Below are positions 1 to 64,000 of a DNA stretch of 64,000 nt, piece by piece. The DNA comes from Lytechinus pictus (lineage: Eukaryota): positions 11,596,001 to 11,660,000 of the forward strand of contig NC_087251.1 in assembly GCF_037042905.1 (NCBI RefSeq), given 5' to 3'. Both the position numbers and the translations under genes were made by a program. The number at the start of each line of letters is the position of its first letter. Within the stretch, counting starts at the first letter, position 1. The notes under the pieces are model-generated. The model had not been told where the DNA came from. It saw only the letters and a program-made list of their open reading frames with translations, and made no database searches.

Positions 1-433
1 TACTGTATTTTGACTTTCAAAATGGCCGCCACAGATATTGACTGTATTATGTACAATGCGAACTGGGAAACCAATTTTCACAGGAGTGAACACCATAAAT
101 GCACGTAATAGTGATCTTTGAGCAAAATATTGTCTGAAGACATGATTTCTAACAAGATATATAATTTCTTCTGCCAGGTCAGTGATAAATACTGTATTTT
201 GAAAGTCAAAATGGCCGCGACAGGCCCTAACTGTATTATGTACAATGTGAATGGGGACAAATAATTTTAACAGAATTTGGCTTTGCTAAAATGTGTTGTA
301 TGAGTGAAATATTGTTTGAAAACATGATTTCTAATGAAATTTGCCATATCTTATAGCATTTAGGGGATTTTAATATTTCAAAATTCAAAATGGCCTCCAT
401 ATATGCCCTTTTGTGAAAATTATCTGTCCCATT

Positions 434-1077
434 CCCGGAGGGGCCACTTCCATTGACGAGTGGATACCATGCGCGACCACGGGGTCTTGAAAAGCACCCT
501 AAACACGTATTTTCCATATTCTGAAAATGCACCCCTTAATAAGTATTGGCGTGTAAAACTAGATACCCTTAACAAGTATTGGAAACAAATACTATTGGCA
601 AGTATTCCCAGAATTGAGCCCCTAAACAAGTACAGCGATGTATTTTCCATATTCTGAAACGAAATGATACTCTTGGCAAGTATTCCCAGAAATGAACCCC
701 TAAACAAGTACAGCGATGTTTTGTTGTTGTCACGGGTCCGTCGGTCGTCGGTTTTACCTTTACACACCATTATTATGGTTTAGTACGGCCCCATCTTCCA
801 TACCTCGCGCAAATCTGACTCTAAACACGTAGTGTTGGGGCAAAAAGGACATCCTTTATAAAACATTTTGATATTGTTTTATCATCCCCGCATATTTGAC
901 CCTAAACAGGTATATTTTTCCGAGCGAAATAGATACCCTTTTTTCATTATTTTTGTGTTCTTGACACCCTTATCACGTTACGTACGTAGCGCGCCCTATC
1001 TTGAAAAAGACATCCTTTTTATGTGTTTTTTTGGTCGTGCATGGTATCCACTCGTCAATGTAAGTGGCCCCCCCGGG
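434..1077. mobile_element. MITE with CCCGG(G)n termini
   Basis: ~45-bp TIR CCCGGAGGGGCCACTT.CATTGACGAGTGGATACCATGC.CGACC; TSD GTCCCATT (426-433 and 1078-1085). Confidence 0.85.
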
Positions 1078-1351
1078 GTCCCATTCAAATTGTACATTGC
1101 GGCCATTTTCAATTTCAAAATGCAGCATTTATCACCTCAATGACACAAGATCTATATTTCATTAGAAACCATGGTTTTATACAATATTTCACTCTTACAT
1201 CATAATTATATGCAATATTTATAGTCAAGCAAAGCCAAATTCTGTCAATATTATCTGTCCCCAGTTACAATACTCTTATGGCCTATGGCAGCCATTTTGA
1301 ATTTCATAGTACAGCATTAATTACCTTCATGACCAATATGTAATGTATTTA

Positions 1352-1724
1352 GTTAGATTTTAGGTGGGAAACTGTTCGAATCCCAATCACAACAGGTATA
1401 CCCTTGGGCAAGGTATTTTATTCTGATTGTCTAGTCTTTCGGAGGAGACTCTAAGCCGTCGGTCCTGTGTAAGGGAGAGTCACACCATTTGCACGTTAAA
1501 AAACCTACTCCTCTTTTCGTAAAGAGTAGGGAAGTTATCCCGGGGAAGTAGTTAACGTATTAATTTATTACTTATAATCACTTATTTATAATCCTGTTCC
1601 TTTGTAAAGTTGCATTAGGGTAATTTGTACTGTATTATAGTAACCTTTCCAGATTAACTGTCTGACACTTATATGACACGCATGTGTTGATAGTGTCGTT
1701 AATTTTTTATCAATCAATCAATCA
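1352..1724 (+). mobile_element. 5'-degraded SINE with a probable Meta-type central domain and (ATCA)n tail
   Basis: B box GTTCGAATCCC; CCCTTGGGCAAG; TCGGAGGAGACTCTAAGCCGTCGGTCC...GCACGTTAAA...TTCGTAAAGAGTAGGG; ends ATCAATCAATCAATCA. Confidence 0.65.
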
Positions 1725-2076
1725 AGACAATATTTTACTTATACATCACAGTTACATGCATTTTATGGTTCTCATACTTGTGAAAATGAGTTTCCCTACA
1801 GCATGTAACATGAATTTAGTTAGGGCTTGTAGTTGTAGCGGCTATTTTGGATGTCAAAATACAGACATCAACCTACATGGCAGAAGAAATGCTATATTTT
1901 ATAAAATCATGTTTTCAAACGATATTTTACTCATAGAACAGAATTATATGGATTTCATAGTCAAGCAAATCCTAATTCTTACAGAATTCTGTCCCCATTT
2001 ACATTGTAGAAAATACTGTTACGGCCTATAGGGGCCATTGTGAAGTTCACAATATAGCATTATAGAATAGTGGTGA

Positions 2077-2276
2077 TTTTTTTTTACCTTATTGCTAAGA
2101 AAGCATGAATACTTGTAGGCAAGCAACCAGAGGACTGATGGCTTAAGATCCTCTGCAGGTGACCTGGTAATGAGGATTAATGCCTTACCAAAGGGCACTA
2201 GCGCACCGTGTGGGAATCGAACCCTGGTCACCGGAATCCGAAATCCCCGCTCTACCGACTGAGCTATCGCGCCTCC
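2077..2276 (-). mobile_element. tRNA-derived SINE
   Basis: Minus strand GGCGCGATAGCTCAGTCGGTAGAGC (A box)...GGTTCGATTCCC (B box), followed by non-tRNA body GTGCCCTTTGGTAAGGCATT and an A-rich tail. Confidence 0.8.
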
Positions 2277-3439
2277 ACATACATAATTTATCTCATGCAT
2301 GACCAAAAAAATGGTATATTTCGCTAGAAAACATGTTTTCAGACAATATTTTACTCCTAGGCCTATATATAGATCACATTTATGGTTCTTACTCTTGTGA
2401 AAATTAGATTCTCCATTCGCATTGTAGATAATACAGATAGGGCATGTGGCAGCCATTTTTAATTTCAAAATACAGCATTTATCACATATATGTACATGGC
2501 ATATTAAATAATATATTTTGTTAACAATTATGTGTTTAGTCAGTATTCCACTCGTTTACATGTATCTTTATAATATGCATTTTAGTGATAACTTGTGATA
2601 TTTTTGTCCCCATTAACATTGTACGTTATACTGTTATTTGGCGGCCATTTTGAATATCAAAATACATCATTTATCACATACATGACATAACGAATGATAT
2701 ATTTCATGAGCAATCATGTTTTCATTCATTACTTCACTCATAGATCACAATTTTTTTGCATTTTAGTGATCATTTTTGTAAAAATTAGTCTTCCCCATTC
2801 ATATTGTACATAATAGAGTATAAAGGGATCTACGGTGGCCATCAAGAAAATAATTGTTTTGTCAAAATTCATTTTTCAGAGAGTATTTATCTCCTGCCAC
2901 ACAATTACATGCATTTTATAGCCAATGTGCGGGCAATTAATGACTTTCATGGGTAATTTGCATATTTTGGCGGCCATATTGGATTTTGTCAATTTGCGGA
3001 AAATGCTCAAGGTTACACAAGTGGCATTCAGATTCGTATTCAGCACCCTCGAATTGACAAGAAACCATAAAAAACAAGGTTTGGTCCATCGCCTAGCTAT
3101 GGGGCCTAGCCTGGACTATTAGTTGAGTTTATATCAGACTTCCTTCAACAATTTTGTATAATAACAATTATTTTTGGCTAAAGCTTTCCCAAAGAGATAG
3201 ACATTTTGTCATTACTCTGATTGATATTGATTTGTCCTTCTAATGATGGTACTAGCTTAATTGTCGATGTTACCTAGTTGTTGCTTGGATTAGAGAACCA
3301 AAAAAATAATTCAAATAATGATGCTTCTGCTCAAGGCTTTCTCAGACAGATTGAGAATCAGTTATTGCTAAAAATTAAACTTCTTATTTTATTCTGATGA
3401 TTATTTTCATATTCTCCTCTACCACCCATCCCTTTTCAG

Positions 3440-3546
3440 ATCTTCCTATTACCAAGCCGTATTGCTCATTCTCCTCAGAGGCAAGCGGACACGATTGGCT
3501 TAGTGCTGGAGAGAGAACGTGCTGAGGAAGAGAAGGATGGACTGAG
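3440..3546 (+). CDS. HAAO: HAAO internal coding exon (first exon in the window): [36 protein letters not shown]
   Basis: ttttcag acceptor and AG|gtaa donor; the peptide matches the 3-HAO cupin motif (F-L-L-P-x-x-x-x-H-S-P-Q-R with the Fe-binding His; GLVxER; DGLR). Confidence 0.95.
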
Positions 3547-4794
3547 GTAAATAAAATACACATTAGCCTGTATTCTAAACTCCAGTTTTAACTTAAAACT
3601 ATTGTTTAACCAGGAAAATTACTGTTTAACCAGGAAAATTACTGTTTAACTATGGGTAGTCACTGAAAATTTACACAATTTTCATTCAAACTATAATGAC
3701 TGTGTGGGCATAATAATTTAAATAATCTTCTTCACAATGTAATTGTTGAGAACGAAATTATGAGGAGTGGTGAAATAACAGAGTAAACACAAGAAATTTA
3801 CAATGTAAACAACATTTTTGGCCTCTGTTTATTTTAACACCGACATAGACCATGGCCTAAAGTCAAACCAGACTACAGAATAGAGCCCTGTTTATAACTT
3901 TTGAAGCTGCCCATATCTTAACGAATTCTGTGAAATGCATTTGAATGCACCCCTAATATCTCTTACACTTGAATCTGTACTTGAGCCTCATTCATATATA
4001 ATGTGACAAAGCTTAGCAATTTGATCAATAATGTTTAGATATGATGAGACATATCATCTCACATATATATGCTTTGTCCTGCGCATTATACTCAATTCAA
4101 TTCTCAGAAAATGGTCCAAAATGTACAGACAAACCCATAATGAATCATGTCTAATGATATCATTATTTGTCCTCACCTTGGGACAATAACTTCTACAATA
4201 TTTTTTTGAAGACATCTCATATCCCATTGATTTTGTGCCCAAGATGTTTCTAAGTTTTGCTGCTGAGCTGTGTTTCTAAGCTGTGATTCTTGGCTGTGTT
4301 GCGTAGCTCTGCGGCTCTATGCTTGAACGAGCATTTGCAAGATAGCTGTAATTTCATTGGTATGGACATTTTAAAGTCCAACTCTTGTTTTCAAGAGACC
4401 ACAAACATGATCAAACTCAGGTTCTTGATATCAGTAACTAGCAGACAGAAAACCAAACTGAGGTATTTTGAACAATAAACAATCAAATAGATGTACCTTT
4501 TATGAATGTTCATGCTTATATCCAGTTTAAATGAAATGTTGTTGCCTGCCTGTATTGACTGAATTGCCAAATGTATTGCATGCCTAAGAAGGCAGGTTTC
4601 AGAGAACAAAATTTAATACCTATATTAACATCTACACTCAGAAATACACTAAAATTCATTAGTGAATCAGACATCAAATGGTCTTCTATATGTATTTCTA
4701 TATTCAAGTCAAACCATCTACATTATCTACTTGGTTTCATATCAATATTAAGTTTACTACCGATATTTAAGTGGGCTTTGACTTTCCTGGACAG

Positions 4795-4928
4795 GTACTA
4801 TGTAGATGGCACCCTAGAGAGACTGTATGAAGAATGGTTTCATTGCGTGGATCTCGGTACCCAGCTAGCCCCTGTTATCAAACGATACTTTGCGTCAGAG
4901 CAGCACAAGACTGGGAAGCCAATTGAAG
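4795..4928 (+). CDS. HAAO: HAAO exon: [44 protein letters not shown]
   Basis: acag acceptor and G|gtact donor; phase compatible with the previous exon; conserved WFxCxDLGTQLxP...FxSE..xTGKP motif. Confidence 0.95.
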
Positions 4929-5414
4929 GTACTAATTTATTCCATTCTGCTAGGAATTTTTTTGCTCTTAGGGGGTAAAGGAAAAAAGATTGATTGCAAT
5001 GTATTGAAGATCAAGTGAAACCATATTATAAAGACCATTCAAAGGAGACAGAAAAAAAATCAAGGTAGTATCAGGTACTATTGTTTTTCTGATTTGGAAA
5101 TGGAAACAGAAAAAACAGAATATTGAGCCAAAAACTGATTCTGAATTTTTTATTTTAAACAGACAAATGGTCATTTATCAATAATTTGTATTACTAATAC
5201 TGTAGGCCTGAAATATATAAAATCAAACATTAAAAAATAACAGTTTTTCTGTTTTACTGGTTTTTTTTACAGAATTATTTTTAAATGTTTTCTCTGCATA
5301 ATGAAAATTTATCAACCTTTTAGACCTCTTCTGTTCGTTTTAGATTAAGAAAAACTAAGCACTTCTTTGCAATTAATAATTAGTCTTGCTTTGACAAAAC
5401 AGAAAATTAAACAC

Positions 5415-5496
5415 TGGAGGAGGAGAATGGGGTGTTGAAGTGGAGGATGAGGAGGAGGAGGAGGAAGAAGAGGAGGATGAGGAGAAGGAGGAGAAA
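5415..5496. repeat. (GAG/GAA)n trinucleotide low-complexity tract
   Basis: gaggaggaggaggaagaagaggaggatgag. Confidence 0.75.
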
Positions 5497-6042
5497 AGAA
5501 ACCGAGTGAGAAAAATGAAATTATTAATTCTCTTCAGCAGACCAAAATATTTAAGAAATTGAAAATTGTATTCATATCAGATACAATAATTTAACAAATA
5601 TGTAACAAACATTGTCTTGTCGTTTTGAAGTTTAAAAAAATGAAGAAAAGCTTATTTGGAATCAAACCTGGACCTCCACAGTAGGAAACATAGCACTAGT
5701 ATCAGTAGACAGGAATAACTGTCGTTTCTGGGAATTTATTGATCAATTTATGACATTTTACTATCATCCCCATTCACCGACGGTACTACGTTAGTGCGAG
5801 CCCGCATGTGTAATCATGTCGCCCAATTCGGGTCTATAGTGTTTTGTTTAAATTTTTTTTTTTTTAGGTCTAAATGACATATTATCTTGAACGATGGCCC
5901 ACTATTTTCATCAGACTCTACTCTTTCTTTTGATACTGCACATATTCCAAGAAAATCTAAAGTATACGTTACCGATAATTTATTCCTTATTTTTTGAATT
6001 TTTCTGCCGGAGAGGAAAAACTGGCAGCCGTGTGTTGCTGCC

Positions 6043-6769
6043 CTCTACATTCATTGAGTAATGCTTTTATCAAGGCTTTACGATCAGAATTTTCGATATC
6101 CTGGCCTAATGCGAGCAACTACACGAACGCACGCACATAGACAAGCGCAAGCGGCAACGCAGCGGCACAAATCGTGATATATAGCGACTGTTAAAAACGT
6201 CCGTAAGGATGATGACGTCATCCAAGATGGCAACTTACAATGACCAACGAAAGGATCGAGGATGACTATGTTTTGATCATCATTTCAAAGGCATTAGCGG
6301 TAACTGCTGTCTAAGGTACGATATTTCTGAATTTTATATATTTTCTTGTAAGTTTGGATGTAATTTCTTTTTTATAATGTGACATTTTATGTACAAAAAA
6401 CGATTCTCTACATTCATTGAGTAATGCTTTTATCAAGGCTTTACGATCAGAATTTTCGATATCCTGGCCCAATGCGAGCAACTACACGAACGCACGCACA
6501 TAGACAAGCGCAAGCGGCAACGCAGCGGCACAAATCGTGATATATAGCGACTGTTAAAAACGTCCGTAAGGATGATGACGTCATCCAAGATGGCAACTTA
6601 CAATGACCAACGAAAGGATCGAGGATGACTATGTTTTGATCATCATTTCAAAGGCATTAGCGGTAACTGCTGTCTAAGGTACGATATTTCTGAATTTTAT
6701 ATATTTTCTTGTAAGTTTGGATGTAATTTCTTTTTTATAATGTGACATTTTATGTACAAAAAACGATTC
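6043..6769 (+). repeat. Near-perfect 363-bp tandem duplication
   Basis: 6043-6405 repeated at 6406-6769; only one mismatch noticed (GGCCTAATG vs GGCCCAATG). Confidence 0.9.
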
Positions 6770-6849
6770 GAAAATTGGGTTTCTGCGGAATGTTAGATCT
6801 AACGTTACTGCTAATACGTTGTCTTTACATACGGGCCAACAACTCTTAA

Positions 6850-7432
6850 AGGAGAATGAAACCCTTGAAACCAGCTGAATCCACATCAAAGAGAAAAATC
6901 AAAGAAACATATTGTTGAAAGCTGAGGAAGATTGAATGAATAATAAGAAAGTTATGAGAATTTGAATATTGAGATCACTAATGCCATGTAGTTCCTCCCA
7001 TTGGCAATGCGACCAAGATCTGTGATGTCACACACGTACAACTCCCTCATTACTTTAGTACTTATTTCACTTATATTCTCACTTTTATAGAGTCTATCAC
7101 AAGGTGAGGAGTTCTCTTTATGAGAGGACAAGTACAGAGGTTTCACAACATTATATAATTGATGAATCGTTTGTCATATGATTAGAATGAGCAAAAGGAG
7201 ATGTTTTGGGGTATATTTTCAGTGTCCAAAAGGGGAGAGTTGTTCATCTGTGACATCATAGATCTTGGTCGCATTGCCAATGGGAGGATCTCCATAGCAT
7301 TAGTGATCTCGACATTCAAATTCTCATAACTCTTCTATTGCTAGTCCTATTTTACTCAAACTTTTGTTGATCTTATTCTTTGATTTTTCTGCTTTCACAA
7401 AAGCTAACTTGCTCCAAGAGTTTCATTCTCCT
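6850..7432. mobile_element. Kolobok-like MITE, copy 1
   Basis: TIR AGGAGAATGAAAC; TTAA TSD on both sides; near-identical to 62264-62847. Confidence 0.85.
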
Positions 7433-9349
7433 TTAAGTCTATGTATTGGTGAGTAGAGCCAACGCAGTTCAGCGGAACAATCAAAATACAGAGAGACTGA
7501 AGCTTTTGGTCTATAGTATCAGTTGCTATCTGAGCCCTGCCCTGCTTTTAAACCTAACTTGGCTTGGTGCCTTTTGTCTTTATGGACAGATTCCTGTAAT
7601 ATGTGTTGCATTGGGGACAATTGTCTTTACAGATAGGTGGTACATATGACTATGCAGCTTGTTTGCTAAAGCTGGTATGACTGCATCAGTTTCAAATGTC
7701 ACAAAAGTAGGTTGCAAGAACTACTTTGACCATTAACAATATAAAATTTCATTTAGTCAATAAAAGTAAACACAAAAATGAAGAAAAAATGATACATTTA
7801 TGTATTTTGGATAGAAGAACAGAATTGTCATTGGATTTGTACATGTGATAAGACTTTGATCATTTTTTATTTGGACGTTCAATCACAATTCTATTTTGGA
7901 AGACTTCTTTCGCACCCTGTGGTTATGGTATGTAGGTTTTAAGGTACGTATCATACATATATAAAGAGTATTCTCCCCTCCCTGGCAGCTGATACTATTA
8001 CTTTTAGAAATCAATTAGACCTCAAATGCACAAGACACACTTGTGATAAATAACAGATAAGTATGGTTCAATGAACATTGCCTTAAGTAGAGGATGATAA
8101 CATGATTATTGAATTTGCTACAAACAATTAAATAGTTGAAAACAATTATGTGTATGGGCCAACCTAAAGATGCACCAGCCCATTAAGGTATATATGCATG
8201 TATATTAGGCCAATTATTTTTATTATTCTTTTAACATTGGACCTTGAGACCATTTTTCATCTTTCTATGATCAGTAGTAATTTATATTTGAGATTATTGA
8301 TTTGTTTACTTATTGATTTGCTCAGCAATTAGATGTGATACTACCCGCCTCAAATTATGAGAAAACATCATATAAAATAAGACCGTTTAAAAGCTTTGTT
8401 ATATTGTTCTGGGTCAAAGTCGGAAAAGCAGAATTATTTACTTGAATCTATGTCTGATGTCACAGACTTAATTAAAGATCAGTTTGAGTAGTACACTGTA
8501 AAATCAAAACGAATATTGGCATGAAACTGACCCCTAAAATACTCTAATAATTTTTTTATTGATCTCTAAAAAGATCCATGTCAGAAATAATTTTGTACTC
8601 ATAATTTCTGCTATTCTTTCTAGCAAAAATAATAAAATTAATCATACATCAATAGTTGCTTTCCTCAATCATTCATGCAGACATGTCCCATTACAGATGC
8701 CCATTACTTGGAACATGTCATGTGAACCAAAAGTATATTTTGTTCTTCATTGTATTGCCTTTTTGAACAAGACAAACACAACCTCATTTTGCATTTCATT
8801 GATATTATAGCCATTCTTGAGCCAATTTGGCTCAAACAAATGTCACTTGTGTTTATAATTCACAATTTAAGATCAGTATATATGTAGTCAGGTTTGTTCC
8901 AGTTGATACGTATATCCCAAGATCGACAAAGTTCTGGCAATAGTCAACAGCTAAACAGAAATGTTGCAGAACAGACTTCTCCTTTTTTTCCTCGTTCATG
9001 CAAAGACTGGAATACACTACCTGATGATAACAAGTTGGCATGAACAGATACCTTTAGATCCCATACTTTTAAATTTGTTAAAGAGTGCTCAAGACCATTA
9101 CAACATATTTTAGTTTCTGTTTCTCTACATGGACTAGAAAGTCTGCCAATGAGTGCTCAAGACCATTAAAAGCTATTTTAGTTTCTGTGTCTCTACATGG
9201 ACTAGAAAGTCATACCGAAAAAGAAGCTCAAACCCTCCCACTACTTAACCATCTAAAAAATATAGAATATTTGATGTTACAATTCTAATGATATAAAATA
9301 TTTAAGTTTACCTCGAATAACAGCTGTATTTTATTCATTTATTCCCCAT

Positions 9350-9841
9350 GAACTCTTCCAGAAATCACAGAGTTACCTGATTTTTTAAAAGAAGCCTGAT
9401 GATCCTTTCATGCTCCCAAGAGTGGATTGATGACAATCTTAGGGAGAATGACACGTCTCTGAATGGAGATGAAAACTAATTCACTTTTCTATAAATTCTC
9501 AAAATTCACCTGTACTTTGTTTTCTTCTCTATCTTGGACTTTTCAAGAGGGATGTCAGTTACTATACATGTATATTCAGAGAGAAAGCCTGGTGGCCCTT
9601 TCATGTTTGAAGAGTTGATTGAGTAAAATCCGAAGGAGATTTTTTTTTTTTTTTTTAATTTCTCTTAATATGTTCATTTTCTTCTCTCATAGGCGTTCTC
9701 CCAGGAAATTATCAAGTCACCTGGGATATCGTGACAAAGCTTGGACGCTTGTATAAGCCCAAAGAGTGGATTGAGGAGAATCAAAAGAAGATTGACTCCG
9801 AAGGTTCAAACTCTCATTTTGGAGATGAAACACATTCCAGT
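9350..9841 (+). pseudogene. Three decayed tandem duplicates (pseudo-exons) of HAAO exon 9884-10032, at ~9350-9482, ~9536-9640 and 9693-9841
   Basis: Each aligns by eye to the functional exon (e.g. gaactcttccagaaa...gatcctttcatgctcccaagagtggattga; aaagagtggattgaggagaa...ggttcaaactctcattttggagatga). Confidence 0.85.
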
Positions 9842-9883
9842 ACCTTGTTAATTCCTCGACATTTATTTTGTCTTTTCGCTCAG

Positions 9884-10032
9884 GAACTCTTCCAGAAAAT
9901 CCACCAGTTACCTTGGATTCAGAGATTAAACTTGATGACCCTTTCATGCTCCAAGAGTGGATTGAAGACAACCGGGAGGAGATTGATTCCAAAGGTTCAA
10001 AGTCTCTGTTTGGAGATGATAATCAATTTAGT
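9884..10032 (+). CDS. HAAO: HAAO exon: (G)TLPENPPVTLDSEIKLDDPFMLQEWIEDNREEIDSKGSKSLFGDDNQFS
   Basis: ctcag acceptor and gtgagt donor; phase-1 start continues the frame; resembles the start of the metazoan HAAO C-terminal domain (P..L..W...LFG). Confidence 0.9.
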
Positions 10033-10089
10033 GTGAGTACTTACTCTATTTCACTCTTTCTCATTTACTGACTATTTCTAACTCAAGTA

Positions 10090-10460
10090 TTCATTGATAT
10101 AGTCACTCAATCATTTACTCACTGAATTCACAAACTTAGTTATTTATTTGGATATTTATTCTCTCATTCATTCACTAACTTGTTTGCATACTAATGAATC
10201 ACCAGCCAGTTCCCTTTACCCATTTGTAATTCATTCACTCAACCATTTACTTACCAATATACTCACTCATTTACTTAATCATATACTCATTTATTTACTC
10301 ACCAATATACTCATCCACTCACCCATTTTCTTATTAACATACTCATTTACTCTTTTATTTACTCGCCGACATACTCATTCACTCACCCATTTTCTCATTA
10401 AAATACTCACTCATTCACTCACTCATGTACTTACTTATTTACTCATTCACTTACCAATGC
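10090..10460. repeat. Degenerate (ACTC/ATTT)n microsatellite
   Basis: Runs of actcattcactcac and tttactc. Confidence 0.7.
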
Positions 10461-10814
10461 AATCATGAAAGGACAAGTCCACCCAAACAAAAAGTCGATT
10501 GGAATCAAAAGGAATAAGCCAAAAAGCATAACACTGAAAATTTCATCAAAATCGAATGTAAAATAAGAAAGTTATGACATCTTAAATTTTCGCTTAATTT
10601 CACAAAATAGTTATATGCATATCCTTGTCATTATGCAATTGAGGAAACTGATGACATCATCCACTCAATATTTCTTTTGTATTTTATTGTATGAATATGA
10701 AAGATTCTAATTTTCTCCTCATTGTCAAGTGAAACAGTGATTAATTCCTCCCTGAACATGTGGAATTAGCATTGTTTAATAACATAATAAACATTCATAT
10801 GACAATAAAATACT

Positions 10815-11047
10815 ATGTCCATTGACCCAAAATGACCTTTTTTTTTACCTTGATCATATGACCTAAGACTTGTGCAAAACAATCAGTGATCCTTGATTCC
10901 TCTCATGTCATGAACTACATCCATAAACTTTCATAGTTATGACATTTCAAAAAATTAACCATGGTTAAGATTTCAATGTTGATGACGCCGCCATTTTCAG
11001 AAAAGCAGCGCTTTTACTCTCGCTCTGCTATGCAGGTGAGACAAAAA
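10815..11047 (-). mobile_element. 5' fragment of the same HINE-like family, inverted
   Basis: GCTCTGCTATGCAGGTGAGACAAAAA is the reverse complement of the start at 18773; part of one repeat unit present. Confidence 0.7.
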
Positions 11048-11083
11048 TTACCCTCTATATGTATATACATACACAGACATGCC

Positions 11084-11444
11084 TTAACGATTAAAGTGAT
11101 CCTTAATTATCTGCTCTCTCCTGAGCCTTCCTGCGACAGCGTCGTGGAGGCCAGGAGGAAGGTGGACACGCGGAGGCATTTCCTCAGGCTCAGGTCCTGG
11201 AATATCTGGCTCGCGCCAGTCAAGAGAGATATTCCACAGGACCGAGCAAGACACTATGATTGCAAATGTAGTGTCCACCTTCAAGCAGAGATAATTGAGG
11301 CAAGGGAACCTCCTTTTCAAACGACCAAAAGACCGCTCAATAATACAACGCCTTCTTTTGTGGGCAGCATAATAGCGTACCTGTGGCCGTCCCTGAGGAT
11401 TCAGGAGAGGGGTCATGAGATACATGTAGGGAAGACACGGGTAC
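11084..11444 (-). CDS. PIF/Harbinger transposase (HARBI1-like DDE nuclease), last exon
   Basis: tttcag acceptor; YPCLP..LMTPLLNP...YYAAHKRRRCIIERSFGRLKRRFPCL...IIVSCSVLWN is the Harbinger DDE_Tnp_4 C-terminal motif set; ends at TAA. Confidence 0.9.
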
Positions 11445-12036
11445 CTGAAATGGAAATTAAAGGAAAAAAATACATGTAAGTCTCTTACTATTAAATTTAT
11501 GTAGGGAATTGGACGCACTAATTAATAAATTTCCTAAGCAATTTATTTCAAAGCAATACAGTAGAAATTAAAAAAATTATGATCCATTTCTTTGTCTTGC
11601 CACAGCTGTTTGCACAAATACAAAGTAATAAGTTGTAAATTCAATCCAAAATGGACAAATTAATTCTACTTACTAATAATGAATTAATGATTAAAAAATT
11701 GTACTTTCTCAGTAAACCACATTAATATCTAATCCCCCCCCCCCCCTTCCCTCAAAGAAAACTATGCTGATGAAGTGAGTTCTTTTATTTTGTGTAGGAA
11801 TTATGGATCCCTTTTTTTTTTTCATTAAGAAAAAATGAAATGTAATTAATTAATTTGAATTACAAGATTAATAAATTGTGGGGGGGGGGGTCACGGTTTG
11901 GGTGCATGTGACATCTCAATAAAGTTTCATTAATTCAGATTATTCTTCAATAGTCATTGAAATTATAACAATTAAACTACATATTTTGGTGTAGGTTCCT
12001 CTAAGATAGGATACACTTAATGACCAGTGTACATAC

Positions 12037-12185
12037 CCACTATCTCCAAGAAGCCACTCAGCACCATCTGCCCTTGCCTCCAGTTGTTCCTTCAGTGAGC
12101 TCTCATTGAAAATTCGGGAATCATGAGTGCTGCCAGGCCACCTTGCCACAATACTTGTTTTTTTCCCAGCAAGATCACAAACTAC
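12037..12185 (-). CDS. PIF/Harbinger transposase exon: VVCDLAGKKTSIVARWPGSTHDSRIFNESSLKEQLEARADGAEWLLGDSG
   Basis: aatag acceptor and GG|gtatgt donor; WPGSxHDSRIF and LLGDSG(Y) motifs; splices in frame to the exon starting at 11444. Confidence 0.9.
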
Positions 12186-12924
12186 CTATTAAATTTGAAA
12201 AAGTAGACATACATGAATCACACATTTACATGTACATTGAACTTAGCTTTGCAGGAAATTCAACTGCTCTTTTCTGATTATTGCAACATATTCTTCCAAA
12301 TGTGTAATTTGACTCAACTGCCTGCAGTAATCTCCCAACATATGAATTTGAATGAGCCTTATATTCGTTAATTGATATGTAAAATCTTAATAAGACCAAA
12401 CATTTAAAATACCCTTTCATAATCATTGATAATGCAAGAAGTTAATAGTTTAATGAATTCAATTTTTGTAATATCCTATTTGCAATATTCAAATGAAGGG
12501 TATGGATAGATGACATTTATAATAATCTATTTAATAATTGCAGTCTTGTGTTGAAACATGTATATGGCCTAAATCAGGGATTCTCAAAGGGTGGCACGCA
12601 CGCCACTTGTGGCGCCAAGAGCCTTGCGGAGTGGCGCGTGGGAGCCGGTACAAAAAAAAGGGGAAAAAAAATAAATAAAAGTTTGATCTACTATTAACCT
12701 GGAATTGAGGTTTAATAATTTTATAACAAAGGGAATACAAAAACTTGACTGTATTTGAAATTTAAATGCTTATTGATTTCCTTGGATTTTGTGTAATCTA
12801 GCATTCGATAACCCTATTATGGAGGATCAATCGGATGGTGTTCTTCTTATTCATTATATTTTTGATGTATTTATTTACGACCAGTTAAAAGACTACGTAC
12901 ATATGTAAAAAAAAAATTTGTATG

Positions 12925-12997
12925 ACTTGGTTGAGAATTAAACCCACGACCTCCCATTCATGAGGCGGACGCTCTACCACTGATCACCATGCCCGGT
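12925..12997 (-). mobile_element. tRNA-like SINE head fragment
   Basis: Minus strand CAGTGGTAGAGCGTCCGCCTCATGAATGGGAGGTCGTGGGTTTAATTCTC with A box and degenerate B box. Confidence 0.5.
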
Positions 12998-14990
12998 TTG
13001 CTTTTAAACATGAATCTCAAGAACAAATGCAGAAACATATTTAACAAACATTCATTTGAGGAAGCCATTAATCATTTTTTTTAAATAGTTTCAAAATTCT
13101 ATATAGAACTTTAGTATCCCCACCTACATGTAGAGCTATCATATAAAGCAAACAAAATTGAAATTCATCAACAAATGAAGGAGAAAAGGTATATTTGTGA
13201 TTTATGAATAAATTTTAAATAAATTAGCACAAATAATTTTCAAGTAAAAATTTCAAAATTCTGTGTACAAGTTTGGTGAACCTTATGAAGCTCTACCATA
13301 CCAGTTGGAAGCAAAAAAATCAAAATCGGTCAAAAAATGAAGCATTTTATGTGAATTTTTAAAAATACGCATAAATTACATGTAGCATAAAAAAATTTCT
13401 AGCCATAATTTCGAAATTCTGTATACATGTTTGGTGAACCTCATGAAGCTCTACCAGATGGAAGCAAAGAAATCAAAATCGGTCAACAAATAAAGAAGAA
13501 GCATTTTTTGTTTAATTTTGAAAAATGCGCATAAATTAACATATTTAATGAGTTAAAAAACTTATGTGTAGATGTTTAGAATCCCCCACCTAGTGCTATC
13601 ATACATATATATATTTTTTTAATTGTGGACGGATGACAATCTCGGGGGGGGGGGGGGGGGGGATGGGGCAAAAGTTTCAATTTCGCCCGTCCTCTACTAC
13701 GCTACGGCTACGCACATGATTATTGTATACTATTATATTTTTTTTACTAATTTAGCCTATCTGTAGACTAGTAAGTTATTTGTTAGGACAGTTCGGGCCA
13801 GGGGCAGGAGGACCACTCACACTAACGTTAGCCTAGCCCTAACTTAGGAAGTCTTAGCTGAGCTCAGTCAAACTCAGCTCACTCACACGTATTGCGAGGT
13901 TAATATTACTATTAGTATTACTACTAACAGGAGGCAGAAGGACCAGGAGGACTCAGGCAGCTAGCTTGCCACAGGCACAGCCTCAGTCAGGTTGTTTAGG
14001 AAATTGGGCTAAAAATACCATGGCATGGAATGCAAATCATCATATTCCATGGTTTCTTAAGTTACTAATGATAGGCCCTATCATTTATTTAATTCGTTTG
14101 AAATTCGCTTTGTCCATGTTACATTGAGATCTAATCAATGTCCACCCTTGTGCGAGGCGAGATCGCGATGATTGAAGGATCGAGCGAAACTCGTGTATAA
14201 CTTCCAACACAAAAGTGAACGAATGGGACTAGCATTAAAACACTGTTGCGATAACGTAAAAAACAACAATGTCATGGTCTTTTCGAATGTCAATTTATTA
14301 ATTTAAAAAATACGAGGTATGGATATAATGTAAATACGAAACTGAATGAAAATAGGCATCGGAAATATAACGATATACTTACGATTTGTGCTTGAACTTG
14401 GCCACTATCACACAGAATGAGGCAGATTTGGACTGAATCGTCTGCAAATTTTTCTTCAAAATTTTGGCGCCAATTTCGATGAAAAAGATGGACAAGTCGA
14501 TTTTGCGCACGCGCGAAGGATTAAACCACCCCAAAGAGCAGTCTAGATTAAAACCAAATTATGATGTAGTTAAACCCCCCGGCGGTTTAAACTTCTTTTA
14601 TGAATCGCAAAATCAAGACCGTGGTCTAAATTTAAACCTTATATGGGGTTTAAACCTCGACCATGGTTTTAACTTCTTTTGTGAATTCGGGCCAAGGAAG
14701 TCTAGAAAAGTATTTTGCTTCTAAGATTGAAATGTTCTAATCTATTAAAGTGTAGATTTATGAGGTGTTCCCTTGAATGGCATTAAACTCAATGCTTATT
14801 CAGGGACTAGTACCCAGAAGTGTTTCATAAAGATTTAAGTCTAGACTAAAAGTCATGCTTAGATTCAAACATACACATGCAATGGGACGTTTGAGTGTGA
14901 TTTTAAGTCAGACTTCGGTCTTTGTGAAACACCCCCTGATTTGTCTATATCTTACAATACATTCATGAGGTTTTACAATTTCCTTTTTAG

Positions 14991-15059
14991 GTCGTGATGT
15001 GGGGAGCTGGATCTGAGTCGGGTGGTTGTGAGGCGGCAGAGGTCTGGCTGTGGCAGCTG
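14991..15059 (+). CDS. HAAO: HAAO exon: VVMWGAGSESGGCEAAEVWLWQL
   Basis: tttttag acceptor and gtaagt donor; 69 nt, phase 0/0; conserved VWLWQL motif. Confidence 0.92.
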
Positions 15060-15224
15060 GTAAGTTTTGACCATGTCTCACAAGACATTATAGTCCTTTT
15101 CACATGAAGAAGAACTTAACTGTTCTATAAAGGCTTTGGAGCGATTAAAATAGGAGTTGAGATTACACTTTTTGAGTACAAAAAAAATTAATCAATTCAT
15201 GATTATGAAATTATTGAGATCAGC

Positions 15225-15600
15225 AATCTCATTTGTAATTTATGTTGATATTGTGAGTAAGAAATAGAAGTTGAGTTCAATCTCTATCAGAAATTGATAT
15301 CAATTTTGTGATCAAGAAATAGAACCTTAGACCACTCACTATTTGACATTGATATCAATCTTGTAATTAAGAAATAGCAGTTTAGACCACTCACTATTTG
15401 ACATTGATATCAATTTTGTGAGTAGGAAATAGAAGTTGAGTTCAATCTCTTTGTGAAATTATCAATTTTTGGATTACGAAATAAAAGTTGAGATCGATCA
15501 CTATTTTAAATTGATATCAATTTTGGTAAAGATCAATCTTCTGGGTTTTTTTTGTAAACAGAGAGGAGTTGAGATCAATCCCTATGATAAATTCTTGATT
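15225..15600. repeat. Degenerate ~55-60 bp minisatellite
   Basis: Repeated ATTGATATCAATTTTGTGA..AAGAAATAGAAGTTGAG units. Confidence 0.6.
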
Positions 15601-16585
15601 TAAGAGCTGATTCGATATCAATCTCTACAATAGAGATTGTACTCCAACAATTGGAGCGCTGTGTGTAAAATCTTGATATGATGTGGCCATGGGGAGAAGG
15701 TGGAATTGCTACTAAATTTAATCAATTTTTTTTGTCCAATGCTTATTTGCATTGTGTGCAGTCGAAATCCATCCAGATTTCAAGGACAACTCCACCACAA
15801 AAGTTGACTTGAATTATTAAGAAGCATAACACTGAAAATCGGAATCGGATGTGAAATTAGTTATGATAATTTAATGTTTTGCTTAATTTCACATAACAGC
15901 TATTTGTGCATCCTAGTCAGTATGCAAATGAGGGTACCGATGACATCACTCACTATGCCTTTTGTGTTTTACTATATGACATATGAAATATTTTAATTTT
16001 GTCCTCATTGTCATGTGAAAGAAAGTGTTATTCCTTCCTGAACATGTGTAAATACCTTTGTTTTAACATTTGTACATCTGTAAAAATTGAAATATTCTAT
16101 AATTCAAACAATAAAAAAATCAAAAGAAATAGTGAGTGAGTGATATAATTGACTCTCATTTGCATATCACTGAGTTGTGCATAAAAATGTTTGTAAAACA
16201 AGCAAATTTTTAAATGTCATAGATTTCTTATTTTACATCAAATATTGATAAAATGTTCAGCGTTATGCTTGTTTAATTTTTCTCTCTACAAATCAATTCT
16301 TTTCTAAGCTGGACTTCGATCTTCAATTCTTTCATCTGAGTATCCTTCTTACCCCTCCCCTTTATTTCTAATAATGTTGATGATTTCATATTATAGTTGT
16401 AATTGGTATTACAACTAAATGATTTGACATTATTCATAATGTAAAATCTTTCAAGTCTTATATTTATTTATTTTCTTTCAACTAAATTTATACTCAAATA
16501 CAATACATTTTCCATACTAATTACTTAGTATTATTTAGTAGTAGTTATAGTACTCCTCACTGTCATATTGTTTGGTATCTTCCAG

Positions 16586-16677
16586 GAGGGAAAGTCAGAC
16601 GTTGGTGTTGGTGATGTCAAGGTTAAGAAGTATGAACTCAACAAAGATGAATGTATGCTGATACCGAAAGGAACAAC
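16586..16677 (+). CDS. HAAO: HAAO exon: EGKSDVGVGDVKVKKYELNKDECMLIPKGTT
   Basis: ttccag acceptor and gtaagt donor; continues WQL-EG; L..D...L.P.GT pattern of the HAAO C-terminus. Confidence 0.88.
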
Positions 16678-17162
16678 GTAAGTATTCTTCCTAGATCCTA
16701 GAAGAGGTTCCTTTTAGAAATTCTAGAAGAATCTTGTTGATTCTATTTTATTATTTTATTCATATTAACCTTCATTTTCTTCAATTTCATAAATTTTCTT
16801 AATTTTTCAAACAAAATTCATGCAAAGTCAATATAAAGAATATAAATATATGCAAGTTATATTTACAGAAGAACGCGTAGCAAGTAGAGTTGACGAAATT
16901 GTATGTTATAGAAGTTTAAGAAAAACAAACTTTATTGAATGTAATATTTTATCAGCTGACATCACAATTAAACATCTAAGAGATGGCAGAACTTGAACAC
17001 TTTAGATATGTTCATTTTCTGGTGGGGTTCGCAAACTTTTCAGCACCACTGTATGTGTAATATAATGAAGTACTACAAATTGTTATTGAAATCAAACATA
17101 ATTTTTTTCCTCAAACCATCCTCACCAAACACTGTTTGATATATTCTTTTTTGTTGCAACAG

Positions 17163-17262
17163 ATATACAGCCACAAGGGAGAAGGGTTCCCTCTGTTTGG
17201 TGTGCTTCCAAGATCCTAGACGCAAGAAACCGGTAGCAGCTAAGCCATCAGGAGACCAGTGA
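17163..17262 (+). CDS. HAAO: HAAO terminal coding exon: YTATREKGSLCLVCFQDPRRKKPVAAKPSGDQ*
   Basis: gcaacag acceptor; phase 2 matches the preceding donor; GS..L...QDP..KK motif; TGA at 17260-17262. Confidence 0.88.
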
Positions 17263-17286
17263 AACTCATCTTCTACACATCCCTAA

Positions 17287-17690
17287 AGCCCAGTGCACAC
17301 TATGCCATCAGATGCGACAGGATTTTTTAGTAAATCGCATTTTGTAATAAATATTAAAGTTCCAGATGTAAAAATTATTTCATTTGAATTTTGGCATAAT
17401 GTTAGGTATAATAAAATCATTATTTTGCTTTGCAGCAAGCCATGTGGCCGGAAAAAAAATAAAAATTGGTTTCAAGTCGCAGCCGATGACATCATTTGGA
17501 TGATTTGGATTTGAATTTGCTTTCATTCCTACAGGGAGGCTCGAACTAGACTGAATTTCGATTTCAGTAGTCCTACCAATATTCTCATCTCTGATCACTA
17601 AGATTTTATTGGTTGAAATGTTCATATCAAATGTTATTACAATTTCTTTGAAATTGGGATCGCAACGAATCACATAGTGTGTGCTGGGCT
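17287..17690. mobile_element. Harbinger-type MITE in the HAAO 3' UTR
   Basis: TIR AGCCCAG..CACACTATG; TSD TAA (17284-17286 and 17691-17693). Confidence 0.8.
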
Positions 17691-18772
17691 TAATGGCTGA
17701 GCTGCACAGAGAGAAGATTGAAATTAATTGAAATATACTGCTACACAAAGGAAAATTTTGTTTTCGTCGCAAGTTTTATAGGTCTATATGAAATTTTTTT
17801 TTATACCTTAAAGGTAAAGATGAATTGCAAATATATTGCTCTATAAGGGGTAAACAAGTTTCACCTCAGTATATTGAATTTTCTTGGAGGTAGAAAAAAA
17901 AAGATATGAGATATCTATATCATGTTTCTTTCAAGAATAGACATTGCTTTGACGATTTATAGGAAGGATTGAATTTTACTGCTGGATATGGGAAATATAT
18001 ATATATGTTATCCAAGAAAGATCTACTGCCATATTATATATACTGGATATATTTGATAACTAGTTATACAAATTCCAAGAGTAGTACACTTATTAAATGT
18101 ACAAATGCCATTCTAGAGTATATTTTTATTATTTTCTGTATTTCTGAAATTTAATGAGGCTATGAAGAAATATAACTTTGATTAACAATCAGTACTGATA
18201 ATTCCTGTCTTGAATAGTAAATGATTTCTTAAATTTATTTTTATCTGAAGTTATGAAATTTATGGTAGATATGTAAACACCACAGATCTGCCCAAACAAT
18301 ACAGATGTTACTGTAATTATATAAACATATGATCATTTTGATGGCATAAAGGAACTTGGCAGAGCCAATAAACTGCATCATGTTGCAGCATTATTTGTGA
18401 ATATATGAGCTCCACTTATGTGCTATCACATTTCTTTTTATGCAAGTGCTTCATTTGTTACATATATGAATAACACTGCGCTTTTTTATAGATAATGTTT
18501 AATGGCTGTAAACTAGCTCACCCCAGTTAATGTATATCCCGATCAAAATACATTTTGATGCATATGTGAACAGGGGTGTATTGCTTTGGCTTTATGGCAA
18601 CATTTCTTAATGGGACCTTTAGGGAGGTTTTGAAGCATGTGATGGTGCACAACAATACAGCTTTGTAAGCCATTCTCATGCCAGGGACTCTTTCATGAAG
18701 CTGTTTTTAGAGAGTTACTCATGATTACGAGCAAATGAATCATGTTCTTGGATGCTATATCAGATTCTCAAT

Positions 18773-19700
18773 TTTTGTCTCACCTGCATAGCAGAGTGAG
18801 ACTATAGGCGCCGCTTTTGCGGCGGCGGCATCAACACCAAATCTTAACCGAAGGTTAAGTTTTTGAAATGACAGCATAACTTAGAAAGTATATGGACCTA
18901 GTTCATGAAACTTGGCCATAAGGTTAATCAAGTATTACTGAACCTCCTGCCGAGTTTCATGTCACATGACCAAGGTCAAAGGTCATTTAGGGTCAATGAA
19001 CTTAGACCATGTTGGGGGAATCAACATCAAAATCTTAACCTAAGGTTAAGTTTTTGAAATGTCATCATAACTTAGAAAATATATGGACCTAGTTCATGAA
19101 ACTTGGACATATAGTGAATCAAGTATCACTGAACATCCTGCATGAGTTTCACGTCACATGACCAAGGTCAAAGGTCATTTAGGGTCAATGAACTTTGGCC
19201 AAATTGGGGGTATCTGTTGAATTACCATCATAACTTTGAAAGTATATTGATCTAGTTCATAAAACTTAGACATAAGAGTAATCAAGTATCACTGAACATC
19301 CTGTGCGCATTTCAGGTCACATGACAAAGGTCAATGAACTTTGGCTATAATGGGGGTATCTGTTGAATTACCATCATAACTTTGAAAGTTTATGGATCTG
19401 ACTCATGAAACTTGGACATAAGAGTAATCAAGTATCACTGAACATCCTGTGCGAGTTTTAGGTCACATGTTCAAGGTCAAAGGTCATGTAAGGTCAATGA
19501 ACTTTGGCCATGTTGGGGGTATTTGTTGAATTACCATCATATCTCTGTAAGTGTATTGGTCTAGTTCATAAAACGTGGACATAAGAGTAACCAAGTATCA
19601 CTGAACATCTTGTGCGAGATATAGTAGTTTTCAAAGTCAACACTGCTGCTATATTGAATCACGTGATGCAGGTGAGACCGCCAGAGGCATTCCACTTGTT
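18773..19700 (+). mobile_element. Helentron-associated non-autonomous element (HINE/DINE-1-like) with an internal tandem array
   Basis: Starts in a T-run; sub-terminal inverted repeats GTCTCACCTGCA (5') and TGCAGGTGAGAC (3'); short (GCG)n; about 5 tandem units of ~150-190 bp (CATGAAACTTGG...AATCAAGTATCACTGAAC...TCACATGACCAAGGTCAAAGGTCA). Confidence 0.75.
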
Positions 19701-22010
19701 TTAATTCTCACTAGCTGAGCTTGAAATATAAATTTTGCCAGTTGAATTTCTTGTTTTTAGCAGGCATTAAGAATGAATGCAGTGTTTATTATTTTTTCAT
19801 TCAGAATGTGATAAAAGAGCCGGGAAATTTTTGGGTATGTCATTTACCAAAAGATCACATAACAATTGTTCATCATGTCCTATGTACCTTTTTGAACCGC
19901 TGTATGAAGCAATCACTGCTATGTCAGGTAAGGCACCTTACCAAATGCCCATGCCATGTTTGTAAGCAGAAATCCCTCTATAAAGTCACTTAGCGTCTTT
20001 TGCAGCAGCTCTCCAACATTCCATATTGTTATGTCTATGACGAAATGTAACTATTTACAATGAATGAAATGCTTGCTGGATTTGTCAGCCTAGCTCAGTG
20101 ATATTTGTGCAATGAATGGCAAGGTTGCTGGTTCAATTCCCAGAATGATATAGATTTGATATTAAGTGTACCGTACCGACGTTGCACCATTCAGTTTTGG
20201 AGGCATGATGCCAATTTGTATATCCTGAAATATTTTTCATTTATGTCAAATAGACTTCCCAAAAGTCTGCATGTTTTAACTAGTATTCCTTGAAATTTGT
20301 TATTTTATTAATCTAGTTTGGCCAATTATAAAGTGCTGAAAGGGGGAAATTCCACCCTGAAAACAAGGTGATTTAATAAATGTAGGAGCAGCAAGAGAAG
20401 CATGTCAAGAAGGTTTAGTGAAAATGCCTCAAATGAGAACAGATCATGGAGTTATAAATTGTCACAGTTTTACTTTTGTGACATCACTTTCAATCTGCTC
20501 TGCCTAATCTGTATAATGAATCCCATTTATTTGCATATTTAAGGGTTCATGACAATGCACATAATGGGTTTTTGTTCATAGAAATTTTAACAAAGTAATG
20601 TTGTTTTTTTATTGATGCAAAGATAGAGTAATTTTTAAAAATATGAAGAAAATGGCATTTTATGGAATTCATCAGATACATGACAAGTGATGTCACAAAA
20701 ATAAAACAATAAAAAGAGCAATATTCTGATATAAACTTTGATGGATTTTTTTCAAATTTCATTGATTCATAATTTTCTATGTTTTTGCCTTTATTAGAAC
20801 CAACAAATGTCTAGGTAACCCTCAAGTTTGGTAATCCCAAACACCTTGTTTTACTCTATTTTACTTTATTTAGCATGCAAGAGGCCACTAGGCCTCACCT
20901 GGCAGCTGAGAATACAAATAGGTGATTCAATTTACTGTACACAATTTTTTTTTTTACTTCAGATTTATATTTAGATTCTATGTCTGACATTTGTAAGCGC
21001 TGTGATACTTGTATAGCGCATATATGAATAACCATTATTATTATTATTATCATCATTATTTATTCTTTTTCCACTATATCCAATTCATCAATTATAGGTG
21101 GTAGAAATCAAATCTTCTGTAATAATTTCTGTAAAACAATCAGGTGAATTTTTCATTACTATACTTACAATTGTTCTTTGAGATGAAGGTAGGGTCTATT
21201 CACTGGCATATTTTGCGTTTGACTTTTTACATGTATTTTCATAATAAAAATGTGTGAAAATTGATTGAATGGCATTGTTGGCATATTTTCTGTTCTGATG
21301 ATAAGGCGCTATGCTCAGTTTGTTCTTCCGAAAAATTGCATTAAAAACAGACATACTGAAGCTTTTCAACATGCATTCATCGGAGTAAAATCGCATGAAT
21401 GAACAGAACGCTAGAACAAAACAACTGCCTGATTTGTTTACCTTGACAGCCAATTATAACCTGTTGTTTAGCATCCATTTCTTTCTCGGTTCTATTATAT
21501 ATTGTTTCATTCTAATAATCTGTTTAATCATGGAATTTTACTCCAATGAGTGCACCTTAAAACGCTTCAGTATGTCCATTATTAATGTTATTTTCTGATT
21601 ATGCAGCACCAAATACTTTTTTATTTAGTTTGTCCTTTCCTCTTAGTTTCATTTTCTTATGATTTACACAAAGTTTTTAGGCAAACACATGTATATAATT
21701 TAACTAGAAAAATTCCTACTCCTTTGTTGCATTAACCAAGATGCTTTTTTGGTGGGCAGGGGCATGGGCAGAAGTCAATTTTTTATTCAATTTTTTGTTC
21801 TTGCAAATTCATAAAGAGCATTACCTACAAATAAAAATACCATAAAAAAACATTTACTGTAGATTAAGAAAAATTAAAGGCAGTTGGTAAGATTGTCCAG
21901 GACATAAATCAATGATTCAGCTGAAAATCCATAAACAAAAAAGGTCAGCCCTTGTATATAATCCAAGTACTAGTAGTCGGATATTCAAGATATCTGCAAT
22001 GTTGTGTTAA

Positions 22011-22532
22011 CCCAGGGGGGGGGGGGGGCACTCAGTATATAATGCGTGGTGGGTATGTGCCGCGGAGAGGGCCCCCATTTTTACACTCAAATTTCCTTTC
22101 CAAAGCATAGCATTTTTATCTTATTGAGAAAAAGAACAAAGAAAGCCATTCCAATGCAGAGCATTTTCTTCTTCTTGATAAAACAGAAGAAATAAATCCT
22201 TTCCAAAGCTACGCATATTGTTCGTAAGGCTGTTCCGGCCGCATTGTTCAACTACAATGAGGTGCATTTTTGGTGAAAAGCGGCCCGCAGAGTGCTGTCT
22301 GACCATCGCCTCTACGCAAGCACACCTGGACTAGCTGAATGCACGTGTGCGCGTTCCATAGGGATGCATACGCACTCACACGCAGGCGAACCGTTCCAAG
22401 GACCCCTTTTTCACCAACATGTAGTTCAGAAGACCCTCCTTATTACAATAAGCCCGTTCCAAAGCCCCCGTTTTTTGTTTCGCCCGTGGCACATACCTAC
22501 CACTTTTTTTGTTGAGTATGTGTCCCCACGGG
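22011..22532. mobile_element. MITE with CCC(G)n termini
   Basis: Imperfect TIR (CACTCA...GTGGTGGGTATGTGCCGCGG / CCGTGGCACATACCTACCAC...TGAGT); flanks share TGTTAA. Confidence 0.65.
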
Positions 22533-22943
22533 TGTTAAATCTACTGAACTATTTCTTTGTGTTTTAGGATACAAAATACGAAATATTTTCATGTTTTTGC
22601 CATTATAATGTCAGAAATTGATTCCCGGGGCTCCCTGCATATGGAATTGCAGTACAGTTGGGATTCATTGAAGATTTTCCTTATTGTCAAATCTGCAAAA
22701 AATGGAATATTGTATAATTCAAACAAAGTGGTGAAAGTGTGACATCATTGATTTTCACATTTTCATATCACTGTTGTGCATATAACTTTTTTCAAATAAG
22801 TGAAAATTTATGTCATAACTTTCTTCTTTTCCATCCGATTTTGATGAAAATTTCACTGTTATGTTTGCTTGATTTCTTTCTTTTTATTCAAATCAACTTT
22901 TTATAAAAATGGACATTGCCTTTAATATAGTGGGAGAGAATTT

Positions 22944-23270
22944 CCCTGGGGGAAATAAGGCATACAGGGATGTGCCGCTGGAATGGGTCACTTTTTTGGA
23001 ACATGGGGTATGGTCTTATGCTGGAGAATCCATCCCTAAACATGTGTCATATGGCCTCAATTTTTAGATACTGGCCTTAAACAGGTCCATATTCTCCTCC
23101 AATTTAGGGTGATAACATTTTTTGTTTGTTTGATAATTTTGATAAATCCTTAAAGGGTACGTACCTTTTTGGCCAAATTTAAGTGACCCGTAAATATGGA
23201 TATGGGTTTTGAACCTTCAGCCGCACACCCCCGTCCAAACCAAATCTACATGTAAGTATCCCCCCCCCGG
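22944..23270. mobile_element. MITE with CCC(G)n termini
   Basis: CCCTGGGGG...CCCCCCCGG ends; GAATTTCC duplicated in the flanks. Confidence 0.6.
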
Positions 23271-23604
23271 AATTTCCTATAACTTCAAAAACAATAAAGA
23301 CAAATTACAAAAAAAACCTTTACATAATTCTTTATTTTTAACAGAGAATTGTTTAGTTTAATACAAAATGGTTGTTTGTAATAGTTACATATGGACAGAG
23401 TCTCTTCGCATATTTTATGAATAAAAAAAAATCCTCCTGTAATATGAAAAAAGCAATAAGCCTCATTTCTCCATTAAAATAGGTAGTCAGATATAGATCG
23501 TCTAGTCGTGAATTCCTCGTAGAAATCCCCAATAGTCTTCAATCTTAGTATTTATGCCTTATCTATTTTTCTAAATGTAAAATTTCACACACACACACAA
23601 AAAA

Positions 23605-23826
23605 TCGTCTGCTAGCTGCTGATCACGTGGCCACCTTAGTCCTGACGTCACAGCAAAACTGCAAATCAACAAGGAAGAAGGAAGAAAATCCGTGTGGATA
23701 AAATTGTCGTCCGAACGCTTATATTTGATTATTTCCGACAGCGCCAACGGATTTATTAAACTGGCCCTTTGACTGGTAATCTAGAGTAACGGACAGCGAT
23801 TTTACAGTAATTTTGAAACGGTAAGT
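23605..23826 (+). promoter_or_regulatory. Candidate promoter and non-coding first exon of a downstream gene
   Basis: CpG-rich unique stretch; E-box GATCACGTGG (~23620), CRE TGACGTCA (23643-23650), consensus donor CG|GTAAGT at 23820/23821. Confidence 0.4.
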
Positions 23827-24010
23827 TGTTGAAGATTGTGCAAATATGAGGTAATTGAGAGAGGTAACATGCGTGGTGATGGTGAAGCATTCGAAGGGTA
23901 TCGTATCCGCCTTTCTCACGGGCCAGGGTACGGTATAGCCGCAAACAGCAAAGCCTAGCGCGAGCCTGAAGACGAAGGGCCAGGAACAGGTGAAGCGAAT
24001 TACAGCTGTA

Positions 24011-24494
24011 CCGTAGGATGGGGGGGTCGGGTGTCCGGACACTTTATATTTTTGAAGCCTTCTTTTTTGTCTTTGGATTACACTAAAAATATGAATTCAA
24101 TACTTATTAATCATCTTCTATTTTGTTCTTTATAATATTTCCTAACATTTTGTATACCCAGTTGTTGTGTGTCCGGACAGGTTGTGTGTCCGGGCGATCA
24201 ATTTTAGAAAGTCATTTGGAAAAATTTACAAGGAAAGTTTTATCAATTTTTAGTACAAAATGTCAGGAAATATTATAGAGAACAAAATAGAAGATGATTA
24301 CAACTATTGATTTCGTATTTGTAGTGTAATCCAATGACAAAAAAAAAGGCTTCAAAAATATAAAGTGTCCGGACACCCGATCCCCCATCCTACTAAAAAT
24401 TGATGAAACTTCGCTTGTAATTTTTTCCAAATGACTTTCTAAAATTGATCGTCCGGACACACAACCTGTCCGGACACACAACAACTGGGTATAC
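24011..24494. repeat. Interlocked inverted repeats (A-B-A'-B') rich in TGTCCGGACA; Tc1/mariner-like MITE derivative
   Basis: ~24011-24153 is the reverse complement of ~24254-24393; ~24151-24255 is the reverse complement of ~24392-24494. Confidence 0.7.
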
Positions 24495-24669
24495 AATACA
24501 AGCTCGGTGGAGTGACGCTGCTGAGCTGAGTGCTGATTTTCAGTGCATTGGCCATTGCATTGCGGTATTTTGATCTGCAGACTGCATTTCTGGTGAATTC
24601 TATATTTCTAAAACGAGGGAGCAATATTTGTAGACCAAGGGCCGCGCCGTGTTCTGAAAATTGTCTTAA

Positions 24670-27180
24670 GGACGTTCCACAGTTAAAGTAAAATCCATGT
24701 AATTTTCACCAAACTTTGCACATAGATACTTTAGAACCTTAATATTCGAAATATGCAAAAATTAACATAGGTCCATGTGCTTGATTTTTTGCTATAGAGC
24801 TTCAAAGTTCACCCAAATTGATGTTCTTAAGAATTGCGCATTCAAAAGAATTTGGCATTTTTAGACCTCCCAAGATTACTACAATGAGTTTAAACCTCTA
24901 TTACTCAGTCAAAATACATGAAAAAGTCATCAAATTTCGCAAGAGAGTTAATAATTGTATCGTTATAATGGAGAATCTATTTATAGTGCTATATGTTTGC
25001 AATTTTAAGTTTAACAGCGCTGTCATTTCTTTAAAAAGGCGTAAACGATAACAAAATCCCAATCTAAAAAATGTAAAATTTCAGTAACAAACTACAAACG
25101 TACAATAAATGCTGCACTTTATTCAAAATCCATGTCATTTTCACCAAAATTTGCAGAGTTGTAGAGGAAGGTATACCTAAGGCCAAGTAAAAAAAGAAAG
25201 TAGTTGATCGTCCTCGCGCGCATCTATTTTGGCCGCCGCATGAAAATTTTTACTATTTACTATTTTCAAAAATTGGCTAAAAAAAAAAAAAAAAAAAAAA
25301 AAAAATTGTGATGTTTCTCGTCCGCGCCCGATTCCCTTTTTGATAGCAGCATCAATTGTCTTGATATTTACTATTTTTATGGCTTCTGAGTAGCGATTTT
25401 TTTTTACAAGATTGGCAAGCGATTTGCTCCCATGTGCTCTGGGATCTCTCTCGCAACTTCAAAAACAATTGCTAAAAAAGTCCGATATCGCCGTAACTGC
25501 AAGAAAGAAAAAAAATTCTGATTTGGTTTTTTATTGGAATTTTGAAGATACCATCATAAATTAGCAAGAAAATAAAGTTTGCAAACTCGGAAAAGATCAC
25601 GGATTTCTTCATTTTTAGTGCATTTTCGGGGACCCCGCTTCATGAATCTGAACTAATCCGTCGCGTGCTTTGGAAATATGGCGCAGATAAATCAATTTTA
25701 ATGACGTAATTTGTATTTTAGCGGGTATTTTGGTGAGTGATAGCGCCTGTACTTCGATGTGTATTACGATGATTGACTGTGCTTGTGTTGGGTGAATGCA
25801 TGTGTGCTGGGCATGGGATGATGTGATTGACTGTGCTGGCGCGACATGTGAATTTGTGAAATGGATTGAATTTTCTGGCGAGTTTTCTAACGTCAGCAGG
25901 CAATGCATTGAATATTCAAAAAATTATTTCAAGATTGAAAATCATTAATGGGATTCCAGTAAGTGCCAATTCTGTTCAAATTTGATAAACTTCATTCTTC
26001 CTTGGGCTATTCGATTTGATGGACAATTGTAAAAATTAGTTATAGATCTAACACTAACAGTTACAAATATTGAAATAATAAACATTACTGGTATGTGAAT
26101 AATTAACAATTAATTCAATAATCATTTAACATTTGATATCAATTAAAAGATGAATAAAAATTGAACAGTATTAAACATTATGTAAACGAACATACAGCCA
26201 GCTGGAAACTGCAACGCGAAACCATGCCCAGAGCTAAAAAAGAGATTGACTCTGGAAAACTGAACATGGCTCCATGGTAATGAAAATTACCCCCCCATGC
26301 ATTTTTTACTCTTACATATATATTAATATGGAATAATGTTTAAATCATTCACTTGACATGAACATTTTGTTTTACAACAATACAGTACCGGTATACATCA
26401 GTAATACATCAATAGATTTTATTGCAATATACATTTTCCATAGATTTCCAATCAATTGTATATATTATGCATATATATCTATATATATATATTTCTACTC
26501 ATAAATTATCAATATTGAGCATGCATCGATCACATAATTCGAGCTTGACATGGCCTGACAATCATTTGAATAAAAAATAGCAAAAAAAAAAGTAAATAGT
26601 AAGGACCTCCCTCATCACTGATGTCAAAAAACGGGCCGAGAAAATGCCCCCTTGTTTTCAAAAAAAATAGTAAGATAGCAAATAGTAAGGACCTCCCTCA
26701 TCACTGCTTTAAAAAAACCCGGACGATCAACTACTGTCTTTTTTTACTTGGCCTAAGAGGTACAAACATTAAAAAATAGGGGTTCATGTGCTTGCTTTTA
26801 AACTATCAGCATTTTTATTAGAGCAAATGTGCTTTTTAAAACACCAAAAATGCGCCGAATGCTTTGTATCTATGTGAAGAAAAAAATCAAACCACTCTAC
26901 CATGTATTCAAACTTGGGGTAATATTCGTGATTCTTGGCAGCAATGCAGAGTAAAGTATTTTGAAATTGTAGAAATTTTTTTTTGAATGGTCCATGGAAC
27001 AATTCCATTTTTTAGCTTCATGAAATAACGCATCGGATCTGCAGTTAAAGTGCAGAAGATGAGAAAAATCAGCTCATACCCGCAGCTAATTAATCACCTG
27101 TTCATCCATTGTGACGTCAGCGCGCAGAGTGTAAACTATGCGCAGATCATAATGCGCACAAACATAAGTGTGGAACGTCC
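24670..27180. mobile_element. Non-autonomous Kolobok-like element
   Basis: TIR GGACGTTCCACA; TTAA TSD (24666-24669 and 27181-27184). Confidence 0.8.
25181..26753. mobile_element. Non-autonomous Zator-like (or Harbinger-like) element nested in the Kolobok-like element
   Basis: 33-bp TIR GGCCAAGTAAAAAAAGA.AGTAGTTGATCGTCC; 3-bp TSD TAA. Confidence 0.8.
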
Positions 27181-27685
27181 TTAAGAGAAATATTCTTGTA
27201 GGGCCTAATTAAATAGGCCTAGTTACAATAAAATCCGTATTCCGAAAATTCTTGTATGATGGTGGTCCCCAAGTCTGCGCACCTAACGATTTGAGTTAAG
27301 ATTTAACATGAACTTCTTTTTATTTCACAAAATCTCTCTGTTAATAATGTTCCTTATAATTATTATGAGTAAGTGTACCAAATATCTCATTAAAATTTGA
27401 GAAAATATAGGATTTTCTTTAAAAAACTTTGGGCAGTCATTTTCAGATTGAAAAAAAAAATGGTACCGGTACCCCATGTCTGCACACCCACTCACTTTGC
27501 ACACGATTCAGGTTTTTTTTATGAGAAAGGCTGCATTTTGAGGCCGTCACATGCAATGCCCAAAATTCATTATTTTTCCATCATTTTGAGTCGGATTTTT
27601 TAATGAATATCTGTCTATGTGCTGCATGAGTAAATTTTGTGTTCGTTGCGTATCTTCTTTTACTAGAATCGCGCAGATATGCGTG

Positions 27686-28495
27686 TGCGCAGACTTGGGG
27701 GAACTTGCCATACCTTTTCTTGTAACTTTCGCTAAGTGCGTATGATGTCAGAGCTAGAATTATGCGGAAAGTTAAAAACGGCGGATAAATATCCCTTTGC
27801 GCAAGATAACATATATCGAGATAAAAGGTATCTTTGACTTTGCGTTCTGTTAACTTCCTTGCAAAATACAAGAAAATTTACAAGAGGTAGGGAGCCAAGG
27901 GCCGATTGCACGAAAGGGTCTTTCCAAGGACCATCTTTCGTGTCGCCCATCTTTTATGATGCGCTGTTTGCGGGATTTTCTGAAATGTATGATAAACAGA
28001 CAAGGGGGACTGCGCAGACTTGGGGGAACTTGCCATACCTTTTCTTGTAACTTTCGCCAAGTGCGTATGATGTCAGAGCTAAAATTATGCGGAAAGTTAA
28101 AAACGGCGGATAAATATCCCTTTGTGTTCTGTTAACTCCCTTGCAAAATACAAGAAAATTTACAAGAGGTAGGGAGCCAGGGGCCGATTGCACGAAAGGG
28201 TCTTTTTAAGGACCATCTTTCGTGTCGCCCATCTTTTATGATGCGCTGTATGCGGGATTTTCTGAAATGTATGATAAACAAATGAAATTTGTTAGCTAGC
28301 ATTTTAATCGATTTGTATACAATTTCCTGATATATCACATCATTTTATAAACAAAGATTTTGTTTACTCTAACAGATGAATAAAATATGTTTGCAGGTAA
28401 TTTATTTAACATGTGTTTCACATGGCGTATCATAATAAATGGGCGACACGAAAGACGGTCCTTGGAAAGACCCTTTCGTGCAATCGGCCCATGGG
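27686..28495. repeat. ~325-bp tandem duplication (27686-28010 and 28011-28281) overlapping a MITE-like inverted repeat (28177-28495)
   Basis: TGCGCAGACTTGGGGGAACTTGCCATACC... repeated; GGGCCGATTGCACGAAAGGGTC... occurs twice on + and once inverted at 28430-28495. Confidence 0.75.
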
Positions 28496-29493
28496 TTGTA
28501 ATAAAAAACGTTTTTTTATAAAAAATAAAAAAAACGTTTTTTATTGTTTTAAAATGTTTAAAATCGTTTTATTACATTTTTTTCCAACAAATAATGCAAC
28601 TTTTCGTAAATCAATTAAACTATACGGTACAGTCTGATTTAAGCTCTTGATGTTTTAAACATATTATTGGAGTAAGTAAGAGAAGACTACAATGTTTGTT
28701 ACTGAATTTCCAACAGAAAAATTCATTTTTCCCAAAAAAAATTACTAAATCATGGAAATTGAATGCCACCCCCCCCCCCACTAAAGTTGACATTTCATAA
28801 GTTAATTCCTCATACATGTGTATATACATGTAGTCCCGGTGTATTTTTAGTCTTGTCAATCTGGGGGGGGGGGGGCGAGAAGAATTTGCACAATGGAAGA
28901 AAATGACATACCGGCACTGTATAATCTATGGAGTTCAAAGCTTAATTGATTTGAATCAATTATGCCAATTTTAGTTCTTTAGTTAATATAAATATTAAGC
29001 CCTTGAACTGCTTTTTTCAATTGAGGAATTTACATGTAGATCAAATGCATAAAAGATAAAAAATCAGTATAAAAAGTTTTTTTCATTTTTTTTTTAAATG
29101 GAAATTATTGGCAATAATTTCAATTAACAAAAAGTACAATAATGATACAGATTTTGACAAGAATTTACAATTGACTTTATACATGAATCATGTTTTTAGC
29201 AATTTGGGGTCTGACATGCACTTGTTGTGTAATATCATAACCGCATACCCATGCATGCATCCTAAAATAGTCTTGAATGATATGGCGTACGTGGCCCTGT
29301 CACGTTATAGATTTATCATATAAATTTTTGAGGGGGCCATTGAGGTCCCCTGGGATTGTTAGGTGTAAGGTTTGCTAGCTGATTATCTTATACTGTTTAA
29401 AGTACTTTTCTTCATCTTTACAAAGCGCAAAGTGTCACCTGCTTTCGTGTGTACTTCAAGAGTAAGATGAAATGGAAGTGTTGCACAAGCATA

Positions 29494-29848
29494 GGAGGAG
29501 CCGTGTTGTAGTGGTTCTGACTCTCGCCTTGTAAACAGAGGGTCGTGTGTTCGAATCCCACCGCGGTCTGGCGTCCTTTGGCAAGGCGTTAATCCACACT
29601 TTGCCACTCTCGACCCAGGTGCTAAATGGGTACCCGGTAAGATGTGAAAGTCATTGTAGCTTCTCCAGTTCTGTGTGCGCCTCATCGGCGACTGACTGGA
29701 ATACTCCCCAGGGAGTGGAGGATGTGCATACATTGTGTGCGGGAATGACTGATTTAATCCAATGACCGGGGTAATAATATATCTCTAAAGCGCTTAGACA
29801 CGTCGTTTCGATGTATTAAGCGGTATATATAAGCAGATTATTATTATT
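29494..29848 (+). mobile_element. tRNA-derived SINE with L2-like 3' tail
   Basis: A box (TGTTGTAGTGG), B box (GTTCGAATCCC), tail AAAGCGCTTAG...TATATAAG-(ATT)n; 7-bp TSD AAGCATA (29487-29493 and 29849-29855). Confidence 0.85.
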
Positions 29849-30049
29849 AAGCATAATAATGTTTTACAAACCGCCGCCTTCCCGCATATTAGCGCGGACT
29901 GCGCGTCGCCCTCCCGCTCAAAGGTCGTTAGCGCAAACTGCACGTCGCCTTCCCGCAGAAAGGCTGTTGGCATGCAGTTAAGAGTGCGCAAACGGCCTTT
30001 GTGCGGGCAGGCGATGCGCAATCCGCGCTGACGGCCCTTATGCGGGAAG

Positions 30050-33034
30050 AGGGCCAGAACGTGTTGAAAGTGCGTCAAAAGTATATTCGGTGTTACATTT
30101 TTACGTTAACATGTTGATTATGGATAATTTTGGGCGTAGAATCGACTGAACATAATTTAAAGCCGATATGACGTCACTTTGATACCAAATCTTGATTAGC
30201 TACTTAAAACCTATCTGTGAAAAGACAAATTACTCTAAACAATGTGCAGTATATAAACTTTGTGTTATGTGTTTCTTTAAGATTGACCAGAGTGAATGTT
30301 GGTTTATGCTTCTCACATGCCTAAAAAGTGTGTATGAGATCCTGAAAATAATTTTATGGCATCAAAATGATCATTAGATTTAAAAAAAATACTTAAAAAT
30401 CTGAAAAATATTAACCGTGCTTTATCAAGTGGCGTAGACTTGGGTAAAACGCAAAGTATAACACCACGAATGTTTTACTATGAGGAGGGTTTTTTGCTGA
30501 AATTATTCTACAAGTAACTTTTATATCTGGAAGAGGGGCGGGTAGCCCTAATATTAGTGCTGCAAGTCAGGCGGCATGTTCGGGTTCGGTTCGGTTCGGC
30601 ACGGTTCGGTAATTTTTTTCCGAACTTTGGTTCGGTTCGGGGTTCGGCAATAAATGCCAAATTAAATTTAACATATAAAAAAATAAAGTTCGCCGACCCA
30701 CGAACACATAAATTCCCGAACGATCTTTCATATATTTATAATAAATTTTGTTTCTAAAAAGAATAGTTATGAAATTGTTGCATAACTTTCTTTTGTTTTA
30801 ATCTTTAAACAAAAAATATGAGTCATTTCTACTTTCATTTTTAAAATGAAAAAAAAAAATCAAAAGAAAAAAATATTGATAACGAGAGAATCAGGACATT
30901 AACAGAATTACAAAGAAAATAATTTTTTTTTTTCATGATTATTTCATGTAGCTAAGACCATGATCGATTACAATGTCATTGCCAACGCAGCTTCTCAAAT
31001 TGGAAAGTGTTGATCGGGAATGTCGAAACAGTAGACAAACAACCTCAACTCAACTGTTATTATACTGGTAAAATTCACATTCCAAAGAATATGAAATGTT
31101 TTAGAAAGTCCCTATTTTCTGAAAAGTGGTTAAATCTGGTCAATCAATTACTTTAAAAAGATAAAATATCAGTCCATTCTTGGTCCAGAAAGATCGACGC
31201 TACGCGACTTCAAACATATTTCCAACACGAAAATGAGTACATGGGACTGTACTGTGTATTTTAGTGTTGTGAAATCACTCGGCGATGATCGTCAGAACCA
31301 AGACGGAACTGATAATTTATTATTTCATTTTCAGTAATTGACCAAATTAAACCACTTTTTTAGAAAATATTGACAACGGAAAAACATTTGAAGTTCGGAA
31401 TACGAATTTTACCTGTATAATAGCAACTGAGAGCAGGTTGTTTGGACTTCCTGTTTCAACTTTCCTTACCAACCATTCGATTTCCGGAACATCGATCAGG
31501 GAACATGCGTTGATTTGGTTTGAATTTTTATCTTTTCTGTTTTTTTTTCAACCTCATTCCTTCATCTCTTATTTATTTATCTTTTATATTAATATGGAAA
31601 TTTCAGAAGGTGGAATATATTTACTTTACCATTACTTTGTCAGTCACAAGGAATTAATTTATGTCTTGTATTTTTCTTTTTTAAATACAAAACAATTAAA
31701 TGTACGTCGGATTAGAGCAATACGTAATTCAACTACACTTTTTAACTGAGTTAAGCTTAAAATGTCCCCACGTTTTATGAAGAAAAAAATAAATTCATGT
31801 TTATAAAAAAAATTGAAAATGATACAAACTTAATCAAACACGAGACCGAAGCTGTCATACTTTGTCATTTACAAGGAATGAATTTATGTCTGGTTCTTTT
31901 TCTTTATTAAATACAAAATGATTAGGTCCGATTACGATCACGATCGATTACGGCAATACGTAATTAAACCACACTTTTATACCAAGTTTAGCTTCAAAAT
32001 GTCCCCTCATTTTATCAAGAAAAAATATATTCATGTTAATAAAATATTCTTAAGTTGATAACAGTTCAATCAAAGACGAGATGGGAGCTATCAAAATAGA
32101 TTTAAAAAATATATAGAGTGGAATTCTTTTTGTGCACAATCACTAACCAATATTTTTTTATTTTATTTTATACTTAAATATATGTAGTCAGTGCATTATT
32201 GCATTGCAAATATTATTATTATTTTTTTTTTCCCGAACTACCGAACCAGGCCTTTGTGTTCGGTTCGGTTCGGTCCGGTTCGGAAGTGCCAAGTTCGGTG
32301 AACTTCCGTTCGGTTCGGCAGTTCGGCTACAGCACTACCTAATATGCATTATCAACCTTTATTTTGTTTGCATTATGCCCGGAATTCATGTCATTTGGAA
32401 TGGAAGGGGAATCGTACTCGCCATGCAAAAATAAACGGCAATGTACACCCTACACGGTGCGCTGCGATGACTGCGCTGTATAAAAAGACCGTTTTTTAAC
32501 AGGTTTTGGGGGTGTTCAGTCAAGTAAAATCGGCTCTAACATGAAAACGGGCAGCTAAATTTGGTATTGACTTAAAGCTTTAATAGACATATAGCAAAAT
32601 GATGATGATAGATTTAAACGGAAATCCAAACGTTTCTAATGTTAATGCAAAAAACATGTATTATCAGCCTATTTCAAGGAATAATTATCCCATAAACGTC
32701 CTGAAATGTGTCTTATATCTAATTTGAACCCTTTCACACGAAAAAAGAATATATCAGGATTATGTGGGTGCCATTTCAGATTCCTACATGAAAAAACCTC
32801 TTGTGAAATGGCTTGTTTTTCAATTAAGTTGTCATATATGTGGCATTTCGCAAAATGTCACATTTTACGATTTGAGGGAGGAAATTAACAACCTTTATGC
32901 AAATTCCCGAATGAAATATTTTGCTGAAGTATTCTTCAAAGTGTTGTCTTTCAGCTGGGCATGACAAAAATTAAAAATCTATAATTGCCCAAAATGACTT
33001 TTGGCGCAATTTTGTTTCGCCCCGGCCCACTGTG
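30050..33034. mobile_element. Non-autonomous Transib-like DNA transposon with RSS-like bipartite TIRs (left heptamer lost)
   Basis: Right end read inward: CACAGTG-GGCCGGGGCGAAACAAAATTGCG-CCAAAAGT. Left end: (A)G-GGCCAGAACGTGTTGAAAGTGCG-TCAAAAGT. The two align without gaps. The element interrupts the host palindrome gggaag|gcggcggtttg. Confidence 0.7.
30555..32337. mobile_element. Non-autonomous hAT-like element nested in the Transib-like element
   Basis: TIR TAGTGCTG(C/T)A; perfect 8-bp TSD CCTAATAT (30547-30554 and 32338-32345); subterminal TTCGG/CCGAA repeats at both ends. Confidence 0.85.
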
Positions 33035-34875
33035 CGGCGGTTTGTAAAACATTATTATGCTTGTGCAACACATCCATTTCATTCAAGAACTGCAATGTAT
33101 TTGAGCTTATTTTAAATGGTGTTTCTTTCCCTGTCCAAAAAGTGAGCACAACAGATATTTTGTTGAAATAAGAATATTCTTAATATGGATTGATGTACAA
33201 AATTGAACTGGGAAGAAAGGAACATGACAAAGAGAAAGGGAGAATGAAGGGGGAAAGAGAAAGAAAAGAAAAAGAGTGGTGTTGAGAAAGAGTTTTAATT
33301 AGAAGAAAATAGTACACCACTTCAGAAATAAAAGTATGAAAAAAAAAATTCATCTAAAATCACATCCATGCAAATTTACAACACCCAAGCCTATGTGGTG
33401 TTTTAAAACATGTTTAAAAAAAAAAAACGGGTGTTTTAAAACACACCGTTTAAAACGTGCCAACCCTGTAGGGGGCTATTGTAACTTATTGTTGCAAGCG
33501 ATATTTTTCCGTCTGCAATAATTATTTCTTGCTGCATCCCGCAAGAACATCATGTTTTACAAAAGGAGACATTCCAAAGACATAACGACGGATTGGTAGA
33601 CTTTTCAGCAATTAAAAATTGGTGTTCGAGACGATGAATCTTTTCAGAGAAAATATGTCTCTGAGAATAGCCACATGTATTTTTAGCACAGAAGCGCACA
33701 AGCATAAGCATCGGGGCGCAAGGAAATTACGCCTCATCAACAATGCGCTTCATAATTTTTCAGAAGAGACGCTTCTATTTGTTGACCTAAGCATATAAAA
33801 AGCTTAATGATTGGTGGATGATGAAATATTGGGCGTGTCAGAGATAAAATAGGGGACGTCCTTACAGAGATAAGACAATTTTCAGAATACCAATTTAAGA
33901 GAATTTTAGCGAGCTGTTATCTTGCTGACTTACAAGAAAAGTTAAGACAATTTTCAGAATACCACCCCAAAACTGCTTCGGTCTCTGTTACATGTATGTT
34001 GGTTGTTCCACTGAACTCCGTTAGCTCCACTCACCAAGTCCAAGAAATAATTTAAAAAAATTTAAATGTTTAAAAACTCCTCGAAACAGACGGCTCCAAA
34101 ATCACATGCATCGCGAGAACTTGTTCCAAAGCAATGCGATCATTTTTGTAACAGTTGCAGATTGGTATTTAAATTATGATTTTGGTTGAAATATAAATTG
34201 TTTTTGCTGTTTGACTTTGATTGGTGAGTGTTTAGATCTGTTTAGTTTTTAAGAAGACGCTGGGTCGATCGCCCAGGTTTGATTGATCCCATGATTGCGC
34301 ACTCAAGCGGATAGATTTTCGACAGTGACATGTATATCGTCAATTGCTATCTGTACCAATGGTTGAATGTGGAAAAAGCTCCAGGACATAACAAATATAT
34401 AATTTTACAGCATTATTTTTAAGTGTGAACTTTTTTTTATAAGCACTGTATAGATCTAGGGGGGGGGGGGGGAACCTTCCCAAAATGTTGCTGAAATTTC
34501 ACATTTTACATTTTAATGGTGTCCTACATATATTTCACAATTATGCCTTAGTTGTTTACTTATTTTAATTTTTTATTTTTGGTGTTAGGCTTATTCCTGT
34601 TGTTCTGTATATATACAGTCAGGATAGACATTTTATTAGTTTGGCAAACCAATAAGAAATTGCATGTTTAAGGATGCTCAATGAACACATGCTCCCATGT
34701 ATTCATCAATGTGATTACATGTATATTAAAAGTGGGTGTGAGCTTAAGTTGAAATTTCTTTATCAAACAATCCACCTGAAAGGCACCTTCCATCAGAATT
34801 ACCCATCTCTGACAAAAAGTACCCTTCACATTTTGCATAAAATTGTGTTATGAAGTAAATTTGCTCTTTTTTTAA

Positions 34876-36808
34876 AGGACAAGTCCATCCCAACAAAACG
34901 TTTATTTGAATAAAAAGAGAAAAATCCAACAAGCATAACACTGAAAATTTCATCTAAATCGGATGTAAAATAAAGTTATGACATTTTAAAGTTTCGTTTA
35001 ATTTCACAAAAGAGTTATATGCACATCCCGGTCGGTAGCAAATAAGGGTACTCATGACATCACTCACTCACTATTTCTTTTGTATTTTATTATATGTAAT
35101 ATGAAATATTCTAATTTTCTCCTCATTGTCCTGTGAAACAAAGTTTTATTTCTCCCTGAACATGTTGAATTACCATTGCTTAACATTTTATGGTTCAGTG
35201 AAGTTGGTCTTCATTGTCAAATCTGCAAAAATTGAAATACATGTAATCAGGCCTCTACAAATTTTTTTTTGTCCCTTGCCCTGTTGGGCAAGTGATGAAA
35301 AAGTTTGCTTGTCCGATAGAAAAAACTGCTTGCCCTATTTGTTTTATTTTATTTTTTTATTGTGACGGCACTATTATTTTTAAAGGTCATACAAAATAAC
35401 AACAATTGAGAATCATGTACAGTCTAAAAAGAACACACATTTAAAAGTTTATTTTCAGCAACGTAGGCCTGAGTCATTACGTTTATTTTGATTTTTTTTT
35501 CGCTATTTATAAATGGGGCTTAGAGTCTAATTTAAGGTTTAAAAAAAAAACCTTCACCAAAAGTTGCTAAAATTTCATATTTTGCCATATTTCCTTAGAA
35601 TTGTTTTGATTTAATTGGAAACTATAAAGAAAGCCAGTGAAATATATTCAGCTCTTCATTGACTCTGAAAAAGATCGTTTTATGATGTTAAAAAAAAAAA
35701 AAAAAATCGAAAGTGGAGTGGCTAAAATTTCACATTTTGCATCTTTAAATCCATGAAATGATCATTTATTTTCCATATTTCCTTGAATTTTTTTTTTTTT
35801 AACAAGTTGGAAACATTCAAGTAAATTGAGAATATTCACCTCTCTCTTGTCTCTTCTTCATCATTTTATGATGTTACACTCGGTCAATGTTTTTTTATTG
35901 TAGTCCCGCATGTAGACTTTCATGGTTTTTTTTTCATGATGTTGCAGCATTGATCGTTGATCTTATCGTTTGATCGTTTTGATCGTTTTACACTTAGTCA
36001 ACACCAAGAAAGTCTGCATGTGGGACCACAATAATATAAAACATTTACCGAATGTAACATCATCATAAATCAGAGTCAAGAAAGAGAGTCAAGAAAGAGC
36101 TGAATATTCTTCATTTTTTCAGTAGTTTCCAACTAAATCAAAACAATTTCATGGTAATATGGAAAATAGATAGCCATTTCATGGATCTTTGCAAAATGTG
36201 AAATTTTAGCCACTTTTGGTGGGTTTTTTTTGGTGTGCATCGGCAAATTGCTCAAGTAGCGCATGCGCAGTCATTGCACACATAGAACGTAAGATGCGAT
36301 GGCACGGTTTTTCGAACGAGGTACCTGGCGATAAATTATTGGAAATTGGCGCTGATTTTACATCATTTTCCACTGGTTTTTTTTACTGGTTTGACATAAT
36401 CTGAGAGATAGTTGTGATTATCCAAAAGATATTGAAATTTAGAGGGTGTACTATTATATTTTTTTTCCAAAAAAAAAACTTGCCCGATCGGGCAATTGAC
36501 TTTGAGAAATGCTTGCCCGCACATCATTTTCACTTGCCCCGGGCAAGCGGTTTGTCGCACCCTGCATGTAATGTATAATTCGAACAATAAAAAACAAAAG
36601 AAATAGTGAGGGATATCATTGATTCTCTTGTTTGCATGTGACTAAAATTGTGCATATACATGTAACTATTTTGTGAAAAATAAGCGAAACTTTAAAATGT
36701 CATAACTTTCTTATTTTACATTCGATTTTGATGAAATTTTCAGCATAATGCTTGTCTGATTTTTCACTATTGATTCCAATCAACATTTTTCTGAGGTGTA
36801 CTTGACCC
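34876..36808. mobile_element. Kolobok-like MITE of the AGGACAAGTCCA family, interrupted by a hAT-like insertion; related copies or fragments at ~10470-10780, 15783-16320, 20340-20820, 22660-22922, 49185-49740 and 63033-63840
   Basis: TTAA-AGGACAAGTCCA...CTTGACCC-TTAA; shared internal motifs AACACTGAAAATTTCATC.AAATCGGATGTAAAAT and TATGCAAATGAG. Confidence 0.75.
35248..36564 (+). mobile_element. Non-autonomous hAT-like element, copy 1
   Basis: Ends CAGGCCTCTACAAA and TTTGTCGCACCCTG; perfect 8-bp TSD CATGTAAT; subterminal TTGCCC/GGGCAA repeats. Confidence 0.85.
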
Positions 36809-37103
36809 TTAATACAATATTCATGTAGGCCTATTGACTTCATTTTAGGGTGGATAACAAGTCAAAAGATTTGAATTGTTAAATGGAATCAAGCTTTCCG
36901 TTTTGTTTTGAATATATATTCTTTGAATAGAGAACCTGATAATACTTTGAATTGCCATTGACACACCCAGGGAAGAAACCATGGGAAAATACCATGAACA
37001 AAGCAAATCGTTCTGCTTGAATTGCCACTGGTGTAATCACTCAACTTTTCATGTGTATTGAAGCCAGAGAAACAAGGCTTGCATGTTTGTCTTCATACCA
37101 CTG

Positions 37104-38335
37104 CAGGCCTCTACAAATTTTTTTTCGTCACTTGCCCAGTTGGGCAAGTGATGAACAAATTTGCTTGCCCGATAGAAAAAACTGCTTGCCCACAATTTGT
37201 TTTATAATTTTTTTTTATTATGACGGCACTGCTCTTACTTTTAAAGGTCATACAAAATAATTGAGAATCGTGATTCAGTATAAAAGAACACACATTTAAA
37301 AGGATATTTTCAGCAAAGAAGACCTGAGTCATTACGTTTATTTTGAAAAAAAACTTCACTATTTTATGGGCTTTTAAGGTTTAAAAAAAAACCTTCACCA
37401 AAAGTTGCTAAAAATTCATATTTTGCATCTTTAAATCAACGAAATGGTTATCTGTTTGCCATATTTCCTTAGAATTGTTTTCATTTAGTTGGAAACTATA
37501 AAGAAACCAGTGGAAAATATTCAGCGCTTTATTGACTATGAAAATTCTTTTTATGATGTAAAATAAAATTTAAAAAAAATCATCAAAAGTGGAGTGGCTA
37601 GAATTTCACGTTTTGCATAGATCTTTAAATCCATGAAATGGTCATTTATTTTCCGTATTTCCTTGATTAAAAAAAAAAATTAGTTGGAAACCATCAAGAA
37701 AATTAAGAATATTCACCTCTCTCTTGTCTTTTATCCATCATTTTATGATGTTGCATTCGGTCAATTTTTTTTTTATTGTAGTCACACATGCAGACTTTAA
37801 TGGGTTTTTTTCATGGTGTTGCAACATCAACAGAAAACAATCGTTGATCATTTGATCGTTTTGATCGTTTTACACTTGGTCAACACCAAGAAAGTCTACA
37901 TGTGGGACCACAATAATAAAAAACATTTACCGAGTGTAACATCATCATAAATCAGAGTCAAGAAAGAGCTGAATATTCTTCATTTTTTCGGTAGTTTCCA
38001 ACTAAACCAAAACAATTTCAAGGTAATATGGAAAATAGATAGCCATTTTGGATTTTTGCAAAATGTGAAATTTTAGCCACTTTTGGTGGTCATTGCACAC
38101 ATAGAATGTAAGATGCGAACGAGGTACCTGGCGATAAATTATTGGTAATTGGCGCTGATTTTACATCACTTTCCACTGTTTTTTTTACTGGTTTGACATT
38201 ATTTGAGAGATTATCCAAAAGATATAGGGTTCATTTCCAGAACAACCACTTGCCCGATCGGGCAATTTAGTTTGAGAAGTGCTTGCCCGCACATCATTTT
38301 CACTTGCCCCGGGCAAGCGGGTTTATCGCGCCCTG
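37104..38335 (+). mobile_element. Non-autonomous hAT-like element, copy 2 (same family and orientation)
   Basis: Colinear with 35248-36564 from end to end; no clean TSD. Confidence 0.8.
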
Positions 38336-38898
38336 CCTCTGACATACTAAAAAGAAAATGATTGGGACTAAGCAGTGGGATTTAAAGTCTGACTGGGAGC
38401 CAGGGACACCAGTGTTCTGAGTGTTTTGTATTAAATGTGCATATTTATTCACAATCTATTTCTGTAAGTACTAATGACTAATGACTAATAAATTTGATTA
38501 TACATACAATGGACACATTCTAATGTAGATCACAAGGAGCTTTTAGTTTTATATTTGCACATTGACAATAGTTGACTGCCATGTAGTGATGCCATTTAAG
38601 ATATGTATGCATGACAATCTGTCCCTATAAAAATTGAGGATGGATAAACCAATATTGATTTTTACAAGATGTAATGTGTTGCCAGTTAATAGGGGCCACT
38701 AAAAGACAATTGGGAGTTACAATATGTGTTCACTGGTCATTTACATGTACATCAATGTAGTGAGTGTGGGGGGGGGGGGGTACTCAGAGTTGTAATGGTT
38801 AGGGATGTATGGCCCCAAACATTGAAACCATACCCATGAGAACAGAAGTTGCTTGTGAATGGGGGTGCTTGGGAATTGGAATTTAACATTCAATGGAG

Positions 38899-39355
38899 CC
38901 CGGGGGGGGCCAGTCAAATATATTGCTGTACACACGCATGACCAAAAAACAAGTTTAAAGGGGTGTTTTTTCAGTTTTGGACGCGGTCCGCGCATGGACT
39001 GTTAAGGGTATCAAAAACACAGATTTTCAAGAAAAAGGGTGTTTTGAAAGACCGGTCAATGGTCAATTGCGGGGTCAAACTTATTTAGGGTATTTTTTTC
39101 CCCCAAAGCTTTGTTTTAAAGACTAGCCAAACGTGTTTACATGTAGGATATGTTTTTTTCCCGAGCTTTTTCCCCCGAGGTCATATTTTGGCGACATCTT
39201 GTTTAGGGGCCAAAATGTGTAAATTAAGCCCGCGAAAAACTTGTTTTAAGGTGGGCTATTTTGCACACACAGAAAAACTCATTTAGGGGGTGTTTGGAAA
39301 TTTCTTGGTCATGCGTGTGTACAGTAATATATTTGACTGCCCCCCCCCCCCCTGG
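38899..39355. mobile_element. MITE with CCCGG(G)n termini
   Basis: TIR CAGTCAAATATATT.CTGTACACACGCATGACCAA; flanks CAATGGAG and TAATGGAG. Confidence 0.8.
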
Positions 39356-40990
39356 TAATGGAGTCTTCAGAAATGTCAATACGCCAGCAACGCATTGAAA
39401 AGCGTGCCAATGCACACATACAAATTTTATCCACATCCACAGGGGTGCCGTCTTGTGCTCATTTTCTGAGCCGCGGGGCTTAGGATGGGATAGTTGAATA
39501 AAGTTTTGGGGGCTTACAGAACTGCGTAGCTAAAGGAATGAAGGAAAGTGGGTTGGTCCATGAAAATAATGATGTGAATACACGTACATGTAGGGGGTCA
39601 TTATAGGGTTGACATCCTAACACTTTAAACTCTGTTCTACATAGTACTATGTGAATCCACCTTTGTTGAAAAATTTGATACCAGATTACCAGAATATTAT
39701 TCAGTTTAGGTATTCATTATTACAACCAATTAGGGCTACGCATCCCTGGTTGCACTTCAATACTGATGTATAGGACTACATGCATGACCAATTGACCATA
39801 GGTTTTCAAAACCAGCGTAAAACACTATTTTTGTATCAATTTGTTAAATATACCCTTTGAAATATTTCCACATGTTTTTTCAATAGAAATACAGCTAATT
39901 AAGGAATTTAAATTATACATGTACATGTAGTCTCACCAAAATCCAGACAAATTTGGGGGAAAGGATACAGTAAACATGATTTGACCAAGGAGATATCTCC
40001 TTGATGTGACAAACCTTTGCTTCATTTTCCAAGATCTTTTACTTCTGATTTTGGGCATTTTGACACCCATATTGCATCATCCACATCATGCTTTGACCAG
40101 CAAAATCTGCCCTTTTTATGACTTTTCTGGTCGTGCGTGTGTACAGCAATTGTTAGTGCCCCCAGGAAGTTGTCTCTACGTTCCCTTGTACAAAATACTC
40201 TCAAACATATCCATTTGAAATTTACACTGTCTTTAATTTTTTTTTTTGGATCTAAAATAGCCTTACTTTTTCCTTGTTCACTTTCTTTCATTTTACCACT
40301 CTATTTTTCTTCTTTCATACCAATCTTGATATGGAAATTCCAGTAGAGTTTGAAGTGCTTCTGCTGTCCCTAACTGTCATATAGTGTATACATCGACGTG
40401 TAACTGTCCAATCATTCCTGGATTCTGGCTTTTTCTTGTGAACCTTTAGGAACACATGTAATAGCCCTTCATTTCCTTGAAGTCATGGATTGTACCCCAG
40501 CACCCCTTTAAAATTTAGTTGTGTGAACTTCCAGATAGTTCCCTTGGGCCTGACTTGGTAAACCCAGTTATAAAATGTACTCTTTGGACAGCCCATTAGA
40601 GGCTACATTATGAATTAAAGCGATCCTCCATTGACAAATCATGGGTAAATCAAGGCTAATCTCAGAACAGAAAAAGGATTTAATTACATGTAATACCCCT
40701 TTCATACTGTGCTTTTCCCGGTGAACTTCGCTGGCGAAGGGGAAAGTGTCCAGTATGAAAGGTACGCCGGAGAACTTGCCCGGCGAATTTGCCCGGCGAA
40801 TTTCCCCGGCGAAGTTCGCCGGTGAAACGGCCAGTATACAAGCTAACCGGAGGACTTCTCCTCTTTAATGATGTCAGAGGTCATTTTTTCTCCTCGAAAT
40901 CCCCTGAACTGAGATTCCGAGCGCTAGCTAGCTATTATTTCCTCGGCTAAATGTGGAAGGCCACCTTTATGAGCGATCCGAAATTTTATC

Positions 40991-41416
40991 CAGCGCGCGA
41001 CACTGGCACTGGTCCGACGGTCCCAGACCAGTAAAAATTGCTGTCGGGCCAGTAACTTTTCAAAAATAGCCAGATATACTGGTCTGACATAACCAGTATA
41101 AAATATATCAAACAAATATAAATGATATTTTCTCCTCTTTAGTAAATAATAAAAATGGCTTTGGCACCTTAAAAAATGGTTTTCCAAAATTGAGAAATGG
41201 TTCTCATGAATGATGTTGCATGTGTGTATGTGTTTACTTTTTATTGATATATATTTTTTTTGGGGGGGAATAAGTCTTCATGATTTCCTTTCTTTTGGAG
41301 GACCAGTAAATTTTAGGTTGGGACCAGTAAAAAAATTGAAAAATTGGGTATCTACATTACTGGTCCAAAATGAATAGGTTGGACCAGTATAAAAAAAGGG
41401 TTAGTGTGGAGCCCTG
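40991..41416. mobile_element. hAT-like MITE with GGACCAGT subterminal repeats
   Basis: Ends CAGCGCGCGACACT and AGTGTGGAGCCCTG; multiple ACTGGTCC/GGACCAGT motifs. Confidence 0.6.
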
Positions 41417-42624
41417 CTATACAATGGGGATAAAATGTCCCCATGTGTATTTTTATTTCAATAAATTTCTGTACAGTGTACATGTGTGTACAAACAAGCT
41501 GCACAAAAAAACATTTTGTGTGGCAGTTACATGTAAAATGCATGGCAGAATGCTTAGACAATTGCAATGCTATACCAGGGATATAATTCTGTCACATGCA
41601 GACACAGGGCCTTATCTTAAGGTTTAAGTGTACATACAGTATAAGCAGAAAGCACTAATTTTACAAGGAAGTAATCAAATCATACATGAACAATTATCTT
41701 CCGCGATTTCGAATGCAAATATGTGAAGTAGATTTCATTCATATTCAACAGATTCATTGAATTGCAAACAAACAAACCGAACCATGAAAGCACTTGTATA
41801 CATGTAAACCAATGGGTATGACTATGGATTATCTTTTCACAGTTCACATGCAGAAGTGCACAAATAATTCAAAAGTAGTTCACATTTCATGGTTGGGTAG
41901 TATTAATCACTTTGCCTTTCTGTACAGTATTGAGCACTGACTGCTTTTCCATTTCCTGATTGAAAATGTAAAAAGGTGGGACTACAGTACAGTGAACATG
42001 TAAAAAGTGCATCAGTGGTTTTCAACATCTGTTTCACTAATGGCCCACTTTTACTTTCAAAATAAATCTTTTGTGACCAAACTTCATTCTTGATTTATTT
42101 ATGAGAACATCTTTCAGAATTCTAAATTTCAAATGAGAGAGAAAACAATACCCACTGAAATTATATGAAATATAAAAACAAGGAAAAATTGACATAATGT
42201 GGTGGGCCCCTTATTACAAGTACATGCATGTAAATATCATTCATACAGAAATTGCTGGATGAATTTTCTTCTTAACATTGCATTGGTAATATTATTTCAT
42301 GCTATTATGTGGTTGGAGTAAACAGTTCAATATCATTCAAGCTCACTCCCTCCAAAGCCTACCCGACGAGTCCGCCGACCAACACGCACAGAATGCCACC
42401 ACTGACATACCTACCACGACGCCGACACACACACACGCCGCCGGAACTCACCCCGCCGTCTACACACCGCGTCCGCATACCAACGCTAACTCGTTTCCCG
42501 CCAAACCGCCGACCCACACACAGAGCACCACCTACGACGTCAGCCCGCCGTGACCGCCGGCCCAGCGCTTTCCCCCACGTCCGCACGCACGCCACAAGTA
42601 CCGCCGCACGCCGAGCGAACACTC

Positions 42625-42665
42625 ACTCCTGAAGACGGACAGTCAACCTGTCCGAAACGTCGAGT
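42625..42665 (+). ncRNA. Minimal type-I hammerhead ribozyme in the 5' pLTR (predicted cleavage after C42661)
   Basis: ACUC-CUGAAGA-C-GGACAG(UCAAC)CUGUCC-GAAA-CG-UC-GAGU: core CUGANGA/GAAA/UH, 6-bp stem II, stem I ACUC/GAGU, vestigial palindromic stem III (ACGU). Confidence 0.85.
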
Positions 42666-42917
42666 CTCTCTACTACTCATCATCTCTACTCGCCGACTCA
42701 AGCCAGCATCTCCTCATCAGCTCTACTACTCAAGCTGTTCTCAACTCATCAAACTTTCCTGGTTTACAGTCCTTTTCAGGACTACTTTCAAGAAAGAATA
42801 CTCTACTCTCAAATCTCCACTTTCTCGCCTATCCATTTCTTCTCTTCTTCTATCCACTGTTTCTATAACACTCCACATGTTGTACCGTAAACCACATCAG
42901 CGATTGTACATGCCACC

Positions 42918-45563
42918 ATGCAAACCTTCAAACAACATCTGACTCAGCTCTACGGGGAGCCTACTCAACGCACCGCCAGGCAACTTAAGCGCGACCTAGT
43001 TAAATCAGCTAAGCTTACCAACCACCTCACCTTCCTCAAACGCTGCCGCCACTCCGACATCATCCCGCCAGGAGTACAACTCAAATCTTCCGTTGACACC
43101 CTGAAAGCCAAACGCATCCTGCACTAAGCCAGCTTAGACCTTACTCGTGAACGCACTGCACGCACCCGACACCAACTCCACGATCTCAACTCAAGCATCG
43201 CTTCTACTCAAACCCAACTTAGCCAACGACTCAAGCCAGACGATCTAGACAAAGTTCAGGGATTCAACAACTACACATCTCGCAAAGCCTTCCAGTCCAC
43301 CAAACTGAAGCAAATGAACAAGTTCGACCGACTCCACTCCCGCAAGCCTTCACAAGCCAACCAACAACCTTCGACCGAAGCAACCAAGGACACCGTAATC
43401 AACCTTAGCCGACACCAACTTACCCAAGCCGAACACAAAGTACTCTCCCTTGGACTCAACTTCGCCGTAGCTCCTAAGAAGATCCCTTTCTCGGACATAG
43501 TACAGCAAGTCGAACCCAAGCTCCGCTTTCTCTCCTAAGCGGCAGCCAACGAAATTAGACTCAAAGTGACCAATGCCCTCTCCGACGCAAAGCCACCTAA
43601 ACAAAACCTCTCCAAAGAAGAACACTCTGCCATCCAGGACCTCCGACGTAACCAAGCCATCCACATCCTTCAGGCTGACAAGGGCAACGCCACCGTTGTC
43701 ATGGACCAAGACGTATACGATGACAAGATCGAAGACATTCTCCAAGACAAGGACACCTACTCCAAACTCAACAGAGACCCAACTCCGGCCAATGAAAGGA
43801 AAATCAACCAACAACTGCTGACCCTACACCGATCCGAGGCACTACCCAAGGCACTCTACTTCCAACTCAGATCTTCTTCAGCCAAGTCACCTATCCTATT
43901 CGGACAACCCAAGATACACAAGCCTAACACTCCTCTCCGTCCTATCATCTCCACCCGCAGGTCACCCTGCTACACCACAGCACGCCATCTGGCCAACATC
44001 CTCCAGCCACTCGTAGGCCAAACCCAGCACCATGTCACCAACTCCAAGCACTTCATTGACATCATCTCCAAGACCAAGATCCGGCCCTCCGACACACTCG
44101 TTAGCTTTGATGTCGTCTCCCTCTTCACCAGCGTACCTGTAGACCAAGCATGTGACATCATCAAGCAACGCCTGATCACCGACCCAGACCTCGCATCCAG
44201 AACCAATCTCACACCAGACCAGATCCACGACCTCCTCCTCACCTGTCTCAACTCCAACTCCTTCAAATGGCGCAACAGCTAATACAAACAACTACAAGGA
44301 GCAGCCATGGGCTCACCTCTCTCACCAATCATCGCTAACATCTTCATGGAACATTTCGAGCACCAAGCACTCAAGACTGCGAACAAACCTCCTTCACTCT
44401 GGCTCCGCTACGTCGACGACACCTTTGTCATCTGGCCGCACAGCACACCCGACCTTCACCAGTTTCTCAACCACCTCAACCTCCAGCACCCCAGCATCAA
44501 GTTCACCATGGAGACCCAACGCGACAACTCAATTCCTTTTCTAGACATTCTCATCACCAAGACACCATCTGGATTCCTATCTCACCAGGTGTACCGGAAA
44601 CCCACCCACACAGACCGCTACCTCAATTTCCGCTCACACCACCACCCATCTGTCCACCAATCAGTCGCCAACACTCTCATCAGACGAGCCCACCAACTCA
44701 GCGACAAGGCGCACTTACAACAGGAACTCAAGCACGTGACCAATGCACTCACCACCATCAACCATTACCCCAGGAGAAGGATCAACACTCAACCGTCCAG
44801 CCACCAACCCAGCACCAACAGCACCGAAAACCCATCCGAAACCAAGCCGATCGCCACCATAGTACTTCCCTACATCGGCAAGACTTCACACCGACTACAA
44901 CGCATCCTTCACTCTGCCAACATCCTCGTCAGACACCAATCCTCTCGCAAGCTACACTCCATCCTTCACTCTCACAAGGACAAGCACCCATCCAACAAGC
45001 AACCAGGCGTCTACAGGATCCCCTGCGACTGCGGCAAAGTCTACATTGGAGAAACCGGCCGAGACTTCGACACCAGACTCAAGGAACACAAGACCCACCA
45101 CCGACGCAGCGACTGGGACCGATCTGCCATCGTCAAACACGCACAACAGGAAAATCACCGCATAGACTGGGACAAGAGCCACCTAATCACCAACATCCGG
45201 CACTGGAATACCAGAAGGGTCAGGGAAGCCATTGAGATACATCAACACAACACCGTGTCTCAAGACCCTGGCCTCCACATCAACAGCATCTGGCACCCAA
45301 TTCTACGTCACCACCCAACTTCCAACCAATCCACAACCAACCCGCCGTCCACCGTCACACCACCAAGCCCTCCTACCCAACACAGCAGTCTGATTGCATC
45401 ACCAACTCAACCAGCGACTTCACCGACGCACACACCACCGACACCTCGCTACAACCTCCGCCGAAGACCCAACACCTCATCCGTTCACCAGGCCACCCAC
45501 TCACTCCCTCCGAAGCCTACCCGACGAGTCCGCCGACCAACACGCACAGAACGCCACCACTGA
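42918..45563 (+). pseudogene. PLE polyprotein (reverse transcriptase + GIY-YIG endonuclease); one reading frame interrupted by three TAA stops (43125, 43536, 44280)
   Basis: ORFs starting 42918, 43314, 43566 and 44307 share one frame; motifs ADKGNATVVMD, PKIHK..PLRPIIS, SFDVVSLFT, GAAMGSPLSP, RYVDD, YRKPTHTDRYL, GVYRIPCDCGKVYIGETGR...RLKEH, REAIEI. Confidence 0.95.
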
Positions 45564-45782
45564 CATACCTACCACGACGCCGACACACACACACGCCCCC
45601 GGAACTCACCCCGCCGTCTACACACCGCGTCCGCATACCAACGCCAACTCATTTCCCGCCAAACCGCCGACCCACACACAGAGCGCCACCTACGACGTCA
45701 GCCCGCCGTGACCGCCGGCCCAGCGCTTTCCCCCACGTCAGCACGCACGCCACAAGTACTGCCGCACGCCGAGCGAACACTC

Positions 45783-45823
45783 ACTCCTGAAGACGGACAG
45801 TCAACCTGTCCGAAACGTCGAGT
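45783..45823 (+). ncRNA. Minimal type-I hammerhead ribozyme in the 3' pLTR (predicted cleavage after C45819)
   Basis: Identical to the 5' pLTR copy, 3158 nt downstream. Confidence 0.85.
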
Positions 45824-48800
45824 CTCTCTACTACTCATCATCTCTACTCGCCGACTCAAGCCAGCATCTCCTCATCAGCTCTACTACTCAAGCTGTTCTC
45901 AACTCATCAAACTTTCCTGGTTTACAGTCTTTTTCAGGACTACTTTCAAGAAAGAATACTCTACTCTCAAATCTCCACGTTCTCGCCTATCCATTTCTTC
46001 TCTTCTTCTATCCACTGTTTCTATAACACTCCACATGTTGTACCGTAAACCACATCAGCGATTGTACATGCCACCATGCAAACCTTCAAACAACATCCGA
46101 AATAACACTTGTGTTGTGCCACCATTCAATAGGGTGCTATCCTCTCACAATATCAGTTGGTTTGATACTAACATCATAGTCCCCACTTCAGTGAATCAGT
46201 TGAGAATTGCTATTGAACATCAAGGTAAAGACCTTGTTTATATACAAGTACCCCCTAACCCCCACCCCATCTTCCTATGCTTCACTCTCGGTTTCAGTCA
46301 CCCTATAGTAAATGTCTTCCTTCCTGTTCACTGTTGAAATTAAAATGTGTTAAATTTAGAACAGAACCTCACCTTCCCCCTTCACCCATGGAAACCTAGG
46401 TTTATCAGTCTTACTAAGTCTTACTCTATGACTATCTTGTGTGATAAATATTAGGGCTATACCTGCACAGTGTCACACAAAATGTAAATTAGGCCTAAAT
46501 TTAAATCAAAAGTTTCTTGATGGCTTTATAGAGAGAAAGGCTATTGGGGTCAATAAAAAAAATCCTCCAATTGGCCAATCAGCCAGCCGTGACACACATT
46601 GGATCTTGGGATCTTAAATAATAGATCTGTCCTTTACGAATAAATATTTAAAACTAGATTGTTGCTCAAGTTTTTGTAAGAAAAGTAGAAAACCCTAAAA
46701 TACTTGAGCAACCATTTGATTACATACAATTTTGTAGACACTCCCCCGACACTGGACATCACTTAAAGCGCCCTGCCATTGACAAATCATGGAGAAATTG
46801 AATCAATACGAAATTTGCAAAAGGCCAATTGACTTGCATAATATAATCTGTCCGTCATGAACGCCCGTCGGACTAATGCGATAATGATATTTCACATTTT
46901 GCTCAATATCAAGATTTTTAATAGCTAGGCATGGATACATTATGGTCTGACGCTGTGAATGAATAATCCCGAGTGCGTCTGCACCTGCAAATTAGCGGGA
47001 TAATTCAAGAATAGCACACGATTTTGCAAATAATCCTAAGTTAACCTAGGATTGCAATCTCGAGATTAATCCAGCAAACTATCCCAATGATTGCATCTCC
47101 ATTACAAATAATCACAAGATTGTTCAGATCGGGATAATTTGCCAGATCAGAGATAGCGCGATTACAGTATATGAAAACCCGGGCTGGTGCAGACGGCCCT
47201 ATTCTTAGGATTAAACGTTTAAGTGTAACACATGACAACACGCAAAGTACACAACACCCCCTCCTCTCTCTCTCTCTTTCTTTCTTTCTCTCTCTCTATC
47301 CCTCCCCTTCTTTATATCTCCCATTCTCATTTCTTACTTTTTCTTATCCTCCTAGTCCATCATACAATGTAAAACACATCCATATGCTGTCAGTGGACTC
47401 ACAAAAATCAAGCAAAATCAGCAACACACATGTTATGCGGCGGAGGTGGGGGGCTACATGTACTCTAATTATTACATGATACCTATGTGCTACACCAAAG
47501 GTTAAAATAAGGGGTTCTGGAATTAAATATAAGTCTTAAGGGTCTCAGGAACGGCTATACATGTAGGATCAACGATTGCTAAAAATACAATGCAGTGGAA
47601 CTGTACAAAGTCTGTTGATTTGCGTGTTTTGGTGTGTTGCATGAATACGCATCAAATTGGTCATGACGTTGTTGTAGTCTGCAGGCATAGATCCTGATTG
47701 GAACTTTGATCAACAAGTGTGCCTCCATGCAAAGACTAGCACATACAAAACTCGCTGTTCCAATACAGGCTTCAGTACATAAGGCATGAGTAGGCCGCAC
47801 ATTCAGACCCTTAACTCGAGTGAAGGGTTTGCCCAGCAGACCATTGTTTCTGCGTGTTGGACCAATCAGCAGTGTCTGAATCGCTGACTTCGCTGTGCAG
47901 AGCCTTGGCTGTCCATTGAATGCAAATCACCACTGTGCTGCGCTGAGTATGAGCAGGCATGGAACGAGAAAACAACGAAATGAAGGGTCTTTTCACTATT
48001 GGATCACAATTTAAAAGTATCAAACTTATATTAATGACTCTAGGATAGTTGTTTTGATTCGGGATGAAAAGTACTTTTTGCTGATTTTCGCAATTTGATA
48101 CCCTTTTTCATTGTAGTACATATAGTACATATCCCAGGCAGTAAAAACAACCCGTGGGAGCATGATAGTGCCACCTTTGTACTTGCACTGCCCCCACCCC
48201 CATATCCCATCTTGATACATAACATGCATGAATGAGAATAAGTTTTACATTGTATTGAAAAAATATGCCGTCTTATGATTCCAGCACCAGGTAGGCTAGG
48301 CAGAGATGTGTTTCATCATGTCTGGTGTAGGCTTCAGCTCTTGGTTACAAGAATCATCCTGGTTTCCATGGCAACCTTGGAAAAACCCAAATTAATGGAA
48401 ATTAAAAATAAGCACAATACAGAAGTTGAAAGACTCAAGGCTGTTGTTACAACACAAAGGATGGAATTACTTTTGTAAAAGTATCTCCTTGTTCTGATGT
48501 AATTAAGGGCCTTTTCACATGTGAATTATGAATCATCATTGTAATAATGATTGCAATTTGTCTTTAGAATCATCGGACCAAATCCAAAACTTGAAATTCA
48601 AATAACTTTCTTAATATTTAATGGATTTTCCTCAAAACTTCCCCAATATTTTTTATTATTTTTCTGCTTTTTTTACAACAGAGTTTTTATCAGGGTGAAT
48701 TTCCCCTTTAAGAGAAACCCCCGGTAAAAAATTAAAAAATGATGAAAGTACATGTTCATGTAGATTGACATTATTTTCTGTGGGTTACCGTATACATTGT

Positions 48801-48995
48801 TACAAATACTTAACCTTCAGACAGGCAAAATGCCAGGTATTTTTGTGATCAGGCAAGTGTAAAAGGGGTTCCTTATTTCAGGCAGTTTTATGCCTGTAAT
48901 AGTATTCATATTTATTGGGGGGAATTCATGTTTTATGTATCTTTTAAAAAAATAATAATAAATTTGAATGTTTTATCTATTATATATTTCTTCAG

Positions 48996-49095
48996 AGTTT
49001 TCAGCAGCATTGGACAAGGCTGATGATTTGACAGGTGAAACTCACTGTGTTCTAATATCAGGTATCATCAGTACTCCCACACGAGAAGCAGAGCT
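48996..49095 (+). other. Candidate 100-nt internal exon of an unidentified gene
   Basis: tttcttcag acceptor and gtgagt donor; one frame open (FSAALDKADDLTGETHCVLISGIISTPTREAE); no homology recognised. Confidence 0.3.
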
Positions 49096-50802
49096 GTGAG
49101 TCTATCTGGTTATTTCACCATAATTTTTATAAAGGTTTTTTTTGTGGTGGGTCGTCAAGCTCATATGCCAATCGAAAAAGGATACTCCAGGCTGAAAATA
49201 ATAGGATTTGTACAGATTTATAGAGTAAAATCAGACAAACACAATGTACTGGAAATTTCACCATTAAAAATCGGACAAGCAATAACAGTTACAATATTGT
49301 AAGTTTTGCATTATTTTGATGAATATGCGATAAGCAAGCTGATGATGTTATATCCCATTCTTTTTTTATTATACTATATTAAATTATATTTATTCAATTT
49401 TTTCCCTCCAAGAATGAAAAAAAAATAGATTGACTACTGATTTAGTATGTAAAATTATTGCTGCTGCAACTTACATTTCCTTTTTTTTAAAGTGAGACAC
49501 ACATGTGTGAAAATATGAAATAATTATGATTTATTGTTATAACACAAGAAAATGGATTGTAGGAACATGACATCATCAGTGCAATGACGGCATGCTTATA
49601 ACTATTTTAACAAAATATTGTTAAACTCATTAACCTTGTTATAATATCAGATTTTGATGAAATTTTCAGCATTTTGCTCAGTCAATTTTACACTTTTTAT
49701 TTAGATAAAGACTGTAGTCATTATCAGCCTGGAGTACCTCTTAAAATAAATGAAAAATCTTGAATTATATCTGATAGAATGCACCATTTATTCCAAAATT
49801 TTCAGATGATACATGTACATTTCAAACCTTAAACTTATGAAATCAAGCCATGGGGTTACTCAATTTTCTTGCTTGAAATTTGTTCAGATGTTGTGATATT
49901 ATCCTGTTGTAAGGCCGCCATATTTGAAGTTACAAGTTCACACCTTGCCTCGAGATAATGCTTTACATATAGCTTTAAGTGCCATCTTGTGAATGGGGAA
50001 CTTCCCATTTAATGATATAAAGACTTTATACATAAAAATATGTAGAAGGAGGTTCTTATACCAAGAAAGTAGCATACTTCAAAGTTTAAACTAAAATAAT
50101 TCTCAAAGGTATAATTTTGAGTAGTCTTTGCCTTGTTTGCAGCTTGTCTTTGTGTAAGGGAACCATAGTATTTTATACTGGTACAGCGTTTCTTTTATTT
50201 TATAGCTTATTACTGGCTTTTCTGCATGTAGGTGTGAGTGGGTGGTTTGGAGAAATTGCAGTATTAAAATAGATTCAATTTCATCGTTCACTCTCAAAAC
50301 AACAAACAATTCATAGAAAGGGGGTGTTATTCGTACCAGCACATGTATGTCCTGGTAGAAATATTTGGCTCTGATTTTACAAATTCCATTCCCATAAATG
50401 AAAATTGTTATGTACTTGAAATGGTACCAAATTTCCATCATAGTCACAACTCAAAAGGGTAATTTTCTGTGTCAATAGCCAAAAATAGGAGAATCGATAT
50501 TGAGCATCATTGGTATTTTCTGAAATGTAAAATAAACTTTCATCCGACAACAATGTAAAACTACATGTAGGTGTGATCTATTGAAATTGATTTGAAATTT
50601 TCACTTTTAGTTTGAGGCAGAGATGAAAAAGATTATTATTTTGGTCTAAATGGGAAGTCATAATATTCTTATTATACATCTGGTGTTGAAAATAATAAGC
50701 ATTTAATGTGCATGTTTTGTCCAATATCAGAAATGGGTGGAGTGATCTACCACAGACCAATTGTCCTTGTTTCATGTTTGCATTAGACAGAGTATTACTT
50801 TA

Positions 50803-52549
50803 AAGCCAGAGTCATATCGATTATTTTGAAAACCGGTGTTCGACAGCTTTAATTCGATCGAACATCGATGCATCGAATTTTGAAGGCGCGGCAGGAAAAT
50901 CAAGTCAATTCTTTTTTGCTCCGGCAGTCGCGTCGCTGCGCTATGAGTGTTGCACAAGCAGATTACAAAGCAAAGTTTGTTTGTATTTTTCATGATCTCA
51001 AAACACAAAAAAAGCCGGGGACCAATGCAGAATTCTTCCCAAAATATCATCAACAATGATATTTGCAGATGACAACATATAAGTTTCAAATGAAACAATA
51101 TCAAAGACATGAATCACGCAGAGTCGATCCGAACGATTTTCGGTCAACTAGCATTCGCAGTCCAGACTCGCACACACCAGCCCCGCCCGCAGCGCCGTAC
51201 ACTCACTCTCCCAAAACGACAGGCGTGCTTGCATGATGCCAGCGCCAGCAAACAAAGTGCAACCAGCGGTAGCACTGTAACTTGCCTGAGATTGTGTATA
51301 GTTGGATCCAAAATGAGCTCCAAATTGATGGGAATAAATACGTAATGTTCTCTGGATGGTCATTTGAATTGGTATTCAATGCTGATATAACGATTGTGAG
51401 GAAAGATTGTGGAATATGAGTTATGACGATGTTCGAGAATTAATCCTGATATGATAATCCACTTTTTTAATATTTTAGACACAAGACAAGAGCATGCGAT
51501 CGAAATAAATATGAATGTCTTGGATCGAGCTCTAAATTCATATAAATTATTATTGGATGTTAAATAATTACGCTTTAATAAGATTTTATGGCCATACTAA
51601 AAATATTGACGATGTCAGCAAAGTATGTCATGTTCATTAATAGTATTACATGTATACTGGCATTTTTATTTTTATTCCATCTCTGGCCTGGACGTCTCCG
51701 GAGCTAGCTCCGAGAAAAAGAAGCACAATGCGCATGCGCGTTCGTTGACGTAGGTAATATTTTCCATTCATGAAATCAGAGCCCAAAGTTGGGCACAAAC
51801 TAGCTTCAAATTGATGGAAAAAATATCAAACGCAATTTTCTCTGTTTTGTCATGTAAAATGTTATTATATGGTGATATTACGATCTTGAAAAGAGTTTCT
51901 GCATGTTGACAATTTGTTCGAGAATCAATCCTGATCTGACGTGATAATTTTTTTTTAGACAAGTGCACTCACTCAAGGTGATCGTCATGTGATGTCCGTC
52001 ATTGAAAATTGAAACAAAATACAAACGTTTCACATCAAGCTCTAAATTCATATTGATGATTATCATATGCAAATTATTGTTAAATAAATTACGATTAAAT
52101 AATGTTCTATGGTCATGATATTAATATTGTTCATGATAGCAAGGTTTATTTTACGTTGATCACATCAATTTTCTGGTTTGATTAAAGCACAGTACTGTGC
52201 ATGCGCTTCACAATCGATGACTTCCTCCATTCATGAATTCATCGTGCATAAATTATTTCGGCACAAGCAGACGAGTAAGACTCGAACTATGATCGAAATA
52301 AACTTCAAATTAATGGTGAATAGGCATCATTATTACACAATCGGTTTCATTTTGGGGGGAATATGAATCAAGTAAGTAGTAGTCAAGTTGGACATTACCG
52401 TTTATTTTTATGATTGATTGTGTGAACTTAACGAATCGGCGGCTGACGTATATATATTTTTTTTTGATGCACCGATTTTGCAAAAGTTGCACCGGCGCTC
52501 GATGACATCGATCGAATACCGATTTTAAAATCGATTCGACTCAGGCTTA
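50803..52549. mobile_element. Non-autonomous Mutator-like (MULE) element
   Basis: Imperfect TIR AAGCC.GAGTC..ATCGATT...AAAA.CGGT.TTCGA; flanking 9-10 bp duplication ATTACTTTA(A) (from 50794 and 52550). Confidence 0.7.
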
Positions 52550-52596
52550 ATTACTTTAACACAATATTCTGTGCATCTTTCAAGATAATGATTTTA

Positions 52597-52987
52597 TACC
52601 CCTTTCATAAACCCAATAAAACACAATTATGCGGCTAATAGCAGCATAATTTGGTCGTAAAATCAGAGGAGGACAAGAGTTATCCGCATTATTCTGATGC
52701 TGCTATTATCCGCATAATAGCGGCATCGGGACAAGATTTTGAGTTTATGAACGTATTTCCAAATAATGCGGATAATTGCCATGGTGCGGTCACAAGGTCA
52801 CCCTTTTCCAACACAACCGCATTGGAGGGGGCGTGTCCAGTTGTCATGACGATTATCCGCCTTTTTCAGGACGGGCGCTCGTAAAAATAATTTATGGAGT
52901 TTGTGAACGCAATTTTTATTGAATTATCCGCATTACTCTTAGGCGGCTAATTGGAGGATATGTTTTATTGGGTTTATGAAAGGGGTA
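52597..52987. mobile_element. Harbinger-type MITE
   Basis: 27-bp perfect TIR TACCCCTTTCATAAACCCAATAAAACA; TSD TTA; internal ATTATCCGC repeats. Confidence 0.85.
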
Positions 52988-55900
52988 TTAGGTTTACATG
53001 TAGGTATTCATGAAATGCAGGGCTCCATAAAAACCTGTGAAATTACAGTCAATACTTTGCTTTTCTTTGGTCAAATTATCATCAGAGAAATAATCTTACA
53101 CAAGTACTGAGTTAGATCACAAAATCTAGTGATAATAACATCTATCTGTTTGTGTGACACCATTCTTGTGGAATCTGGATTGATTGTGCACATCAGGCTG
53201 TTTATTATTTCAAGCTAGTTTTGAAACAGATGAACTATCGGATTGAGTAATTCAATTATTCCTCAGATAGTTGTGTGAACTTACATTGCACCCTAAAAGG
53301 AGAGATTCCCCTAATACTGGAACAAAAAAGGATGTAAGATTAGTTTCGATAGTAACTGTGCTTTGTGCAGATCGCGGGATCTATCATGAGTTATTGTTTC
53401 CTATTTTTATTTTGTTATTCACGTAGAAGGATTGAGAGTGAGTGAGTCGAAAACATCCTGCCGGATCTTGTTGGATCCAGTATCGGCAGGTTTTTATATT
53501 TCCCCTTTAAAGGAGGTGTAACAACCTCAAGTGAGAGTTACTATATAGTACATGTGTAGGCTACTTGTTGCTCATTATTTACTGTATGTATATTGATATG
53601 TATACATGTATATTCTTTTTTTTTCCAGTATCTGTGTGATTTGAAAAAAAATGTTTGTTTATCGGTTTATTTTATTTTGTTATTGGTGATTTAAATTGGT
53701 TATGATTACTTTTCAATTCAAAATCTCAACTTTAGATCTACACAACATTCTCGCCAGGTTCATTCTGACACTTGGCGGCGCAAAGTGACGCAGGCCGTGC
53801 AGCGGCCTCGGTGCGTGCGATGCGCGGTAGCTATCGAAAATATCAATATCGACGAGCTTAGATTGCTGCTAAATGCACCACATTTTATGTCTATTTAATG
53901 CTTCTCCGGCCACACAGCCGTAATGGTTGCGCGAATTGCGATTGAAGCAGAAAGGCAAGTACTGATAACTTCAAAAAGGTCAAAGGAAATGATTTAAATT
54001 CAATCTCATTTTATATTTACAGTTTATAGATTTGTTCACATCGATGACATCGATAAATTTACTCAATACTTTCCAATGTCTAGATCGCTACATCCTGAGA
54101 AAGTGCGATTAATTTTGTGAATGCGTGTTGCTTCTTATGTCAATGACCGACTACATCTACGGACCGTATGCGTAGTAGCCCTTTGAGCTTGCGCCGCGCC
54201 ACGCCCTTACTAAATCCAAAGATTGTTCCGACTTTATGTGGAAGCCTCAGAAGTTTTCTTCCGAGGCTTCCAAATAATGGGCTTTGGTATTCATGAGACT
54301 GGGTCCCCAACTTATATAATTTGCATGTTTGTTTGTTTTGTTTTCAGATACTCACTGAAACTATAACTCTCATAAGACTTCTGTTGATGATGTTTATACT
54401 AATAATATCCAATCAAGATTCGTTTATCACTGTCAATTATTGCTATGTTCATTTGTATTGTTCTTTACTCACCTATAAAATAATGGATGTGCTCATCACG
54501 AGAGTGATCTTTTAGTCATTCATAATACTTTAATAATATTACGATTTTGTAGCTTATAGCTTAATTGACAGGAAAGCAGATTTCTATTTTTAAATAATAC
54601 ACTATGTAGGCCTACAAATACAGCATGTGTGAAAGAGAGAGGAAGAGGGGAGGTTGTAGGATGGGAGGGAGCGAAAGGATGGGAGGGAGCGAAAGGGGAG
54701 GGATCGTGGCGTGGACAATGACAAAGGGATGTTGAGATCGTGTGTGTGGGATTGGTGAAGAAGTCAATATTCGAAGCGAATACATATTTATAAACGTGAT
54801 GACGGCTGAATAATCTTTCTTTACATGTATATTTTGGCAATTTTAAATTTTAAAAATATTTTCTTGCACCATGAGTGGGAAGATCGAGGTACGTGATTCA
54901 ATAAATTGCATCAGTTTTAAAGGTACAGAAATTCACGAACAGATTATTAAAAAAAAAAAAAAAAGAGTCAGAAAGATCTTCTTAATTTTATAGCCCCATC
55001 CAGTGTAAACAACATGAAGAATATTTGAGGTCACGAAATCAGCTGATTCGCATTCAAACAACAGGTTAACAGGTCACGCACATGGCACACATTCCAAGGG
55101 TGGGAATTCGGGGAAACCCGTTTTCAAGCACAATGATTGGCTCAACCCAGAAAGTGAATACTAATTAGATCACGTGCCATCGGCTTTGGGGCGTCTCGTT
55201 CACATTCTAACTCATTTCATGAATATCATCCACTCGCGGTAATTAGGCTAACGACATTGTAAAGATAACTCCATATAAAGCACAATTCCGATATAAAACA
55301 TATAAAGTCATAAGTGAAATTGAAAATTTCACCCAACGATATTCAAATTATACTAGCAACTCATGTGGGCGTGAACAAACGAAATACATATCCTCTAAAA
55401 CGTTCACACATATCAACTTCAATAATTCGTACGTGAAATGAATATCTGTGAATGAATTGTCAATTCCACTTTGTTGAATGTGTACTTCTATCGAAATCTA
55501 TTGAATCACGTACCCCTCCTGAGTAATAAAGAACAATACAAATGAAAATACACTGTACGTATAACTCACATTAAAAAATGAGTCGTAATATGATAAGTGT
55601 GAATAAATAAAGATTATTACTTACGAAAATTATAACAGATTCAATGAATATCTGAAAATTAAAAAAAACATTCAAATTAAATCAGTTTTGGATCCCATCT
55701 AATTTTGGAAGACTCGGATCCCTGCGGATCAAGGATTTTGATGCCATGTGCGATTTGTATTCTGTATGTGGCCGTGGCGAGCGCGAGTTCAGTGACACAG
55801 AACTTGGTAGACACACCGTCGCGAAATTAATCAACACTTTCAAAAGATCGATGTAGAGATCAAGACTTTGGAAATTATGGAGTAAAATTGGAATATAAAT

Positions 55901-56289
55901 GTGAATAAATCATTTTGCTTTAAGTAAATGAATTGGACATTATATCAATCCATTCATTTGGCTTTGTCATTATTAACATGATCTTTGAATAATTTTCTCA
56001 ATTCGCTCTACGGCAGTGTCATCAGAAATGCATTCAATGAATTCGTGTAGATGTAGCTTTATAAGGCTGGGACTAGATGAAACTAAATTTCGATCGAATT
56101 TTTATATTATTTTTGACACACTTTACTTTTGACAAAATAAGTGACATGACAATATTAACTGAAATTCGTAACATCTAGATTACATTGCCCAACCCAGTAA
56201 CCCACGGTACCCCTCTCTCCTCACTTTATTTTTGAGCGTATTTACTACCATTTTAAAGACGTAAATAATTTGAGCAATGCGATACGCAA

Positions 56290-56640
56290 ATGCAAGGTAA
56301 ACATCTTCGCGCTTCCGGAAGAGAGAGTTAAATTGGGCCTCGAGTCGAGGTCGTATCGTATATAGCATAGTAGTGAGTGAGTCAAAGAAATCCCGGGAAG
56401 AAATCGTGGACGAAATAATCGACAAGTTTATTTTAGGATCTGAAAAGCAGATTGTTTTTTTTTAAATATATTATTCAGTTTTTTGTGTAGATCTAGGCCT
56501 GTTTTACAGTTGTCGGCCACGGTTTTCGGGGAAGTTCGCGGTTGGCGGATTTGCCCTGAAAATTTTCAGGGTAGTCAGCGCCCGCCAACCGTGACGCGTG
56601 GTAGCGAGAACGTTGGATCTAGAGGAGTATGGTAGTGGCC
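56290..56640 (+). promoter_or_regulatory. Candidate CpG-rich promoter region
   Basis: Local CpG enrichment; ETS-type CTTCCGGAAG (~56312) and CCGGGAAG; GTGACGCG. Confidence 0.3.
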
Positions 56641-57509
56641 TATAACATCTTATAGGCTAGTTTTAGTAACATTCTAGCCAAATGAATTTTCAAAGAATCA
56701 ATTAAAATGTAATAATCAACTTTTTACACATTGTAAATGAATATTGCACCAAGTAATTTTCATAGTAAAATGAGTAAGTACGGTAATCAGCAAATACATG
56801 TAAGGAAAGCATTCTGTCACTTGAACTGGTAATTTTCATGCATCACCAATGTTTGTCTGTGTTGGCAAGTTTCTATGTTGTCAGGTATTCAGCTCGGTTT
56901 CATTATTTCAGAATATTTGGTCTGCTTAAACTATTTCAGAACTTAAAGTTGAATGTGACCCTGTAAAAGAAAATTATTTTCATGATGACTAGAGTTTGAA
57001 TTTTAATAATACTTTTAGTTTTATTATTAAGTTAGACAGCGAGCCTGTCATAAACATTTGAAGAATGAAAGCAAAGATTTTTTTTTCATTCTACATTAAT
57101 GGAAAGATTTTGTAAACTTCTTTGATAGAAAATTAGCATACTTATACCAAGTATTATGGTGTGGTGTTTCCAGACATACTATATACCGGTAACATTTAGC
57201 CAAAATGTAGGCAGTGTAAAGGGATTAAAGTACAAAAGATTTAGAGATTGCTGTTCTGAGAATGATAGGATCTGAGGAAGATATGGAATGGATGAAATCT
57301 CAAATCCAGTTTGAAATAAATAATGCATGGAAACAGTTAAGGGAGCCGACAAGCTACTCACAATTGATGATACAGGAGATCATTTTCTAGCTCTTGCAAA
57401 TATCAGATCACTTATTCTTTCAATGGTATTGAAACAGCTTTGACAAGTTTGATAAAGGAAATCATAAAATTGTCTCTGCATTGATAGAGTATGAACAGTT
57501 CCCTATATT

Positions 57510-58250
57510 TTTTAGGAAAGGTGGAGAAGGAGGAGATATGAGGAGGGGAGTAGTGAAAAGACGGAGAATGTGGAAAATCAACAAAAGGGGAGGGGATGGG
57601 AGGAGGAGGAAAGAAAGAAAAAACTTGGGGAATGAGGAGCAGGAGAAGATAGAATAGAAGAACTTGCAAGGGATGAAGAAAAATTGTACCGGTAGTTGTA
57701 GGAAAAATGGAGAATTAATAAGACATGAAATGGAGGTTAAAGGAGGAGGGTGGTCAGAAAATGGAGAGTGGGAGGATGGTAGGAAGAAGAGTATGGAAGA
57801 GAAATAAAAGAGGAAGGAGACTGGACTAGGTTTGGGAAAAAATAACAATTAATGAAGAAATATCAGTTAGTGAGAAAAATCACAGATTAAGTTTGGTAGG
57901 AAAATGGAAAATAAAAAGAGATTAAAGTTATCTAGTATTTGTAATTGTAAACTGCACACAGAATCTAATGTTTATGAAAACAGGTCATGGAAAGCAACTC
58001 ATATATTTGGAAAATTAATAAGAGGAGGAATAGAAATAAGGGAGAGAAGGTGGATGTTTTTGGAATGGGGACGTAGGAGGATGGGATTAGGATTGGGAAA
58101 CAGAATGGAGAGTGAAGAAATGTCAATTAGTGAGGAAATAATCAGATTGGGGAAGAGGAGTAAATTTTGGTAGGAAAATGGAAAATGAAAACAAGATGAG
58201 ATCAAAGTTATAATTTAGTCCATATTTGAAAACAGGACATGGAATCTAAC
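57510..58250. repeat. Purine-rich degenerate repeat with an internal duplicated block
   Basis: GGA/GAA-rich; TTTGGTAGGAAAATGGAAAAT...AAAACAGG occurs near 57892 and again near 58167. Confidence 0.6.
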
Positions 58251-59839
58251 TTGAGTATTTTAGAATTCCAGGAAGAAATTTTGAATGAAGTAAAAAGCTA
58301 GACTGAAATAATCGAAAAATGTTTACTGATATGTTTGGCATTGATCTTCATTACATTTGAATATTGATTTTTTTTGTTGTTGTAATTTTTAGTTTGAACC
58401 TCATTTAAAAATGTGATGTAGTAGTAAAACTACTTTTGTATACAATTAAAAGAGTATACAAGTGTTGATAAAACTGACGAGTTAAAAAGGACATATGATT
58501 ATTAAAACGATTTTAATTCTAGATTATATGTAACACTTTGACAACTGCCATGGGATGATTACTTGTACATGCATTTCTATTGTAATTACTTATGCTCTGT
58601 AAAAGTTGTTCCCTTATGGTAAACATAGTTCTCAAATCGCATGACCTTTACAGTCGCATTTCTTGGCAATACCACACCAGAAATCAAACTTTTCAAAGAT
58701 TTCATATTTTCAGAATTCATACTTTGTTGACAGCAGTGTGTGTGTGTGGGGGGTGTACGTGTGTACGTACTAAAATGTAGTTACCAAAACTAATCGCAAA
58801 TATAGTGGCATATTGTACACTAATTGTACACAACTACACACAAGTCATCTTTTTATTTTACACAGAGACCCCAAATTGGAGCAAATATATATAACTTATT
58901 TATAAGCTTGTTACTTCCACTTGCAAACTGCAAAAAAAAAAAAAGAGCAAAATAGAGATACATGCACATGTACATGGATCTGAAGGGGGAAATTGAGAGT
59001 GGAATTGTAGTAAAACAAGCTTGGCTCACGTTGACAACAAGAATCAAATGAAAGTGGTTTGCAAATGACAAGAAGGTTCATTTACTGAAATCCGAGGCAA
59101 GCCGATTGGCGGAGTAAACAACTTGATTTCTTTTCCGCTGTACCCCTCTGCAGTGAGTCGCAGGGGCTACGTTTAAAGATGGAATCCTGGTAATAGGTTA
59201 GACTTTGAATCTACTTCATTTCCTTGGTAATTACAGAGGCCAGTGTAGATTGGACTGCTGGATTGATTTACCTGTGATCTGTGTGATTGACACATGTGCC
59301 TCTTGTTTCACTACAGCAGGGTAAAGGCACTGTCACACATATTCATCTAATGATACATGCTTTGAATCAAGCGCATACATTTAAATTTGACTTCTCATAA
59401 ATGGTAAATTCATTGTTCAGCTTCTTTATTAACATTAACATCCAGGGAGTGTACTAATGAGATATGCTTGATATGAATGATTGTTACTCTTTGTATATAA
59501 ATGTAGTTTGCCAAAGACTTACAGTTAATGCTTTAATTCTACAATCAATTGTATCTGTTTTAATACAGGGCCGTACATGTAGTCTTATAGATGTTGATAG
59601 ACTGCTAGCACTTAAAAATCTTTTTTCACCTTGAATTTGGAACAAGTCGAATGTCATCACTATTGTTAGATAATAATAATTATCCAAGTTTATTAAGCAA
59701 TGTACACTAGAATGAAACCTTAATAATACAGGCCTAATATTGCCCCAGTAATTGGATTGTGGCTTGCCCATATACATGTATGGCAGTATGTGTCAAGGCA
59801 TTGAGATTCATGTAATTACTGATGTGTTTACATCCTAAC

Positions 59840-60017
59840 CAGGGGCGGATCCAGGATTTTTCAAAAGGGGGGCGGCACATTTTCCATTTTCCTGAGGACA
59901 ATCAGGCACACTTGTGTAAAAACGGCATATTTACATGTACATTAAAAAATTGTATAATGGCTCTCGAAAGGTGGGAGGGCACGGGTCAGATGTGCCACCC
60001 CCTTGGATCCGCCACTG
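59840..60017. mobile_element. Short hAT-like MITE
   Basis: TIR CAG(G/T)GGCGGATCCA.G; degenerate 8-bp flanks ATCCTAAC and ATCCATAC. Confidence 0.7.
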
Positions 60018-62263
60018 ATCCATACAAATTTGAATGCTTTCTGTTTTACATGTGCAGTATTATTAGAAGAACACACGAATTTGAAATATAAAATCATGGC
60101 AATGAAGGAAGTTAAAGTGAAAGTCTTGCATACTATATACAGTATACACATTCTCATGCTTCCACCTGCTGTAAATTGCTATTGGGGACATTACATGTAT
60201 TTTTTATCAGGGTGTCTGTCCCTCCCATATTCATTCCTGCAATTACTATAAGAACCGTTTGACAAATCAACTATTTTGGCCACAAGTCAAAGGTCATAGA
60301 GGTCATTATTTAAAAATGCTGGAAGTTACATGTAAGTATGTAGGCCTATTATGTTTTTGATCTAGCAGTTGCAAATGGATAAATTTTAACTGTATTTTAA
60401 GAGAATCCATCTAGTTTGAACTTGTTTCTCTTATAACTTGTGTTTGCAATAATCACATTGTTGGAGACGATTCGTAAATAAAGTAGGCCTATAGTTGATA
60501 CATGTACTTGTACTCTAGGGTATTGTGAGGTCTGAAAAATTATTCTTATTTACATACTGACAGGGCATGTGTGAACTTGTGCATTCACATTATTTTGGAC
60601 AATTTCTATTATGGTACTTCAAATTATTTTTTCACTGACTCGCGGTAAAATGGTTCATTTTACCCCGATCCTGTCCAATCTGAAAGTTTGTCATATCGGC
60701 ATAGTGGAATAGGGGCTTAGGTCTTTCAATCTCCCTGCAGCAGGGAGGTTGGTGTTTACATGTATAATAAACTGCATACATCCAGATCTAGACTATATGT
60801 CAATTTGTGTTTGCCCCCAACCTACCAGGAGGCCTATACCATCTTTATCACTATATTTTAGGAATTTTGAGATATTCATTCTTCCAGTATGTTGATATTT
60901 TTTTAACTTCCCCTTTCATGTTAGGTTTCCATAATTTCTTTATTTCAGTTTCCTTTTCCCCCAATTTGAACAAACAGCCTTGATCATGGTTTTAAAGTTA
61001 TCACTACATGTATTTTCCGTCTTGTGATAAGTGAACAGGTGTCTTTTCAAATTTATCCAGGATAGATTTGTATTTTGAATGTGATCCAACAAAATTTAAT
61101 CTAAAGGCTACTTCACCCACTTGTATACCTGACTCATGCAAATTGTGTGCTCAGAAAAGAAAATTAGGGGGAGTGGGAAGTGTGTACATTTGTATTGGGG
61201 GTTTTATGAGAGAATCCTAGTAGAGGAAAGGCACCTACACACTTCAGCATAGCCTTGATAGTAGAGTAAATCCGTCATCCCTTTCTTTTAAAGGAAGCTG
61301 TGAACAACATTTGCTTGTTTTTCTCATAAGATAGTCACATTCCTTACCTGTTTTGTTGGCAATCAGAAAATAAAAGTGAAACTAGAGTTTGCCTAGCATC
61401 TGTAAACAAATTATGTTTTAGCATCCACCATAGTTGTCTGTGCTCTACTTCAAAAGGTCCGGCTTTGGAGTTTCGAAACTAAAGCCCAGGAATTCAAAGT
61501 ATCAATTGAATTTCTATATTTTTGTCTCTCCCGGAACTGTCTTTTTAATTGATATCTTGGCATCCAGTGTTGAGCTCAGGCATGCACGTTGTGTTCAGCT
61601 GAAATTTTTAATCTGGAATCACAAATATGAATGTGGAATAAAGAACACAAACATCAGTATGGCTTAGCCTAAATTTAAGCGGTGTTTCATCAAGACTAAT
61701 TTTCCATGTTTCAAAACCATCTACCAAACTCTGGAAAGGTTGAATTGAGTGTAGGCCTACACATTGCATGTGTTTGAACAGAAGAAGGTGCGTTGTAGAA
61801 TCACGATTGAGACCCCCATTGCAATCAAAATGATTTATACATTTGTAGTATTACAGAAATGTCTTTCAAACTGTACCTTTTACATAGTACATGTGCATTT
61901 CAAAAGAAATTTGTTTTTATGATGGACAGAAGTTCAATTAAATGCAACCTAGTGAACATGGAAAACCATGATTCTAGCCCTAATATAAAAAAAAGATTAA
62001 AATTAAATGCTACCTATGTACATCACACATTGCAGGAATATATTTTTTGGGGAAATTTTCTGTTATCAAAATGAAAATGTTTTTAATGTTATTATTTATG
62101 GATTAAAGGTTGGTACTTCCTACTTTTATTGCAAAACAGGATAAAATTTCCTCCTTGGCCTACAATTTGATGACTCATTGCTCTAGAAAACAAGCTATTT
62201 TGGGTTGTCGTTTGGTATTTACCCTTCATCCAAACTAACATTGTACTGTAAGTTTCTTGTTAA

Positions 62264-62847
62264 AGGAGAATGAAACCCTTGAAACCAGCTGAATCCATAT
62301 CAAAGAGAAAAATCAAAGAAACATATTGTTGAAAGTTTGAGGAAGATTGAATGAATAATAAGAAAGTTATGAGAATTTGAATATTGAGATCACTAATGCC
62401 ATGTAGATCCTCTCATTGGCAATGCGACCAAGATCTGTGATGTCACACACGTACAACTCCCTCATTGCTTTAGTACTTATTTCACTTATATTCTCACTTT
62501 TATAGAATCTATCACAAGGTGAGGTGTTCTCTTTATGAGAGGACAAGTACAGAGGTTTCACAACATTATATCATTGATGAATCGTTTGTCATATGATTAG
62601 AATGAGCAAAAAGAGATGTTTAGGGGTATATTTTCAGTGTCCAAAAGGGGAGAGTTGTTCATCTGTGATATCATAGATCTTGGTTGCGTTGCCAATGGGA
62701 GGATCTCCATAGCATTAGTGATCTCGACATTCAAATGCTCATAACTCTTCTATTGCTAGTCCTATTTTACTCAAAATTTTGTTGATCTTATTCTTTGATT
62801 TTTCTGCTTTCACAAAAGCTAACTTGCTCCAAGAGTTTCATTCTCCT
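62264..62847. mobile_element. Kolobok-like MITE, copy 2
   Basis: Same TIR and TTAA TSD; near-identical to 6850-7432. Confidence 0.85.
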
Positions 62848-63272
62848 TTAAGGTATTAATTGGTCTTGGTAATAGGGGATTAGTGTAACATACACATAAC
62901 TGATGGATTGAAGCTTTTTAGGGAGATGATAGTATAGGTGTACTTGTCTCACAGACAAATTTCTGGAAGGGAGAAATACAAATGAAAATATGAATAATTA
63001 TGGTGTTAGCCTGTGATGTTGAAAGACTTTAAAGGTTAATTCCATCCTAACAGCAAGTAGATCTGAATAAAAGGAAAAAAGTGTATCACTGAAAATAACT
63101 TCGAAGTCAAATTTGAAATTTTGGAGAAAGCTAGTTTTTTTAGTATATTACTGTTTGTGCCATGATAGTGATATATGCAAATGAGAGAGTCAGTGATGTC
63201 ACTCACTCTTTCATATAATTAATTGTTTGAGTTGTACTGTACAATATTTAAATTTTTGCAGATTTCTTAATA

Positions 63273-63489
63273 CACAGTAAAAAAAATAGCACGTTGTTTA
63301 AGCCTGTCACTCTAACAACAGGTTGTTTAAACTGTTTTGTAATTGTTTAAACTTTTTAAACAACTTGTTTAAAAAAATTAAACAGCTGTTTAAAAAGTCT
63401 AAACATTTGTTTAAAAAGTTTAAACAGTAGTTGTTAGAGTGACAGGCTTAAACAAAATGCTTAAAATTTTAAACAGCGTTTTTACAGTG
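63273..63489. mobile_element. CACTA/EnSpm-like palindromic MITE nested in a Kolobok-like MITE
   Basis: Ends CAC(A/T)GTAAAAA; 2-bp TA flanks; internal inverted arms AAGCCTGTCACTCTAACAAC and TTTAAAC repeats. Confidence 0.75.
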
Positions 63490-64000
63490 TAATATCAAAT
63501 CATGATAGGTTACAACAATGGTAATTCTGTAATGTTAAGTGAAGAATCAAACATTTTTTTACATTAAATTTATTGAAATAAGAGGAAAATCAAATATTTC
63601 ATGTGATAAAATACAAAAGAAATTTTGTGTGGGTGCCATCAACCGTTCCCTCATTTGCACATAACTGACCAGAATGTGCACACTTGTACAACTGTTTTGT
63701 GAAATTTAGCAAAACTTATTGTCATGACTTTTAAAAATATTATTTGACATCCGACTTTAGTGAAATTTTCAGCTTCAAGCTTGTTTAAGTTTTCTCTTTA
63801 ATATCAAATATCAACTTTTTGTTGAGAATAGTTACCCTGTTAATTACATCCTCCTTACAATCAGCTTGAGTTCTTCGTAATCTGGTAGTTTACCTAGATC
63901 AGAATGGGCTGGATATGAAAACTCAGACACGCCTGACCAGTGTTGTTCCTCCTGAGCCTGGTTTTCCCAGGGCTCACAAACGTTTTGTGATGGGTTTGCA

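Follow-up and report, generated by a model that had tools for sequence, protein, structure and literature searches.

The closest described counterpart of the sequence considered here is the excision footprint of the transposon Tc1 in C. elegans. Tc1 breaks carry non-complementary 3' overhangs of 2 nt, and their repair in the worm germ line is varied, with 26 products in 103 (PMC4490562); taCATGta is on record as a Tc1 footprint, and is termed rare in worms in the same account (PMC3520976). Sleeping Beauty and ZB likewise target TA and leave NHEJ scars made of their terminal bases, with an A-3/T+3 consensus (PMC8934666, PMC8151067, PMC7913693), although Sleeping Beauty differs in leaving three terminal bases (CAG), which gives a non-palindromic scar with a net gain of +5. 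The same word as the Tc1 footprint is plentiful in non-coding DNA of Phytophthora as motif-1/AM-20, bound by PsMyb37 and matching an Irx homeodomain site (PMC3520976, PMC11134190). It was taken there as a binding site, and an origin as a footprint was weighed and then dismissed (PMC3520976).

The window, i.e., the whole stretch of 64,000 bases of Lytechinus pictus DNA that we analysed, carries this word as the octamer TACATGTA. It resembles the Tc1 footprint in its identical sequence, in the TA duplication, in the 2-nt 3' overhangs that we propose for it and in an AYATATRT-like target bias (PMC4490562, PMC9635669). Unlike Tc1 scars in worms, it is a dominant fixed product, found at 0.8% of the TA sites of the window, and its donor is putative. 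Because the worm footprint is rare and the worm repair products are varied, a single dominant scar requires a different repair path. Unlike the Phytophthora reading, TACATGTA here demonstrably arises by a 6-bp insertion.

Abundance of TACATGTA in the window

We counted 40 copies of the palindrome TACATGTA between 2557 and 61012, against 2.2-2.9 expected under Markov models of order 2-4 (p ~1e-33). The many-fold recurrence claimed in the first-pass annotation is therefore confirmed, and the enrichment over a Markov background that it proposed as a check is clear within the 64-kb window; its coordinates were nearly right (9564 should read 9565, and 6793 should read 6794). The octamers start at 2557, 9565, 11421, 11471, 12227, 13125, 13377, 21228, 23247, 28825, 29031, 33989, 34716, 35238, 36657, 38742, 39138, 39585, 39916, 39922, 40685, 41528, 41799, 47455, 47558, 49810, 50562, 51647, 52995, 53603, 54822, 56795, 59574, 59773, 59932, 60192, 60327, 60499, 60757, and 61005. 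Among the 16 NN-CATG-N'N' palindromes, TACATGTA is the sole clear excess (the runners-up reach 9 vs 5.3 and 3 vs 0.9), and the excess is specific to TA flanks. Dispersion across the window in 4-kb bins was not above chance (p 0.34). The densest patch holds 8 octamers within 1.5 kb (59574..61012; p 0.0007 vs random TA sites), and a probable first exon, rich in CpG and predicted from sequence near 56.3-56.6 kb, is situated ~3 kb upstream of it. A Penelope-like element in the window is devoid of TACATGTA, but with 137 TAs and only ~1 copy expected this absence says nothing. Two tandem octamers on one common TA (39916..39929; starts 39916 and 39922) are read as two successive scars, slippage being possible at that site.

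TACATGTA as a constant insertion of 6 bp at TA

For octamers lying within repeats, six letters were cut at the octamer and the resulting alignment to a paralogue was compared with those after 65 other 6-letter removals. The three paralogue pairs cited in the first-pass annotation (13125, 13377, and 36657) all hold, in that taking out the six letters restores the repeat. At 13125..13132, in a local repeat whose paralogue has a plain TA near 13591, removal gained 8 and was matched by none of the 65 controls (one of one paralogue), with an alignment that requires one 1-bp gap within a C run. The octamer at 13377..13384 also lies in a local repeat, with a plain TA in the paralogue near 13225; its removal beat all 65 controls for one of two paralogues and was equalled by 2 of 65 for the other. 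In a MITE-like dispersed repeat, the octamer at 36657..36664 corresponds to plain TA copies at ~22780 (plus strand) and ~34990 (minus strand), and removal gave clean gains against two of six copies, the other four gaining little (0.5-3). The octamer at 2557 is a weak case (gains of 2.5-4.5, equalled by 1-7 of 65 controls), removal at 9565 was the best among the controls but its paralogue has no clean TA, and at 33989 removal brought no alignment gain against the paralogue.

An octamer at 11421..11428, on the minus strand, adds the residues MY to the last exon (~11087-11443) of a HARBI1/Harbinger transposase relic with a DDE_Tnp_4 domain. As claimed earlier, the insertion is in frame, and the two residues are missing in 9 of 9 HARBI1 homologues. 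The accompanying suggestion that scars add two codons to proteins holds as regards the frame, but the example is a truncated copy: the window covers just residues 184-350 of P0001, which is 90% identical, so it is no instance of a working protein tolerating the change.

We then compared 2.6 kb of the window with four aligned runs of sequence, among them X1 and X2 from a related urchin; run X10 extended over 2 of 30 bins and did not supply an outgroup. The window has an empty TA at 60835..60836, where runs X1 and X2 carry TACATG after 60834, making the octamer; run X11 is without the six-letter insert. At 61005..61012 the window carries TACATGTA and run X1 drops six letters overall (61007-61018), which, depending on the alignment, may be read as an empty TA plus two substitutions. 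The contigs of the relative show a substitution within the octamers at 59574 (C>T at 59576) and 60192, which fits older shared scars and equally an origin by substitution. A full element was not seen at octamer sites among the 12 of 81 indels and 15 of 31 joints listed for these 2.6 kb and four runs. The added six letters are identical at five unrelated sites (60834, 11421, 13125, 13377, and 36657), where, compared with the empty site, a duplicated TA encloses them, and they are not derived from the flanks. TACATGTA adds a constant 6 bp at TA, and the window is rich in it because six letters have repeatedly been added at plain TA sites.

Flanks, decay and sister octamers

A at -3 or T at +3 flanks TACATGTA on 42 of 80 sides (p 5e-4 against a background of 0.34, as one of 32 cells tested) and on 34 of 66 sides once sites in purine-pyrimidine tracts are left out (p 0.001). 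The flank motif NRT occurs on 27 of 80 sides vs 0.16 (p 1e-4). The flank bias stands against TA, GTA, TGTA, and ATGTA controls; T at +3 lost significance when non-octamer CATGTA served as the control (0.47; p 0.61) and when purine-first sides alone were counted (18/44; p 0.19). The Sleeping Beauty target ANNTANNT (PMC8934666) and the Tc1 target CAYATATRTG (PMC9635669) agree with these flanks. One-mismatch neighbours of TACATGTA number 76 vs 45-53 overall, with an excess confined to transitions (37 vs 15, compared with 39 vs 36 for transversions), as fits scars in neutral decay, and a mean divergence of 7-9% is implied. The Sleeping Beauty-type class TACAGTA/TACTGTA is borderline (20 vs 9.4; Bonferroni 0.055), and a +4 class showed no excess in a comparison of low power (62 vs 57).

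The sister octamers named in the first-pass annotation recur to different degrees. TAGGCCTA is significantly enriched (8 vs 0.4-0.9 expected; starts 2358, 27214, 36826, 46490, 54607, 60341, 60484, and 61752, spanning 2358..61759). TACCGGTA (4 vs 0.3; starts 26386, 27464, 57184, and 57687; Bonferroni 0.039 over 136 words) and TAGATCTA (5 vs 0.7-1.4; starts 6794, 26043, 34451, 53733, and 56488; Bonferroni 0.10), which together span 6794..57694, are borderline, and TAACGTTA is counted as not enriched (2 vs 0.3-0.4; p 0.03-0.06 uncorrected). In the paralogue removal test, a clean 6-bp insertion was demonstrated for none of them; paralogues exist for one sister site alone, TAGGCCTA at 2358, and it has 12 extra letters rather than 6 against five of six copies. 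The earlier proposal of several TA-targeting families accordingly keeps its supported CA core and the enriched GG class (TAGGCCTA), but neither five separate families nor a sister insertion. We infer that TAGGCCTA probably reflects the same process in a GG-ended family. TAGATCTA and TAACGTTA are nested at 6794..6807 with one TA in common, and a similar GATC/GGCC junction is found at 56488.

Origin and wider occurrence

The copies of TACATGTA were probably left by the excision of CA-ended Tc1/mariner elements, as footprints that retain both 2-nt overhangs. A DNA transposon of the Tc1/mariner type that ends in CA...TG, or MITEs derived from it, would have inserted at TA with TA duplication and later been excised by its presumed transposase from a full-element intermediate. 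Cleavage two bases within each end would leave either flank with a 3' overhang of two non-complementary nucleotides (CA), and a putative end-joining path that keeps and fills both overhangs would give TA-CA-TG-TA, a net gain of six. Repeated in the germ line over millions of years, this process could account for an intact scar every ~1.6 kb and for older, transition-decayed copies. The excision-scar interpretation given earlier agrees with the constant 6-bp addition, the bias of the flanks and neutral decay, but a donor or transposase was not found in the window. The search yielded no TA-flanked, CA-ended element with both ends in the window, and a scan of 300 of the 347 window frames of at least 52 aa and of 44 shorter frames showed no transposase of the Tc1/mariner type. 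A lone TA+CAGTG end at 17032..17053 on the minus strand, which we take to resemble a Tc1 terminal repeat, is a candidate donor end; neither a partner end (the best has 9 mismatches in 26) nor a transposase was found for it in the window, and in public scans it matched 0 viral contigs and, by chance and with no partner end, 1 bacterial contig. A rearranged fold-back element at 24009..24496, with a left end TA+CCGTA, is a possible CC-ended donor of TACCGGTA. A 391-bp element at 52597-52987 also reads as TA+CC-ended, but a TTA duplication fits it too and it was left out of the donors. A repeat-family motif taken from the window matched 0 viral and 0 metagenome contigs.

As the window gave 40 scars but not one complete CA-ended donor, six letters might instead be stamped directly at TA, with no insertion that lasts, by abortive integrate-and-excise cycles or by a domesticated TA-targeting transposase or nuclease. 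We know of no enzyme of this kind. The transposase-like flank bias and the single dominant product, as against the varied worm germ-line spectrum (PMC4490562), would suit such writing; however, donors may sit elsewhere, as the search spanned 64 kb, and a Tc1-like end is present at 17053; we regard direct writing as unlikely. It is more doubtful still that TACATGTA is a selected transcription-factor site, by analogy an Irx-type homeodomain site or one bound as by PsMyb37 in Phytophthora. Binding to the motif is documented (PMC3520976, PMC11134190) and its densest patch lies downstream of the probable first exon, but the octamer interrupts dispersed repeats and a truncated transposase exon as an insertion, decays by transitions and is substituted in the relative at two sites; binding would account for its retention, not for a constant +6 origin.

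An origin through point mutation and the decay of microsatellites in which purine and pyrimidine alternate, e.g., from TATATGTA, is about as improbable as a general account. TACATGTA is itself alternating, tracts extend by at least 6 letters at 7 of the 40 window sites (vs 7.7% of TAs) and at 43 of 116 sites in dense loci, the relative has the C>T at 59576, and many metagenome matches are plain TA/CA repeats. Such tracts are nevertheless missing at 33 of 40 window sites, individual one-mismatch neighbours occur 0-7 times each against 40, TAGGCCTA is non-alternating, and the existence of clean +6 pairs (60834, 11421, and the paralogue repeats) refutes this origin for the bulk; it probably covers a minority of sites, i.e., ~2-3 chance copies and a few more. 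Slippage (a 6-bp tandem duplication) or hAT-type flank-hairpin P-nucleotide footprints are the least credible source. The single tandem pair 39916/39922 speaks for slippage, but only these 2 of 40 sites lie within a period-6 run of at least 12 letters, and in the empty/filled pairs CATG neither copies the adjoining six bases nor mirrors the host flanks; the insert being constant and flank-independent, both are refuted for the bulk.

If the footprint reading is extended, the change from TA to TACATGTA could, tentatively, be an undescribed genome-wide germ-line mutational signature in unrelated eukaryotes, with scars far outnumbering surviving elements, accumulating where germ-line chromatin is open or transcribed, made by fill-in end joining and supplying ready-made Irx/Myb-type sites; the abundant Phytophthora motif may share this origin. 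Should the window be typical, extrapolation gives hundreds of thousands of scars per urchin genome. If the reading is true, a plain word count would chart former transposon movements that escape repeat annotation, the elements having been lost. Their decay would allow the scars to be dated, and they would report germ-line break repair and transposase landing places; urchin population genetics would gain markers that preserve the reading frame. Motif discovery would be confounded by them, as enrichment of TACATGTA does not have to reflect selection for binding.

In other collections, dense fields were absent from 120 viral loci seeded by the tandem octamer, which held the seed cluster alone (105), two clusters (14) or three (1). 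From at least 118 metagenome loci, chosen by pattern and not at random, 99 fell below the density filter and 19 were kept, L166 and L187 among them being tandem repeats; L170, the only informative paralogue pair among those listed, is ambiguous. In the 19 octamer-dense loci, the T+3 bias was repeated (63/146 vs 0.31, filtered).

Enrichment and insertion of the octamers

The window is 36% G+C with many dispersed repeats, and TACATGTA occurs in it 40 times against 2.2-2.9 copies expected (p ~1e-33) under Markov backgrounds of orders 2-4, for which the window minus the six letters served as training set. The counts of the remaining 15 CATG-core palindromes in the window are close to expectation. 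Among 136 TA-N4-TA words ranked by enrichment with Bonferroni correction, TACATGTA stands at the top, followed by TAGGCCTA (8 vs 0.37; 8.5e-7), TACCGGTA (4 vs 0.31; 0.039), TAGCCCTA/TAGGGCTA (5 copies vs 0.64 expected; 0.07) and TAGATCTA (5 vs 0.7; 0.10), while TAACGTTA (2 vs 0.4) shows no significant excess over the Markov background in the window. The TAGGGCTA/TAGCCCTA copies (39731, 46452, 61982, 30550 and 13841) are possibly another class of scar, a putative excision footprint at a TA, or TAGGCCTA after decay. The recurrence of octamers reported in the first-pass annotation is real for TACATGTA and stands only partly for the sister words.

For each octamer with a paralogue, six letters were deleted at the octamer and the gain in alignment score was compared with that of 65 other six-letter deletions. 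This deletion was the best removal at 13125 (one of one paralogue), at 13377 against the copy near 13225, and at 36657, where two of six copies gave the full gain with no gap left at the site and the remaining four gave gains of 0.5-3; against a second copy of 13377, 2 of the 65 control deletions equalled it. These comparisons bear out the earlier claim that the three octamers are 6-bp insertions at a TA. At 9565 the six-letter deletion was also best, but against a paralogue without a clean TA; the gain was weak at 2557, and at 33989 there was none. For TAGGCCTA at 2358, a six-letter gap persisted after deletion, with 12 extra letters relative to five of six copies.

One octamer had been read as an in-frame addition of two residues to a Harbinger exon, and these residues (MY) are indeed absent from 9/9 homologues; among named sequences, those nearest to this exon come from Lytechinus pictus (90%), L. 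variegatus (81%) and Strongylocentrotus purpuratus (79%), which makes a Lytechinus sea urchin the most likely source of the window. The two last exons of this HARBI1/Harbinger transposase (11087-12185, minus strand) are 90-98% identical to the HARBI1 homologue P0001, of which only residues 184-350 map to the window and the first 183 do not; the copy carrying MY is therefore a truncated relic.

Orthologous sequence, age and placement

Four read runs were compared over 59350-61950 (2.6 kb of 64 kb, with 8 TACATGTA and 3 TAGGCCTA), the findings being drawn from 12 of 81 indel and 40 of 171 substitution differences. X10 failed to span the stretch (2 of 30 bins covered), X11 was almost identical to the window, and X1 and X2, both from a relative (organism A), were ~5% divergent (e.g., 96 differing letters in 1849 in one X2 contig). 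Among the differences listed, X1 and X2 carry TACATG inserted behind 60834, where a plain TA of the window becomes an octamer; this is direct evidence of a six-letter insertion difference, being a single event in two samples, with no outgroup to give its direction. At 61005, six letters are missing from X1 in four pieces, which may be read as an empty site plus two substitutions. Speaking against a simple scar picture, organism A has, among the differences listed, substitutions inside octamers at 59574 (C>T), 60192 (G>C, some contigs), 60341 and 60484, which fit scars predating the split, an origin by substitution, or misalignment. A second haplotype of X11 has a 60-bp deletion (window 60274-60335) ending exactly at the end of octamer 60327; nine letters resembling downstream sequence lie in the junction, as though the ends had been joined with a templated insert.

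One-mismatch neighbours of TACATGTA (0-7 copies each in the window) total 76 where 45-53 would be expected, a surplus made up of transitions (37 vs 15) rather than transversions (39 vs 36). As a rough estimate, the transition excess implies a mean decay of 7-9%, about the depth of the organism A split or somewhat older. Although 54% of TAs lie in the first half of the window, only 11/40 TACATGTA do (p 0.001), and a stretch of 1.5 kb (59.6-61.0 kb) contains 8 copies (p 0.0007); dispersion over 4-kb bins of the window showed nothing unusual. Self-matching repeats contain 22% of TAs, yet 3/40 TACATGTA (p 0.017), as expected were the repeats younger, with the caveat that insertion itself can disrupt a self-match.

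A probable Tc1-type footprint and the search for a donor

Tc1/mariner transposases cleave the non-transferred strand within the element, and the resulting 3' overhangs become footprints through end joining (PMC8151067, PMC2874221); the overhangs of Tc1 are two non-complementary nucleotides (PMC4490562). Retention of both overhangs would give TA-CA-TG-TA, a Tc1 footprint on record in worms and rare there (PMC3520976), in contrast to the dominant +6 scar of the window. Polymerase theta yields varied products in the worm germ line (PMC4490562), by which comparison the dominant +6 scar would imply that end joining in the germ line of the urchin proceeds by fill-in. In the window, the +4 class showed no excess (62 vs 57, at low power), and the +5 classes were borderline (TACAGTA/TACTGTA, 20 vs 9.4; TACCGTA/TACGGTA, 8 vs 2.0, including two in duplicated repeat arms and a further one that is a repeat end).

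A transposon with TA target duplications and matching CA ends had been proposed as the source; within the 64-kb window, no TA-flanked CA element with both ends was found. Of 347 frames of >=52 aa, 300 were scanned (those omitted lie mostly in a Penelope-like element) and showed no Tc1/mariner domain, nor did 44 shorter frames between 14.2 and 17.1 kb. At 17053 (minus strand) there is a single TA+CAGTG end, which we take to resemble a Tc1 end and which has no partner in the window, and a TA+CCGTA end opens a rearranged fold-back at 24009. TACATGTA behaves like a Tc1-type footprint, and its scars likely belong to the Tc1/mariner footprint class, although the case for membership is not complete, with no two-ended CA donor in the window and no Tc1/mariner domain in the frames scanned; what is unusual is the density and uniformity of the scars.

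Target preference was assessed on pooled flanks. T at +3 after TA is found on 42/80 TACATGTA sides against 0.34 of all TAs (p 5e-4, or ~0.02 once 32 cells are allowed for), and NRT follows TA on 27/80 sides against 0.16. The bias holds against GTA, TGTA and ATGTA controls (p 0.002-0.006) and after dropping 7 sites in purine-pyrimidine tracts (34/66, p 0.001); it loses significance against non-octamer CATGTA (0.47), controls which may contain decayed scars, and among sides with a purine at +1 (18/44, p 0.19). A-3 and T+3 are the most conserved positions of the Sleeping Beauty consensus ANNTANNT (PMC8934666), and the Tc1 target consensus is CAYATATRTG (PMC9635669).

Octamers in other organisms and further elements of the window

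A pattern-selected metagenome scan returned at least 118 loci with two nearby octamers, and 19 of the 118 listed have more than the seed pair (e.g., L186 with 12 over 4.7 kb and L161 with 12 over 12.9 kb). The dense loci checked have few genes and short kinase, Tudor or reverse-transcriptase frames (Pfam matches in 5/69 frames) and therefore look eukaryotic. Their T+3 bias is 63/146 against 0.31 after filtering; purine-pyrimidine tracts hold 43/116 of their sites, however, and two of the loci consist of tandem repeats. No octamer fields like that of the window were seen in 120 viral loci. In metagenome locus L122, a 415-bp element (587-1001) has TA flanks and CAGTG ends on a contig that also carries 4 TACATGTA; it is the donor type that the scar model requires, though from another organism. 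Among the literature matches listed (titles and abstract openings, mostly non-subscription), there was no description of animal scar fields of TACATGTA or TAGGCCTA or of genome-wide footprints; TACATGTA itself has been described as an Irx site and, in Phytophthora promoters, as a motif to which PsMyb37 binds (PMC3520976, PMC11134190).

The window also carries a Penelope-like retroelement (42300-46340) with two 97%-identical direct repeats around reverse transcriptase and GIY-YIG frames (43539-45563, plus strand). Inverted repeats bound elements at 25188-26746, 29854-33057, 38919-39331 and 52597-52987, the first of which is readable as TAA-flanked with GGCC ends and is presumably Harbinger-like. 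Two copies of a MITE-like repeat bounded by TTAA (6846-7435 and 62260-62850) are 97% identical at a distance of 55 kb, and 6043-6705 is an exact tandem duplication of period 363. An exon at 4559-4975 (plus strand) matches 3-hydroxyanthranilate dioxygenase (Pfam 3-HAO, E 7e-5, under the curated cut-off).

Follow-up and report, generated by a model that had tools for sequence, protein, structure and literature searches.

The window analysed here is a stretch of 64,000 nucleotides of the Lytechinus pictus genome (GCF_037042905.1, contig NC_087251.1, positions 11,596,001 to 11,660,000 of the forward strand). Between positions 30050 and 33034 it contains a transposon copy that is interrupted by a younger element and is itself inserted in a host repeat. 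The features are listed below by window position, with the strand where one was assigned; the 5ʹ and 3ʹ sides are named relative to the parent transposase gene.

29849-30049, resuming at 33035-33082 (no strand assigned): host repeat, left part; the repeat is an imperfect palindrome rich in GC, placed by the empty-site alignment of five copies
30050-30080 (plus): damaged 3ʹ terminal repeat, of which positions 6-36 are left and the heptamer is gone, from the ungapped alignment at offset 30045
30075-30083 (plus): 23-position block TCAAAAGTA of the damaged 3ʹ repeat, 5/9 nonamer match
30050-30554 (minus): 3ʹ-side part of the non-autonomous Transib; consensus 4-510 aligns with 30048-30554 at 95.3%
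30547-30554: end of the 3ʹ-side part, where the 8-bp duplication made by the nested element has its first copy
30555-32337 (no strand assigned): nested 1783-bp hAT-like non-autonomous element with ends TAGTGCTG and GTTCG-rich subterminal repeats
32338-33034 (minus): 5ʹ-side part of the non-autonomous Transib; consensus 503-1210, 93.0%
32996-33004 (minus): "23-spaced" block CCAAAAGTC; in all intact related families seen, CCAAAA is equally far from the terminus on either side
32999-33034 (minus): intact 36-bp 5ʹ terminal repeat with an 11-bp outer block, an 11-bp variable spacer and a 14-bp inner block, the skeleton found in TransibN1_SP
33007-33015 (minus): "12-spaced" block ACAAAATTG (family consensus ACAAAAGTG), made of the final 3 bases of the spacer and the initial 6 of the inner block
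33028-33034 (minus): heptamer CACAGTG of the 5ʹ terminal repeat, the exact V(D)J RSS consensus heptamer
33035-33039 (plus): CGGCG, the right-hand copy of the 5-bp target duplication and the only one left; this 5-mer also flanks Transib1_SP

The original prediction had described the right end, read inward, as an RSS-like heptamer with nonamer-like blocks 12 and 23 nt away, and this description was confirmed. The heptamer CACAGTG at 33034-33028 is followed by 12 nt and then by ACAAAATTG at 33015-33007, which matches the RSS nonamer at six of nine positions; after a further 2 nt comes CCAAAAGTC at 33004-32996, exactly 23 nt past the heptamer and again with a score of 6/9. The left end had been described as having lost its heptamer while remaining alignable without gaps. 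Indeed, no heptamer was present at 30050, and the ungapped alignment at offset 30045 gave 27 identities over 45 positions, compared with 8-18 at 24 other offsets. The alignment quoted for the two ends therefore stood, but the CG at positions 16-17 and the G of CAAAAGT, which had been counted among the shared bases, were private substitutions that do not occur in the consensus. At the left end, the nonamer score was 3/9 at the 12 position and 5/9 at the 23 position. A 6/9 nonamer likeness is by itself weak evidence: by chance such a match occurred at 2.0% of the positions in the window, within 12±1 or within 23±1 nt in 5.0%, and at both 12±1 and 23±1 nt in 0.3%. The heptamer cannot be put down to chance in this way, because hundreds of copies have it as their conserved border (the pattern control gave 0).

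The insertion site was reconstructed from other copies of the host repeat (90 first-look candidates, 40 scored). Two of five uninterrupted copies read GGGAAG-GCGGCG-GTTT across the site, two more were one base off and the fifth diverged past GGGAAGGCG, confirming the earlier suggestion that the element splits a GC-rich site of a host palindrome. Judging from these empty sites, the left heptamer and the left target duplication were probably removed by an 11-bp deletion (G + CGGCG + CACAG, between two AG) together with one substitution. The loss of the left heptamer postdates the insertion, because a copy without the left CAC would be unable to insert as is. In the host repeat itself, comparison of 29467-29877 with 33034-33082 revealed that the left arm is the inverted right flank (27 + 29 bp, 96-100% complementary), and this arm is split at 29494-29848 by an insert, labelled SINE-like by eye, with a 7-bp duplication AAGCATA. 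Since five other host copies carry a different left arm, the left arm in the window looks like the product of a local template switch. An Rfam search over 29300-33300 returned nothing but one weak hairpin match far under the cut-off.

The nested element is flanked by the 8-bp duplication CCTAATAT at 30547-30554 and 32338-32345, and it arrived after the Transib. A nested hAT had been predicted here; a hAT-like element was found, with its limits corrected to 30555-32337 and with the 8-bp duplication just given. We take it to be hAT-like on the 8-bp duplication and the TAG ends, which are features of this superfamily. Its own family gave 430 first-look candidates, and among the 40 scored the closest full-length copies were 97% identical. 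Within the nested element, 31009-31473 and 31633-32093 contain an imperfect inverted repeat of 460 bp (67%) as well as a direct duplication of 236 bp (76%).

The right part of the element yielded 472 first-look candidates in the 812-Mb assembly, of which 40 were scored (85-91% identical, excluding the window copy itself) and 30 copies were retrieved. Genome-wide, end-pattern searches allowing at most three mismatches returned 286 ends of the 5ʹ type and 363 of the 3ʹ type (control, 0), and the skeleton shared by the ends occurred 869 times at no more than one mismatch (control, 0), mostly in this family and in a 2-kb sister family (L048, L050). The left end was in view in 21 of the 30 copies; the other nine were the window copy, copies that had lost this end and one copy in which an insertion pushed it out of the locus. 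CAC was present at both ends in 17 of the 21 two-ended copies, the remaining four having damaged right ends, and each heptamer position was conserved in 27-29 of 30 right ends and 20-21 of 21 left ends. The anticipated multi-copy family was thus found, with hundreds of copies and with CACAGTG at both ends of the intact ones.

Among the 17 copies that have CAC on either side, 13 showed a perfect target duplication of 5 bp and all 17 reached at least 4/5 identity, and none of the 17 had a perfect duplication of 3, 4, 6 or 7 bp. A 2-bp match (CG) was seen in nine of them and an 8-bp match in two, within CGC repeats. The right-flank 5-mers of the 30 copies were 85% GC, so the GC-rich 5-bp duplications proposed at the outset were also observed. 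Seven of the 30 copies (L008, L012, L017, L018, L019, L020 and L027) occupy one CGC-rich site within a different repeat and are found there in either orientation; a sister-family copy (L048 and L049 are concerned) sits there as well, and this site is an insertion hot spot. In a further family copy, L007, two different nested inserts were noted at 502-1500, one of them adjoining the site used by the hAT-like element of the window.

The family consensus, built from the 21 two-ended copies, was 1210 bp long, ended in CACAGTG and had no stop-free frame longer than 70 codons, in agreement with the prediction of a non-coding, non-autonomous Transib of about 1.2 kb. The copies diverged from it by 2.7-6.4%, which is a lower estimate because they were chosen for likeness to the window copy. 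In the literature searched we did not find a paper on this particular family; Repbase or Dfam may include such an entry.

Both consensus ends begin with an outer block of 11 bp, which a spacer of equal length separates from the 14-bp inner block at positions 23-36, and they align without gaps. The spacers, which are alike at 3 of 11 positions, are the sole difference between them. The block predicted at a spacing of 23 nt was conserved, since CCAAAA occupies positions 31-36 in both consensus ends, about 23 nt inside the heptamer; the same held for all eight undeleted end types compared. Because this second block is equidistant from the heptamer at both ends, there is no 12/23 asymmetry in length. 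The original prediction of an incipient 12/23-like asymmetry is therefore dismissed as far as length is concerned, with the inner block at 23-36 at both ends, but a mild difference in sequence at positions 20-22 is real. At four intact 5ʹ ends the triplets here are ACA, GCA, ACC and ACC; four 3ʹ ends have TTG, CCC, GTC and CTC, and in the families of this genome the 12 position scored 5-6/9 at 5ʹ ends and 1-4/9 at 3ʹ ends. CAAAA at positions 21-25 was found at 322 ends, and of the first 100 matches listed 99 were of the 5ʹ type when counted by eye. Conservation of the 12-spaced ACAAAA among copies, likewise predicted, was seen in 28 of 30. This conservation is uninformative, because the neighbouring 6-mers were similarly kept (25, 27, 28 and 25 of 30), indicating common descent, not selection.

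The ancestry of the family was examined through transposase genes. The Pfam RAG1 profile found RAG1-like loci and missed the Transib transposases, and the latter were reached via a Transib-like library protein, P0113, whose best structure match was HzTransib. Two further library proteins tried as Transib transposases, P0106 and P0115, were rejected as RAG1L-like. Two classical Transib transposase lineages, A and B, are present in the genome; over the piece compared they share about 63% identity. Lineage A is represented by L059 (G000:C15:7470347-7471831), a 495-codon frame with E values of 3.8e-83 to HzTransib and 5.8e-5 to lancelet RAG1L; its alignment to HzTransib is free of long insertions around the zinc-binding part, and its CxxC motif has Y where the first C should be. 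The lineage B copies (on C11 and C19) are broken, and the L060 piece gave an E value of 3.1e-24 to HzTransib and of only 0.85 to RAG1. The four transposase copies on C11 look like segmental duplicates.

The non-autonomous consensus shares DNA with the flanks of these genes. Consensus positions 1-267 were 76% identical to DNA downstream of a decayed transposase (L062), ending in a heptamer-like end; positions 376-472 matched a region about 1 kb upstream of a lineage B gene at 76-77%; and positions 928-1156 matched DNA just upstream of another decayed transposase (L064) at 73%. Because the consensus matches lineage B flanks, we regard the family as having arisen from a B-like Transib by internal deletion. 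The right end in the window is the 5ʹ end of the family, since the right side of the consensus matches an upstream transposase flank and the left side a downstream one. The direct parent was not among the loci seen, because the related flanks (L060, L062 and L064) are merely 73-80% identical to consensus pieces. The sister family has the same end skeleton and retains the final 55 codons of the lineage A transposase (L059); at the 23 position its 3ʹ end reaches 7/9.

The search for an autonomous partner with the same ends, suggested earlier, showed no intact element with both ends among five loci (L059, L060-63, L062, L064 and L070) drawn from 86 scored of 173 candidates. L059 and L070 had no ends in the DNA examined, L060 and L062 had a 3ʹ end alone, and L064 had a decayed 5ʹ end; a 5ʹ end was not found in the upstream DNA examined of the C11 and C8 transposase copies. 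The transposase loci examined contained no convincing instance of the GRP nonamer-binding motif. Two longer loci, L048 (4.2 kb) and L049 (4.6 kb), were rejected as autonomous elements and are non-autonomous copies with nested retroelements, and a two-copy relative (L051/L052) was rejected as a transposase carrier, being without similarity to the RAG1L queries. As for the retroelements, window positions 43539-45563 and L048 1147-2256 encode a reverse transcriptase with a GIY-YIG-like tail (Penelope-like, labelled by eye), and L049 contains a LINE-like endonuclease/RT frame (also labelled by eye).

Taken together, the element at 30050-33034 is very probably a dead copy of a 1.2-kb non-autonomous family that arose by internal deletion of a classical HzTransib-type Transib and was mobilised in trans by cut and paste. 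Since 6/9 nonamer matches are common by chance (2% of positions), a fortuitous resemblance in another CAC-ended superfamily, such as Chapaev with its duplications of 3-4 bp, or a single-copy accident could have produced a similar first impression; the hundreds of copies, the absence of perfect 3- or 4-bp duplications in all 17 copies, the ends equal to those of a published Transib and the homology to Transib transposase loci reduce this to a negligible chance. It is also very improbable, though not quite to that degree, that the element derives from a RAG1L/RAG2L (RAGL, TransibSU) transposon or serves as a substrate of a host RAG1L. The genome does contain 17 Pfam RAG1 matches, three of them with stop-free frames longer than 600 codons, and a heptamer with a 5-bp duplication is also described for RAGL elements in the available parts of PMC4411706 and PMC7204232. 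However, the element shares no DNA with the 17 RAG1L loci and their 1.5-kb flanks, a tblastn search with 150 RAG1-like proteins against the family gave no match at E 0.01, and the positive DNA homology lies in classical Transib flanks. Furthermore, positions 8-10 are GGC at both consensus ends, as opposed to the A-rich block (AAA, TR2) that the accessible text of PMC7204232 gives for RAGL ends, and in echinoderms a RAGL transposon with intact ends is unreported in the accessible text of PMC10629977, which describes intact-ended Transibs as common. Because homology to transposase flanks is present and homology to the 17 RAG1-like loci is absent, the family descends from Transib and not from a RAG transposon, and the derivation from a RAG transposon that had been offered as one possibility finds no support here. 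Among the RAG1-like genes, L031, L032 and L033 (G000:C182, C233 and C4) have stop-free frames of 612-624 codons, two of the three lie on small contigs with identical scores and frames, and there are 14 further matches. A Pfam search for RAG2 gave no match anywhere, and its controls were equally silent, which makes this negative uninformative.

A different question is whether ends of equal length could be functionally unequal, with usable nonamer-like sites on the 5ʹ end at 12 nt as well as 23 nt and on the 3ʹ end at 23 nt only, and with an enzyme that pairs an end read at 12 with one read at 23. We consider this unlikely. It would fit the 5ʹ ends, which at positions 20-25 read ACAAAA, GCAAAA or ACCAAA (5-6/9), and the 3ʹ ends, which read TTGAAA, CCCAAA, GTCAAA or CTCGGA (1-4/9); the CAAAA mark is found on the 5ʹ ends of two families linked to transposases that share about 63% identity over the piece compared, and the published asymmetric Transibs likewise have their 12-like end on the 5ʹ side (PMC1131882, available part). 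It would also fit L064 (2596-2650), a transposase-bearing decayed copy in which 9-10 bp are missing between the two A runs of the 5ʹ end. On the other hand, the CCAAAA at the 23 position is preserved at both ends, in all eight undeleted end types compared, and also in TransibN1_SP, where one end is identical to the other; at positions 20-22, L051 and L065 as the nearest relatives have ACC (ACCAAA) and not ACA; and L064 is a single case whose heptamer is also damaged. L065 has a full-length end and is a single older copy (75%). A lineage with short 5ʹ ends, suggested by L064, was searched for with intact short ends and rejected: of five matches (control, 1) none was truly short, all being full-length ends with a substitution. 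A latent 12/23 system, in which the 5ʹ end would be read in the 12 register and a deletion of one turn, as in L064, would create a true short/long pair, is doubtful to the same degree, and nothing in the data requires the 5ʹ end to have a second site in latent form.

Returning to the internal-deletion derivative of a classical Transib, the published elements offer close counterparts. According to the available part of PMC1131882 (Fig. S4g), TransibN1_SP of the purple sea urchin is identical to the ends described here at positions 1-11 and 23-36, has CGGCG, CGCCG or CGACG duplications and is non-coding; it measures about 0.9 kb by its listed coordinates, against 1.2 kb here, and carries one 11-bp spacer at both ends, whereas the spacers differ here; the comparison covers the ends. 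The autonomous Transib1_SP (PMC1131882, available part) is flanked by CGGCG, as at 33035-33039. Transib5, Transib2_AG and TransibN1-3_AG (PMC1131882), the subgroup I Transibs (PMC9435367) and PflRAGL-A (PMC10629977), as far as the available portions of these papers describe them, share the heptamer, an A-rich block and 5-bp GC-rich duplications with the present family; their ends differ by about 10 bp in length, while those of the present family are equal. The HzTransib transposase (PDB 6pqn, subgroup II) is the best structure match for both linked transposase lineages, and subgroup II Transibs have no long zinc-region insertion (PMC9435367), as in the lineage aligned here. HzTransib itself is reported to cleave by nick-hairpin and to make 5-bp duplications, with ends of little or no nonamer similarity (PMC4840297, available part); the transposase copies found here are incomplete or broken. 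Compared with the V(D)J RSS, the consensus heptamer is exact and the 5ʹ end has the AA of nonamer positions 5-6 in the 12-spaced as well as the 23-spaced block, but the nonamer match is just 6/9, there is no pair of 12-type and 23-type ends, and there is no antigen-receptor context.

By this route, internal deletion of a classical Transib transposon would have produced the non-coding 1.2-kb family, which a classical Transib transposase presumably moved. Acting in trans, the transposase would bind two ends of equal geometry, cut at the border of the CAC heptamer by a nick-hairpin reaction, by analogy with HzTransib, and insert the element into GC-rich 5-mers such as CGGCG, which would become duplicated. 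The inner 14-bp block (positions 23-36), alike at both ends, is likely a second binding site, as its sequence conservation across two species and both transposase lineages suggests; a region equivalent to the NBD is reported in both Transib subgroups (PMC9435367), yet HzTransib ends have little or no nonamer likeness, which weakens the case for such binding in this subgroup. A nonamer-like match would arise at both 12 and 23 nt because the inner block has two A runs with a spacing of about one helical turn.

The element is an ordinary copy of a sea-urchin-type Transib, a kind known since 2005: RSS-like Transib ends, the sea-urchin end skeleton and 12/23-asymmetric Transibs were all published in that year (PMC1131882, available part). 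What is gained is one family for the repeat library of this genome, with its orientation and parent lineage fixed. The origin of the 12/23 rule is still debated, as the available parts of PMC8355894 and PMC10629977 illustrate from opposing sides. If positions 20-22, in which 5ʹ ends differ from 3ʹ ends, proved to matter functionally, the family would provide a testable intermediate for that origin, and if the latent 12/23 reading were true, it would show how the 12/23 rule could simply have grown out of symmetric ends.

Follow-up and report, generated by a model that had tools for sequence, protein, structure and literature searches.

Paired minimal hammerhead motifs in a dead Penelope/Poseidon-type element of a Lytechinus-like sea urchin, of a family probably copied mostly from uncut RNA

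Minimal type-I hammerhead ribozymes (min-HHRs), paired in the pseudo-LTRs (pLTRs) of Penelope-like elements (PLEs), were published in 2014 (Cervera and De la Pena, PMC4209133). The text of that paper describes single min-HHRs as inactive, dimers as weak and most motifs as solo, and it names no echinoderms; its supplementary figures may do so. In the accessible part of a 2026 preprint, one of nine tandem hammerhead dimers cleaved and eight did not. For PAc, the Poseidon element of Anolis carolinensis, the accessible sections of Frangieh et al. (2024; PMC11167929) report a ribozyme that, in experiments controlled by mutants and rescue, cuts only with the element protein, ribozyme mutants that insert normally, unprocessed RNA as the main substrate, no RNA-seq reads ending at the cut site, and reverse transcription that starts within the beginning of the open reading frame (ORF). 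An internal promoter lies in the pLTR of the Drosophila virilis Penelope, according to the abridged source PMC2377424.

The locus described here, in a window of 64 kb (the whole stretch of DNA that was analysed), is another case of paired minimal hammerheads in PLE pLTRs. It resembles the min-HHRs described in the text of PMC4209133 in its type-I topology, a helix I of 4 bp, a base left unpaired between positions 9 and 10.1, the G10.1-C11.1 pair and palindromic 15.2-16.2, and likewise has one motif per pLTR, with ~3 kb between the two, and solo copies in large excess; it differs in a helix II of 6 bp, compared with the typical (not strict) 7-8 bp, and in an extra base, C, that is able to pair with G12. 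With PAc, as described in the accessible sections of PMC11167929, it shares the domain layout, 39% protein identity, a 3' end that falls within the ORF start, flanks rich in AT and a pLTR hammerhead. Unlike PAc, where the ORF starts in stem II, the hammerhead here lies ~290 nt upstream of the ATG; the 3' end is ~20 nt into the ORF compared with 111-118 nt in PAc, the present copy is broken, and those sections mention no histone-like signal for PAc. Animal non-LTR retrozymes, as characterised in the accessible text of 10.64898/2026.07.22.740005, are non-autonomous, hammerhead-bearing and derived from PLE pLTRs, the origin also of the abundant short family described below, but the locus itself is a coding 3158-nt unit and not a tandem array of short non-coding units that each carry a hammerhead. 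The paired motif as first noticed matters little, since such pairs have been known since 2014 and this copy is unable to make protein; some value attaches to two side results, on the copies of its family and on a second RNA signal in the same repeats.

Layout, classification and decay of the element

The element comprises a single ORF, encoding a reverse transcriptase (RT) with a C-terminal GIY-YIG endonuclease (EN) domain, between two direct pLTRs that form a partial tandem, with the repeat overlapping both ends of the ORF. The 5' pLTR takes in 21 codons from the end of the ORF sequence and 22 nt from its start, and the two pLTRs are identical from 42603 to 42771. The coordinates of all features are collected below.

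Features of the element and its repeats (positions in the 64-kb window)
Feature	Positions	Strand	Remarks
5' pseudo-LTR, 5'-truncated upstream copy	42342..42939	+	598 nt, differing from the 3' copy at 10 positions
Initiator-like YYANWYY match	42623..42629	+	+1 at 42625 (first stem I base); candidate transcription start, inferred, weak; at the depth step
Minimal type-I hammerhead motif, copy 1	42625..42665	+	predicted cut after 42661 (C17)
Histone-mRNA-like hairpin, 6 bp with 4-nt loop	42768..42783	+	Rfam RF00032, 15.9 bits against a gathering threshold of 34, E 0.07
CAAGAAAGA purine box	42789..42797	+	5 nt past the hairpin; resembles the histone downstream element
RT and C-terminal GIY-YIG ORF	42918..45563	+	881 codons with three stops; ATG 42918, TGA 45561-45563
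Premature TAA, codon 70	43125..43127	+	sense codon in all covering contigs and in 6/6 covering family proteins
Premature TAA, codon 207	43536..43538	+	sense codon in covering contigs; residue in 8/8 family proteins
Premature TAA, codon 455, inside the RT	44280..44282	+	sense codon in covering contigs; residue in 8/8 family proteins
RT catalytic YVDD	44409..44420	+	residues 498-501; Pfam RVT_1, E 4e-6
GIY-YIG motif GVYRIPCDCGKVYIGET	45006..45056	+	residues 697-713; Pfam GIY-YIG, E 1e-5
3' pseudo-LTR	45500..46097	+	598 nt, 98.3% identical to the 5' copy
Minimal hammerhead motif, copy 2, identical	45783..45823	+	predicted cut after 45819 (C17)
Second histone-like hairpin and purine box	45926..45955	+	hairpin 45926-45941, box 45947-45955; one pair now U-G via the change at 45930
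Element 3' end	46076..46097	+	junction 22 nt into the ORF-start repeat; likely internal RT start site, by analogy with PAc (PMC11167929)

The order of the RT and GIY-YIG domains, their motifs and the pLTR layout bear out the identification as a PLE made by the initial, sequence-only reading of this DNA. A DKG motif is present at residue 254 and no match to the Neptune/Nematis CX2-5CXXC linker was found in the ORF protein, both features being used to separate PLE clades in the accessible sections of PMC8557442. Because of these motifs and the similarity to the Anolis protein that matches the PAc description (39% identity over 801 columns), the element was placed in the Penelope/Poseidon clade; judged by its sequence, it is a Penelope/Poseidon-type PLE of a Lytechinus-like sea urchin. 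Its protein is most similar to those of Lytechinus pictus and L. variegatus, and next to those of Strongylocentrotus, Diadema and sea stars; a protein tree, built by a quick method with three long partial rows and free of Neptune references, serves only to place the protein among its echinoderm relatives. Searches of solved structures matched the RT with distant RTs only. Identity to eight Lytechinus proteins is 91-95%, and three of these are whole ORFs of 880-894 amino acids with the same start and end; the frame is whole in the relatives P0138, P0146 and P0124.

This copy of the element is dead, because its ORF carries three premature stops. The 3158-nt unit between the two hammerheads, read at the outset as containing a whole RT-EN frame, therefore cannot encode RT-EN. 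Programmed read-through of the TAA codons was considered and is ruled out by relatives with sense codons at all three places, whereas three stops arising by decay are plausible (P 0.08-0.23 for 30-50 private changes). At nine more positions the residue is unlike that of every close relative covering it, one case being G348R in the RT. The description of the element as young is thus only partly sustained: the 1.7% divergence between the repeats fits, but the copy has already decayed.

No target-site duplication adjoins the junctions, where only chance matches of 4-5 nt occur within 30 nt, and no GT-AG joint, as expected of the spliceosomal intron that some members of the clade have in the pLTR, was seen among the 15 joints listed of a total of 69, all from contigs. 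No short copy of the element was found elsewhere in the window. It had also been suggested that the hammerhead could truncate a host pre-mRNA spanning the site. This idea was not upheld, no spanning host gene being shown: a Pfam scan of 70 of the 718 stop-free stretches of at least 40 codons, which misses short exons, gave three weak hits, all below the cut-off. A candidate exon at 52.7 kb was discarded, its sole match being to an unnamed protein and in another register.

The hammerhead motif and its relatives

The 41-nt hammerhead motif has two letter-for-letter matches spaced 3158 nt apart, and none of the 10 mismatches between the pLTRs falls within it. It parses as a 4-bp stem I, CUGAAGA, the extra C, a 6-bp stem II closed by a UCAAC loop, and GAAA-CG-UC, so that the catalytic core (CUGANGA / GAAA / UH) is present together with the unpaired base, G10.1-C11.1 pair and 4-bp helix I of the PLE minimal type. 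Helix III is reduced to a palindromic ACGU with a self-duplex energy of -3.1 kcal/mol. The pair of identical motifs, the extra C and the ACGU remnant had all been recognised in the sequence-only reading and were confirmed, as were the assignment to the PLE minimal type, which fits the consensus given in the text of PMC4209133, and the two cut positions, which follow from standard hammerhead numbering with C17 at 42661 and 45819.

A strict descriptor of the motif gave two matches in the window, both of them these motifs, and none in 200 first-order Markov simulations of 64 kb or in 2000 simulations with the element's own composition. Folding z-scores were ordinary (-0.63, -1.08 and +0.67) and are uninformative alone. 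A search with the Rfam hammerhead models, proposed earlier as a check, returned no match at E up to 10; this null is expected because the motif has no stem III, and it was not counted against the motif. Helix II becomes 7 bp if the extra C pairs with G12, for which the predicted pairing probability is 0.97, and the active-like dimer of the hammerhead has a predicted energy of -23.5 kcal/mol compared with -30.2 kcal/mol for the best cofold.

Twenty-five loci were picked by protein similarity in a scan of metagenomes that used the RT region. The hammerhead descriptor matches 16 of them, comprising 14 of the 19 loci of one family (L003), which is ~49% identical in protein to the window element, and two of the six others; the loci were fetched by protein, and their hammerheads lie in terminal repeats. 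The 14 hammerheads of the L003 family share the layout, their extra base being A and their remnant of helix III a CG palindrome that is intact in 11 of the 14; the two more distant loci lack the extra base and keep CGCG of helix III. The extra A cannot pair with G12, and the register of the hammerhead is therefore fixed. Between the window element and the L003 family all 10 pairs are kept, five having changed on both sides and one on one side, and the catalytic core bases are invariant across three families with differing stems. Conservation or covariation across family copies had been named beforehand as a test of the motif; between families, compensatory changes in five of 10 pairs favour the hammerhead, with covariation partly built in by the choice of the relatives' hammerheads through a pairing descriptor and with three families compared. 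In the automatic alignment two distant rows are one column out of register, which is the source of its unpaired cells.

No close relatives of the element were found in the viral contigs or prokaryote genomes searched. Separately, 31 viral-contig matches to a loose pattern of the hammerhead core were recorded.

Short copies and the template for reverse transcription

Four public runs, all in the form of contigs, were mapped on 41900-45499, with depth taken as summed contig word depths in 120-nt bins; these values are not copy numbers, and the bins cannot place an edge to the base. Runs X15 and X8 are only presumed to be RNA, and their cover was not used as evidence for transcription. In runs X1 and X4, depth is ~55-70 in the flank, 650-2000 at the ORF start and 10,000-17,000 at the ORF end, and rises from 20,000-25,000 in 42500-42619 to 420,000-610,000 in 42620-42739, a step of 20.7-fold in X1 and 24.7-fold in X4. 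This step lies at the 5' edge of the hammerhead, upstream of the predicted cut site, and even on the assumption of the highest plateau 37-49% of it, or 64-65% with a stepped plateau, has to come from 42620-42661, again upstream of the cut. Depth drops after ~42940, where loose ends enter AT-rich DNA, and the family's 3' ends cluster before such flanks at 42934-42943, the equivalent of the 3' end of the element. In the Penelope/Poseidon clade two internal RT start sites give an optional tail of 30-40 bp. One 3'-end cluster was seen for the window element's family; two ends, 33 nt apart, were seen only in the L003 family, where they resemble the two start sites of PAc given in the accessible sections of PMC11167929.

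Approximately 97% of the plateau depth comes without the window's version of 42744-42758, and the short copies therefore constitute a distinct subfamily. A 53-nt skip from 42839 to 42893 seen in contigs would give a unit of ~262 nt. Short copies with the whole core are the expected product if uncut RNA is copied from an internal start, and this very abundant hammerhead-to-tail family, as reconstructed from contig sequence, does keep the core, which suggests that it was copied from uncut RNA. YYANWYY is the initiator consensus; the pLTR contains 10 initiator-like matches to it, including the one at the depth step.

The explanation that we regard as likely is that this is a dead Penelope/Poseidon copy, that its hammerheads are probably weak, conditional ribozymes, and that uncut RNA, and not a released circle, is the main template of the family. 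Its observed part consists of the layout, the motif, the cross-family pairing, the stops and the depth step at the hammerhead 5' edge, and the rest is inferred, as follows. A lone hammerhead would be unable to form stem III, and the catalytic G12 is predicted to be paired with the extra C; to cut, the hammerhead would thus need the element's own protein or else a partner copy that it engages by way of ACGU. Reverse transcription would start inside the RNA, ~20 nt into the ORF, and proceed 5'-ward across the uncut hammerhead. RNAs starting at or near the hammerhead would then give short hammerhead-to-tail inserts of ~260-315 nt, making up the very abundant non-autonomous family, and the present locus could be mobile only via protein from intact family members.

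The sequence-only reading, in line with a proposal in the text of PMC4209133, had the two hammerheads of a read-through RNA pair through ACGU, cut after 42661 and 45819 and release a 3158-nt unit that could circularise and, in this model, be reverse-transcribed. The geometry for this is right, the unit running from 42662 to 45819 with the ATG 256 nt in; most hammerhead loci of the L003 family (11/14) retain the CG palindrome, and the head-to-tail layout is the expected product of a circular template. However, the proposal stands as a hypothesis in that text, where dimer activity in vitro is low, and eight of the nine tandem dimers of the 2026 preprint failed to cleave. PAc, according to the accessible sections of PMC11167929, inserts from RNA that is mainly uncut, the abundant short copies include the part of the core upstream of the cut site, and the ORF of the 3158-nt unit is broken at this locus. 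Release and circularisation as the normal route is thus unlikely. Reads across the junction of 45819 with 42662, offered as a way to detect the circle, would read like the linear repeat; as the repeats are identical from 42603 to 42771, short junction reads therefore cannot show a circle. At this locus, only a read of at least 171 nt that covers both 45760 and 42772 would be distinct from the linear repeats. A joint from 45499 to 42342, examined as a sign of a tandem or circle, is merely the ORF running into a 3' repeat. One X4 joint, from 42661 to 42906, begins exactly at the predicted cut site and could reflect a cut RNA. The short subfamily could also descend from one founder truncation, in which case it would say little about the usual template.

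At the other extreme, the hammerhead might never cut in vivo and persist either as a passenger or as a structural signal, for instance a hairpin near the promoter, a binding site for protein or a stop for the RT. The predicted locking of G12 by the extra C is in keeping with this, as is the proliferation of Naiad PLEs without canonical hammerheads, reported in the accessible sections of PMC8557442, which also raise the possibility of hammerheads parasitising PLEs. Nevertheless, a core that is invariant across three families whose stems differ, and the cutting of the PAc motif in the presence of protein, controlled by mutation and rescue (accessible sections of PMC11167929), make such a history unlikely. 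The rise in depth upstream of the cut offers genome-level evidence on the role of PLE hammerheads and favours uncut templates over a circle, in line with the preferred explanation of weak ribozymes in a family whose template is mostly uncut RNA.

A histone-type hairpin and purine box in the pLTRs

Between the hammerhead and the ORF, each pLTR carries a hairpin followed by a purine box (Table). The 9-mer CAAGAAAGA is one that we take to be the sea-urchin histone downstream element, and a literature search gave no confirmation of it. The hairpin has a UUUC loop with U at loop position 3 and G-C as the second pair, which agrees with the SLBP hairpin features listed in the introduction of 10.64898/2026.10.14.759114, and the AAAGA core of the box, at 42793-42797, is complementary to the conserved U7 box UCUUU given in the accessible part of PMC5054213. 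Compared with the histone 3' signal as described in RF00032 and in the accessible parts of PMC7026596 and PMC5054213, the 6-bp stem, the UUUC loop, the G-C pair in second place, the AC that follows the stem and the purine box with its AAAGA are alike. The first pair, by contrast, is A-U, the Rfam score is below threshold, and the signal, which both repeats of a retroelement carry, stands 363 nt away from the stop codon, compared with 25-60 nt in histone mRNAs; the purine core lies 9 nt from the hairpin, a spacer 7 nt shorter than the 16 nt of mouse H2a and too short to place the standard cut 4-5 nt past the hairpin.

A pattern of half the hairpin plus CAAGAAAGA gave two matches in the window, both in the repeats, and none in 100 shuffles, while the hairpin appeared in three of 100000 composition-matched simulations and never with a following AAAGA; all of these patterns were drawn up with the sequence already in view. 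The histone-type hairpin is absent from all 95 fetched loci, including those of related PLE families, and the full form was not present among 39 further pattern matches. An unrelated repeat has a similar hairpin at 28199 that lacks the box. No literature joining Penelope with the histone stem-loop was found in a search that largely excluded subscription journals.

The 3' end and fate of the RNA may be set mainly by the hairpin and purine box, acting through SLBP and the U7 snRNP, with the hammerhead secondary. Such a role would suit the G-C second pair and the U at loop position 3, the confinement of the half-hairpin pattern to the repeats, the rarity of the hairpin in simulation and an element that has neither AATAAA nor ATTAAA. 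It is nonetheless unlikely to be the main determinant: the pattern was defined post hoc, a ruler-type cut would land inside the stem given the short spacer, the gap to the stop codon and the Rfam score are both unfavourable, the hairpin is missing from the 95 loci and has a box-less look-alike, its loop and 3' arm can also be read as a splice acceptor, and the missing poly(A) hexamers are not significant (P 0.12).

If functional, the hairpin and box would represent a retroelement using a pathway thought to be exclusive to histone mRNAs. In its fullest form, which is speculative and probably incorrect, the family would have co-opted the host histone 3' signal, with SLBP binding, whether or not a U7 cut follows at ~42782-42788, sorting tail-less translatable RNA from uncut template RNA. 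The element would then be linked with S phase, or else with the egg and cleavage embryo, which are rich in histones, and the abundant hammerhead-hairpin-tail mini-elements would be small histone-like RNAs across the genome. SLBP binding and the putative U7 cut would both fall between the hammerhead and the RT start site.

Contig joints at the left part of the element

Contigs from two public sequencing runs, X1 and X4, were compared with positions 41900-45499. One X4 joint, with a depth of 84, departs exactly at the predicted hammerhead cut site (42661) and re-enters near the tail at 42906, with 4 extra letters. The joint may represent a template jump onto cut RNA, or it may be a product of chance, given the many joints. 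Both X1 and X4 contain opposite-strand joints from 42630 to 42752/42760, an indication of partial copies in inverted orientation whose breakpoint is the 5' edge of the hammerhead. In addition, a contig of 1302 nt (X4, record 16) matches the left flank (41905-42345) to the element edge and then continues with ∼320 non-element letters; this contig, compared at the left flank only, is possibly an empty-site allele.

Related Penelope-like elements

A related Penelope-like element (PLE) family, represented by 19 metagenome loci fetched by protein similarity, has two recurrent 3' ends located 33 nt apart (5968 and 6001 in locus L003) and numerous inverted partial repeats, a combination that is a PLE tail signature. 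P0058, the Anolis protein matching the description of the Poseidon element PAc, begins with MPAIDVGETS (residues 1-10). According to PMC11167929, the Anolis element is cut 26 nt past its start codon, and the GETS of P0058 would, judged from its sequence, be compatible with both that cut and the same GAAACGUC remnant.

Other features of the window

The histone-like hairpin lacking a purine box, found in a single copy of an unrelated repeat, served as the chance control for the hairpin of the element repeats; its loop differs in other copies of the same unrelated repeat.

Positions of further features in the window
Feature	Position	Strand	Remarks
Tandem duplication, 364 bp	6043-6769		99.7% identical; adjoins 606-bp element
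606-bp element with inverted ends	6846-7450 and 62260-62864		copies 96.7% identical, 55 kb apart
Exon-like stretches	9659-10068 and 16529-16678	+	
Transposase pieces, presumably Harbinger-type (DDE)	11087-12185	-	motifs WPGSTHDSRIF, LLGDSGY, IERSFGRLKRRF
Histone-like hairpin	28199-28214		no purine box

The two exon-like stretches appear to resemble the C-terminal part of 3-hydroxyanthranilate dioxygenase, and a Pfam scan of 70 of the 718 stop-free stretches (40 codons or more) of the window returned no match for them. Apparent decayed duplicates of the first lie directly upstream of it.
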